64,000 bases of DNA from NCBI GenBank assembly GCA_905178155.1, contig CAJINV010000001.1, positions 14,281,265 through 14,345,264 of the forward strand. The letters are read 5' to 3'. The stretch is from Amoebophrya sp. A120. Lineage: Eukaryota > Protista > Dinoflagellata. Under the pieces are notes generated by a model. That model saw nothing but the letters and a program-made list of their open reading frames with translations. It made no database searches and was not told the origin of the DNA. A program made the position numbers and the translations under genes. Shown here one piece after another: positions 1 through 64,000 of the stretch (positions are counted from its first letter, which is position 1; every line of letters begins with the position of its first letter).

Positions 1-3000
1 TTTGTACGAATAGACGGAAAACTCGTTTGCAGCTAGAATCCGATCACCGGGACGCAAGCCTCGACGCGGCCCCCAAAGCATGCTGTGAACAGCGGTGCGA
101 TGCCGCCTCGCGCGGATCCGGTCATCTGTAACCTCAATCCCAAGGTCGCCGTCGGTCGCCCGCAGTTGCACAAACTGTCCCTCGCGCTGCTTCGAGAGGA
201 AAGAGAGGACGAATCTTTTGACTGCCAGTGCGGTCGTTGGTTCCTTCGCAGCTGTGCTAGCCACTTCAGACGTTTTTTGCTGATCTTTCTTCTTTTTCTT
301 CTTCTCCCCCCGGCGGTCGATGCCTACAATCTCGCCCTCTTTCTGCATCAAAGTTCGGAGTAGCGCCTCGTTCGGATCACCGCCCACCAGGTCTGCGATG
401 TTGTCAACCGGAAAGATCTCTTTTCCGCGAGCAGCGTCCTGATATTCTAGAAACAGACCGATAAACACATCTCCAATTGCACACGGAATAATCGGTCGGC
501 CCTCGTTGGGCGCCAGACTGTCAGCTTCGAATCCCCGCTCGACGTGGGAAATCCTGACACGCGGGAACTCTCGCCAGTCGAACCGCAGACCGGTTAAAAG
601 TCGCAGTCGCTCGCCTGCGGGCACAGCCGGGTTTTCGTACCGCGCCATATTCTGTCCACTGCTGCCATAGCGGATGCTCAACGACTTCAATCCGAAGGCC
701 GCATGATCCTCACTGGTAGCACTGAGTCCTGTCAAATGTGACAGTAGAAACGGCTGCGGCCCTTGGTTTTCTGCACGGCCCAGGGCCAGGCGCGCTCGCG
801 CTGACAAATCTCGCCGACCAGCAGGTTGAACCGCCCCAAGATGCTTGTGTTTGTGTTTATTGTTCCGCACCTTCCGCTTTTCTGCGGCATCCAAACTGGT
901 GTGAAACAAAAATTCTTGCTGCGCTTCGGACATGTGAAACAGCCAGGAGCAGACGTCCGCAGTCGTCGTGTACCTCCAGCGCTCGCTCTGCAGCCTGTAG
1001 ACGTGAGCGATGTCGTCAGTCAAGCGTGTCAGATTACTCCGAATCACGTCGTCCATTTGCAAAGTTGAAACTTCGTCGGTACTGGAGTACTTCAATGACT
1101 CTGCCTCCCGGGTGCCGAAATCTGGGTGCAAGCGGAAACTCCAGCGGAGATCGTCGTCGATAAAGCGAGAGCCACCTCTGCGCATCTTTGCGAGCTCGGC
1201 GTACTCCAGCAGCCACTGCCGGATCGAGGCGAAACGGTTCCGCTTCTCGTTTCGCGCGATCAAAACGGAGAAGTACCTCGAGCTGTCTTCGGGTCTGTCG
1301 GCAGGCACGAACTCTGACGCAGCAATGCCGTCATCAGTGTCCTCATCTGCATTGCCTCCGAGTGGATCGGTGGAAGTGCCAGTTGTTTTTTGCGTCTTGT
1401 CCTTCGTAGACTGTAGCTTCTCACTTTCATCTTTTTCAGATACCACAACTCCAGGCGTTGCTGAAGCAAGATACAGGCCTCGCTGAAAGAAGTGGGCGGC
1501 AATCACCGCAAACGACGAGACGCGCGCGATTTCGAAGGTGTAGTCCTCGTCGTCTTGCTCGTCGGCGCCAATCGATTTCATTGTGGCATTGAAAGCGAAT
1601 GGGTCTTGGTCCAACAGCGCTGCTTTGAATCCCCGCCGCGTGTAGATATTTTTCAGAGACTGGTCCAGGACCTGCGTCGGCTTTTCCACAAATTCACCAT
1701 CTTCGCCGACGAGCCCTGCGACGGAGGCATCTCTCACCGCTTTGTCCGCGCCTGCAGCAATCAGAGCGGCGGAAGGTTTTTCATCTTTTGGCTTTGGCGA
1801 TTGCGACTCTGCCTCTACGACTACAGCAGGGTGAGGGTGACCCAGCTTCTTATTTTTACCTTTCCCTTTCCCCTTTGCCTTTGCTGGTTTTTGCCCCGCC
1901 GGTTCTACTTTCCCTTTTCCCTTCAGCTTCGACGACGGTGTTTTCGCCTTGGAGGTTGTGCCAGGCGGTGAAGATGTGCTCCGACTCCCGCCGCGGCCAC
2001 GAGCGGCAAAAGCGCTGGAGGACGGACTCTTGCTCACGTTTCGACCCCCGACGGAAGAAGTAGAGACGCCGCTTCCTTTAATGGCCGGTATCGAGCCTAG
2101 CCTCGTGTTCGTGAAGTTCACCTTCTTGTTGTTACTCGTTGCGCGACCTCGTACAACTTGAGACACCCCCGTTTGTCTTCCATTTCCCTCGGGAAAGAAC
2201 AAAAACTGATTTTGATTCCGCATCTGATGTGCTTTCAGTTTTCTTTTCGCTGAAGAGATTGTTTGTCCCGCGAGCGCTTGTTTGAGTGGCTTGTGTCGCA
2301 TACTCTCTTCTTGCAGCAGGAATGACTTTTCCATGTCCGTTACATCTGTGCGCTCCCGGACCTTCTGCTGGGTGACGCGGTGTTTTCGGTCCATGTTTAG
2401 CAGCTGAAGCTCGTTGTCGACTCGAGCAACAACGCTTGTTGGCAATTTCGGGCGGATGTGCTTTTTCACTGCCCGAAGCAACAGGCTTTCTGGAAAGCCA
2501 CCGGCACGTCGGTAGAAGAGAAAGTGCATCAGCGGAGCAGATCGGAGACAATTTGCTGTCCTCGTAGCAGTTTTTGTATTTGTGTTCGTCTCAACTGCCG
2601 GCCTCGACGGCGAGTCTTGCAATTGCATTTCGTGATCTTTTCTCGCATCATCTTCGCTTTTCCTTTCTTTTCCTCTCCACGAGTTCCTTGCATTCATTGC
2701 ACAGATAGCATTCAGAACCTGGTCTCCCGAGTCACCAATCGAAGTGAGTACACCTCCGGAGGCTGCTGTGAACTTCGTCAGCAAAATTTCGTCTTTCTGC
2801 TGCAGCCCTTTCTTCGCGGCCCACGTGTCTGGCAAGACTTTCCGCAGCGCTGCGGAATGCCGCTTGAACCGCAGCCCCAGCGTCTCAGAAAAGACCACTG
2901 CCATGGACGACTGCAACTCCTCCGACCCGGCGAGTTGGAGATATTTTTCCACGAAGTCTCGCCGGATGAAAACCAGCTTGGTCTTGAAGTTCTGCAAATT

Positions 3001-6000
3001 CACGACTTTCCGTTTTAGCGCCTCTCTTTCCCACTTTGCTTCCGCCGCTGGCATTCTCGACAGCCGCGCCTCGTCCTCGGAATCTAATTCGGATTCGATG
3101 TCTTCCGGCGGCGAGATGAACGTGTTCTGTACCTCGTCAAACCACCGTCCCAGCCACGTTTGGTTCGGATCCACGAAGTCGCCTCTTTTCTTTCCCGCCG
3201 ACACAGCGTCCGCGACGTCTTCTAGGCTAATGTCCTCGAGAAACAGCAGCACACTGTCTTTGTTGCTTTTCGCCCAGCTCTGGAAGTGCGAGTCTGGATC
3301 TTCTTGTTCGGAGGATGTGGTACTTGAGGACGACGAGGAGGACGACGTGGTCGAACTTGAACTCTGATGCGAAACGCCTCCACGGCTCGTCCCGGAGGGA
3401 GAGAAAAACGCTCGCGGAGACGAGCCTGGAGAGTCTGGGTAGTGCAGAAATGGCGACTGCGGTTGCTTCTGCTGTCCCCCTTGGCGCTGTGTCACACGGA
3501 CCTGCACCGCCTTGCCTTTACCCTTTCCAGCTGGCGAGCCGGCGGCTTCTGCTTCTGCTGCGGCGGCCTCTTTCGCTTTCTTTTCCGCTCCGAGCTTTTT
3601 CAATGCCTCTTTGCGATTCTTTCGCATTTGCTGAAAGTTTTCGTCCCTTTCCTTGCCTTCGTCGACGAAGTCTGCAAGCCAGTCATAGCCTGGTGCGCCC
3701 TTTTCCGGCGGTGCTTCTTCCTCTTCGAGATCGAGACCCCCATAATCTTCGTTCTTGTCACTGTCTGTGTGCGCTGCAGCCATCGAACCTGCCTCGCCTG
3801 GACCACCACCTCCCACCGCATCGAGGTCGATCGTGGCTTCCGCTTTCTCCAGCAGCGCCTTGATTTCGGCCTCTTCGTCCTCCGGGCTGGCGTTATCCGC
3901 GGCTAGATCGTAGTCTCCGACCGCTCGGGTCAGTGGTGCGCGCACGCGGATAAACGGGTACTCCACCCAGTCCAGCGCGAACCCAAACACGTCGGAGAAC
4001 TTTTCCGGACCGGGGGACCGCTTGTCATTGATTACGGCTCTGGCATACTCGATGTTGACCTCATGGTACCGGACGTAGATGCCGTACTGCTTCTCTACCA
4101 TGTCCAAGAGCCTCTTCTCTTCCACTTTGATTTCCTTCTGCTTCTGCCTCAGCATTTTTTTTGATTGTTTCTTGCCGTGAGCTTGAGCTTCACCAGGAAG
4201 ATGGAATTTTGCCTTTGCGGCCTTCTTGCAAGCGGTCAAAATTTGTCGAGCGAAATCAAGAAGCAAAAAAGAGTGCTCAGGCCGAGATTGCTTTTCCGCG
4301 GACTTAACATCCTGATCTTCTAGCTCAGGTGGACCTACTTGGTCTTGCAGCAATGCAGCTCCGTCCTCCGTTTCCTGACCGGCACCAGCGCCATCTCCAC
4401 TACTTGTGCTCGTTGCAGCAGGTTTGAAGAGGTCTTCGAAAAAGCCACGCGCTCGCAGCTTTCGCAGCTTGGCCAGCTGCGGATATTTGGTGTTTTTTGT
4501 AGTAAGTGCGTTTTCAGATTGTTCAGCATCGCTCTCTGCGTCATCCACTCTTCCTTTAGCTTCTCGCAAAAGTGGTAACTTTTCAACTTGAGTGGCCCTA
4601 GTGGATTTTGGTTTCTTCAGCTTTCGTCTTGGATACAGGTCCACCCGATAGGCGGTTTTGTCCATGTGCTCCGCCGGGCCAACGAACTGCTCAAACTGAT
4701 CCTTGACCTCCGAATCCAAGTCCCCAAGCTCCATGATGCTCTCCTTTTTCGGCGTTCCCCGCATCATCCTAGCGCCGCTGTCCAGGAAGTCTGCGAAGTC
4801 CTGTAATGCTGTGCGCTCGTTGTCCTGCTCATGTGGAAGTGCCTCAGGACCATCTGTCATTTCAGTCTGCGGTGCGGCGCTGTCCAAAGAACGCAGCTTC
4901 CTCTTCCGCAGTGGCGCAGAGCGTGATCGTGTGCGTTTCGATGATTTCCTAGTGGACCCCGAGCCGTGCACGTGATCATGATGTAATTCAGGAAACAACC
5001 CATCCCACGGCGAAGCCGTCTTCTTTGATGCATCAGACATTTTCTTAAGCGACGAAGGAGAAGCGGCGGAGTGATCCGGCTCACTTGGGTCCGCTTCTGA
5101 AGATGCATCGTCCTCCTTTGCCGATTCTACTGCTGATGATATGTCGGATGCGTGAAGCGACCGCATGTCGTCGTCGGTACTCGTCGGATCGCCGTCATCT
5201 ACTTCGATTGCGTCTTTCCTACGCCGACCTTCTGGCGCCCGCTGTGGACTTTCTCCATTCGAATTTGTATTTGAACTGCTTCCGTCGCTACTTCTTTCAT
5301 CGGAACTCTCTGAAGATGAAGACGCGACCAAAATCTTCTTTCCCGTCCGCATCAGCAACAGGCGTTGACGCTCCATCAGCTTCTCGTATTGCTCCACGAG
5401 CAGGCGCTCCTTTTGCTTTCGGTTCCAGAAACGCACGGCGTCCTCGAGTACGAGGACCAAACTCGCATCCGCCAGGGATGGTTCGCTGTCGAGCGGCGGC
5501 GACAACGGCGCAAGCAGCCCGAAACAACGACACGCTTGCAGGACGAGATCCGCGTCGGAGCGCCCAAATTTCTCCAAAACAGCTGCATACCAGGCGCGGT
5601 CGACGAACTTCGGAATCTTGTTGTTTTTCGGATTTTGATTTTCTTGACCTGCGGTTCCTTGTTTCCCTTGATCTTGGCCTTTCTTTCCAAATTCCTGGTT
5701 TTCTTTTGCGATTCGCGTCTCCTCCACGAACCAGCGGTGCTCCACTGCGTCGGCAAAGAAGCTCAGCGCGAGACGGACGGCTTCAGTTTGCTGCTGGAAC
5801 GTCGGTTGCAGATTTTGAAGTCGGGACGAGCCCTCGGCCAAAGCAGTCTGCTCTGTCATTCCTGGTGAACTGTGGTCCCTGTGGGCTGTCAAATCCGATC
5901 CCGCAGCCCCTGAGAAAGTGCAAACGGGTGCTGCAAAAAGATACTCATCCACTGCTGCAAGCCGCTTCCGGCTGGACGCCTCGTCGGCACTCGACGTGCC

Positions 6001-9000
6001 GGAATGAAGGTAGAAGGCATCGAGGGAGTAGTCAAGTGGAATGCCTTCGGGCGCGGCTTTGCCTGGCTGCAATGTCGGTCGTGATCCTGTTCTACTCCTT
6101 GTTGGCGTACTAGCAGGGCTGTTCTGGTGAAAAAAATCCTGTGACGCGAGTGGCTCGGCCAAAGCGTACGCTGACAACGCAGAGAACCAAATGTGGCGAA
6201 AGGCATGCGCGGGTTCCAGTCGCGGCGGCAAGGGTGTGTTGTAGTCCGACTGTTCTCCTGGTACACCAGCATCATCGCCCTCTTCGTTTTCCTGTTGATC
6301 CTCCTCCGAGTCTAGTTCTGCTTTCTTTTTCAGATACACGATCGAGACCATTTCGTCGAGAAATCGCTGATAGCTTTCCTCCCGAAAGGTATCCTCGAAG
6401 CGATACAAAGCTCGCAGTCCGTGTAGGGGTGCCAAGCCAAGAAAGGAGATTTGCTGTAGAAAAGTCCGCTGGAGCATTTTCGTGTCTTCTTCCAGCAGCC
6501 ATTCCGGCGTTGACGTTGTGACCGGAGCAAGTGCGGTATCTGTAGTAGTGTCCTGCTCCTTGTCGTCTTCACCTTCTTCCGATGTTGAGTCGGATTGTGC
6601 GTCATTCTTCATGCTTTTCAGAAGCAGCTTGTGCTTCAACTCCTCGGCCTTCGCCTTCTCGTCCAAGACACAGCACGCTTTGTGCACGACCCGGGAGAGT
6701 AGGACAATCCGCGACACCAGCCCCGCTACCACAAAAGCCAACTCCTTCACTCGTGCATCGCGTTCCACGCCGCGCCTCGTGGAGGCGCTTAGGTGCCCGG
6801 CGAGAAGACGCAGTGGAAAGAACCGGCCTTCGTCGTGCGACAGCCTTCGGGAGTGAAAAAAATCCCGATTTTCGAAGCAGGTCGAAATCCAGAGGAGGCT
6901 CGCGCGGATAAACTCTCTGCAAAAGGGAACCCACCGGTTCCGCAGCGTCAGCAGCGACAGCTTCGTCTCCGCTTGCGCTTTCAAATTTTTGAAACTTGCA
7001 TCGACCAAGCCAGTAAGCGAACGGAGTAGAAGCAGCGCGTATCGATGAGCGGACGCCGCCGAGACAACGTTCGGTGGCTGTTCTTCCACATCAACATCTT
7101 CAGCTCCAAGCAGCCTCCTCCCGGTTTTTTGTCCAAAGTAGAGCGCCTCGGCGCCGATTCCCAAATCATTTGGCACCCAGATCTTCCAGGCATTGCGCTT
7201 CGGGAACCACCGTGCCTGTTCCAACCGGTCTAAACTTCTGGGACTCAAGCCGAGCGTCGCAAATAGGAGGTCGTGCAACAAGTCCCGTCTACACTCCACA
7301 CTCTGCCTCCACGTTAAAGCGGGCCGGGCCGGGTCTAGGGACTTAGGAGCTTTTGCAAGGTCGCGGACGCATAGCGCAAACCAGAAAAGCTCGGGGCAGA
7401 GCGCCAGCTCTTTTCGCACAGCTCGAGTTGTGGCTCGCAAAACCCGCTCTGGTTGCGTCTTCAGCCCGCCGGTTCTTTCCGCGTTGCGCAGGTGCGCGTC
7501 AAAATCAAGTGTCCACGTCTCGACAGACTTGTGAAACAGCACCGAAACGTCTTCGATCAATTGCCCCTGGTGCAGCTCTTGTTGGGCAGTTGTGTGTGTC
7601 TCGTCCTCCAATTTTGGATCTCCGCTAGAGCCGAAAGCGTCAGAAGCAACATCGGACGAGCGCATCCTCTCTTTCAGCACCGCCCAAGTCTTGACCAATT
7701 CAGCCCGCAAGAGTCGCTGAAGTTCAGCTCGAAACTTTTTCCCGTATCTAAACACCTCCTGCAGCGTCTGCCGTTCTGGTGCGTCCTGATCCTCATGCCT
7801 GCCGCGAAATTTACGCAACTGCATCGCTAGTCGCGGGTCCGCTCTATTTCTATGACGAGAGTCTCGTTTTTCGTGATGCTGCTCACTTTCCGATGTTGAT
7901 TCCGAACCAGTGCGACGATCTTCAGTGCTACCGCCAGAAGAGGAACTCGCGTGCAAAGCACCCGGAGGGGCAGTCTCATCAAGAGGCTGGTCACTTCCTT
8001 GCAGTAGCTCGTCGCCCCCCTCGCCGTCGTCGGTTTGGTCTATTTCCTGCTCCCTTTTCTTCAAGCGGCTGCGGTTCGCCAGCGTTTCCGTAACATGAGT
8101 GGAATCCGCCCGGCCCCAGTCCCGCCAAGGCGCGACGCGCATGCCCCGCGTGTAGTTTGACGGCGAAAAAACCCGTAATTGACTTCCGGGCGTGAGATGG
8201 TCGACCACCTCAGCGATGATTTCTTCCACATACGCCTCGGCTTTCCTCGGATCGCTCACATAGCTTGTTGGTATTAGGGGCTCAGCACCATCAGCGTCTT
8301 CTGCACCCGGAATTGTGTCTTTCGAAGTTGTGGGTTTCTCGCTCCTGCTGCTCTTGCTTCCGCTGCGTGTGGAGCAGTTTGCAATGACCTCCTCGACCAG
8401 CGCTTTGCCCAGCACCTCCGCCGGATCGTCGACTTCCGGCCCTACTTCCGGCGCCGGTGGTTTTTCCTTTTCCGCGCGCTCCGCCTTGCGCTTCTTCCGG
8501 GCCAACTCTGCGTCCACCTTCGCCTTCGCTTTCGCCGCAACCTCGCCCGCGCTGAGCTTCCGGGTTCCCGTTTTGGGGTCGATGCGGCCCTTCTTCAGAT
8601 CCTGAATGTACTGGACGAACGCAGCCTCGGCCTTTTCCCGCGACAACTGAACCGGAAACCGCTTCGGTTTCGGCGGTTTGAAATCGGGAAATGCTTCCAG
8701 GTTCCGCTGCTTCACCATCCACGCGGCCTTCTCCATGTCGGTCAGGTTTTGGTGCCCCGTGATCAGCTTCTGCTCGTCCTTGGTCAGCAGTTTCCCGCGG
8801 TGCAGGTCGTATTTCAGGGGGTCGTAGAAGTAGTCCTCCGCGAACCGCTTGTTCCAGCCGGACGGGTCGTTTGACCACTCCTGCCGGTTGAGCTTCTCGA
8901 TCGTGAGCCCTTCCTGCTTCATCTTCGTCGTCACGTACTCCAGCCGTTTTTCCGCCTTCTTCTGCTTGGACAAAAACTTCTATCCTGTGCAAAAGTATCG

Positions 9001-12000
9001 TACTCGTATAAATCCGCTAAAATTTCTATGCAGAATCTGACGGACAAGTCGGTGAGAAGTCGGTTGCGAAGTTGGTTGCGAAGTTGGTGCGGAAGTCGGT
9101 GAGAAGTGGCGCGCGCCACTTCTCACCGACTTCCGCACCAACTTCGGTGAGAAGTGGCGTCGCGCCGCGACATGCTGGCGTCGTTCTCGCCTCGACCAAG
9201 CGACGCGTCGCGTCACTCCGTCGCTGCGAGTTATATCGTGCTCGCTGCTTGCAGTTGCCACTGCAGCTGCAAGAGCTGGAAGGAACAGCGCTGCAGATAA
9301 ATGGAAAGAAGACCGCAGTCTTGTTCTGTCCGTTTATCTGCAGTGCAGTTTCATCAGTTAGCACGACGGCACCACGCGCAAAGCCGTATACAAGAGGCGG
9401 CAGGCCGCGCGACCGTGATTTCTGCGCGCGCGCATCTGTCCTGCGTGCAGCCATCAAAGAAAGAATCGCCGGAAGCGGAAGACAGCTTCCCTCGGCGATG
9501 TGGAGCTGCGCGCGGCTTGGGCGGGCAAGCTTTGAACGCCGGCCATTCTCGCCTGGCGCTGATTAATTAATTGATTAGCTGAGCAGCTAATTACTCAGCT
9601 AATCAATTGATATATTGTCTGCGTTTTATTTGTTTTCACAAAAAAACGCGAGTTTGCGTGCGCCCTACATCAATTAATGCGCAAATCAATAGCTCACTTC
9701 TCAACAACTTCTCCACGCACTTCTCAACAGCTTCGCGACGAACTTCCCGACGCACTTCGCAGCAAGCTTTAAGCTTTTGGAGGCGTCATGCAAGAATTAG
9801 CATGACGCCTCCAAAAGCTCAAAGCTTGCCGCAGAATGCGCCGGAATGTTCGTCGCGAAGCTGGTAAGATGAAGTGCGTAGAGATGTTGTTGAGAAGTGA
9901 GTTATTGCTTTATGCATTAATTGATGTAACGCGCCGCGCTTGCCGCAAAATGCGGCGTCGGCGTGCTTTTTATGTGCAGGACCCCGAAAGTCTCCAGCTG
10001 CACGCGAAAAAGACATTCTCAAGTTATCTTCCGCAAGCTTAGCGCCCGAAGATCACGGGAGCTGATTCGTGACTGCGCACGCGGCCACGAATCGAGGCCC
10101 GGGATATTCCTTCTGAGACGTCCTAGCCGGAAGCCTGTCAGGAGCTTCGCGTGGATTTCAACTCTGCGTCAAGCGTCGGAACAACCGCGGCAAGCGGTCT
10201 ACGCCAACTTCTCAACAGCTGGGAAGTTGGTGAAAAGGTTGGGAAGAAGTTGATCATAAGTTGTGAGAAGTTATATTCATGCCAGTAGCGGATTTATACG
10301 AGTACGATACTTTTGCACAGGATAACTTCTCCCGGATGCCAATGTTCCCGATCGCGTGGGCCAACTCGGGCTTGCGGAACCGCAGCATTTTCGCCGCGAG
10401 TTCCATCTCCGTCAGCTGCTCTTTAGCGTTATCTCGGAGAAGCGCGCGCTCCGCGGAGTTGAAGGGATCCACCTTGGGCGCTGGGCTATTGCGGCTAGAA
10501 GTGCTACTGTGTCGAGAAGTTGTAGCTCCCTGGAGGTGCTGCTGGGGCGCTGAAGATGGTCTTGCGCCACCGCGAAGACGCGGCGGGGGCGTTCCTGGGC
10601 TTCGAACAACAGTGGTCTGCGGCACGTATCTCCCAACGTCGTCGTCCTCTCCTTCTGCCAGGCGCGTGTCGTCGTAGAACGCGGGTCTCGGGGCGGCCAT
10701 CTGCGTCTTCGACCCCGCCGACTTCTTGTTTTTCTTGCTCGTCCGGGCAGGTGATTTTTTGCTTGTTGAATCCGAAGCACGCTCAGAGGAGGAAGCGCTT
10801 TTTTTCTGTTCTTTTTTGGTCTTCTTGTCGTCCGAGGACTTCGCTGGTGACCTGTTAGCTCCCAAACGAGAAGACGCTCTTTTGGTTCCGGAGATAATCC
10901 TCGTTCCCGCTCCGCCACCAAAGTCGGCCGTCGTATTCCCTGCTATTACTCTGGTGGCGCCTGCTCCTGCCTTTGATAGCGGTGTCGAAGCCCCGGACAC
11001 AGATGACGCGAAGCCCCGGCTTGCTGCGCTGATCTCGGTCACGCCCTGGTCAGAATCTTTTTCCTTTTGATCCGAACTCCTCCCGGGCACACCGGGCAAA
11101 GACTTTGCTTTTCCTTTTGCCTTCCTTTTCGCGCCAGGTTTGCTTGTAGTTACTCCGTCGGTCGTACGACGCCCAAACAATCCTCCGAGCCACTGCGTCC
11201 ACGTTTTCTTCTCCGGTTTTTTTTGCATCGGCTTTCCTGTTCCTGATTTCTTCTTGCTTGCCGCTAGCCTTTTCAGATGGTCCAGTTGCCCCTTCTTGAT
11301 AATGTGCTCCAGGATAGTGCGCGGTACCTGCAACCCGTGTCGGACTTCGAACCGTTCTTGTTCATGTTTTGCGTGCGCCCGCAGGTCCTCAGCCGCGAGC
11401 GTCGGAACGCGACCCCGCGTCATCAAGTACGCCTGTTCCATGTCTGAAAACTCTGTCATGGCCAGGACCTTCTGTTCGTCGAGGGTGAACTCGGCCTTTT
11501 TCCTCTCTTGCGCCATCAGCACCGCCTTCTGCATGTCGGACAACCCAGGTAGATCCAGAATCTTTCGCTCCGCGCTCGTAAAGATGGCTTCCATCGGAAT
11601 ACTCTTCTTTTTAGGTTTCTTTTTCCGCCGTTGATTTCCAGTCGTTGCAGCTGCCATGGCGCGCTCGTAAAAAGTATCGGTCCCGCCGATTCTTACCTTG
11701 CGATCGGTCTCAGGCCCGTCAATGTCGTCTTTTTCTCCGTCGATGTCTGCATCGTCATAGTGCAGATCATCGTAGATATCGTCGAACTCATCCGCGTCCG
11801 AGGAAGACACAATCTCCGAAGATACATCCGACCAAACAACGAGCGACTGGTCGAGCAGCCCGGCTGCAACACTTTCGTCTTGTCGCTGCTTTTCCAAAAA
11901 CTTCATTCTGACTTTCGCATCTACATCTGGATGTTGCTGCAGGTTTTTTCTTCTTCGCTGGAATGTTTCAAGCGCGCCCTTCAGGACCTTGTCAATGCGA

Positions 12001-15000
12001 TTCTCTTTTTCGTTCGGTCCTCCTGCTCTCGAAGTTGTGAAGTTATTTGATGAAACTTCTAGTTCAACGTTTGCAGAAGTGCTCCATTGCCGACGAGCAT
12101 CAAGCGCCAAGTCGTCTAAGAAATCCCGCACCGTGGCGTGCTCCTCCGAAGATTCTTTGTAGGATAGACGTAATGCTACCCGCGCTGCGTTTTCGATTCG
12201 CAAAGCAAGAAGACTTCCGCTGACGACGCTCTTCTGACTTTGCTTCCGCATGGATGCCTCTTGCTCCATCGCCGCCTCGAATTGTGTCTCCGCGCCGATC
12301 AAGCGCGCCCCTACCCGGTGGTAGTAGGAGCGCGTGGAGGACCCCGGCATCAGCCGCGCATCCGCGATAAAGGAGCCGAAACAACGACGAAAGGAGGTCG
12401 CTACGGCCGGGAGCGCCACGTGGGAGAGCTCTCCTCGAAACCGCTCTAAGAGACTTCGGTGCAAGCCGGAGGACGGCGCTGGCGCGTAGACGAACTTGTC
12501 AAAGTTTCCCGGATAGAGCGCGGCTTTGGCGGCTTCGTGGTGCAAAAGGATCTTGTCCGCCTCTTCCCCGTCGACTTTACGCAAGTTCAAGGTCTTCTGC
12601 CGCACCGCGGACTGATTGTTCCGCTGGGTAATCGCTTCCAGAGCAGTGTCGACGAGCTTTGTTTTTTCCGCTGCAATGGCATCACTCTTGCTCAGGATTT
12701 TCTTGTTTGTCCCGTCCGACACTTTATTTTCATGATTGGGGGCAGGACAAGTTCCGCCGGAAACAGGCAAATTCTTCTCAACGTCCCCCTTCCCCGTGGC
12801 TGCGACGGGAGTCGTCCCTTCGCTCGGTCTCTGTCGCTTGAGCGCAGCCACCAGATCGTTGTCATTGATGAATTGCAGCTTGATTCCTTGGCCGACCTCA
12901 GTAGCAGCGCGGAGGTCCGGCAATAAGCGAGAGTTTGTCGTCAGCACCCGGTCACGCACGCGCGACCAATCGAAGCTGTGCAGAAAAATCAGTGGCGGTA
13001 TGTCTTGCACAAAAGCTACCGCGGAGGCAGCGTGGCTAGCTGCGGTTGTGATTGCGACAGAACTTCTGCTGGCGTCGCTCGGAGCTGCTCCTTCTGTGCT
13101 AGGGGAAGTTACTTTTCTTGTCGGAGCACTCAACTCAGCGAGGTAGTCTTCGAAGAAGTCGCTGTCCTCTGAATTTTCGTCTGGCGGAAAAATGTGGGGC
13201 GCGTGGCGTTGGTCATGCGAGTAATGCTTTACGCCCGTGACGTCAGAAAAGCGGACCCTCAGTCGTCCCATGGTGCGCTCGCGGTTTGTCAAGCTTTGCA
13301 ACAAGCTTTTCTCTGTACCACACAAAAACGGGGCGCTGTGCAGAATAGAATTTGTGCTGGCTGCGCGGGTCGTGTCGTGCTCGTGATCCTTGTCCTTTTC
13401 GGTGGTATTCGTCTTATCGCTTCTTCTTTCACGCTTCTTGTTCGCAGACCGACGAGCAGCAGGACGGCAGATGAAAGGGAACTGGATCGAAATTCGATGT
13501 AGAAGCTCCACCACAAGTTTCTGCAGAACACCCTCGAAAACGACGGCGACCTCGTCGCGACTACTTCCTTGGAGTTTTATGTTTCGCTTCGTGAGTCTGG
13601 TTTTTTCTTTTTGCTTCTTGTCGCTAACATCCTTGTCCACAAGGTCCTCCTCCTCCCGTGCGTCAGAAACTCGGATTAGCGTACTGGCCAAGGATCGAGC
13701 AGTTGTTGCGTCGTCCTGCGAGCGCCCCGCTTTTGCTGTGATCTCCGGTCGTCGCTTGCCGCTCGCGTCGACATCGCTTTCCGAAGTGGATACATGGATA
13801 TCAGCATGATTTGTTTGCGCAGGATCAGCGTCCGACCCCTCCCGTTCATCGGCGAGAAGGCCGGAAAGTCCGGCGTACTGTTGTGCAAGCTGGATCATGT
13901 TTTCGAGGCCAGTAGCGACATCGGACACTCTCTCAGCGTCGGCAGACTCGAGCTGCTTCTTGATTGCAGCTTCCCTCTGTTTCTCTTGCTCCAGGGCTGC
14001 TTGGACTGCATTTGCATCCTGGTTGTCCTGCTCGATGGCAGCCTGTTGACCGGCTTCGGCATCTGCGCTCTCCTGCGGTACCACGTTGCTCGTTTCTACT
14101 TCCACGGCACCACCTTCTACCAGTGCCGCACCTTGGTCTTTTTCGACAGCCGCAAGGATTTCGGCAGTGACGCTGTGCAGAGTGGCAACAGATGGCTCTT
14201 TCTTGAAGCGATGACTTGCGTCGTCGTCTTCGGTCTCGTCAAAAGCGCCTCCTTCGCCTCTATCTTTCTTTTGTGCGCCTGCTAGTAGAGGTTGCGCTCG
14301 CGACGGTCGTGGTGCATCCTCTTGCTGTTCTGCTACTGCTTGCTGCTGTGAGTCTACTTCTGCAGCGGGATCCGCTCTAGACAGCTGAATTTCATTTCTG
14401 TCCAACGCGTCTGCAACCTCTTCTGACACCACGCGCATGAACTCGTGACGAAAAGACTCGTCCCGACCCAGGAGACTCCCCATCGTCTCGACCTCCTCTG
14501 TCGTGCGGACAAAGCCTCTGCCGATCAGCGCCGGCACCGTTTCGCTGCGTTGCACACGCTCCTTATCCAGGAGGAATGGGTTTTCAAAACCCAGGCCAGC
14601 GGTTCTTTCAACAGCGTTGCGTGCAGCCGCAGAGGGTGAAACTCCGCCTTGGAGAAATTCACGCTTCTCGGTGTCAGAAAAATCACCCGCCCGAACAAAG
14701 TCTGGATGCGCGAGCGGTCGCATGGGGTTGTAATCGACCAGCTGATCCACGACACCGCCAGGTTCGTTTCGCACTTTCCGAAAGCGCTGGAAGAGTTTAC
14801 TCGGGATCAGCCCCCCGCCGGCGCCGGTCGAAGACGAGTCCAAGGCCACTTTGCGCCAAAGCTCCGCGTAGGGGGCGACGTGCGCCAATTCGCTCAGTTT
14901 TTCCAACAACCACGGAATCCGGTCCCGGGGTGACCGACGCGCTTGCACTCGCTCGAACTCTCGTCTGTCCCGTTCTTCCTCGTCCGTTTCGTTGCCCTCC

Positions 15001-18000
15001 TCGAAGATGTCGTCCCACACGTCACGCTGGTACGTCTGTGCCCGCTTTTTGTGCTTCTGCACCGCTGGGCTGCTCGTGCTCGCAGTGCCGGGCTTTTGAC
15101 TCTGCACGCCTCCAATCATGCGAGATTTACTCGCCGCACCTGTCGCACCGCCGAACACCAACGACTTCGCCGATTTCGCAGCGGCCCCCAACATCACGGA
15201 CTTGCCCGCGGTCCCTGCGCCCCCGAGGGATTTCATCCCCGCCATGCTCTTGCCGGCCTTACGCGTCCCCGACATCGCGCGGGTGCCAGTCATGCTTTTT
15301 TGTATGCCACCAGCCATGCTTTTGTTCACCCCTCCGAGTACAACGCTTTTGTTCATTCCAGCCAGGCTCTTGCTCACCATGCTTTTTTTGGCGGCGCCCA
15401 GATTAACACTCTTGTTCGCCACGCCCAACTTCACACTTTTGGTCGCCGCGCCTAGATTGATGCTCTTCACGCCTGCCATACTCTTGCTCGCTGCGGTTGC
15501 CCGCGTAGTTCCGGTAACGCTTTTAATCCCCCCTGCAGTAACGCTTTTGATTCCACCGCCTGCAGCAACGCTCTTCAGGACTCCGTGTTGTACTGCCACA
15601 GAAGCTCCGGATTTCGAACGCACATGAAGATTTGGAGATGAAGACGAAGACACGTCAGCTGCTTTCGCCTTCCCTTTACCAGGACGCTTTCCGACCAATT
15701 TTTTCGAATCTTTTCCCCTCCCGCCGCCTCGAAGTTTCGGCGTCACCGAAGGATCCTGAATCGCTAGCAATGTGGATTTCGGACGGAGAAGTGATTCTGC
15801 TTTGATTTGTTCTTGCCTCGCAAGTGTTTCGCTTTTTGGGTAATGCGCACGCATATTGAACAGGTACCTTAGGGCGAGCGACGTCCGTTGAAACTCCGCT
15901 GCATGGGGGTCCACGTCAAACTGTAAGTCGCCGGCCTCAACCCGGGGTGCATGGACGTCTGCGGTCGCCTTTTGGAAAAACTCAACTTTGTCTTTTTCAA
16001 CTTCTTCCTTCAGACTTGGCGCGTTCTCTCGGGCTGTCCCCGGTCTGGGATCGACGCCGCAAGCATGCGAAAAGCACTGCTCTGGTGATAGGAACTGAGG
16101 AGCTCCGCAAAGAAAATCCGGCTCGTTAGCGTTGCTTACGGGAATGTCGCCACCGAACCCGGAGAGGAACGCATTCGCAACTGGATCTTCATGATCTTGA
16201 GCACTAACAGCATCGTGAAGTAGATGAATTTTGTGGTCACCAGTGAAATCAAGTTTAGAGATCATTTTTCCAGCACCTGCAGCAATCTGGTCATGATCCG
16301 GCAAGAGATCCCCTGCGTGCTCTTTCGCTACGTTCACCAGGTCCTGTGCGCCCTTGAAGCACGCAACCAACCGATCGAGTCCCGAAGATGTTCCTTGTGG
16401 ACCTGCGCCGGCCGCTGCCTCTTCCGGCGTTTTACCATCTTCGTCTGGTAGAATCACTGCAAAGGGATCGAAAGGCTTTTTGTCTTGTTCGTCCTGGTCA
16501 TTATACATTCTTGAGGACATGTCGTTCTCCTGGCCTAGTATCCCTACCCGCTCGTCTTTGAGCATCTTTCCCTTCCGCAGAACATTGGCAAGAAAAAAGC
16601 TTCCGTGGCTGCGCCAGAAGGGCATGGAAGCGAGGTTCATGCACAAGTTGTCGCTTTTGGATCGCAGGCGGCGCAGCACAAGCACAACCTGGTCTTCCCG
16701 CAATAAGGCCATATTTTTGATGACGAAAGACAGCTCTGTAGGCCGCTGAAAAATCGTATCCCGAAAAGATTTCTCCAGCTTCCGGAACGTCTTCAGGTCG
16801 TTCAGAACTTCCTTGGCTTCCACCGGAGGGGGATCCAACATGGAAACGTCGCATTTGATTTCCATCGTTGTGGTTTCCTCACCGTCCTCCTCGTCATCGT
16901 AGTTGCTGTTATTTTCCGCGCGAGCGTTGTTCGAATCCGTGCTCCCATGCCAATCGCCCGACAGCGCTTCCTCGATCAGGATCCGTCGCAGCGCATCCTC
17001 GTGATAACACGCGCTAAAAGCACGAAACCGCAATGTTTTCATGGAGTCAGATTCTACGTGGTCGTCGATTTCCACTCCGGGCACATCGGGCTGGTCGTGC
17101 GGCAGCAACTTTTCCACAAATTCCGGGAGCAATTTGCGATACCAGGGCAGTTCTTCAAGCTGGGACGTGTAGTACCCATCGCTCGTCTTGCCACCAACGT
17201 AAAGCGTGCTCTCATACGGGCCGGATACTTCGCCGACGCGCCAAAGCGGCTGCGCGCGGTCGATTGCAGACCGCTCATACAGCTCGTAGTGTCCGTCCGT
17301 GATTTTTCCGCCCTCGATCGGTTTTGGAAGCAGCGGCGGATTGGGATCGATGCGGATCGGTGCAGACTGGAACTTTTGCTTGTGAAGTGGCAGCTTTTCT
17401 TCATACTCGTCCTGCGGAACAGGCGGCCAGTGCTCAAACTCCGCAAGCCAGCGCAGTTCCGGGCGAACCGGGGCTGGCTCCGCAATCGGCTCCCGCACTT
17501 TCGTTCCAAATTTTTCCAGCACCTCCGTCGGAAACGGTGCGGCGCCACCGCGGACAAACAACAACTCCAATGGGCGTCGCCCACTCTCCGTTTGGCTGCA
17601 GGCCAGAACCAAATCCTTTTCCTTCACGGACTCCCCCGCGACGAGAAGCTCGTCCTTCGGCGCTAAGCCGTGTCGGTCCGCCCATCCGTTTTCGACGAGC
17701 GTCTTGATCTTCGTTTTGTCAACGGTTGTCTCGATTCCGAGATCCGTGTGGTGGGCGGACAGCTGGAGGAATCGGGCTTCGAATTTCTTCCGCAGAAGAG
17801 TGAAGCTGGGCGGTTTTGGCTTTTCCTTCGGGTCAAGCTTTTTCATCTTCTTCAGCTTTTTCAGTTCCGCATTCCTCCTGACAACGGCGTCCACCAAGGT
17901 TCCCTCTGTCGGATCGTCAGTGCCGTGCCGAAAGCCCGCGACCGACATGCCAGAAAAGGCAACGAGCAAATCCCCTTCCGTGATGCCGACTTGGTACGCC

Positions 18001-20062
18001 TTGGAGAGCGGGTTGACCTTTGTTACGCGAACGATCGGAAAAGATGACCAGTCTAGGGCTAAGCCGAAAACCTTGTACGATTTTTCGCGGACCGAGAGGC
18101 TTCTGTCCTGCAAAACCTCCATGTCTAGCGACTTCCCTTGATCCCAATGCAGAAACCCAAACTTTTTCAGCCGTTTAAAGTCTTCTTCTTGCACCATTTT
18201 GGCCGCAAAGATCCCGAGTAGAAATGGCGGTCGGTGAATGCGGTGCGGCGGCCCGCCGTCTTTGATGTGGACCAATTTCGTCCAATCGTGCGGGATATGC
18301 AGTGAAAAAGTTGAGCAGGTATCGTACTTGAGCGCATAAGTTGCCTGCTTGCAATCATGCCAGATCTTCTTTAGCAAGAACAACATCGAAATTTGTCACA
18401 CAGATTCAGGCAAAACGAGCATAAATCTGTCATGCCAGACTGCAGCTTATACGACTGCGATAACTTGCCCCTCTAGTGCAGTGCATACGGAAGTGCTCCG
18501 GCCAGCTTCGCGCCGACTTTCCCTTGCATCTCGACGGGAAAGCCGGTTGCCCGACCGAGCAAAAGCGTCAGCGGGCGTGTTCCCTTGCTGCTGCACAACT
18601 GCGCCACTTCGAGCTTCTTACTGCCCTCCGCCAGCATTCGGTTCGCCGCAAAAACCAAATCTCCCGGGACAAAGCCCGCCCACTGGGCCCAGCTGCGCGG
18701 ACGAATTGCGCGGATTTTCATCTTGTTCATGTCCAGGTCCAGGCCCAAAGATTGCTCGCCCGTCATAATTTGCAGAAACCTGTTAGCCTTCCGGTCCGGG
18801 AGAAACGTGAACGCGAACGCGTCGGTGGGAGAGACTGGAGCGCCCTTTTTCTTCGCTTTCCTCTCGTCACTGTCGCCGAACAACCGCTCCAACAGCGCGG
18901 CGAGCAGCTTCTGACAGATCGCGTCCTCGGCGTTGACCCCGGGCCAGGTCGAAATATCCTGAATCGGACGACCACCAACCAAAACCAAAATGTCACCGTG
19001 TCGGATATCGGCGTTGCGCGCAAAACTTCCGTCGGGCAGCTGCTGTTTCATTTCAACAATCGGCGTAGGTGTGCCTCTGCTTGTTCCCGTGCTGTCTTCA
19101 CCACTCAGCTTCGCTGTGGTTTCTTCCCGAACGTCCCGTACCGTGACGGCCGGAAATTTGCTCCAGTCGAGCGAGAACCCGAACAAGTCCCACAAACGGG
19201 CAGCCGGAGAAACGCTAGTGTCTTCTAGGAGCGCCCCAGCTGCAGTGGTCACTGTCGTGCCGTCATCGTGGGCTATTGGCTGCGGGTCGAGCTTGTCCAC
19301 GTCCTCTTTGCCGTCCAGCATCACAGATTCGCAACTGACGCACAGAAAGCCGTACTTCGTGGCGTCTTTGGCCTTCGTCACGAAGACCGGCAACAGATCT
19401 TTGGGTCTTGGTAAAGGCTTGGAAGATTTTTGTCCCGGCGGCGGAGCAGAGGCCGGGCGCTGCACATTGCTCGTTCCCGCGGGTGGGCGCGGATTGGAAG
19501 TGCTGGAGGGTGCTGCTGCTGCCCCACCGGCAGGTGATGCTTTGGCTTTCTTTATTTTCGGACCGGACGGCGAGGCCGACTTGCTCCGTGGTCCGGTGGG
19601 CGCGGACACGGCCTTTTTTGCACCCCCACGAAGTTTCGGCTTCGCAAGACCTACTGGCGGCTTCATGTCAGATCCAGGAACAACCGCTGACGCAACCAGA
19701 CGAGGAGCGGCGTCTTCATTAGTAGAGTGGAGGTCTGTTTTTCTCCGTCTCTTTCTTTTTCTTCTCACACGCACTGAATGTCTTTCGGGTTGAACGTCAG
19801 ACGAGGAACCCGAATACAGGTCCTTCAACTCCCGCGCCGGGCGCGCTGCGGTGGCTTCGTCCCCTTTTGCATAATTCGGTGTCGACGACCGCAGCTCCCG
19901 CTTGGTCGCTTTGCGCAGATTGCGCCGGTTGTCCTTGTGCAGGCACAACTTCTGCGCGTTCCAAACTTCATCCCGCACCGCCCGGGGCCAGAGAAGACCG
20001 ATTGGGTCTACTTCTGGTGTCCGAATCTCGTCCGGTGCGATGCCCTGGAATGGGTTTTTCAT
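1..20062 (-). CDS. Giant (>6,100 aa, runs off window start) multi-PDZ-like, low-complexity protein; exons ~20062-18488, 18290-10326, 8976-<1
   Basis: ORF 18473..20071 joins ORF 10254..18386 (GALP|HDWTK) after removing insert 18296-18487 plus one repeat. That joins a third frame (GIREK|FLSKQKK) after removing 8981-10324. The third frame appears open to position 1: no same-frame ORF or stop in the track, and spot-checked lines have no stop. Repeated FGxxLDWxxFPxVxV and LG[IL][ED]...G[LF]xPGDx[LI]xAAN PDZ-like motifs. Confidence 0.8.
9079..9146. repeat. Perfect 68-bp palindrome built from GAAGT-core units
   Basis: CGAAGTTGGTGCGGAAGTCGGTGAGAAGTGGCGC followed directly by its exact reverse complement. 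Confidence 0.95.
9666..9928. repeat. Long imperfect inverted repeat (foldback) of ~260 bp
   Basis: Outer arms TACATCAATTAATGC / GCATTAATTGATGTA; inner perfect 20-bp stem 9772-9791 / 9800-9819 with 8-nt loop; intervening arms largely complementary. Confidence 0.9.
18296..18487. mobile_element. Degenerate introner / non-canonical intron, 192 bp
   Basis: Ends TATGCAGTG...CAGTGCATA; direct repeat CGGGA/CGGAA (4/5); removing 197 nt fuses two ORFs in frame; internal GTATCGTACT and CTGTCATGC motifs shared with other elements. Confidence 0.8.
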
Positions 20063-20201
20063 GATTAACAATTAAAGCACGTCCACGTGCTTGCGAGGGA
20101 CAACCAGAAAAGGAAAACGAATGTGAAAAAATATAAGGAATGTCAAGCCTGTATTCATCATCATTGAGTGTAACGACGACGAGCAGGCAACTCATACTCA
20201 T

Positions 20202-23200
20202 TCAACGGTAACGGAGGCTGTATGTTACCAAATTGTCGAGGAAGACTCGTTTTCTTTCGTTCCATTGGTCCATCCTGGACGCGAAAAATTCAGGCTGCAG
20301 AGTGAACAGAAGCGCCGGACGCAAAATCGTTTCCAGGATGAGGTTGCTCCCCGAGTACCAAGAGACGTGCGGAAAGAGTTTTTTCTGTTGCAGATACAAG
20401 GGTAGAACCTCGTCCACCACCCAGCCGCGCCATTTGCGAGTCAAAGTAATAAGGCAGGTCTGCTCCAACTCCGCATGCGTTTTGGCTGCACTGCCTCGCG
20501 CCGAGGTGGATTTCGCGTCTATTTCGGCCTCGTTCGCAGAAATGCTGATGTCCTCAAGAGTTGCAGTGCTAGAAGCACTGCTGGTCGAGCTTGGGAGTAT
20601 CGCGAGCCTTCTTTTCTTATCCAGGACAAAACACCCATCCCCATCCATTTTTTGCATGGCAAATAGTGGACTTATTTATGCATGTCTTGCATGACAAATT
20701 GGATGGGGATGGGCGTCTTTTCCTGGATATTTCCGAACAAGTCGGTGAACTTGTCGCGTGAAATCGAAAGCCATCAAAAACAAGCACGGACAAAGAAAAA
20801 CGCTGCCGCAAGTTGCTGTCGATCCGGTCGTTCCATTTGATGCTGTTTCGTTGGGTATTGCTGGCTCCTCCGCCGTCATCTGGTCTGGATCGTTCACGGT
20901 GATCTTCGTAGTAATCTCTCTTGGCGGCACGACTTGTGGCCTGTACCGCATCAGCTTCACCAGAAGCCTCAGTACCGCCGACGCTAAGCGCATGACTCTG
21001 TCGAATTCCAACACAAATTCCTGACCCCAATCGTCTTGACTGCTGCTCATTCTTCCGAGGGAATGCATCTGCAGCTCTTCAAAAAGAAGCTTCAGAAGCT
21101 GGTGGACAAAGACGAAGTCAACAGTTGGACTGCCTTCCTTCTTTCGCTGTTCATCTGCCTCGTATGTCGGAGAGGTCGGGGGCTCATGAAAGAGCAAAGC
21201 CTTTGTGAGTTTTTCCTCAAGGAAGCGCATGCGAGCTTCCTGCGAGTGCGAGGAGCGGACGTGCTCCCCATGATCCGAGCCTCCTCGTTCTGTCAGCCCC
21301 GGTATACGTTTCAACTCCAACTGGGCACGGCAGCACTTCTCTACTGAGTCAGTAAAAAAATAACCAGCGGTTTTTGCGTAAACTGATTCTCCGAGCGCGT
21401 GTGGGTCGAACCGCGAGAAATCACAGAACCGATCGTCCTTGCAGTAGCGGAGCACGTCGTGCATGCGTGCGCATACAGGACACACGTACACTGCCGGCGG
21501 TCGTTGGGCGCGGTCCTGGTCTTGGTTCTCAAAAAGTGGATCGTGGTCCTCCGCGACGTGGTCATGGAGCTGCTTGTCCGGCCCGTCTGTTTGCTGAAAA
21601 TCTCCGCTTGTTCGGCGCTTCGCAAGCACCTCTGGGTCTTGGCGGCCGTCTGGCACGTACAGGAAATTTCTTGCCGCGCCGAAATTGGACGTCGACTCTT
21701 CTGGAGGCAGCCACGTTGCACGCATCGCAGGCTCATCGTCAAGAAGATCAAGCCCTTGATAGTAACGGGACGGCAGCAACGCCGACGGATCTTCCACTGC
21801 TGTGACCTCCTCCAGTAGATGCTTTTCAACATAATTTTGGTTTCCTGGCGAAAAACGTTCGTCCTCATTTTTTCGACCATTTGCATTTTCTGCTTCCCCA
21901 TCCCCGCTCTCCTCAGGCTCGCTGGTAATTCCCAAAGGAGCTCGGCCACGAAGCTCGGCAAGCAGTTCCCGACGAAAAGCGCGGAAGCCGGATTCCTCCT
22001 TATCGAAGCCTTTGCCGGGACGAGTTTCGTGATTTCGGCGACCGACTGAAAGTAGCGGTGCCAAGCTTCCTTCATCTGCGCTGCTGGATGTTGTCCGAAA
22101 GTTGGCTCTTTCATCAACGTCCTCGTCTCCACCTGCGTCGTCATGGCGCGACCCGTCCGTTGCGTAAAGGTAGACCTGTTTTTCGTGTGCCGTATATTGC
22201 GGCTCCGATGATTTTGTTTCTGGTGCGTCTGGGAAGTCCAGCACGGGTGCGAAACCGCCAGTCAAGTTCAACGTTCTCGCCAGCAGGCTTGTGACAGGCA
22301 GGTCGCGCGGACGATCGTTCAAAGCCTTCGCTTCGTTGTACGCTCGACGGTCCATCAGCGGGTCAGTCAACGTGGTTTGCTGCAGGGCCTTGCTTCCCGG
22401 GCGCTGAAAAAATGAGCTTTTCGCATTCAACGCCCGGAGGTCCGGCGAAGGTTTCCGCTGTAGGTCGTCGTCGGAGCTGTCTTTTTCTTCTTCCTCTTCT
22501 TCTTCAGCTTGCCGCCTCGCCTTGTCTCTGTCTTCGGCCTTTCGGTCCAAGCCCTTACGAATCTTCCACACTTCGTGGGCCCTCTGGTACTGCGCAGTAG
22601 TGCCCTTATCTGGGCTGCAGATCTCTCGTCTCTCTTGCTCAAGCACGTCCTGGACGGAGGGCGCATGCAGCTGGTACTGAAACGCTTCGTCGTTGGTGAA
22701 TTTCTCCCAGGGTGCTGCAGGAGGTGCTGTCGCTGCAGATACGGATGTCAGTCGTCGTGGGAAATGTGCGCTCGCGCTGTCGACTTCATCTGCCTTCGCA
22801 ACAGCGCTCATGAAGTTGACTCCGAGAGCTTTAACGCGTCCACGAGACAGACTACTGTTGCTCTTTTTCGAGAAGAAATCCCGCGCGCCTTTTTCTTCGA
22901 TGACGTCCCCTTCGCGCTGCTCGATCGCTTCAAGGATCTCAGCATCCTTTTTTTTCTGCTCCGCAGCCGTTGCCGTGACGCGGACGCGTGGCTCCCGGTC
23001 GTCGACCGAGTTCTCCTCTCCCGAAGACAGCTCGATTTGACGTTTTCTTTCCTTCGTCGCGAATTCTGCGGGCCTGTTCTTGCCAGAAAAAAGCCCACCA
23101 CTGAAATCATCCGCGAGTTGCGCGAGCTCGGCCGCAACGGCCAGCGCCTTAGCTGTGCGAGAGCGCTGCGGGGTAGATGGCGGAATATAGTCGTCTTGCG

Positions 23201-23723
23201 GTCTTCGTCTTGCGCCGGGACTGAAGTCTGATTCTGAAGAGCTGTCTGCTCGTCCAGAGGTCGCCGCAGCGACGTTCTTCTCCGCGACCGAGCCACCCGA
23301 AGATTTCGGTTTTTTCTCTTTTGTTTTGATGGCAACTCGTTTGGACTGTAGCATCGCCCGCTGGAAAAAGTTCAGCGATAAGGCTTTCGCATACGCAGCG
23401 GACGGAGTTTTCGAAGAGGTTGGCTCCTTCTGCGGCTGGATGCGACTATCGAACAGTGTCTGTCCGATGCTCCGATCGATGTCGTGAGGAAGCTGGTTGC
23501 TTCCAGCGACGTTTGCAATGTTGTTCGCGTCTCCTCGCCCAGCGGCAATCTCGTCCGAGTCCTCATCTGCGTCCCCGGGGGCCGGTTGGGGTTGCATGGA
23601 TGGACTTCTTGGCTTCGACCGGGACAACATGAGCCGCCTATCGGAACCCGAAGCACCAATCTGGTGCGGCCAAGCGGGGAACCGCTCATGCGGTTCTAAT
23701 TTCGCTTTGATGTTCAGGTCCAT
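20202..23723 (-). CDS. Hypothetical protein ~1,134 aa, two exons, with a CxxC/His-Cys cluster
   Basis: ORF 20676..23723 joins ORF 20202..20657 in the same frame (RLVRK|RRLAIL) after removing 117 nt; start context AAAAATGG. Confidence 0.8.
20618..20729. mobile_element. Introner / non-canonical intron, 112 bp
   Basis: ~30-bp TIR TATCCAGGACAAAACACCCATCCCCATCCA vs TATCCAGGAAAAGACGCCCATCCCCATCCA; direct repeat TTTCT/TTTCC; the insert carries the in-frame stop. Confidence 0.9.
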
Positions 23724-24796
23724 TTTTCTCCGCTTTAGTCAGCGTTACTGCAAGTGGACATGGTCAAGCACCTCGACCGATGACTGCTTCTCATTCTGGT
23801 TGGTGGATACGCCCACGAAAATGGTGGAGACGACAACCATATCCCTCCATTTGGACGGAGGCGGCATTTTTTGCAGTGCGCCCGTCATCACGGGACACAC
23901 TCTTCAGCCCCCGACAGCAAGTTCCCTAAGGCGAATTTTCGTTTATTTGAAGATACATATTGCGGTGGCCAACTCGTGGTCGTGGAGTTTCAGAATTCAC
24001 GAGTTACAACGAACAGGAGCGACATCATCGATGGGCGATATACAATACACAGGCTCCACGAGAAGAAACGACCAACATGATCAACGACGCGATTATTCCT
24101 TTACGACCTGCGACGACTTGCGACGACGAGACATTCGAATATCAACCGCACAAGCGATGCGGATGCAGATGCTGTTGACGTTGAGAGTCCGGTACTCATC
24201 GGAAGATACGAAGATGGGGTGAATGAACAGAAACAAAAGTCAAGCGTGACTACTTCGTCTGCGCGACCATTTACAAAAGGGACGACGATCTTCACTAGCA
24301 TCTAGCGGTGTACCTGCTGTTGCTGTACATACTAGCAGGAGTAGAGAAAAGAACACCAACCCCCTACAAGCTGAAATTGGCAACACTAAGACCCACGTAC
24401 TAATCGCTAAGTATTCAAGCCGAAGAGCATCATCTTTCCTGGAGAGAAATCCTCGGTTTCTTTTTGGTTTTACAGAGATGAAGGTCTTCCAGCTCTTCAA
24501 ACAATGAGAAGTCAGTCCGCGAAGAATCTTCTGAAAAATTGGTAAGCCAACGCCCAGGGCAAACAAAAGTGGCTCCAAACAAAAAGCCAAATGCGATGGA
24601 GCTGGGCTAGTACGAGTGTATGGAATAAGTTCGCAACAAATTGTTCTTGGACCATGTAGAGCCATTGACGACAGCACCGTGAATGAGGACGAGAGCAGCG
24701 CAACTTTGTAGTACACTCGTCTTCGATGTAACTGTATTACGCCCTGCACCTTCATACCGTAGTACTACTGAGTTCGTCTTCGTCTTTATGCTAAAA

Positions 24797-27700
24797 TCAG
24801 TTCGAGGTCACATTGGCTAGTTCGCACAATCTTCGCAGCCTTTTTTTTGGTGAGTGTCGCGTCTCGTGTCCGTACGCGAAGTCGATCAGCGTGCCTGGAC
24901 TACTATCGACATCGTCTCCGAAGAGGAGCCCCGTGGCGAAGAGCCAGTAGACAAGGTGAATTTTATCTGCCGACGGCACGGGGCCGTACTGCGACAGTAT
25001 CATATCCCTCGCGGTGGTTATCTTCGCACGACCTTCGGCAAACGTGAGAAAAGCGCGCGACTCCTGCTTCGTCAAAGCCTCTTGCGCTTTCAACTGCAGA
25101 GAGACGCACAAGGTTTCCTCTTCCTGCGCGGCTTCCTGCGAAAGCGGTTCCTCAACTTCATCGTCCACCCACTCCACGCGGGCAATGCTGTAGCCGTCTT
25201 TTTCGGACCACTCGAGAACCTTGTAGCGCCTGACCCCAACCGCGTCGATCCGGCACCGCCCGTCCGGGAGCTGTTCGTACTCCTTAATCTGCAACAGGCA
25301 ACCGTAGGGGAAAGGCGTGACGGAATGCGGATGCATGCCAAAAGTCCGCTTTGCGGTGTCTGTGTTGTCCATACAGCGCCGCATCATGAGCCGGTAGCGG
25401 GGCTCAAAGACGTGCAAACCGCAGTTGACTCCGGGAACAGCGATGGAGCACTTGAAGATCGGAATCCATGTCTGTTCTTCTTCTTCTTCCGGAGAAGCCG
25501 GCGTGTCAACTACTACACGTGGCGATACTCCTCCAGAGCGTTCGTTTTGCAGGTGGCTGGATGAAGGCGCGCCGTGTACTAGTGCCGACGATTTCGGCGA
25601 GGCGGGTCGAACGGCGGTGAACGTTGAGCCCCTTTCAGTATTGTTCTGGTCTTCGCGGCGGTCTGCGTCCACACGGTCCATTGATGTGCTATCCAGCGCG
25701 GCGTGGCTGTTCCCGTCGCCAGGTAGTTGTACCACACTAGTAGCTGTATCCGCGGCCCCTGCCCCCGTCGGAGGACGCGTATTGGCTGGACCAACATTAT
25801 CATTATGGTCTGTGGATGCGGCAGCCAGGTTGGTGCTCGAGGAGGAAGTGTTGCGCTGCAAGCCCGAAGCTCTTGTCGTGGTCGTAGACCTCGTCGTGGT
25901 CGTTCGGCCGCTATTCTCTGCGGCCTTAACGTCCAACGCCCGCTGCTTACGCTGCTCCGGAAAAAAGTCTTGAATCACGCACTCCAAGGCGCCGCAAATC
26001 ATGCGCTCCAGCACCTGTCCACCGTGGGCGCACGAAGGGTCCCGCCGCGCCTCGCTGTTCACATACACGAGCAGGGGCACCAACGGATGACGACACATGA
26101 CGCAGATGGGCGCCCGCTCCAGTGCGTGGTCGAGGTGGCGGGCAAGACAAGACTTGCACATGACGTGGCCGCAAGGAAGACAACAGGGCTCAAAAAACAG
26201 ATCGGCACAGACAGGGCAGCTTAAATCGTCTTCGGAAGGGACAATGTTTCGCAGGCTCAATTCCAGGTGCTGCTTCTGTTGGGTGATATCCTTGCCGGTG
26301 AAAGTGGTCGATCCGTTCTTCTCTGTGAAAGCGTGTTCGAATCCCTCCACGTCGGCGTGCACTCGGGCAAAGAACTCTGCCTCCGCCCGCACTGTTTTCG
26401 ATGCGAGCAGCTCTTCGGTCGGCATGGTTGATGTTTCAGTTTTCCTGCTGTCTATAGTCATGTTGTACTCGTCGTCCATCTCCTCGGGCGAGTTTGGGTT
26501 TTCCTTGTTTTCGTCTATTTTTGCTTTCTTCGCAGGACGAGTATCGGTTTCAACCTTGTCGCTGCCCGCTGAATCGAACAAAAACGTCGCGTCGCGCGTA
26601 CTCAAGTTGTCGCGCAACTCCTTTCGACAGACGTCTCGTACGAGTGGAAACACGACGTGCTCAATAACGTTGTCAAGTGTGGTGCAAGACAAATAACTCG
26701 GCCTCTGCTGGTGCTCATCGTCTCCGTTGGCAGCGCTCCTCTTGGTGTTCTCGGCCTTTGCTGATGACGAATTCGGCTGGCCCCCTGTCGGCTCTGCTCG
26801 TCTCTCGGTGCTGGTGATACCCACGTGGTTGGCCGCAACAACGGCATCTGACGCTATTGCTGCTGATCCTGTACTCGTACCAGGCTCCGCATCTTCGGCC
26901 ACACTTTTTCTGGCATCGCCGTCTTCATCTATTTTATTTTCGCCTCTCCTCACACACGCGCTTCCCTCCGATTCATGTGACTTCACGACTGCTTGCGAAA
27001 GCACAGGAGCGTGGTTGTCGGTAGTTTGATTTACGATCATAGGATCTGTGGGGTTTGTACCCGTCGTCCTTAGGTTCTTCGAGACGCTGACGCGGCCCTG
27101 CTCGCCAGGCGACTCTTTGGCATCGTCCACCCCCGTCACCAGAGATTTAGCTTTACGCGGATCAGCTGTGCATACTTGTAGCGCATTTTTCCCAGCAGGC
27201 GCGACAATTTTGGTATAGAGCTTCTTCATCTGTCGGGAAAAAGATGACACGCCCGAGGAGAACGCCGTGATGCCATCGCGATAGTCGTCCGAAAGCAAAA
27301 AGTCCCGCAGTATTCGCTCCAGCTGCTCTTTTTGCTGCCCAAGCGGCAATACGGTCGAGCTGGTTTTCGGGTCCACGAAGGAAGTTTTATTCGTGCTCCC
27401 GCTTTCGGGTGTGTGTGTTGTCAAAGTCGGAAGCTCCTGCGGTATCAACTGGCGCAGCAAAATTTCTCCACGGACCCGAAATGCCTTCTTCGTGTAGGTG
27501 TGAAGCCAGAACTTTGTTCTGTCTGACGGCGGTACGCCTCCATCGCTTGACGTTGCTGGGAATTTCTTCAGCTCGATGAGGGCGTCTTCGACATGCTTTG
27601 TCGACGATGTCAACTCTGCCAAACGCAATTGCAGCCGGATCCGCAAAGAGGAAAAACAATTCACAGATTGTTCAAGCTCTTGTTCCTGCGGTGGATTCAG

Positions 27701-29038
27701 CAGCTTCATAATTTTGTCGGAAATGGATCTCTCCTCTTCTTTAACTTTAGCTTCATGATCCTCCTGCTTGTCCTCGACGGATAAGACGTCCGCTCCCTGC
27801 TCACATCTGTCGCTGCTGCTCTCCTCCCTCGCTACAAACAGCGGCAGTGCGCTCTTCGCTCGCTGGTACTCTGGATGGCGCTCCCAAGCGGCGTCGAGGG
27901 GGAAGTTCGTGTGCTTCCCGAACTCTAGAAGTTCGGGAGCGAGGTTGTTCGGCGTGAGCTTGTCTATGACGGCACAGAAGTGGCATGCGGATGTCCCGTC
28001 CACGAGGCTAACCGGCTGAAACAACACACCACTGCAAATCGTACATCGATTTCTGCCTTCTTTGTCCCTCCATGCGCTCGTCCTCGCAGCGTCAGCGGAG
28101 GGCAAATGCGCAAGACGAGACGAGTTGAAGTAATCGTAGTAGGCGTATTCCGACGGCTTGTAAAAGGCAGCATCGCGCAAAATTCGCAAGCAGTCCTTAG
28201 CTGGCAGTAGCTCGTTATTCTCCGTTAAGAAAGCGGAAACATCTAGCGCGTCTTTATTGCTGGCTGCTGCCGACGACGACGGCTCTTGTGGTGCATGACC
28301 ATCAACAGCTGCTGGAGTGCTGGTGGTCCCGCGATCATTAATACCACCGCCACGACGTCGTATTTGTTCTGGCTCGACCGCCTCCCCCTCCGGGCCGGCT
28401 CGGGACGATGCCGAACTGCGCTTGTTTGGCGAGGTGCTGACTTTGTTCTCCATATCTGCTACAGATATCCGCTGCAAAACTATCCCTAACCTCATGCTTC
28501 GCGGCACTGGTACACGAAGCGCATACGAAAAAATGCGCCGTAGAAATCTTCTCGTCGCTCTTGTCCTTTGATTTCGTTTTTCAGCATCCATACTTAGCTG
28601 CAGTTCGTTGTTGAGTTCATGTTTGTAGGCGGAATACGTGTACATAGTGCGAAGATGAGATTGATATATAGTATTGTTGAAATGCGTACAACTGTGATAA
28701 GCTTCCGCGGCGAGTTTTTCGTTGAAAGACTCCACCAGCTTCTCCGGGTCAAGGTCACTTTCAAGTAACTCGAGGGCAAGACTACCGTTGGACGTTTGAA
28801 CGACCGTCCTTACAGTTTCCCTTGGTCCGCGCAGAAACGTGGTCAGCCGCTTGCTGAGTGCGGGGCAGTCGCAGTTGCAGTTCTTCTTACAGGAATTACA
28901 CAGCTGGTAAATGACTGCGAGCAACTGGTAAGTGCCTGCGAGCAGGGGCCTCCTGAAAAACTGAAGAACGGCGAAGGCTAGCACCGCGAGCGATGTCAGG
29001 AAGAGATCTAAAAGAAACGAGTCCGGCGCCAACAGCAT
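24797..29038 (-). CDS. LON peptidase N-terminal domain and RING finger protein (LONRF-like E3 ligase), 1413 aa
   Basis: Degenerate RING CTIC...ACHFC; C3HC4 RING CPVCADLFFEPCCLPCGHVMCKSC...CVMC; LON substrate-binding motif PGVNCGLHVFEPRYRLMMRRCM...LPDGRCRIDAVGVRRYKV; hydrophobic N-terminus. Confidence 0.9.
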   Translation of the reverse strand: MLLAPDSFLLDLFLTSLAVLAFAVLQFFRRPLLAGTYQLLAVIYQLCNSCKKNCNCDCPALSKRLTTFLRGPRETVRTVVQTSNGSLALELLESDLDPEKLVESFNEKLAAEAYHSCTHFNNTIYQSHLRTMYTYSAYKHELNNELQLSMDAEKRNQRTRATRRFLRRIFSYALRVPVPRSMRLGIVLQRISVADMENKVSTSPNKRSSASSRAGPEGEAVEPEQIRRRGGGINDRGTTSTPAAVDGHAPQEPSSSAAASNKDALDVSAFLTENNELLPAKDCLRILRDAAFYKPSEYAYYDYFNSSRLAHLPSADAARTSAWRDKEGRNRCTICSGVLFQPVSLVDGTSACHFCAVIDKLTPNNLAPELLEFGKHTNFPLDAAWERHPEYQRAKSALPLFVAREESSSDRCEQGADVLSVEDKQEDHEAKVKEEERSISDKIMKLLNPPQEQELEQSVNCFSSLRIRLQLRLAELTSSTKHVEDALIELKKFPATSSDGGVPPSDRTKFWLHTYTKKAFRVRGEILLRQLIPQELPTLTTHTPESGSTNKTSFVDPKTSSTVLPLGQQKEQLERILRDFLLSDDYRDGITAFSSGVSSFSRQMKKLYTKIVAPAGKNALQVCTADPRKAKSLVTGVDDAKESPGEQGRVSVSKNLRTTGTNPTDPMIVNQTTDNHAPVLSQAVVKSHESEGSACVRRGENKIDEDGDARKSVAEDAEPGTSTGSAAIASDAVVAANHVGITSTERRAEPTGGQPNSSSAKAENTKRSAANGDDEHQQRPSYLSCTTLDNVIEHVVFPLVRDVCRKELRDNLSTRDATFLFDSAGSDKVETDTRPAKKAKIDENKENPNSPEEMDDEYNMTIDSRKTETSTMPTEELLASKTVRAEAEFFARVHADVEGFEHAFTEKNGSTTFTGKDITQQKQHLELSLRNIVPSEDDLSCPVCADLFFEPCCLPCGHVMCKSCLARHLDHALERAPICVMCRHPLVPLLVYVNSEARRDPSCAHGGQVLERMICGALECVIQDFFPEQRKQRALDVKAAENSGRTTTTRSTTTTRASGLQRNTSSSSTNLAAASTDHNDNVGPANTRPPTGAGAADTATSVVQLPGDGNSHAALDSTSMDRVDADRREDQNNTERGSTFTAVRPASPKSSALVHGAPSSSHLQNERSGGVSPRVVVDTPASPEEEEEQTWIPIFKCSIAVPGVNCGLHVFEPRYRLMMRRCMDNTDTAKRTFGMHPHSVTPFPYGCLLQIKEYEQLPDGRCRIDAVGVRRYKVLEWSEKDGYSIARVEWVDDEVEEPLSQEAAQEEETLCVSLQLKAQEALTKQESRAFLTFAEGRAKITTARDMILSQYGPVPSADKIHLVYWLFATGLLFGDDVDSSPGTLIDFAYGHETRHSPKKRLRRLCELANVTSN

Positions 29039-29264
29039 CGTCCTCTCGATGCTGCAAAATCAAATTGTTCTGCAACTGCATGCGATCAGTGTATTGGTTT
29101 ACTGCACATTTAAGTATTTTCTCAAGTCAATCGGAGGGAAACGGTGCGTGACAAGAAAAGGGTTTGAAATTCGAAAATCTAGCAGAAGCACACTGCTCGA
29201 CCTCCTTCTTAAATTCTAAAATGATCCTCAGCTATATCAAGTAATACCGGGCGCGCGCGCTGTG

Positions 29265-29865
29265 TTGGTTTTTTTCGTACACTTTCACTTAATGCGCTGC
29301 TTGCATTCAAATTCATCCGTAACGACATATCTTGCGTGGCGTTTTGTAGTTCAGTATATACATGTTTGCGCTAGAAAACGAATTATGTTGTACTTAAACC
29401 ACAGTGCAATTGAAACAAAGTGCGACGTATCTACTACTTAGTTTATGGCGGGAAGAGGATGTGGTAAAATTCGAGAGCCATCTGCAGATATTTCTGTGCG
29501 ATTGTGTCATTATTCTCACATGTCGTCTCCGATACGACTTGTACTTTTTCGCTCGCAAGTTCATCCTGTACCTGTCTTCATCAAGTCCAAGGGCACAGCT
29601 TTGCAGCTCTCAAAAGCTTATTCGTTCCCTGCGTCACCGAGCGTTTCAGTTTCAGAAAAAACAAAGAAATCGAAGAACAAAAAGCATGATCGTCTACTTG
29701 ATGTTGTGACTCCGCCAGGAGGGACGCAGCACGAGCAGTATGTATTGCTGGTATTTTTTTCATGTCTCGTTGTCTTACTGCTAGCGGCATCGTCTTACAT
29801 AGCCAACTTTCAAAAAAATCGTCTGCTTTCATCCTGTTAGCATCGTGCATTGTAATTGTTCGCTG
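29265..29865. repeat. Diverged direct repeat copy 1 (~600 bp, non-coding)
   Basis: Colinear with 30727-31364; shared blocks include GTTTATGGCGGGAAGAGGATG and TCATCAAGTCCAAGGGCACAGCTTTGCAGCTCTCAA. Confidence 0.9.
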
Positions 29866-29883
29866 CGACAGGCTCATCCGGCG

Positions 29884-30576
29884 TTACAACACCAAAAATG
29901 CTGAAAATAGACTCAGCGTATACCAGACAAAGTCCGGTGGGAGCATCAATCTGCCTGATGCCGAGGAGGTGGGAGCATCTTCGATCTGATGGGGGCCAAC
30001 GGGCGCCGCGGAGGAGGGAACGTAGGGGACGAGCCGAGAAGGTTGCGGTGTGGTCGCCGAGGACGTGGCAGCAGACGGCTGGAGCCGAGAAGGTTGGGCT
30101 GGGGGCGCCGAGGGGGTGGGAGCAGCAATCTGATTGTTGCTCCCACCTCCTCTATTGATTCGATAGGTACGCACGCCATTGTCTCCACCTCCCCCGTCGC
30201 AACGGCCGGCCCAACCCGCTCGTGTGTCCAACCCGGTTGCTTCGCAATTTGCTGACTGACTGAAACCGGCACACCAGTCAGATTCACCATGCGGCCAAGC
30301 AAATTGAAACCAACCGTAATTTATCCACACGCAAGCTGAATTATCAATACACTTCTGCTCACATGTTTGCCGAGAATTTGGCCCAAGTTCACTGAGGCGG
30401 ACGGTGAAAAGATCACCATTACCATCACCACAACATCCTGCGCCCAGGTCATTGGAGGAAGCAGCAGCTCCAGCAGAAAAAAACCCGCCGAGGATAAGTC
30501 CTGGGACAGCAAGGAACGAAGTCCGCAAAGATCGCCGAGAGCCAGCGCCGATGAAGGAGAGCTCGCGGAGGCCCAT
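29884..30576 (-). CDS. Putative GPI-anchored surface protein with PAN/apple-like Cys domain, 230 aa
   Basis: Hydrophobic N-terminal segment, CEQKC...CVWINY...WC pattern, Pro/Ser/Thr stalk, hydrophobic C-terminus FVWYTLSLFSAFLVL. Confidence 0.65.
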   Translation of the reverse strand: MGLRELSFIGAGSRRSLRTSFLAVPGLILGGFFSAGAAASSNDLGAGCCGDGNGDLFTVRLSELGPNSRQTCEQKCIDNSACVWINYGWFQFAWPHGESDWCAGFSQSANCEATGLDTRAGWAGRCDGGGGDNGVRTYRINRGGGSNNQIAAPTPSAPPAQPSRLQPSAATSSATTPQPSRLVPYVPSSAAPVGPHQIEDAPTSSASGRLMLPPDFVWYTLSLFSAFLVL

Positions 30577-30726
30577 GATTTGGCTTCGGAATTACTTCTC
30601 GGGCCAAAGCGAGAATTCGACCGTCGATACCGACGACGAGTACTCGTCTACTTCTACTGCTGGAATGTATATCATACTAAGGGGTATGGACAAAACGTTG
30701 GACCACTCTCGCCCCCGCCCGTCCCC

Positions 30727-31364
30727 TTGGCTTGTTTTTCTTACACTCAATGCGCTGCTTGCATTCCGTAACGATATATCTTGCGTCGTGGCGTTTTGTT
30801 CTGTATACAAATACATTTTGACTAGAAAACGAATGTTGTAGGCCAGAATGCGTTTGAAACAGAGTGCGACGCATCTACTAGTTTATGGCGGGAAGAGGAT
30901 GCAGTACCACGAAAATTCGACACCCGTCTGCAGATATTTCATCTGTGTGATTGTGTCATTACTCTCACACCCGTCAACAAGGCTTCAAAATCATGTTTTG
31001 TCTGAGAAGTGCAAAAATAAAGATACCACTTGTAGTACTTATTCGCTCGGAAGTTCATCCTGTAGCTGTCTTCATCAAGTCCAAGGGCACAGCTTTGCAG
31101 CTCTCAATAAGCTTATTTGTTCCTTGCATCACCGAGCGTCTCAGTTTACTTAAAAACAAATCGAAGAACAACAAGCATGATCGTCCACTTGTTGTTGTTG
31201 TGACTCCGCCAGGACGGAGCAACGCAGCACGAGCAGTATGTATGTATTGCTGGTATTTTTTTCTTGGCTCGTTGTCTTATTGCTAAGGGTATCGTCTTAC
31301 ATTTCCAACTTTCAAGAAAATCGTCTGCATTCATCCTTCTAGCATCGTGCTTTGTAGTTCGCTG
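30727..31364. repeat. Diverged direct repeat copy 2 (~640 bp)
   Basis: Homologous to 29265-29865 with scattered substitutions and an extra ~50 bp near 30975-31020. Confidence 0.9.
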
Positions 31365-31455
31365 TGGGGGTGGTCTCGTCGTCCTTTCGCTTGTGACGAA
31401 GCGAATCATGCGCAGGAGCCTCAACTTGTACGCAGAACATCAGTTGCAAACAGTT

Positions 31456-32231
31456 TCAAACTTCCTCTCCCTTCCAGAAGTAAAACCAATAGCCGCTCGG
31501 AAGCTGGACGATGACATCACAGACCATGGAGAGTTCAAGCGCAAAACCTGATGCCGCATGCCACGTGTAGCAATTTCCTGACGTGTCCGAAACCTCCTCC
31601 TCGAACTTCTCGCACAGCGTACTCAACAGGTCAGAACCATCGCGCTTCGTGACTCCGCGAACTTTCTTGTAGTCCTCCTCATCAAGGAAGTCTTGAAGCG
31701 CCTACCAGTATGAAGGTGTTTCGTGTATGCAAATGGTGGGTGAAGCCACTAACGGCTCTCGGTTGTAAACTTTGATACCACAGGGCGGTGTCATCCATGA
31801 TTCAAATTTATGTTTATTCTGAGTCGATATTGATAGAAAAGCGACCAGACATCTTCAAACTGCAACTAGAACGGTTTTTTGTTCTTGATCAGTTCACCAG
31901 TTCTCAACTTCATTCAGAATCGTCTGCTAGTGAAGCCGCGCTTGGCTTACAGTTACAACTAGAACTAGGTGAGTAGAGAAATAACCTGGTTTAGTACGAA
32001 AAAAAAGTATACCTCTGCAAGAACTTCTGCGACCTTTGCGTTTTCAAAATGTTCGCAGTGCTTAATTCGGAGATGGTCCTCCTCGAGCTCTTCCGCGACC
32101 TCTTCCGGCTTTAGTATTCCAATGCCCTTCAAGGTCATTTCCCGGAATTGTTCCTCCTTTATCCTATTGCTCCCGACGGGCTGGAACAACCCTCGCAGAG
32201 CATCGATATCCTCCTGAGTGGGCGCCGGCAT
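31456..32231 (-). CDS. ~154-aa protein, possible divergent dynein light chain type 1 (LC8-like); exons 32231-32013 and 31701-31456
   Basis: Phase-0 GT-AG intron 31702-32012 (GAG|GTATAC...GGTAG|GCG) gives ...VLAE|ALQDFL...CEKFEEE...YTWHAASGF...YWFYFWKG, resembling the LC8 motif KKEFD...PTWHCIVG...ILLFKSG. Confidence 0.55.
31702..32012 (-). other. Canonical GT-AG intron, 311 nt
   Basis: AT-rich, phase 0, restores a coherent ORF. Confidence 0.7.
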
Positions 32232-33633
32232 TTTTTTTATCGCAGCGTGTCGTGTTGCTTGATGTTGCAGTTGCGCTTCTGTTCGATTCGAGTAGATATA
32301 GAGAGCAGTCGTGTCAGTGAAGAAAATTCCTGGAGCTGGCAGTTTCCTTTTTCTTAATCTTACTGAATAGAAGCGCAGGGGTAGTCTACCGTCCTGCTCT
32401 ACAACTTTGGAAGCAATTCAAAGGGCAGGCTGTATTTTTACTGATGGTCGTGTTCCTGCCGGCGCAATGACTGTTTCGTTTATTCAAATATCTTAGGGAT
32501 AGTTCAACGCGTCGAGCTTCTACATCTATTAGATTTCAGGAGATCGATGAAAAAGTACACCAGGAGCAGAACGAACCACAGCCACAGCACCGACAATCTG
32601 TTGGTGATATTAATTTCTAATGCTTCGAGTTGAAGCATGAGGATTCATTACGACCGCCGACAGCGTTCTTCAACATGATTTTTGACCGCGTGATCATACG
32701 AAGGGAAACGTCAGACCTTATTCCAACACTTCTTTCGATTTTGGGATCGACTGCCTCGCAAGAATGGATCATTTTCGCCCTGCAGCAGCTGGAGGCGTTG
32801 ATTTTGTGAGCACAAGCGATACTACTTTCGCTGAAGACGAGCGACCGACACTCATACGCTGACATCAATGCGTGTAGTTCAGCACAAATAAAGATGGATC
32901 ACCAAACGCAAACAATCATCGATGACCCCGGATGAAATCCAAATTTTCGCAATTCGCGAAAAGTTTGCGAAGGACCGACAAATGATCGGGGTCATATATA
33001 AAGGAGCGACAACGTGGGTCGTCTTCGTGAAGCGCACGACGGAAATAGATGCTAATTGCTGTAGTTGTTTTCAAAACATAGGAACAAAAGGACCCGAGAG
33101 GAAACAGGTACGAGCAAGCTGAAGCTGAATTTCTCTTCGGCTTGCTCACTTTGTGGTGTAGCTATCTTCGAGGTGGGATACGAGACGGAAAAAGTGGGTC
33201 TCTGTACGTTTCTTTCTGGTGGAGGTCAGATGCTGCTTTACGTAGTTCACTCTCACCACATACTTTCACCATCTTGATGCGAAAAAAAAAGCTCAGTGGA
33301 TGGAAGCAGGCAGATGCCAAAGTTGGTGGTCCAACTGATTTAGCGACGAGATACTAACTTCTAATAGATTGGTTGCGTCTTGGTCTTGGTCGTCTGAAAC
33401 TTGATCTTGAATCTTCATGCATACTCGTACATAGCAAAAGCAACAAATCAGTAGAGTGCTCTTTTTTATCTACTGTTCAATTTTTGTTCTTGATGGACAA
33501 GTTCATTGTACAAGCGTGCTTCTAAGAGGTCAATACAACTGCCATGTCGATTCTGTATGTTCTTCCTAAATGACAATGAGTCCTCTTGATGCTTAGAAGA
33601 AAAACACATCACGGCTACCGCCTGTGCCTAGTT

Positions 33634-36600
33634 TTACAGTTGAATGGTCTCCCACTCCTGGTTTTGTCTTTGGCTTTTCAGCAAGTTGCCAACGATGTTG
33701 ATTTTGAAGCTGTCGGGCCTCGTTGGCATCGGCATCCCGTAACTCTCGGGTGCGTGCAGTGGTGTGAAGGCGTTAACGAGCGTGGAACCGAGGAACGATC
33801 TGTACTTGTCCAGCTTGTTGAACCCCGTGCCAACCAGGTGCACGTCCACGGAAAAACTGTGCGGCGGGTCATCCGGGGGCGCGCAAAACGTCCAAAAGTC
33901 GGGCCGCGTTCCCCCGAGGGCGGTCGCGTTGGGCTTCAGCACGGTGGACCCCTGGAGGTTGTAGATGGCGTCCCATTTCACGTCGTGATTCGTCAAATCC
34001 TCTGCGTGGACGTGCACCTTGTGCAGCGGGCGGTCGAACCGGAAGAAGGGGTGCGCAGTCTTGCGCACCGGCGTGGTCTCTGCTGTCTGCCAGCAGCTGA
34101 AATCGTTGCTGTTGGTGATGTTGGTGTCCACAATCGAGGGCGACTTGTGCGCCAGCAGCAGCTGGGGCTCGTTGCTGGTGTCGCGCGGCTGCTCGCCCAG
34201 GTCGTAGGGCTTGCGCGACATCCCGTAGGGGTACTGGTCCCCGCGCATCGGCCCCTCGTTTTGGACCAGCTGCTGCGCGCTGCTCCGTGCCCGCGAGGTT
34301 GCGTAGAACTCCGGTTTGTTTTGCACCGTGTCTCTGTAGTCGCCAGCGACCATCTTGCCGAGCCCGCTGTTGTTGAACTTCTCGGCGAGGCCCTCTGCGG
34401 CGTTCCGCAGTTTTCCTACCACGCTGCCGACGCCGAACCCGATGCGCTTCGCCCGCTCCGCGAATTTCCCGGCGCGCGACGTTGCGCCCGCCACGTCAGA
34501 CGCGTCTTGGTCCTCGCCCTCCGCAATCTCGCTGGCCAGGATCCCCCCGCGCAGCGCCCCGGACTTCAGCAGAAGGAAGTCGCGCATCAGGTCGGGGAAG
34601 GCGTTCCGCAGGACCGGGATTTTTCCCAGCGGGGAATTCATGAACAGCGCCGACATGGGAATGAAGAGCGACTTCACCAACACCATGAGCCAGTGCCCAA
34701 TGGCGTCCACGCCCTGCTTGTAGGCCAGCACGCCGTTCACCACTTGCCAGCCGCCGGGGATCGGGGGAACGTCCGGAAGATATCCCAGCTTGTCCCCGAA
34801 TTTCTTCTTGAGATCTTCCTTGTTCACATAGCCGAGTTGCTCCGAAACCGTTTCCGTCATCTGCTTTGCACGGCCCATTGCCTGCTCACCGAGGTCAAGT
34901 ACTCCATTGGTCACCACTTGCTTTCTATCCACTGCAAAATCACGTATCGCCCTTCTCGTCGACGAGGATGATCATTTTTTCATAATGCATGCTGAAGATC
35001 ATCATGATGTTGATTGTGGAGGTGGGTCACAAAGCACAACGAGCCAAGACTTCTACGCGCATCAAATATTAAATCCAGGAGGTTTACAACTGGAGAGTCA
35101 TGTTTGCTATGGCTGTCGCTATGCATTACCAATGCGTAAACAAGTCAAGCAATATCAATGTGCAACTTTTTGCTCCTGCGTTACTTTTAGCAGCCTTGCT
35201 CTTGCACGTTGATGTCCGCGACGAGGGTGATACTGTAGATTCACGAGAGCTGCATACCTTGGATTCGATAAGAGCGCCAGCGGACCAATGCGAAGCAGTT
35301 CTTCGACGGAGCGGTGCTTCGTGGGCTTTGGTTTTTCGTTAGTACACACCTCGGCTGGACAGTAGCACTTCACACCGTCGCGCTTCGTCGCGTCCGTCAC
35401 GTCGCAGTAGGCTTCCTTGCCTTGCTGCTCGCCTGTCGGCAGCCGCCAATCGCATTGGTCCTCGGCGCACGGAGTGAAATCACAGGTCTCCACGCACTCG
35501 CAGGGGTACGGCTGCTCCACACCCTCTACTGGGTGGCAAAGCTCCTCGGGGCTTGCGCGCGCGCATAACTGCTTTCCCTGGTACTCGTAGGGGCACAGCG
35601 GCAGGGTCTTTTTGCACGCCTCCTTGCAGGAGCAGGCGGGTGTGTCTTCGCCCATCTTAGCCTCCGGGGTGAACTGACACTGACCCTCGTGAAAGTGGCA
35701 CAAGCCGGCACCGCACGCTGGCGGGTCCTCGCAAGCGTTTTCACAGTTGCACTGCTCATTGCTGTTTACGGTAACGGCCGTACGGTAACACGCTAATTCC
35801 TTCATGGGCTCTGTCGTGTTGTCATTGGATAGAAATTGTAGCTTGTCGTTGTAATCGCAGCTGACGCAGCGAACATAGTTGTAGACGAGTCTATAAAAAA
35901 AGTTAGTTCCTAATCCTAATCCTATTCGTAGTCTGGACGTGATCTTCATAGACATTCTACCACTTTCATCGCCATATAAAATCGAAACTCATATCAAGAA
36001 AACTGACGCACGACCAGTTCTGTCCTCCAACGCATCAGCTATCGCCTCGGTCTTGGATTTTCATGCAGTTTTGTTCGTGCAGAAGACAGAACCAAGAATA
36101 AATGTGGCCCGGACTGTAGGCTTTATTTGATAGGGAGTTACATCAGTGCATAGAGTGGTAGATGAAGTTGATTGTGGATACCTTTCACAAGCTCGCATTT
36201 TCCGCCACCCTCGCACGGTTTCTGGAACTGTCGTTCCTCCAAGTACGCCGCCTTCCGGTCCAGTCCCAGGGTTTCGTAGGTCCAGCTCTGCTTGGTATGG
36301 ATGCGTCAGGTTTGAAATCGTCAAAGTTGAAATAATTTGTAATGCATAAAATGCAACAAAGGATACCCAGACGCCACAAAGCCCTCAAGGAACCATCCAC
36401 AACCAAGAACCTTGGAAAAGTGGGGTCCCCGAAGACCTGGAGGTGAGATGCGAGGGGGACGCCTATAAGCCAAAGCGCCAAAAATAGCACTAAAGCAGAG
36501 GCACAAGGAAGCGAAGTAGTCAAAAATTAACTTGGAGTGTCCTTACGGAAAACTCCAGCAACCTCAGTCCACCACTGCCCTCGCATTCACAAATGCAACA

Positions 36601-38448
36601 ACACAAGAGTGTCGAAGCAACACCGGACGTCCATCCCACCGAAAGCACCACGGCAACCAAGAGCTGTCACACAGTAGCACCAACGATGAGGCAATGCCCT
36701 GGGGGGAAAACAAGGACAAGCATCCTCCCCATAATGTCTAAGAGCAGACAACACGCGTCATATAGTTTCAGCACTTAGAAACAGACTGACGCCGTGAAAA
36801 CGCTCCCAATCCGCCCAGTGGCAGGCATCAAGGGGCAGGGGCATAGAGCGACACGACCAGACAACCAACCCGACCAGGTAACCCGACCTGCCTTGCCACA
36901 GAGCAGACGGGGACCAGACAGTGGTGGCGGCAAAATTTCCGACGCCACACAAACCGCCAGAAACCCATCGACAGCAACCAAGGAGAGGGGGACAGCAGAA
37001 ACAGATCCAAGCGACAATGCACTCAGAACTGGCGGGGAAGAGGAGAACGAGGGGCTGCAAGCCTTCGCACCAAATCCACCAGCACCACCATCGAGGACAA
37101 CCCCAAACCAAGGAGGCATCAACAGGAATCCCACGTAGGAGAACCTACGCGACGGCCGGGGCGAAGTCCATCTACTCACCTAACGCCTGCCGGTGTAGCA
37201 ACCACGGACCAGGGTAGTACATCCTGCAACGGGAATAACAGCCCCGGGGCGGAAGACTACAGCACTGGGAAGGAGGTCCGAGAAGGTCCCAGAAGAAATA
37301 CTAAGGGGGCACACAGGAAGGTCCGAGAAGAGAACGCTGTAGAGGCTCCGGCTGGAACTGGGAAGCCGCGTGTTGGCGACCACGCGGGAACACTCGTGCA
37401 CCCGCAACGCAAATGCTGTTGATGAGGAACCAAGGTTGCTGGCCCATCGAGAACGACGAGCAGCTGCGTCCACAGAACCGACCTGAGCTGGGAGAGTGCG
37501 GACTCCGCGACCTAGTAGTCCGCCTGTCCCGATGAAAGTCTTGATTGGCGCCGCGCAGAACAAGGTCTGGGCGCTGTGCAGGATGAAGGTCCTGAAAACG
37601 GTGCACGACGCTAACGGAATCAGTCGATTTTTCCGCTTCTCTTGCTTGTCCCGTGGCCGCTGCTTCTGTCCCGACGCTACTGGTTTAGGTGCATATTGCC
37701 CGACTTCCTGGTCGTACACGGGCGCCCTCACGTAGCGTCTTGCCTCAGTCTGGGGTTAATTCGGTGTGCATATGCATCTAGGAATGAGTGCATAACCCGA
37801 CGTACGTGTGTTGCAGAGCAGGCAAGTGAGGCCGATTGTAAGCCTGTTTGGGGCTACAGCTCGAGCTGCTAAAAGCATGAGAAAATCGCTCTTCTTTGCC
37901 TAAACAGCATGACAAACTGGATTTAGGGGCCACCGAAATTTGTCATGCGCCACTTACAAACTGGCTTCCAACTGGCATCCATTTTAATATGCATGACAAA
38001 TTATTTCAACTTTGTCGATTTCAACTCTGACACATCCATACTTGGGCATCTGATTGTAGTACTCCGTGAGCGGTGGCTTCGGCTTTGGCAGGGCGCCTTC
38101 TGGGACCTCCTCCACGGCCCCCGTTCCACCGTTCAGCGAAGCCTCGAAGCCTTCCGCTTGCTTGGCCAGTTGCGCGCTTTGTTCGGCGCTCAAGTCCTGC
38201 ATTTTCGCTGCCCGTGAAATCACCGCGGCGTTCCCTAGCGGATTGGGGAAGTCGTAGCCTCCCGAGCGGGCCGCGGAATCGGCGAACGTGTCCTCGTCTT
38301 TTTCGGCGGAGATGTACTCGTGGTTGGGGGCAGGGTGCTCCTGGTCGGCGTTGCCGAAGTTGTAGACTCCTCTATTCTTCTCCTCCAGCGTTAATTCTGG
38401 CTCCTCGGATTTCTGAACGTTCTTCTCGAGATCCGTGGTATGGAAGTG
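33634..38448 (-). CDS. Multi-exon Cys-rich hypothetical protein with CxCxxxC repeats; exons ~38448-38041, 36290-36182, 35909-35258, 34924-33634; possible first exon 39247-38897
   Basis: Removing insert 36296-38040 gives MPK|QSWTYE...KPCEGGGKCELVK. GT-AG introns 35910-36181 and 34925-35257 keep frame into the Cys-rich ORF 35155..35955 and ORF 33634..34932. Acceptor choices are inferred. Confidence 0.55.
36296..38040. mobile_element. Long introner-family TIR element, 1745 bp, with ~1.45 kb internal cargo
   Basis: ~52-bp TIR TATGGATG(C/T)GTCAG..TTGAAATCG.CAAAGTTGAAATAATTTGT.ATGCAT; perfect direct repeat CTTGG (36291-36295 / 38041-38045); 37815-38040 homologous to the 41740-42045 element. Confidence 0.92.
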
Positions 38449-40270
38449 CTGCACAGTGGGAAATCATGAAGAAGATGATGGCCGACGGATGAAGATTCCT
38501 CGCAACATGACATGAAATAATGCGGTGAAAGTTGAAGCAGCTGCAAAGGAAGCACTGCTTGAAGCTAGTTTAAGTTTTTGTATAGCGGTGCTAGTACGGA
38601 TTCGAATCGATTATAGAGTCATGAACGAGGCAAATGTGGTCTCTGGAAGACAGAGCCACACAGACGCGCTGTGGTTTGCCGGAGACAACAACATGTCAAA
38701 AGCAGAGTCACTCCATGCAATTGTCAAACCTCGGAAGTCGTGGGCGCAAGCGCTGTACGAAGAGTGCAGATGCAGCAAGCTCATGTGTTTTTGTTTCATG
38801 ACTTACAGGTGGAATCGAGGACAAGAACGCAAATCAATTACAGTAGCTGCAGTTCATCCTGTTGACGATTTCCCACGACCTGACGCATTGATATACTCCC
38901 TCCTCCGCGGCTTCGGTGCCACTATTTGAATTTGCTGCCGCCAAGCCGTCATCGGATGACGCGAACGCCGTTGCTCCTCGAGCTGTTCCTTTAGCGAAAG
39001 GGCCACCTGACATGAGGAGCGGAGTACTATGCTTCGCAGGGTTGTAGGCTAAGGAGGTGCCGCGTTCGCTCGCTGCATGTTTCAAATCCATTCGGGGTAT
39101 CGAGGGCCTCCTCATCCCGGGTGCAGAGAACGACTCAAACGAAGCTGTGTTGCTGCTTTCTGTCCCGGTAGTAGTGGTAGTTCGTCTACTACTCGGAGGC
39201 CACGGCGACAGGAGCTCTTCCAAAAAAGCAGCAACACGATGACCCATTGTTATGATGAACGTTTCGAATTTATTGGTCCGACAGACCGATTGATACTGAT
39301 TCTTCAGGAAGGAAGAATGAAAATGAGCACTGTAGTTTCATCTATTGTTTCAGGTTCTCTTAGCCTATGGTATTGGTAAGTTTGTTCACTTTCTTTTTTT
39401 TTTTGATCAACATCCACCACGACCACCTCGCTCCTGTTAATATTCCTTCCCGAATATAATGACTTCTGCCTCGCTTCACCTACCACGCAGTCGCACATCA
39501 GACGTCAACATCGCCGATAGAAACTACACTTACGTATCCCGACGCACTCCAAAAATCTAAGCAGTAGCTAGCAGGCTCTTGTGAATGAATTGTACGAAAG
39601 ATGACAAAATATTCAACCATACAAAACTAACAGCAGCTGCAGGTGTCTCCGCTCTATCTCGAGGCCTCTCCGCTAACTCGTCTTTGTCTCATCTCGATTG
39701 CCGCTGTCAGCAAATATGAATAACTTTCACTTTCACCACTCTGCATTGACTACAATCAACATCAATACGATACAACGAGGAGGACGTGGCCTCGCTTTTC
39801 TGCGAAGGACGAGTACAAAGACGTCGAACACAAACACAATTTTCACAAGCCAGAGCCAAGCGGCTCCTGATTGGAACTAGCGCTTGCGTCACTTCTACGT
39901 ATTTCGTTTCTTGTTACGTCGGTGCTTCGAAATCGAAGATAAGGCAAATCTCAAGAAAAATCTTAAAATGCATATCAGAGGGAGTAGTGTTGTTCGTCTT
40001 ACGTCGGGGGCGTCGCATCAACTGCTTCAGGCACTATCGCAATTGATGTAGCAAATCGTCTTCGGCGTAGCAGGACGACACAACCGAAAGCAACCAGGCG
40101 CGAGACAAGCAATGCGCGGATAGAAAGAGAAACACAAATAGTCGCTGGCACAAAAGAAATGCTTTAGCTTTCAAAGATGCTGGGCGACAAATAGCAGCAT
40201 GCTCCTGATGAATCTACTGGTGCTAAGCCTAAGGAACGCGTGACTTTAACATTTCGCAGTACCAGCTGCA

Positions 40271-43200
40271 CTATCCACCGAAGCCGACGCTTTTCACTTC
40301 CTCTGCATCCGACACCTCAAATCTCGGCGATGCGGCTCCGCTGGCTGCAGCAAAACTTCTGTTACTCGCTCCTCCATCATCGTCGTCGAGTAGAAGAGGT
40401 ACTGATGGTGCTCCCTCGCCTTCCACCTTCTGCGCCAGAAGATTTCCGTTGCGGTTCTTTAGGCCTGAAGATGTGTCCCCCACTACAGCTTGCTGATCGA
40501 CTTCGGCTTGCTGTGTTGATATTACAACCTCATCTTCGTCCTCGGGGTCCGGTCGAGGAGGCCGCTGTGCTGTTTTTGCAACTGCTGCAAGATCGTCCTG
40601 CGATACGTCTACAACTACGCTATCCGGACTCATAGAAGTAGTTGCAGTCGCGTTTATTCCCTCTGCTCTATCAGCTTCAGCTCGTTCTCCGCCACCTCGT
40701 TCTTGCGCCTGCTCTTGCACATCTTCTTCATCGTCCGGCTTTATGTTCTTCAAAGCTTCTGGACTAGGAAGCGGGACGTCGTGGCGGCTGAGGCGCTTCC
40801 CGTGCCGATCCAGAAGTTGGTCGCGACACAGCTGGAGAATGTCCACCTCTGCGCCGTCGTCCTTATGCATGGCGACGAAGACGGCCGCCGACTTGCGGTG
40901 CTGCAGCGCCTTGCCCCCGGGCAGCACGTGCTCGAAGGCGTTCTTGCGGTTCGCGTCGGACAGCATGAGCTCGAGGTCCAAACTGCTGTAGTTGTTCGCG
41001 TTCATGCCTTCCTTGTCCGACTTGGATTTGTTTATGTACTGGGGGGCTTTGTAGCCGCGGAACGTCCTCTTGAAGTAGAGCGCCGCGAGAAACCAGCGGC
41101 TCCGCTTCGCGAGCGCGCCGCCGCCCCGGGCCGTGGCCTCCACGCACTTGGGAAAGTTGTCCTTCCACTCCTTCACGTTCAGCATGCCGTCGCCGGATTC
41201 GTCGCACACGTCAAAGATCACCTTCGTGTAGAAGATGCACCGCTCCAGGTCCAGGTCGCCCTTGATGGTCTCTACTACGTACTTGGCGACGTCCTCAATC
41301 AGCAGCAGTTGCTCATTCGCCTCGTCGTCCTCTTCGTGCTGGTTGGACTCCACCTTGTGGGCCGTGTGCCGCTCGGCCGACGTTTGCTCGAGCCGCTCCC
41401 GCCGGTCCGCCTCGGAGGCGTAGCCGTACTTGCGCGCGATCCACTTGTACAAAAGCGTCAGCTCGTGGTCCCGCAGCTCGCAGGGCGCCGCGGGGTCGCT
41501 GACCGCCACGTGGAGGCTGTTGTAGAGGAAGAAGTGGTCGGAGTTCGCCACCAGCACGTAGCACCACAACATCCAGATGAGGGGCGGGAGGGCGGCGAGC
41601 GCCATCTGCAAGCCGAGAAACCCGTACACCCCCACGCCCAGCCAGTTGTCCTCCCCCGCGCAGAGCTGGGCGGACACCACGGCGATGAAATAGCACTGCG
41701 GCACGGTGCGGCGGCTGACGCGGTCCAGGTCGTTCACCATATGGATGTGTCAGAATCAAAAGCGACAAAATCGAAAGATTTGCGATGCATAAAATGTAGG
41801 GCACTGAAGGCCTGTATTGGGGAGCAGGCAAATGAAACCGATTGCAAGCCTGTTTAGGGGTACGCCCTGCGCTGTCAGAGTAGCATGACAGGAGCAGTCT
41901 TCTTTGCCTAAACAGCATGACAGACTGGCCTTGGGTGCTCCCGAAATTTGTCATGCGCCACTCGGAAACTGAGGCTCCGACTGGTATCGATTTTGTGCAT
42001 CACAAATTCTTCGACTTTGACGATTTCAATCCTGACGCTTCCATACACCACCAGCGGGCCGTACTTCTGCATCAGCAGTTCGCCGACCATCACCGCAATC
42101 ACGCAGGACGCGTTCATCACGGTTAGGTAGAGAAGCAAGGCCTCGAAGTAGGAAATTTCCGTCATCGTGGTCGGCGCCTCTTCCACCGCGTTGGCACGGA
42201 AATTCTGCAGTGCGATGTAGGCGAGAAAGCCACTCATGAACCGGGGCATCAAGTTGTGCGGCCCGACGGTGAAGGTGGAAAACGCAAAGGTACCCAGCAG
42301 CGTGGCGGGCAGGGCCACCCGGTACATCCACAGACTCGCGTCGCGCTCCACCTCCGTGACGAGGTTCACACTCTGGTGGTCCCGTCGGACGTACGCGGAG
42401 TGGATCGGCCACGTCGGGTTCCAGTTCATGGAGTAGACCTCGTTGTTCGGAATCCCCGGGTGCTTCTCCCCGGGCGCGTAGCGTTGCTCGAACAGCAGCG
42501 CCGCGGCGCGCTCCGCGTCCGTCGCGAGCGCGGGCTGGTACCCGCGCCACGGGGGCACCAGGTGGCTCCCGCTGCGCCACACCTCGAAGTCGTACTCCCA
42601 AAACAAATCGGTGTTCGCGTTTTCAAACTTCGCGGACAGCGCCTGTCGGTCGTAGGGGTAGTAGTCCCAGAAGGGGGTGACGGGGCAGTCCACGGCGCGC
42701 ACCTGGTACTCGTAGTACACGATCGGGTACCGCACCTCCGCCAGGCGCTTCCCGACGGCCTCGAGCTTGGCGCAGTCCTCCACGGTGACTTTGGGAAGCC
42801 AGATGAGCAGGTCGGCCTCCAATTGGTCCAGCACTGCGTCGTGGTACACACCGTTAGTCACTCGCACGCGGTCGTCCTTGTACATCTGGGTCACGGTGAA
42901 GTAGGCCGTGAACTGCGTCTCGTCGAACTTGTCAAACTTGTACCAGAACACGTTCGCGAGCGCGGATATTTGTCCGGACGAGCTCGGGCCGAAGGTCATC
43001 GCGCGGGTTTCCTTCACGTTGCACTTCTGCCCCAGGAACCCGGGGTTGCACGCGCAGTAGCCCTCCTCGAAGCCGAGCTTCGGCACGTCCATGCACTTCC
43101 CGAAGTTGCACTCAATCTGGTCGAAGAAGCAGGGCCCGGCCTCGTACGCCAGCGGCAGGGTGGTCTTCTGTCCCGGGCTGCGGAGCTGCGCGACGTGTGC

Positions 43201-44601
43201 GGACGTCACCTGGCTGGCCTGCTGGAACCGCGTGATCTCCTGCATCTGGTCCTGAATGTTCAACAGTGCGTACGTCAGCCCCGAGGAACGGATGCCCCAG
43301 TTCCGAATGTTATCCCCCTTCTGCTGCTTCAGCGTGCCCGTCATCCCATTCATCTCGACGCCATCCGCCAGCGCCGACGCAAACGTCGGGAACGTGCCGT
43401 TCGCGTACTTCTCAAAGCCCAGCGCCGCCGCCACAACGGCGTCGTACACATAGACGCCGTAGGCTTCGCAGCTTGCGGACAACACGCGGCGATTCGCGAC
43501 TTCCATGTCGGTGGCGCCCCCGCCGGTGGTCAGGCCGAGCGCGCTCGCGGTGGGCAGTGGTCCCGTTCCCATTTCGGAAAACCAGATATCGCGGAGGTAG
43601 GTGAGCTTGGTTTGCACCTTGTCCTTTGGCATCACCGACACCAAACCGTAGTAGTTCGGCTCGAAGCTGGCGCCCGCCGCGCCGAGGGACACGCCCGCCC
43701 AGGACCAGGGCTGCACGGCGGACTTCCCCGCCATGCCCCTCGCCGCGGCGGTGGCGAGCATGCGGGCCATGCTGCTGGGCGACAGGTTGATGTACACCGC
43801 CACGCGTGCGACCCCGGCCTCCATTGCCCGGACCGTGGTATCGTACTCGTGCTGCAACCCGGGGGTAACCTGGTACCGGGTCAGACTGCCCGCGGTGCTG
43901 TTGGCGGATGCGGGCACCAGGCTGTTGTAGGTCTCCTGGAACACGTCGATAAACCCGGTGGACCAGGAGTCGGGCTCATGGATGCAGGCGAAGAACTTCC
44001 AGCCGAACTCGTTCACGAACACCCGGGCCATCTGCTGCGCCACCAGGGCGTCGTTGGGGTACACGCTGTAGAAGTTTTGGTAGTAAGTGGGGAATTTCAA
44101 AAACACGGGGCTGGCGGCCCCCCACCCGACCAAGGGCGTGTCCAGGTTCTTCTCCGCAAAGTACTTGTGCGAGCTGATCGTGTCCGAGCTGTAGTAGTAC
44201 GCGATGTATCCGTGAGGCGGACTGGTCGCTTCCTGCGACGCCTTTACCAGGGCATACCCGCTAGCATACGCGTTGCGGTCTTGCGTGGACAGGTCGACGG
44301 TCACGTTCTTCAACGTCGCAATCTCCGGCACGATGCTGTCATTCCGCGCGTTCACGTGCCGGGCCGCGATCACGGCAATACCTGCCCACGTGTCGCAACA
44401 ACTCTCCCACGAGTAGGGACACGCGAACGTCAGCCGCGCGACCTGGTCCTGCGCTGAAACCAGCGAGAGCGGAAATAGAGTGGTCGCGATGAAGATCATG
44501 AGCGGGTTTCTTGACCACGCTCTGGAGGAAAAGGAAAGGATCATCCTCGGTGCCGTACTTGGATGGGGTGTAGCTTCAGGCAGTGAAGTAGAAGGGGGCA
44601 T
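40271..44601 (-). CDS. Pentameric ligand-gated ion channel-like (Pro-loop) protein fused to an N-terminal Venus-flytrap/ANF-receptor domain and EGF, with C-terminal EF-hand; ~1,339 aa, two exons
   Basis: Signal-like N-terminus; AARHVN...YYSSDT...PLVGWGAASP...FYSVYPND...FGWK (class C GPCR/ANF-type binding domain); EGF CNFGKC...CACNPGFLGQKC; IWLPKV and YYPYDRQ (pLGIC WxP and Pro-loop); four TM segments; EF-hand DESGDGMLNVKEW. Junction GPLVV|NDLDRVSR after insert removal. Confidence 0.8.
41740..42045. mobile_element. Introner / non-canonical intron, 306 bp
   Basis: Imperfect ~50-bp TIR starting TATGGA; perfect direct repeat CACCA (41735-41739 / 42046-42050); removing 311 nt fuses ORFs 41908..44601 and 40271..41740. 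Confidence 0.92.
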
Positions 44602-46207
44602 GTCTGCAGCACACGGAGAGTTGCGAAGTGTAGTGCAAGTCCCTGCTGGTCAGACAAGTAGCCAAGGGCGGAGGGCGGGACGAGCTCGAGCTTCTGAGTC
44701 TTTTAACTACTGTCTGACTTACACAAGTCTACTAGAAAAGGTTGCGAATGATATTACTGCGAATACAAGCTTTACACCCGTGCGCGCACGCCGCAACGAT
44801 ATCGGACCCGGCCGAGGACGAGACCCGAATCACGAATATCCATCACGACTTCTGCTCTTGTGGTTGTGCCGCCTAGTAACTGTTTTACCGTCATTGAAAA
44901 ATTTCTGCAGTTCTACAGCTACAACTAGCTGCAACAGCGATACTTGACGCGACATCAATCCTCACATTGTCATCTTCATACTGCAATAGATTGTATCACC
45001 TGTATCTTGTTCTTCGTGGTCAAAATAGTGGGAATTTGTGAAAAATGCAGGGGGGCGGGGTGAAGGCAACCCAAACCTGTTGTGCATGAAAATCCAAATC
45101 GAAATAAGCAGCATGCGTATGTTGTTTACGAGTATATCAGAATCGGCAAGTGCTGGCGATGTTGTTGGTCATAATACTATCGCATTGTTACCTGCTGGTA
45201 ACTCGTATACAAATTGCACGATATTACCGGAATCGTGTTGTAGTGCGATTGTTTTTGGGTATTAGACGCGACCGTTAAAGAAGATGATGCACGAGCACGA
45301 AGGTGTCACTGGGCATAACCGAGCCACAGATCTACGATTGGTTACCGAGGAGCACGAATACAGGAATAGGAGTTATAGAAAACCGATAATGTAGCTTGGA
45401 GTTTGTGCATCTAGATTGTTGGCTCATTTTACCTTTGGTATGCACGACTACCGACAGCGAGTTATGCTTGCGTCGGTTGAACGAAACCGAATATTGCCGA
45501 TCGTTCTTTTATTGTCAGAAGTATTAGTATGTTCGGCTCGACCGTCAGCACCATTACGAAAGTCAAGGTTTGATTTTGCCATGGACGTCGTTGAAGGGCC
45601 AGGGTGTATAGACCGATTCGCGATTTTTCATTGTTTTGAATTGACGGAAAAACGCTGGTGACATTACGTCGCGTTCACTTTTTGTCAACACTTCCGCCGG
45701 ACAGTTCGTTCGTCTGCATCGCGATCGCCCTTGCCAATGAATACCTTCAGCAAGAGATTATCCAGCACCAGAACAGCAGGCTTACTACCTAGCTAATCGT
45801 AATCATGCAATACATGGTCAGCTGCATCGCAACCGCAAATGTGACAGTCTTGTGTCGTCATCATTCAACAACATTGAAAAGAAAAAAAAAACACCTGCCG
45901 GTGAGGAAGAAGTAGCTTTTTGTTTATTCCGCAGCGTCACGTATCACGACGCGTTGATCCACATGGGTGCGCGCGACGCACCTTCGTCAAGAAGGCGGCA
46001 AAACCAAAAATGTAGTTTGTAGAAGTTGTAAAAAGAAGTAAGGACAAAACTATCGTCAAACATAGCTAAAGCGAAATCTCGCAACATCTGTAACTCGTCT
46101 GATGCTGTGTCCTCCGTGCAGAGAAGGCATAAAGCAAAAGCTATTCTTCCATCATGAAAACGATCGCGATCTTCGCCATACCTATCTGTCCTACAGGGTC
46201 TTCAGTT

Positions 46208-49200
46208 TCAATGCTTAGACTCCAGTCGGCTAACGGGTGCGTTAGCAAAGCTCTGCGGCACAAAGTCGACCGCCTTGCCGTTTACAAAATACCGAACGTG
46301 TATTACGGGATCTGGCTTCGTTTCAAGATCAACCTCGCGCTCCTTGTGGCCATTTCGAAAAAAGTGCACGTTTCCCTTCGGACTCCCGGGTGGAGGACTG
46401 CGAGGCAACGGCCGAAACTCGCCGACTGTTGGGTCCCACTTCCCTTGAACGAAATAGCGGGTATCTGAGTTCTGCTTCTCGATCGTGAGAGAGTTCTGGC
46501 GACTCAAGGGATTTGAAGTTGCCCGTTCCAGTGCAGGCACTCCGGCAGAAGAAGCACCAATCGGCGAAGTAGGATAAACATCGTTGCCACTGGCGTTCGT
46601 GGCGCTCACCAGGGAGACCTCGTCTGAAGCTGGGAAGTAAAACGTGCTGCCCCCACTGGAGCGACCACTACCTCCGTCCGCACCAGACGCCTGCCGCACA
46701 ACACTGATTTGCACTTTGTGCGTGGAAACCGGAGCGCTAGCGAGGCCGGCCGTGCAAAACTCGCTCTGGCGCGTACGCTCGTCATACTGCAATCCTTCAT
46801 GCAAAGGGAAAAGCCCCACCATCGAGCCTGGCGTCTCCGGACGGAAAAAGTGCAAATCGTCTTCCAATTCCGGAAAGTCGATTTCTTCCAACGCTTGCAA
46901 AATGCAGCTCCTCCGGTAGATGCGAAACTCGAGTTGACTTCGCGTCAGCAACGCTGCGTAGGGCGACGCAGTAAAAGCGCCGACTGTAGTTGTCGGTTTC
47001 GCTTGTGGTGCGGAAGGATTTCTTGTAAAGCTACCTCCGCCTCCTGCAGTTCTTCCTCCATCAGTACTGCTGCCTTCACTGGAGGCCGTCGCGTCGGTCC
47101 GGAACACATCAATTGCCCGGCCACTCCTAGCACCTCCGCCGGACGTCGATGAAGGGGAACTGCTTCCGCCTCCGTCGGTCGTCGCAGTGGTCGACACAGC
47201 GGCGTTTGACCGCTCGCCGCGCATCCAACGACCTGCCGCTAGGCGGTCCGCCACTGCCTGGTGGTTTCCCTGCGGCGCTCCTGCACCAGAGGAAGCGCCA
47301 GCGCGAGCTGCTTGGTCCCCGCTCATCATGACTTCCATATAGGCCGTGAGCTTGCTGTCGGCCATCATGCGCGACTTCAGATCCGACCGCAGCCACAGGT
47401 TGCGGTCCGGGTCCAGCGCCGCCGTGTCCGAGAGCGCAGCCGACGGGTAGCTCTCCATGTACGTGACTCCATCCGCCCCGGCAAACACGGCCGATTCCCG
47501 ACCCTGCTGCTGCTGGTAAAAGGAATTCATCGGCGTTTGAAAGAACTCCTCGGGGTTTGGGATCGTGGCCCTCGTCGGCCGCTGCAGCGTCGCAACCTGG
47601 GGCGCGTTCGCGTCGAACATCACATTCTTCGCCTGCAGGGGAGGAATTTTGGAGTTCGTCCGGGGCAACAAGTTGCTTTCGTTCGTTCTTTCGGTAGAAG
47701 AAGTATCGACCTCCAGACGCTCCACGCCGTCTTCGTTCACAATCAGGACGCGTGGGAGCGGCGTGCCGTCGTTCTCAAGAAGATCCGCGTCGTCCTCCTC
47801 AACGATCAAATCTTGGGCGATTTCGTGATTGCGATGCCCGGATTTGGTGTATGGAGTGACGTCGTACAAGGCGTAGTAGAGAACATCCATGCCGTTCTCG
47901 CAATCTTGGACCAGCTTCTTCAACGATCCGGCTGCTTCACTTCCCCCGCTCTTCAAATTTGCTACTTTTGCTTGAGTTGCAGCTTGTTTACCTTGTTTCT
48001 TGCCGGTACCGTTGGATGTTGAAGAAGCAGATGCTACTGTGCTGTCCTCGGAATTCGTTCGCGGCCTGCTTCTCGGCGGCACCGTTGCCCTTGTAGTCGC
48101 CGTGGTGGAACTCGCTGTAGACGCAAGTGTACTCAAGTTTGAGTTTGTACGGGCGGCCGCGGCAAGTTTTGACGTCGTCACCGTTCTACTCGTGGTCGTT
48201 CCGCGTGCGTGCGCAGAGTGCAATGTCCAACCGTCAAACATGTTCAAGTCGTCCGCAGCTTCACTCGAGGCAGCGTAGGAGCTGAGTCGCACTTCTTGCG
48301 ATCCAAGCTTGTGCCCGGCATGTTGCTCCCCACTATCTGACATGGCGGTGGAAAATTTTCGTTCTGGATAAGAAGCGGGTCCTTGAAGCACGATCTCGCT
48401 GGGGGTACCGCGACTGTCACCGTCTTGCTGAGGCGATTGCTTTTTTCCGCCCGAGGAGGAGGACCCGCTGGCAGCTTCTTGCGGCATGCTTGGTGGCGCA
48501 GTGGCCTCCTTCTTGCCTTCTGTATCCTCCTGTTTGATTTTTTCCACGAGTGCCCGCTCCATCTTGCGCAGGATCCGCCGGGTGTGCGTCAGGCAAAGCT
48601 GCAGATTGGAGTGGTCAATGAACAACCCGCAGACCATCAAAGTGCGACTCAAGTTCACCACCTCGTGTGGGGTCTGGGCCGGATTGAACAAAACTTCGCC
48701 GGCCTTGAGAACAAAGTCCAGGCGCCGGGGACGCGGGCGCGAGGGCGGATGGGATTTTTCCAGCTCCTCCAATTTTTCCACACTGGGAAAGGCGAACGGC
48801 GGCTCCTCGTGTGTCGGCGTCGGATGCAGGAGGTGCGCGTCGTCCGGGTGAAACAAGGTCCACTTCTTCTCGCCCTCCACCAGGTAACACCAGAAGTTTG
48901 TCGGCCAGGGGTCGACGTGCAGCGCCGTTTTCGTGCCGGTGTTGCCGAGGAACAGCGAGGGATGCACGTACGCGCTGCCGTGCAGGGTTTTATTCCGCGT
49001 GCGGTGCTTGAAGCAGTGAAGAAAGTACGCCGGCACCCGGACGTGCTTCTGGAACATCCAGGGAAACTGGGTCGCAATGGCCGAATCCTTCAGGTACACC
49101 CCGCCTTTGGAAGTCGCGGTCGAAGGAGGAGGAACAGAGGAGGAGCCTGAGCTGCCGCTGTTTTCAGCTACAACTACCTTGGCCTTGGCTTGTCTTTCCG

Positions 49201-49579
49201 CTTCGCAAGCGTCGAATTCAGCAAGGAACTCGGAGAATGTCGCATCCTTTTCAGTGTCGTCGGCGTTTCGGATCGTCAAGACCAGATTGCCACGGACCTG
49301 CTTGCGCAAAAAGTCGATGCTCAGTGCGTTTTCCATGTAATTTCCGATGCCCTCGTAGTTCAGCACCTGAGGTCCCATGCCCTCAATCACAATGGGGTTT
49401 CTGAAAGTCTGGATTTTACGACGAAACTCGGCGACGGACAAAGCGCTCCAGTGGTATCGCTCGACGCGATACGGAGCACCATGGTGCGGAGGATGTTGTT
49501 GTCCAGGGCGGGGCTGCTGCGAGGACCCACCACCGCCTCCGCGCGAGGAGGTGGCGGCGGGGGCCATTGGCTGCTTCAT
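46208..49579 (-). CDS. JmjC-domain 2-oxoglutarate/Fe(II) oxygenase (JMJD4/6/8-like) with long disordered C-terminus, 1123 aa
   Basis: YLKD...FLGNTGTKTALHVD...GEKKWTLF...LKAGEVLFNP...PHEVVNL: HxD...H iron triad. Confidence 0.88.
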   Translation of the reverse strand: MKQPMAPAATSSRGGGGGSSQQPRPGQQHPPHHGAPYRVERYHWSALSVAEFRRKIQTFRNPIVIEGMGPQVLNYEGIGNYMENALSIDFLRKQVRGNLVLTIRNADDTEKDATFSEFLAEFDACEAERQAKAKVVVAENSGSSGSSSVPPPSTATSKGGVYLKDSAIATQFPWMFQKHVRVPAYFLHCFKHRTRNKTLHGSAYVHPSLFLGNTGTKTALHVDPWPTNFWCYLVEGEKKWTLFHPDDAHLLHPTPTHEEPPFAFPSVEKLEELEKSHPPSRPRPRRLDFVLKAGEVLFNPAQTPHEVVNLSRTLMVCGLFIDHSNLQLCLTHTRRILRKMERALVEKIKQEDTEGKKEATAPPSMPQEAASGSSSSGGKKQSPQQDGDSRGTPSEIVLQGPASYPERKFSTAMSDSGEQHAGHKLGSQEVRLSSYAASSEAADDLNMFDGWTLHSAHARGTTTSRTVTTSKLAAAARTNSNLSTLASTASSTTATTRATVPPRSRPRTNSEDSTVASASSTSNGTGKKQGKQAATQAKVANLKSGGSEAAGSLKKLVQDCENGMDVLYYALYDVTPYTKSGHRNHEIAQDLIVEEDDADLLENDGTPLPRVLIVNEDGVERLEVDTSSTERTNESNLLPRTNSKIPPLQAKNVMFDANAPQVATLQRPTRATIPNPEEFFQTPMNSFYQQQQGRESAVFAGADGVTYMESYPSAALSDTAALDPDRNLWLRSDLKSRMMADSKLTAYMEVMMSGDQAARAGASSGAGAPQGNHQAVADRLAAGRWMRGERSNAAVSTTATTDGGGSSSPSSTSGGGARSGRAIDVFRTDATASSEGSSTDGGRTAGGGGSFTRNPSAPQAKPTTTVGAFTASPYAALLTRSQLEFRIYRRSCILQALEEIDFPELEDDLHFFRPETPGSMVGLFPLHEGLQYDERTRQSEFCTAGLASAPVSTHKVQISVVRQASGADGGSGRSSGGSTFYFPASDEVSLVSATNASGNDVYPTSPIGASSAGVPALERATSNPLSRQNSLTIEKQNSDTRYFVQGKWDPTVGEFRPLPRSPPPGSPKGNVHFFRNGHKEREVDLETKPDPVIHVRYFVNGKAVDFVPQSFANAPVSRLESKH

Positions 49580-50397
49580 GGATTCGTTGATTTAGGTGGT
49601 GCTTTAACTTTCGCAAACAACACAATCTAGTGATTTTCAGTGTAACAATGATTATTTTGATAAAGTATGTTCGATCTTCAGGTTTTGTTTTTGGAAATCA
49701 TGTTCATGATCATGCGCCCATAGGAAGGGCCTTTATGTTGAGGATAACGTTAAAGGGAAAAGGAATAAAAATACCCAAGATCTGCATGCGCAATATGGAA
49801 ATGTAGTCGTGACGCTAAGATATTATTTTTTTTGAAAACTAGATGCAAAAGCAAAACAACCTGCGCGTGCTCCTCGTGCATTGACCGACAAACGATCCAC
49901 GTGCACACCCATGAGGCGGGGCATGATACTACGCACTCGCAACGAAAAGCGAGGGCACCATCACGAGAAACCGACTCATCATTTAAGCCAAGTGTTGTAC
50001 TACCGATTGCGCGACTTTGGCTTTCGTCAGCACCGACAGCGACAACATATTTTGGTACAGATGATACCGAAAGTTGCACAGGAGAAGATCATATCGACCA
50101 TAAAGTTACCGAAACTAGAGTGTTTTTTCACGAACCGATGTTCACCCTTGTCTCCATGGGTCAGAGTCAGTTCGTTGTCTCAAGGACGATTGTAGATGTA
50201 AACAAGGGCTGCAATGTGCCTGGAGTCAGTTTCGCAACGCGGATAGGAAGAACCGTGACGATATGTGTTGCTCTCGTGGGAGTTCTGATACTGATTCTAT
50301 TCATTATGTGATGCGTCTATGTTTAGTTGTCTTGCACTTGTATGCGACGTAGACACTCATCAAAACATATCATGTTAAGGTCCTCGTACATCTTCCA

Positions 50398-52903
50398 CTA
50401 ACCAGGATTCTGGACGCTATGACCCGCTAGGCCAGCACGAATCTCTTCCTCCAACGCACCATCGCGCTGCAGGCTGTCGCCGGTAAAAGCCTCACCCGTG
50501 ATTGGGCAGACGTCGCCACTGGCCGCAGCCCACGCTTGCAGCGTGGCAAGTTCGTAGAAAAACAGTTCACCAGTGCTTGGAGACAGAAACCGGACAGGGT
50601 TTGTCATAATTCGCCCATCAATGTGACAGCGCCAATGAGGCGGAATGGCGTCCGGGTCCATCATGCTGAGCGACGAGTTTCCAACGTTTTGAAGAAGGTT
50701 TGGCTGTTTATTTTCATCTGGGGCTGAGACATCTGACTTCCCCGCCCCTGCTGTGTCGTTTGCTATTGAGGAGAGCACGGCCCCCACATGCGTCTGCTCA
50801 TCAATCGCGACGACTGCCGTTGAAGCCTCCAAGAGAAGAGCTGGGTCGTCGCGGTACCTCTGTTGCGTCTCGTAAAATTCAAGTCCCGGAGGCGGAAAGT
50901 CCTCGGAGCTGTGAACCATTCTCTGAGGACTGCTTACCGGTTCGTCGTCCGTTTGGCGAGTGTGGACGTCATAGGCATCGCCCGCCAGCTGTTCCGCGCG
51001 TGCGGCTGCTGGTGCGCCGCCAGCGTGCTGGTCACTATCAGCTGCGTCGAACAGGAACTCGTCAAACTGCGCTGTTGCGGCGTGCTGTTCTGACCAGTAC
51101 TCTGCGACGTCCTGTTTTTTTCTGTACACGTAGAACCGACTTAGCCAGGGGATGACCACCCGCCAAAACGCATGGGGATTCGCGGAGCAGTTGGCGACAG
51201 GCGCAAAGAAGGTTTCGTACAGATATTGCTGGTGCATCGCCTGCTGTTCCTCCGTGGCGTTCGCTCCGGTGTCGTCTTCCAGCGGAATGGTGAGCAGCAC
51301 GAGTCGTGCGTGTGCCGCTGGCTGCACTTCCCCAGCGAAGTGATGGAACGACCAGTAGCGGGGGGTGTTGGAGTGCAGCGGGCCGCGATCCTGCACGAGC
51401 AAATCTTCGGGAAGCAGGCTGCCTTCCATCACGATCCGGGGGTCGAGCAGCTTCAGGGCTAGCAGCGCGTCTAGCATTTCCGGAAACAGCTTGTCCCAGG
51501 GCGAAACCACTTTTCCGCTGAAAAACAGCTTCTCGTGCACAAAATCCACTACGTGCTTCCCGTACAACCGCAAGTGTCTCTTCAGCCGCTTGAAGAAAGT
51601 TTTGTGCTTCGCGGTTGCCCACAGGACATACCTCGGGTCGGTCAGCATGTCACACATCTCCCTCGCACAGCGGCACAAACACGAAAACACCACTCGAAAT
51701 TCCTCACTACGAAGGCGAAGTTTCTCGCTTTGGTAAGTGTTAGCATTCGCCTGCGCCTTCGCGTTCGGCGTTGGTGAAGACATTACTTCCCCAAAAGACT
51801 GGTATCCCATGAGGTTCGCTTCCTCGTCGTCGCTTTCGGCGTAGGCTTCGTGAAACAGCACCTCGGAGACCCGCAACATTTTGTCCAAGAGTTCCTCCTC
51901 CACGAACGCCATCGACAGTCTCCGTTTGAATTCGTACAAATCGTGCAGCGCGCCCGTCTCTTCGGCTACTCTGGTTTGCCGCTTTTTCGCCACGGCATCT
52001 GCGCCCTTCAGATTTTCCTTCGCGACCCACAGTTCCGCGACGCTGCGCGCGATGCAGGGCTCCATGTTGAGCAGCAGGCGGGCCACCGCGACCGGAAACC
52101 TCGGTTCGTGGCCGCAGAGCTCCAGAAACATGGAGCCGGAGAGCGCGCTGCAGTTCAGACACTGGCACAACACGCGCCACATGGCCTGGCAAGTGAGCCT
52201 CCCGGCAGTCCCGCTGAAGGCCGCTTCGCCGCCGCCAAGCACCACCTCGCGGAGCACATAGTCGAAACTCTCCGCGATTTGGGCAAGCAGCAGCTCCCCG
52301 ACCGTTATCGAGTCCGTCGTCTCGGTGGACGCACTGGCCAAAATCCCCAATAGCTCCGGCGCCGCGGGATCCGTGGGCTGTACGTTATTCCTTGAAAAGA
52401 AGGTAACCATCCCCAACCCCATATCAGTCAACTTTTTGCATGACAAAGACCACCGACGACCTGGCACTTTCTCCACGCCTAGCATGACAAATTGGATGGA
52501 AGTGGTTAATTTTCAGGGAATACACGTGGTCGAGTTCGAACAGCAAGACCAGACTGTTGAACACGTGCAAAAACGGCTCCGTCGGAAAAGCCTCCCCGAA
52601 GACAAACGCCACGGTCTGAACGCTTTTTCTGTGCGCTTCGACCAGCGCTGGTAGGGCGCTGACCACGACCCGCAACACGTCGCGCGCAAACCGGTCTTGC
52701 GTCGCTTGATACGTTTCCACTAGACCGGCGTCGGCGGAAAGAATGCGGCCCATCGCTTCCTTGATTTCGGAGGCGTCCTCGATTGTTTGATTTGGATTTT
52801 CACCCACTGCATCTGTACCTCCGAAGAACTCAACCTCGAATACTTTGTACAAAAGGCCCAGCTCCAGCTGCACCACGCCCGCAATGCGGCCCGAACCAGC
52901 CAT
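50398..52903 (-). CDS. U-box domain protein (putative E3 ligase), ~787 aa, two exons
   Basis: Junction ELDHV|QPTDP after insert removal; C-terminal U-box PPHWRCHIDGRIMTNPV...YELATLQAW...CPITGE; start chosen at AAAATGG (52903), upstream extension possible. Confidence 0.8.
52386..52522. mobile_element. Introner / non-canonical intron, 137 bp
   Basis: TIR TATTCC(T/C)TGAAAA...TAACCA; direct repeat TACGT/CACGT; removing 142 nt fuses ORFs 52424..53185 and 50398..52485; two GCATGACAAA motifs. Confidence 0.88.
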
Positions 52904-53877
52904 TTTGTGTATCCAAGACGCTTTTTTTGGGTCTTGCGGATTTTTTCGGGGACTACATCTGCTCAAGTTCATTTTTACATTCGGTGTAGTTGCTGTAGCG
53001 TCATCTTCTGGACACTTGCACCACTGTTCGTTGGACAATGACCTCCACAAAAGAAAAACGAAACGCCAACTCCTTTTCCTGCCACTGCAGTGCAGCACGC
53101 TCAGGCTCTCATTTTTTGAAAATAGAAGCAGTCGTCCTGGTTGATTGCTATCCTCTGAGAAAAAGAACAACGAAGACGAACACATGAGAAGCGGTTTCAG
53201 AATGAATCTTCAGACCTTAACCTTCAGGTCGGCCCGTAGCTCCGTGCTTCCCCCGTGGTCCACAATCACCCCGCATCACGAAGCGCGAAATCCTTTTACC
53301 TTTTTATCAAGATCAACCCAAGTAGAAAGAAGTAATCATTGTCGTAGCTGCATTTTTCGGTCGAGGTCGAGCGAAACGCACAGATCTGCAATGCGAGTGC
53401 ACTTGAAGGTACATGCAAAGACAAAATTGTTCGTTTGGTCGTACCCAAATTGTTGCTTTACCTGGTCTTGGAGGTTGACATTCGGCAGTCAAAACTCATA
53501 GAATTTCCAGAATAAGCCAGGATCACGATATACTGCATTTGTTAATTCATCTGGTGCGTTTTAGACAGAAAGAAGAAAATTTGAATTTCAAATCAATCAT
53601 GCACTGCAGCCATGATACATAACATTGCGATACTTACGCTTACGGTTGGGGAACCGTAGCTGCAGTGCCGCGAAAAAACAAAATTACACTCTTCCGGTTC
53701 GCCCATGTGGGGGAGAGTGAAAAAATAATGGCACGAAATTGTACATCAGGGATATCCAAGATCATTTTTAGAGCAAACTCAAAACGGTCTTGAGCGGAAA
53801 ATTTTTTATGAGGCCTAGTTATCGATCCCGATCGTCGGTCAAGCTTAATCGGTCCACCTCGCTGCTGCAATTCGTGC

Positions 53878-55890
53878 TCAGAACGACCCTTTCCGCTGCG
53901 ACGTCGTGGGCAGCGTCAAGCGGTAGATTTTGGAGAACTCTTCCGGCGACATCGCGAACGCGGCGTTCGTCTGCGTTGACACGACGACGTAATCACCGTG
54001 CTTCAACGTCTGCATCTCCCCCCAGGGGGACAGTAAAAACCTCGCCGCGATTTCGGTGTCGCTTTCCTGCCAGATACTGGTGAGCTGCCCCAGGGCATTG
54101 TGCGTTAGCCGCACAGCTTTGATGGGGGACGTCGGCGCATAGGTTTGGTATCCGATCACCGGGTCGAAGCGGCTCTCGAATTCGACCTTGAAGAAGAAAA
54201 AGAGCTATGTTGACTATGTTGATAATTTGTCTAGTAAAATGAAGAACAACCACGCCCAAGTGCACCTGCACATTTTCCTCATTCTTCACACAAAATGGCA
54301 TTTCCAAGAAATTTTCATGTGCGACTCAGCTTTGGAAGCCCAGTACCCCTCTATCCAGAAGATACTAGCACTATCCAGATGTTGAACATACTAGCACTAT
54401 CTGGTACTGGTTCTGCTCGAAAATAAAAAGATGATGAGTACAACTGGTGCGTTGAAGATGTATACCGATCCCATTTCAGTGTTCGCTTCCTTTTCTTCCT
54501 TCGATGCGAGTGTGTACATGCCACCACGGCCTGCAGGACCAGATCGTTTCGCTGTGAAGAAGGCCGTTGCTCGGTCTCTCAACTCGTACTCCCCTGCTTG
54601 TGCTTGCTCCGCTGGTCCCGAGGCGGAGGTGGACAACGCCCCTTGAGCTGAATTTGTTTGACCGCCAGCCGTAGTTCTCAGCCGGTTTGCGTCTTTCAGC
54701 ATACTGTTGACAACAGTAGCCAGCCGCTTTTGTTCTGCACGGATGACGCGGTCGATGACTTTGTCCATAGGTAGCTCGTCGTCGTTCATTAAGTGATCCA
54801 TTAGGCGGGCCAACTTATCATTGAATTGGTGCGGCCCAAGAGGGCGGGATACAGCTTCTGCACCCGGAGACGATGCGGAAGCTGCCTGTGCGCCAGTTTC
54901 TCTTACTTTCCCCACCGCAGTTGTACTGCAGGACACTGGTTTTTTGTTTTTCGGACTTCCGGGGAGATATGCAACTAACCCAGGATGCAAGCAGCGGTAA
55001 GGTTTATCTGAAGCCACTTCCCCTGGCTGCAACCACCGGGCCGTTCTGGGAAGGAACATGTGAGAGATCAACTCGTTTGCGAACGATGGACTTGTCTCAC
55101 TACCAGCTGTTGATGCGCCGCCCTTGTTGCTTTCAGGATCAGGAAAGAAAGGAGACGCAGACGGCATAGCGACATTTTTGCTTGTTTCTGGTGCCAGATC
55201 AAGTTCGAGGGGCAGCACGAGGTGGCTGCTTTCCCTTGTCATCTCGGCTTTGTCGACTATGTCCTGGTACATTTTTGGCGGCGGCTCCAGAAAATTTTTC
55301 GTCGGGAAAAGCGCCTGCGTTTTCAAAAATGGCGGCGCGATGGGAAGCGAACTGCCGCTGTTCCCTCTTCCCGCATTTGCAACATAACTGTTGGAATACG
55401 TAAGATCCGAGGCACGTGGTGCTGGTATTGCTACTGGGCGAGATGAGAAGCATGCTGTTGACTGACGGTCCTTTGATCGCACGTAGTTCGTTGCCATGCT
55501 TGCAACACCACAACTGCCAGACAGAAACAGCAGGGGACGGTAGTCTGCTTGTGCATGATCCTTGTTTCCTGCATAGTACTTACTTTTGGATGATCCACTT
55601 CCGCTGCCTTGTTGGTCAGCGTTGCTTAGGTTTGCGCCCTCGAGTCCGGTCTCGCTCTCTGCGACGGGTGGGCCGCGCGGGAGCCTGTCGTCCAGAAATT
55701 TCTGCAAACGCCGCTGCTTCGGGATCAGGTTGCGGGCAAAGTTACGGCGGACTCGGTACAGGTGCGCAGCTTTTGCAGCAGCGAAAAGCAAATCGGGATT
55801 GCTAGTAGGATTGCTGTACCAGGACACGGAGAAACAGGCGAGAGACACAACGACGCGAACAAGAGACAAGAAATTCATCGGGACCAACAT
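53878..55890 (-). CDS. Hypothetical protein with signal/TM-like N-terminus and C-terminal PGDYG-like domain; exons 55890-54466 and 54186-53878
   Basis: Phase-0 GT-AG intron 54187-54465 (TCG|GTATAC...TTCAAG|GTC) joins ORFs 54397..56046 and 53878..54159; C-terminus PWGEMQTLKHGDYVV...MSPEEFSKIY. Confidence 0.6.
54187..54465 (-). other. Canonical GT-AG intron, 279 nt
   Basis: Pyrimidine tract before AG, phase 0. Confidence 0.7.
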
Positions 55891-57070
55891 CCTGTCTTTG
55901 ACCTTGTTACCAAGAAGATCACGACACGGCGACAGCGAACAAGGAAAGTCGAGCGACAAGGAGGAAGTCGACAATCGGGATCTTCTGATGCTGCACTTCG
56001 TATTCTGTTCCGTGTGAAAAAGTTTTTTTTTTTTAAACTTCTGCAAGAATGATTTGATTGGTTGATGCAGGCGTAGCGCTTTGATCTCCTCGAGCTCGAA
56101 GAACTTGCGTCATGCAATTATTTGTGCTCCGACGAGCGTCTTTGTATCGCGGCGAACATCCGTGGCTGACCTTCAACACGTGAACAACGCTCATTCGTGG
56201 GTGCCAAAAAGGCACAAATTGGCATTCACATTGCAGCCCAGAGGTTCCACTATAGAAAATTTTTCGAGCGAAATGTACAGTAACTCGCGCATCTTTTTGT
56301 TCATATCATAACCATACATGATCGTTGCTGGGTCACAATAACCATCTTTTCCTGGATTTCATCTCCGCAAAATCGCTTTAGCAGCTAGTCTTGATTTTGT
56401 TTGTACATTTCATATTCAAGTAGCACGCGTGCACATGGGTCTTTTGTTTTTAAGCGAGGATGCAGCTACCAATTCAGATTGATAGAGCCGATTGATGTGC
56501 GACAGAATTACAATCAGAATCTGAGGTCTAATCCTCCGGCACAAACAACGAATATACAACTTACACTGTCTGTTTAAGTAGCACAAGGTAGTAGTGAGGC
56601 GCTGCAATGCCCATGCCTCTAGTTCCTACGTTTTTACTTCTCGTCGCAGAGCAAAGTGCCACCAGTTAGAATGGCCTGTAGACTCATTGTTTGAACGAAA
56701 AGAAGAGCGAGACAGTAATTGCTGTCTCTCAGAACAAAGGTTTAGCTCGGATAATTTTCTTGGAAGTTGGGGTACAAAGGTAAGGACGAAACTAGAACTA
56801 GGTGCAAAATGATGAAACGAGTTATGAACAGAAAGAGAAACAGAATCAGAATATGCAATTTTTGAAAATGAGTACGCAGCAGCTTTACGTGAAGTTGAAT
56901 CATGCAATTGTCTGAAGATAAAACAGAAACTACTTTTCTTATTTGTCATTCTCTACGTCTTCCTACAAGTTTCCTTGCGACACACACACACACACGCAGT
57001 TGAGTTTTTCATCCACGCCTATAGCTAAGTATACATGCAGTCAATTACAATGTCAACAAGCGCCGGCCAC

Positions 57071-60000
57071 CTACGAGGAGTTTATGGCCGCCGACAAAAG
57101 GGCCGCATTGGCATTCGTTGTTTTCGACAATTCCGGGCCCCCCGGAGGTGGGGGAAACTGATCAGCCCCTTCCTTCGCCGCGTCTTCATCCGGTTCGGAT
57201 CGGTCAGACTCGTGATCAGAGTACTCTTCCTCGTCACTGCTGGTCTCGAATTTGGGGGTTTCCTTTGCCGCCCCCGACAGTGCGGGCATCGTCTTCGATT
57301 TTCGCACTGGTGGCGGCTTGGGTACCGTGGGGTCCTTGCGGTTTTTCCCGGACGCCAGTCCCGCGTTCGCCCGCGCCTTCTGCATCATCTTTTTCAAGCC
57401 GAAGAGAAACTCCTCGCGTTCGATCTCGTCGCCGTCCGCGTCGATGAAGCCGTAGAGCATGTGCGTGTTCTGCCTGTGGTAGTGGTATTTCGCGACCGCT
57501 GCGTTAAACTCCTCCATGGACAAGCTGCCTCCGCCGTCCTTGTCCAGCCAGTCCCACACTTCGGGCAACGACGCCAAAGTGAACGTGTCGTTGTCGAGGA
57601 AGTTGGAGGCCGTGTAGAGCAACGGCGGGAGCTGCGCTGCGGCCAGATTTCCAGTGGAGTTCGTCGCCTGCACTTCGGCGTCGTGTTTACTGTCCTTATC
57701 CGTGTTGGATTCCACCTTCGGTGGGTACCCGATGATCATCGTTTTTAACAAGTTTTTCGTCAGGTTGTCCGCTTTTTTTCGCCGCTCCCGCGCCGCGATG
57801 TCCGCCGACCGCTGCGCCTCCTCAATCAACTCTTTTTTCGTTTTGTGTCGCGGAAACCCGGCTGTTTCGCTGTCCCCCAGCGACGCGCCGTCGGCAACAG
57901 ACTTCGGGGATTTCGGGCGGCGGCCGCTGGAGGCGGTGCCGGGTCTCGACGAGAACTCCTCGGGGATGATGAAGCCGCGCTTTTCCGCCTTCATCTCGAC
58001 CGTGATCTTGAATTGCAGGAAAAACAAGAACTCCTCGAGCCCTAAAAACATCTCGCTCCAGAGGTCGTTCAGCTGTTTGAACTCCGCCCAACTGATCGTC
58101 CCCTCGCCACCCCGGTCCAGAAACCGGAAGAACGGCGTGACCTTTTCGATCAAGGTTTTCGAAACCGACAGCGTTGCCAGCTTCTCCAAGACGTTCTGCA
58201 GCGTGATCTGCTGTGTCTGGAAGCGGTCCAGAAAGCGAAACGCGCTGGCCAGAGAGTCGAAGTTCTGCAGGAAGTACTGCCCCATGTCCAGAACGACGCC
58301 GGGCACTTCTTCCAAGGAGATCCACCACTCGATCTCGGCCTGAGGAGGTATTTTCTTCATGATCGACATGTTGTCTTCACACAAATTTTAGATCTTCAAG
58401 AACATGCGTGCTACTGCGACTAAGTAGTTGGTCGCAACCGTAAGTAGTATTTTATTCACGTTGACGTTTCAGCCACTCTCATTGTCATCTTCATCTGCAT
58501 GCATGAGTGTGCATCTTCGTAGTTCAGCATCAGCAATAAAGTGCATCAAAGTCACCTCATCATCCTCGACGTTTTCTCTTGTGTTCCAGCAACCGTAATC
58601 CCGGGCCATTTTTAACCTTTCCTTGATGATCGCGAACTCCGGCGCGCAGCAGTACGTCACGGTCATCACCCCCAGATTCGGCGGGTCCGTTTCCCAGGAC
58701 CGCGGGATGCCGTACGTCAACACGTCCGGCTGTCCGTCGTAGTCCTGATCCCACGTGACGTATCGAAAGGAAAAATTCCCCCTCCCCATATCAAAACGAA
58801 ATCTCTGATGCTGGATCTGTGTACACCAATCAGCTTTGTATTGCAGGGAGGCATTGCGGCCAGATCCCCAGGCTATGCAGGGCCGTATCGGTCTAGTTGT
58901 TCAGCATGGCAAACGGCTTCCCTTTAGGCCCAACAGCATGAGAAACCGCTTCCATAACGGGGGACGAAGCTTTTGCCCTTATCTTCTTCCAAGACAAATG
59001 TGATTTGTGACCTCAAATCAGCAACACAAATTTTCGGAAACATGCATTTTCGATATGGGGAGGGGGAGTTTTTCCTTTCGATATGACGTCAATGATGTTT
59101 TCGCCCTCCTCGTGGGATTCGTACGTGAACTATCCACAGTAAATTTCCTGTACACGTACAAATGCGTCCTCTGCATGGCAAAACTTGGCCTCGGTCCTAG
59201 TTTAGCATGACAAGTTTCACACTTCAAATTGGGGAAATTTGTGACGCATCTTGTACATGTACGGGAAATTTGTATTGCATATGAACAACGCGATCAGACA
59301 CAACCTGTCCTCGTTGTAGCGGAAATCCAGCCGGAAAGTGTAGTTCTCCGGCTGCACCCAGGGGAGCATCCCGAAGGAGCCCAATCGCGGGACGATCTCA
59401 GCCTGCCACGTGGAACGGTAGACGTATGGATTGCAAAAGTATCGTACTAGTATAAATCGCAATACAAATTTTTCCAGAAGGAAAAATGGAATTTGTAATG
59501 CTGATTTCGCTACGAAACAAGATTTGTCATGCATGATTGCAAGTAGTACGAGTACGATACTTTTGCACAGGATAAGACGGCGGCGCGGACAATCTTCTCG
59601 TTCAGGTACCATATGGATTGCAAATATGTCTGGGTCTGGAAGAATGCAACTTGTCGCGCTGAATCAATCTGAATGTGAATCATGTGAAAATCTGTGTTGC
59701 ATGATTGCCAAAAGTTGTCTACTTTTGACCTAATCGAGAGGCAGTTTCTCATGCAGAAGAGGCATGAAGATAGGACTCTCACAGAATCTGTCATGCTATG
59801 TCCTACATACCAGACCTCGTGGGTCATGGAAAACCTGCATGACAAGCCTGGCACTCTTCCAGACACAGACATATTTGCATTTGATATACCAGTCCACTGT
59901 GCGGTTCACCAGCGTGATCAAGACGTCCATCATAACGGCGTCGTCCGCTGTGAACAGCATGAGCAAGCGTCTCGCCTGTCGGCACGTGATGTAAAACCCG

Positions 60001-63000
60001 GGGCACACGGAAAGGATGACCTCTTTCAATTCTTGCAGCGTACAATTGGACGCGAGGAGCGCGCGGAAAATCGCACCGACTTCGGCCTCGGTCAAAGAAG
60101 TGACGCCGCGCTTGGGGCGAATCATCGACGCGTAGTCGAATTCCAGGAGGTGGTGCTGCGGAAGCTGGAACGAGGAGGTCATCTCGAAGTAAAACCTGAC
60201 GGAATTTTCGTTTCAGTCAGATAATGTGGCATAGCTATCACGGTCACGACCGAGGACGACGATGGTGATGTGACCTACAATTGGATACCGACACAATTGA
60301 CACTAGAAATCTTCCCTGCGTCACAAGTGCATCGATCCTGAATAACATTACTCCGCATGTTGTCACGCGTTGATTCTTTCACATGAGTCATACCATCGGA
60401 CATAACATGATTCACGACGCTATGGTGACGCACACCGTTCTGAAAACTCAAAGCACTTGGATGTAAGTTGTAGGTACCCGTTGATCCGCTCGTTCCGGAA
60501 GCAGCTGCGGTTTCCGAACTGGGACACCACGACTTTCCCCACCCGTGGTCGAATCGTCTGCTCCCACTGGTCCAGGATCAGCAGTTGCTGCGCTACCACG
60601 TAATCCGCCAAGTCGCTCAGCTCGAGCGAGTACCGGCCGCTCGGGTTCTCCGGGCAAAACCCGAGCGCCCGCTTCGCGTAGAAGGCGATCTTCAACAAAT
60701 CACCGGGACTGGGAGCCTGCATCAAGAATAACACTTTCTGCATCCGTCTTCCGCCGGAAAGGGAACCGAAGCAGTGGTAGAGGATCTTGTGTCGCAAGTG
60801 CGGCGCGAACGAGATCATCGCCGCAACCATGAGGTACGAATAGAAAAAATCCATGGACAGTGCCTGGATGATGACGCCCAAATCCGGCATGTTAGCCAAC
60901 ACCTCTTTGAACAAGCGAACCACCTTCAACTCCGCCTCCCGTGTGAACAGTACCCTCGCAGATTCCTGAAACGAATTCAAGATCGAGACCGCCGGGTCCT
61001 CATCGCGGGTCTTTACGAGCTGCTTGTCCTTGGCGTTCGTTCCCCCGGCGGCGGCAAGATCCGCCGCACCCACGACGCCAACGTCTTGCGCAACCTTCTT
61101 GTCCTTCGCCGCGGCCATAATCTTGTCGTACTCCAGCCCCAGTCGAAAACTGAAGCGGATCGTCGCCTTCTCTACACTCGCATACTCCGCGTTCACGATC
61201 CATTTCTTGCGCTTCTCGTCGAACGTCAAATTTTCCGACTGCCAGGCCTCGGACAAACCCTCGAAGCTGCTTTTTGGCAGGCGCTCCCGGATCCGGAGCA
61301 ACAGGGAAAGAATCGCGCGCTGGCCCGGCAGGGATAAGTTCAACTGGTACTGCCTTTGGGCGGAGGACTGCAAAAAGGTGTACAGCCGGTAGTGCACCCC
61401 GTGCGTCGCGACCGACGTGCTGGGATTCACAAACCGCCGAATAGGGAGTGCTAAGGGATGTTGTGGTGGTTCCTCTTCGCGCATCCTCGCCACCGCGGCC
61501 TCGCGGTCGCGGATGTCACGCGGTTTCACGGCATCGTACCCCCCTGCGTCCATCATGGAGGACATTTCGATGTAATCACAGCAAGTTGACGTGGCCAGGT
61601 ACCGAAGCATCGCGCGACAGCCGTGGATGCCGAGGGGGTTTTGCCCGAGGAACAGATTCACCATGGTGTTGGTCCCGTACAGCGCGGCCTCCATGATCAG
61701 CGCGCTCTGCGAGTTCAGCATGTTTTGCCGGGCGACGAGGTATTTCAAACGGTGGAAGTCGCCGAGGCCCTCGAGGAAAATGTTGATTTCGTTATCGTCG
61801 GGATCTACCGCGCCGACCGCGCAGGCGGACACATCCAGGCACCTCAATGAGCCGTGGCTCGCGACGCACTCGCGGAGCGTCTGCCAGACTTGAAAGTTGA
61901 AGGGGTTCCAGGAAATGTCGAGGTTCTGCAGATCTTGGTTCTTCCCCAGCACCGCAAGCAGCATCTGTTCGGCCATCGCGACCGGCATGTTCATGTCGGA
62001 TAAGGCGATCTGCTTCAAGTCCTTGCCGCCCAGCATGTCGCACAGCCGCATCAGCGTGTCCGGTGCGAAAAGTGTGGAGGACAAATCGATCTCCTGCAAG
62101 TAATCCAGGAAGCTGAGCGTGTTTGTCAGCACGTTCAGCCCGAAGTCAGAGATCCCGCGGCACCGCTGCATGCGCAAAATGCGGAGCGTCCGCTGCGCCA
62201 GACACCCGTCTTCGCCCAGTTTCTGGAGCAAATAGATGACGGACTTGTCCGTGAGCAGCACATTCCCACTCAGGTCGAGGAGCTGCACGCTGCTCTTCGT
62301 CAAAAGTACCGACAACCCGAGCAGGTCTTCGTCGTTCAAACCCTCGTCGTGGCAGTCGACGACATTTCCCAGCATGTCCTTGAAGCAACACTTCAACCGC
62401 GGTAGCAGCTGTGAAATTTCGCAAAACTGCGCGTACGCGCCGCGCGCACGGTCCATCTTTTCCGTTTCCTTCCGCCGGGTAACTGCGTCCAGCACTGGAA
62501 TCTTGCTCCGCGCCGGGTCCACTTTCGCGACGTCGTGGTGTAATTGCAAATTCATGTGCATTCTCTCCTTGTTCCGCGTTGCGTCGTTGGCCCAGTTCCG
62601 CTGCGGAATCGCCCGCTCTGCGGGTACCAGCAGTGCTTTCGCACTTCCGCGCTCCTTCAAGTGTACCATCACCTCGTTGATGCTCGCCGTTTTGTTCGCG
62701 ATCGGGTCCGCGGCAACGTGCAGCACCATGCCGCCCTTCCTCCCGATCGCCTGCACATCGATGCCACCAAGCTCCTTGATCTGCGTCAGATCGGTCGTGC
62801 CAGACAGTACGTCATCCTTGGCGAACAGACTCTCGAAGCCGCGCGACTGCAACTTACCGCGTTTCGTGTCGTAGTCGTCGCTTGGCCCGATGGGGTGCTG
62901 GTCCGCGAGTTGTCCGCCTTGAAGATGTTGATGACCTCCGAGTCCGTCGCCGCTGCCGCTCATCATCTGTGAGGAAACCCGCGCTCCCATGGTCGACGGC

Positions 63001-64000
63001 CTCACCTTGCTCGTCGCACTCGCCGGCGGGGCCGCGCCAAAGTGCGCTGCCGAGGTCCCCGGACGCAACGCCATCGCCGAGCCGCCGCTTGCCGCGGTCT
63101 GCGGCGTCTCGGCTTGTCTAGTAATCGTCGGGAACAAACCATTAGACGTTCCGGGGGTCGTCACCGCCGGCCCGGTCGTTCCGGTCGTGAGCGGGCGCGG
63201 CTGCGAAGAGCTCTGCGCTGACCCGGGAGTTCGCGTGCTCGCGGCGGTTGTCGTTGGCCGGGTGCGGACGATTTCCTTCTTCGTCATGGCCTCCAAGTTG
63301 CCCTCCGCCGGTGCCGCCTCCTGCTGTTCGACCACACGTGTCATTAACGGCAGCAAGTTCGCGCTCGAGTGCAGCACGTGCTTCGTTTCAGCCAGACTGA
63401 TCTGTTGCTGCGTCTCGGTGTCCGCGGAGAGGTAGTGCGAGATTCTGGTTTTGCGGTCGATCCGGTAGTCCCGAATGCCGGAAATTTTCACGTCGGTTTG
63501 GTACTTGCTGCTGGCCGACGCGACGTCCTCTGGCGTGACGGGGTAGCGGCGGAAGGCGTCGTCGTAACTTGTGTTGGAGGCGCCCATCAGTAGGTCCACG
63601 GCGGATCTGCGTTTTTGTAGGGCAAAGGACGCTTTCTTGCCGCTCGTCTTCCACGGTGCGCGCATTCCGGACGCCGCCCCGCCGACTTGGTTGGACTGCA
63701 GCTGCCGACCGAGCATGGTGTTCGTGTCTTCCATGTCTTTGTGCATCTTGGTCATCATCTTGTCAATGTCGGCCTCGCTGCGGTGCCCGCGGGAGTGCAG
63801 GAACCGCTGCATGTTCCGGTTGTTCGGGTGCACAAACCCCCCGGGAAGCCGTCTGATGATCTCTGTCCCGACCTTCTTGACGAGTTCCTCGCCCGGGTCT
63901 GGCGGACGCCAAGTTTCCGGGTTGCAGGGTAGTAGCGCTACGCGCCGTCCGTGGACGCTCTCCAGCACGTCGCCCGCTAGCGCGTGCAACAGCGCCTTTG
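57071..64000 (-). CDS. Large LRR (RNase-inhibitor/NLRC3-like) plus EF-hand protein, >1,830 aa, 5' end outside window; exons >63998-60478, 60195-59887, 59606-59575, 59419-59282, 59125-59084, 58755-58556, 58339-57071
   Basis: LRRs LLDLSGN, LQEIDLS, LDISWNP, LFLGQNPLG; EF-hands DRGGEGTISWAEF and DKDGGGSLSMEEF. Two GT-AG introns (60196-60477, 58340-58555) and four TIR inserts; exon lengths sum to 5511 nt, a multiple of 3, in one continuous frame. Confidence 0.85.
58340..58555 (-). other. Canonical GT-AG intron, 216 nt
   Basis: GAG|GTGACT...CCTCAG|GCC, phase 0. Confidence 0.75.
58761..59083. mobile_element. Introner / non-canonical intron, 323 bp
   Basis: 32-bp TIR TATCGAAAGGAAAAA(T/C)TCCCCCTCCCCATATC; perfect direct repeat TGACG; junction NIIDV|TWDQD. 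Confidence 0.95.
59131..59281. mobile_element. Introner / non-canonical intron, 151 bp
   Basis: TIR TAT...AAATTTCC(T/C)GTACA(C/T)GTACAA..TGCGTC; perfect direct repeat TGAAC; junction LIALF|TYESH. Confidence 0.92.
59425..59574. mobile_element. Introner / non-canonical intron, 150 bp, same TIR family as 8981-10324
   Basis: TIR TAT....TGCAAAAGTATCGTACT(A/C)GTA; perfect direct repeat AGACG; junction RAAV|YRSTW. Confidence 0.93.
59612..59886. mobile_element. Introner / non-canonical intron, 275 bp
   Basis: TIR TAT....TGCAAATATGTCTG(G/T)GTCTGGAAGA; perfect direct repeat TACCA; junction TVDW|YLNEK. Confidence 0.93.
60196..60477 (-). other. Canonical GT-AG intron, 282 nt
   Basis: GG|GTACCT...CGTCAG|G, phase 2, gives ERINGFYFEM. 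Confidence 0.75.

Follow-up and report, generated by a model that had tools for sequence, protein, structure and literature searches.

Ten transposon-like TAT...ATA inserts in the 64-kb window (the whole stretch of DNA that was analyzed) behave as non-GT-AG introns: six of them are absent from RNA contigs, and removal of each element together with one copy of its flanking 5-bp repeat restores the minus-strand reading frame of the host gene in 10 of 10 cases, as had been claimed in the initial annotation of this DNA. Three junctions suggest that the cuts likely have a fixed position, 1 nt ahead of TAT on one side and 4 nt past ATA on the other. The reading that we prefer, with a probability of about one-half, is that these are transposase-made insertions taken out of the RNA by a relaxed U2-type spliceosome cutting at fixed offsets. 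Terminal inverted repeats (TIRs), a constant 5-bp duplication, high copy number, and lack of coding capacity identify the inserts as MITE-like, non-autonomous introners of the type known from Amoebophrya A120; the element class, its TAT consensus, and an example of the 5-bp repeat have already been published (PMC7789003, Fig. S19).

All ten elements were recovered where the initial annotation had placed them, each opening with TAT and closing with ATA (TAT at 20 of 20 ends, extended to TAT-N6-8-AAA at 15 of 20). The flanking 5-bp repeats are perfect in seven cases and carry one mismatch in three (18296, 20618, and 52386). When the TAT..ATA pairs of the window flanked by a 5-bp repeat with ≤1 mismatch were ranked by TIR score, these elements were the best 10 among 133 (scores of 31 to 60, with 25 for the next best pair); 100 shuffled windows yielded a total of 7 pairs at a score of ≥31 and a maximum of 32, i.e., 0.07 expected per window. 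Sliding the junctions across the repeats gave GT-AG at 0 of 60 positions on each strand, just as stated originally. Summed contig depth over the element bins is 16,000 to 108,000 versus ∼25 in the flanks. At least two further elements in the window, at 28466..28688 and 34926..35256, have decayed repeats. A third overlooked one is probably located at 38439..38893 (455 bp, minus strand, no repeat): taking out 460 nt there opens a 928-aa ORF, and the TIR score of this candidate is inside the shuffled range. A generic scan for inverted plus direct repeats with loose thresholds returned 239 pairs, chiefly due to chance, and the candidate 29919-30165 was dropped, as RNA contigs read straight through it.

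The properties of these elements were further examined in a second assembly (134 loci, 351 kb) that contains 346 of them; four window elements fall into its families, and the 59425 element belongs to the largest one. Among 288 TIR-picked pairs, 203 had a perfect repeat at 5 bp, compared to 1 at 4 bp and 0 at 6 to 9 bp, so that the target duplication is invariably 5 bp long; it shows no preferred bases, and the elements are inserted in both orientations. Taken with the TIRs and the copy number, this duplication upholds the transposon origin initially proposed for the inserts. The terminal TAT is better conserved than the 5-bp repeats: of 948 TAT/ATA sites, 18 (1.9%) deviate from the consensus of their family, versus repeat mismatches at 57 of 790 (7.2%), a comparison that covers 158 copies of families outside the search pattern, sets a one-copy rate against a two-copy rate, and ignores base-specific mutation rates. 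The 5' and 3' ends are equally conserved (AAA at one end only, 12 versus 9), and on this count a better conservation of the 3' end, hinted at by three old window elements, was dropped. The elements also share a 10-bp motif, TTTGTCATGC, with a spacing of 31 to 33 bp. No autonomous partner with a transposase was noticed in the 134 loci, where the ORFs of long copies were judged by eye; family 38 of A120 (PMC12130899) is one candidate for it. Pfam searches gave no match for 7 ORFs from the long window elements 8981 and 36296 or for the insert of the latter, for which all atlas scores were <0.8, and searches of Rfam and viral contigs returned no match.

The window elements are all on the minus strand. 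Three of them, 8981..10324 (1344 bp, perfect 30-bp TIR, repeat ACTTC, predicted intron 8977-10325), 18296..18487 (192 bp, decayed TIR, repeat CGGGA/CGGAA, predicted intron 18292-18488), and 20618..20729 (112 bp, repeat TTTCT/TTTCC, predicted intron 20614-20730), fit, judging from frame, a single ORF of >7,290 aa in a giant PDZ-containing gene, which would include a GT-AG intron that begins at 20228. The host genes therefore probably number five and not six, as counted initially. Element 41740..42045 (306 bp, repeat CACCA) lies in an ANF-receptor-domain gene, where its removal leaves a 1355-aa open frame, and element 36296..38040 (1745 bp, repeat CTTGG) consists of 41740-family ends flanking an insert of ∼1.45 kb. 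A U-box-like gene contains element 52386..52522 (137 bp, repeat TACGT/CACGT), and an EF-hand/LRR gene contains four, 58761..59083 (323 bp, repeat TGACG), 59131..59281 (151 bp, repeat TGAAC), 59425..59574 (150 bp, repeat AGACG), and 59612..59886 (275 bp, repeat TACCA).

A retained element would cause a frameshift or add a stop in 10 of 10 cases in the window and in 217 of 221 in the second assembly. Since in-frame GT/GC..AG alternatives exist ≤40 nt from every one of the ten elements, a restored frame by itself left room for cryptic sites; their use is ruled out by the RNA contigs for the elements that these contigs bridge. The 18296 junction restores an L|PxxW motif and is gapless in many, not all, homologue alignments (P0002-P0026). 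The sole match of the host protein in the search was from Amoebophrya A25 (46%), and the A25 orthologue P0001 has no indel at the 36296 junction. Together with the motif match, this similarity points to an Amoebophrya other than A25 as the source of the window, probably A120 or a close relative. Protein searches with the 41740 gene and the giant gene returned nothing in the first rounds, and a later search with the giant gene found only paralogue-level PDZ proteins, none of them spanning the 8981 or 20618 junctions.

Direct evidence of precise removal comes from element 36296, which is exactly missing, as a 1750-nt intron, in 4 of 4 runs of one RNA sample (joint 36290>38041, ambiguity 5); the runs that lack it also skip GT-AG introns. 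The runs X3 to X6, contigs of one sample, were taken as RNA by guess, backed by four skipped GT-AG introns, and the canonical intron 54187..54465 (minus strand), skipped by an X3 contig, serves as a control that X3 is spliced RNA. Other canonical GT-AG introns seen in the contigs include 58340..58555 (minus strand, 216 nt, EF-hand gene), 60196-60477, 31702-32012, and 35811-36181, so that normal introns do coexist with the elements, as had been noticed at the outset. Five more elements, 58761, 59131, 59425, 59612, and 52386, are missing from RNA contigs by exact length or contig start. Subtraction of the first four with their repeats (919 nt) and of the 216-nt intron leaves exactly 413 nt, the length of the X3 contig; an RNA contig resumes at 59887, just past the 59612 element, and another one at 52524, not 52523, beside the 52386 element. 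Removal is thus seen in RNA contigs for six of the ten elements; the introns at 8981, 20618, and 41740 are predicted from frame and that at 18296 from frame and homologues. Elements 18296 and 20618 have essentially no contig cover in X3 to X6, the 41740 exons have none in X3, and 8981 and 38439 lie beyond the intervals compared with the contigs, which says nothing about expression. The raw RNA runs X9 and X10 contributed only 2 reads each.

Both decayed elements are spliced as well. Element 28466, whose transcript ends TAC..ATA align as a TIR and whose repeat is gone, is removed by the joint 28461>28690 (ambiguity 0, one X6 contig, depth 11.4) as a 228-nt intron, 28462-28689, which has the ends GT..TG and is in frame and stop-free. 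Element 34926, with the repeat CTTTC/CCTTG, is removed by the joint 34920>35257 (ambiguity 1, 4 of 4 runs of one sample) as a 336-nt intron, 34922-35257 or 34921-35256. False junctions could arise through template switching by reverse transcriptase, which typically takes place on a hairpin accompanied by a short direct repeat. However, such an artifact is extremely unlikely, given that the repeat at these two junctions measures 0 and 1 nt, and given the loss of frame upon retention in the window and in the second assembly, and the gapless alignment of the spliced product with homologues.

The initial annotation had left open the choice between RNA splicing and DNA excision. In the DNA run X1, element-exon junction contigs are found at flank depth (22 to 37 versus about 25), and a 16.8-kb DNA unitig, 42019-58789, which may be the source of the window itself, is unbroken across 52386. 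There is no empty site among the DNA contigs, which drop rare variants and may sample one stage. Because the spliced contigs lack the elements and the DNA contigs contain them, the evidence leans strongly toward removal at the RNA level; rare DNA excision is still compatible with the contigs. A programmed, IES-like excision before transcription by a domesticated transposase would agree with the TIRs, the 5-bp duplication, and the helically spaced internal motif, all of which point to a DNA-acting protein. In addition to the DNA contigs, the exact removal of 28466, where no repeat remains to anneal, and the lack of the TTTGTCATGC motif in 28466 and 34926, both still spliced, speak against this scheme; dinoflagellates are not known to have a germline/soma split. 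We consider it highly unlikely.

The position of the cut can be expressed as k, the number of upstream-repeat bases kept in the mRNA. The decayed elements place it because their repeats have diverged: k is exactly 4 at 28466 and 4 or 5 at 34926, and the contig start indicates k≤4 at 52386. The register is based on these three junctions, the unambiguous one being a single contig of a single run and an in-frame intron beginning with GT. At L053:681-994 of the second assembly, k≥2, as k≤1 would put a stop into a frame that, judging from its motif, is probably aminotransferase-like. Two stop-codon counterexamples to k=4 (L020:1348 and L072:3115) were judged frame misassignments, by a modest margin in the case of L072. 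A codon-usage test of the register gave a Fisher p of 0.10 and a mixed outcome with strict frames. In the description of A120 introners, the splice position relative to the hairpin is called variable or unknown, and Table S4 of Farhat et al. lists NT-xx in 9 of 9 top A120 classes (PMC7789003); this listing fits k=4 but could also be produced by aligner tie-breaking and is not counted as support here. At the inferred register, GT-AG is found in only 7 of 221 elements of the second assembly, and intron positions +1, −1, and −2 show no base preference with codon position controlled (166 elements, p of 0.6 to 1.0). Phase-0 introns number 85 of 166; a symmetric target preference accounts for most of this excess (45% expected).

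In the preferred reading, a putative transposase or integrase that binds the TTTGTCATGC motif would insert the element via 5-bp staggered cuts, and the transcript would later be cut 1 nt before UAU and 4 nt after AUA. Of the upstream repeat, the mRNA would then keep bases 1 to 4, and of the downstream copy, base 5, so that the original target is regenerated precisely, whatever the site and orientation of the insertion. The UAU would occupy intron positions +2 to +4, like the GUAU/GUAC donors of the same genome: of the five canonical introns checked, three begin with GTAT, one with GTAC, and one with GTGA, and 28466 has turned into an intron that opens with a GTAC donor and does not close with AG. 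Neither +1 nor the 3' AG would matter to the spliceosome, end-to-end pairing would hold the two ends close to each other, and AUA would set the 3' cut. A joint loss of GU and AG is coherent because the 3' AG is read via pairing with the 5' site and the branch A (10.1101/212811). In A120, the U2, U4, U5, and U6 RNAs were found and U1 was not detected (PMC7789003); it is also the U2 spliceosome that takes out the TIR introners of Fritillaria (10.1101/2025.08.15.670264). The introns studied here do not have the GU/GC donor and AG acceptor of U2 introns, and the absence of any +1, −1, or −2 preference leaves no trace of GU/AG recognition, which counts against a spliceosome. So do the symmetric ends and both orientations, which a symmetric non-spliceosomal enzyme would also yield, the tolerated 5' variants TAC/TAG (5 of 7), mirrored in part at the 3' end (GTA, 2 of 4), the lack of a significant excess of G.U over A.C in the transcript sense (216 versus 181, p of 0.09), and the predicted folds of decayed elements, in which TAT is not paired with ATA (P of 0 to 0.34).

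The same elements could also be removed, in the same RNA register, by a separate machinery, such as an endonuclease that recognizes the paired TAT/ATA ends and acts together with an RNA ligase. A machinery of this kind has been proposed for the nonconventional introns of euglenids, and we view it here as a real, though less likely, possibility. The complete freedom of the bases at +1 and in the 3' dinucleotide, the symmetric conservation of the ends, and the occurrence of either orientation speak for it, as do the euglenid introns themselves, in which the spacing between a paired motif and the cut is constant but differs on the two sides, and which come out as circles (PMC12501133; PMC11282704). 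Against it stand the position of UAU, which in this register falls precisely on +2 to +4 of a donor, and the hybrid look of 28466, where a GTAC donor is combined with an acceptor of the element type (Euglena hybrids are reported to be rare [PMC12501133]); neither the window nor the 134 loci showed a candidate enzyme. The likeness is in the inverted-repeat-paired ends and the fixed, unequal offsets from a paired triplet; euglenid introns have CAG at +4 to +6, CTG at −8 to −6, and a purine opening the next exon, whereas here UAU is at +2 to +4 and AUA at −7 to −5 with no exon preference, and the euglenid signature N3-CDG...CHG-N5-6|R is not found at the element ends. A broader reading, which we regard as rather doubtful, posits that A120-type cells have an additional splicing code blind to the surrounding sequence, N|N-UAU...AUA-NNNN|N, which relies solely on the ends of the transposon and, through a 4+1 split of the duplication, repairs any insertion exactly, whatever its site and orientation. 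A dedicated non-spliceosomal enzyme would carry it out, and dozens of otherwise unrelated families would be moved by one putative TTTGTCATGC-binding transposase with sites three helical turns apart.

Similar introns are known from other lineages. Those of Fritillaria borealis are likewise MITE-derived and non-GT-AG, with a TIR and a duplication, in the absence of the minor spliceosome, and are handled by a U2 spliceosome with a divergent U2AF; they prefer AG-AC and AG-AT borders and a TAC target (PMC11282704), while no border or target preference was seen here. Introners of Micromonas, Aureococcus, and Polarella are also non-autonomous, with TIRs, a duplication that straddles the splice site, and restored mRNA length (PMC9860276; PMC11282704), but they supply or co-opt GT/GC/GA and AG, in contrast to the rarity of GT-AG in our set.

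Introns of this class number in the tens of thousands (PMC7789003; PMC11282704). A fixed 1+4 register, if true, would turn seemingly random splice dinucleotides into one rule, explain harmless insertion at any site in either orientation, settle border annotation, show where to seek lariats or circles, and narrow the candidate splicing mechanisms; the shared TTTGTCATGC motif could be used as bait for the missing transposase. The host of these elements is a marine parasitic dinoflagellate. The suggested link to Amoebophrya introners holds, as the elements match those described for A120 (Farhat et al. 2021, PMC7789003): non-GT-AG introns validated by RNA-seq, with a TIR starting with TAT, 7 variable nt, and AAA, direct repeats of 3 to 5 nt, many families, and no transposase inside. 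The elements of A25 have TTA ends. In contrast to the published range, the duplication here is strictly 5 bp, with three junctions that fit one register, and precise removal extends beyond the published size window of 40 to 1000 nt to an intron of 1750 nt.

The ten TAT...ATA inserts with terminal inverted repeats (TIRs) and a 5-bp direct repeat that were listed in the initial annotation (8981, 18296, 20618, 36296, 41740, 52386, 58761, 59131, 59425, and 59612, named by their start positions) are all present, with the repeat perfect in seven and carrying one mismatch in three. Among the 133 TAT..ATA pairs whose 5-bp repeat has at most one mismatch, they rank as the 10 best (scores of 31 to 60; the next one scores 25), and 100 shuffled windows yielded 7 pairs scoring ≥31 in total. 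As had been claimed, taking out the element together with one repeat brings the host frame back in all ten cases, and sliding the junction never produces GT-AG borders. Keeping the element breaks the frame in all ten. The minus strand carries every long ORF of the window. The host genes, previously counted as six, are probably five, as three elements fit what is probably a single PDZ-containing ORF of >7,290 aa (positions 1 to 23738, minus strand), whose homologues are large multi-PDZ proteins with 29 to 40% identity. The remaining hosts are an unnamed gene (928 aa), an ANF-receptor-domain gene, a U-box-like gene, and an EF-hand/LRR gene with four elements. Positions 4 to 7 from each element end are the most variable and often mismatched between the ends (e.g., GGAT versus CCTG), predicting an internal loop beside the terminal TAT/ATA. 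At 53149, close to where the U-box-like gene begins, lies an unpaired end-like TAT-N7-AAA for which no partner was found.

In-frame cryptic GT/GC-AG pairs are located near each of the ten elements, so RNA evidence is needed beyond frame restoration. Contigs from X3 to X6, runs of one sample whose RNA label is a guess, skip four GT-AG introns and therefore behave as spliced RNA. Element 36296 and exactly one repeat (1,750 nt) are missing from these contigs in 4 of 4 runs, and the spliced product aligns without gaps to its orthologue P0001 from Amoebophrya A25 (46% identity). One X3 contig covers 58338 to 59887 in 413 letters, the exact remainder once the four elements with their repeats (919) and one GT-AG intron of 216 nt are taken out; its resumption at 59887 excludes an equal-length cryptic pair at 59612. 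A second contig restarts at 52524, after 110 non-contiguous letters, at element 52386. Joining the exons across 18296 recreates an L|PxxW motif, which is gap-free in many homologue alignments; for 8981, 20618, and 41740, removal is predicted from the restored frame. The initial annotation had left the choice between RNA splicing and DNA excision open. Element-exon junctions are carried by contigs of the DNA run X1 at flank depth, a 16.8-kb X1 unitig crosses 52386 unbroken, and the summed depth over element bins is 16,000 to 108,000, with the reservation that X1 is possibly the window's own source and that contigs drop rare variants. Removal at the RNA level is thus strongly favored (probability of about 0.9) and excision from DNA is very improbable; that the joints are reverse-transcriptase artefacts is less credible still.

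The element class is already known: in the accessible text of Farhat et al. 2021 (PMC7789003), A120 introners have TAT + N7 + AAA inverted repeats, 3- to 5-nt direct repeats, about 29,850 copies, and RNA-seq support, which agrees with the link to non-canonical introners proposed initially. According to the same text, U1 was not detected in A120 and the removal mechanism was left open. The legend to its Fig. 3 terms the border position variable or unknown, whereas here the duplication is strictly 5 bp and the cut apparently fixed.

Where the repeat is perfect, the cut position is hidden. Two decayed elements, absent from the initial list, are informative. At 34926-35256, where the repeats have diverged, the position of the RNA joint is ambiguous by a single base in all four runs, and the mRNA retains 4 or 5 upstream-repeat bases (k). 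At 28466-28688, with no repeat left, the joint is unambiguous (one X6 contig, depth 11.4, short side of 195 letters): the intron begins 1 nt before TAC and finishes 4 nt after ATA. The contig start at 52386 implies that the fifth base of the downstream copy is kept, so that k would be at most 4 under the leftmost-joint convention, and a second-assembly element (L053:681-994) needs k ≥ 2 to avoid a stop. In this small sample of four sites, k = 4, a cut 1 nt before TAT and 4 nt after ATA, is the only value that fits all. The segment at 28462-28689 is a stop-free, in-frame 228-nt intron (GT..TG) within a LON/RING gene, and its retention is possible without breaking the protein.

Scanning another assembly with one TIR gave at least 134 loci (351 kb). 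Among the loci listed, picking by TIR only gave 288 TAT..ATA pairs, 203 with a perfect 5-bp repeat and 47 with one mismatch; perfect repeats of 4 bp occurred once and those of 6 to 9 bp never, and many of the other 38 pairs look like mis-paired neighbors. The refined set of 350, minus 4 with ≥3 mismatches, comprises 346 elements in 43 families from these loci. Strand calls within the listed loci are concordant (105/105), and both orientations are present in most large families (43:70, 25:22, 8:8, 6:6, 8:5, 4:6, and 5:4), with two small families at 6:1 and 6:0. At one locus (L078:270-2300), two copies of the 59612 family, almost identical and oppositely oriented, are separated by ~1.5 kb and together imitate a single long inverted repeat.

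The anatomy of these elements suggests that a transposase or integrase acting in trans inserted them with a 5-bp stagger. With k = 4, the element would supply U-A-U at intron positions +2 to +4, as in the canonical donors of this genome (GTATAC twice, GTATCC, GTACCT, and GTGACT); in 28466 the borders have diverged to a GTAC donor and a TG acceptor. Removal by a relaxed U2-type spliceosome has about an even chance, and a separate cut-and-ligate machinery is a tentative, somewhat less probable rival. In 166 elements from the listed loci, repeat bases follow the codon-position background, neither a G at intron +1 nor an AG at the 3' end being preferred; GT-AG at k = 4 occurs in 7 of 221. Both ends are conserved alike, and neither this symmetry nor the absent border preference separates the spliceosome from the cut-and-ligate machinery. 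In 158 listed copies of non-bait families, the TAT/ATA ends deviate from consensus at 1.9% of sites versus 22.5% in the interior and 7.2% mismatch in the repeats (the latter a two-copy against a one-copy rate, base-specific mutation rates ignored), which suggests that the terminal TAT/ATA are kept under selection after insertion. Phase 0 is in excess at k = 4 (85 of 166 listed elements), and C shows mild enrichment among the three exon bases that directly follow the repeat (at +6, 56 versus 37 expected; uncorrected p = 0.002, 21 tests).

The interiors share a motif, TTTGTCATGC/GCATGACAAA (≤1 mismatch); of its 27 window matches, 22 fall within the ten elements, which make up 4.7 of the 64 kb. 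It is present in 338 of the 346 listed second-assembly elements and in all nine family consensuses, which otherwise barely align; same-strand copies are 31 to 33 bp apart in eight of the nine, and motif positions change at 10% versus 24% for other interior sites. At ≤1 mismatch it was not found in 28466, 34926, or 8981. Since 28466 and 34926 are still removed from RNA, a mobilisation signal, putatively a DNA-binding site with copies some three helical turns apart, is likelier than a splicing signal. No transposase was found within the long elements of the window or the 134 loci listed (Pfam, atlas, and locus ORFs by eye). The fixed register and the motif may both be new and can be tested: neither was found in the accessible text consulted, which includes passages of PMC7789003, PMC12130899, PMC9860276, PMC11453091, PMC12005148, 10.1101/2025.08.15.670264, PMC11282704, PMC12501133, and 10.1101/212811.

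The 41740-family element at 36296 contains ~1.45 kb of no assigned origin (36360-37800), with no Pfam match, no atlas match of ≥0.8, and none in the 134 loci listed; the full 1,750 nt are still precisely removed. The interiors of two long elements (9030-10270 in the window and L001:620-1430 in the second assembly) are rich in short subterminal repeats (GAGAAGTT-like; GAGAGG/ACCTCT-like), also hold nested inverted repeats, and look like putative foldback elements nested in introners.
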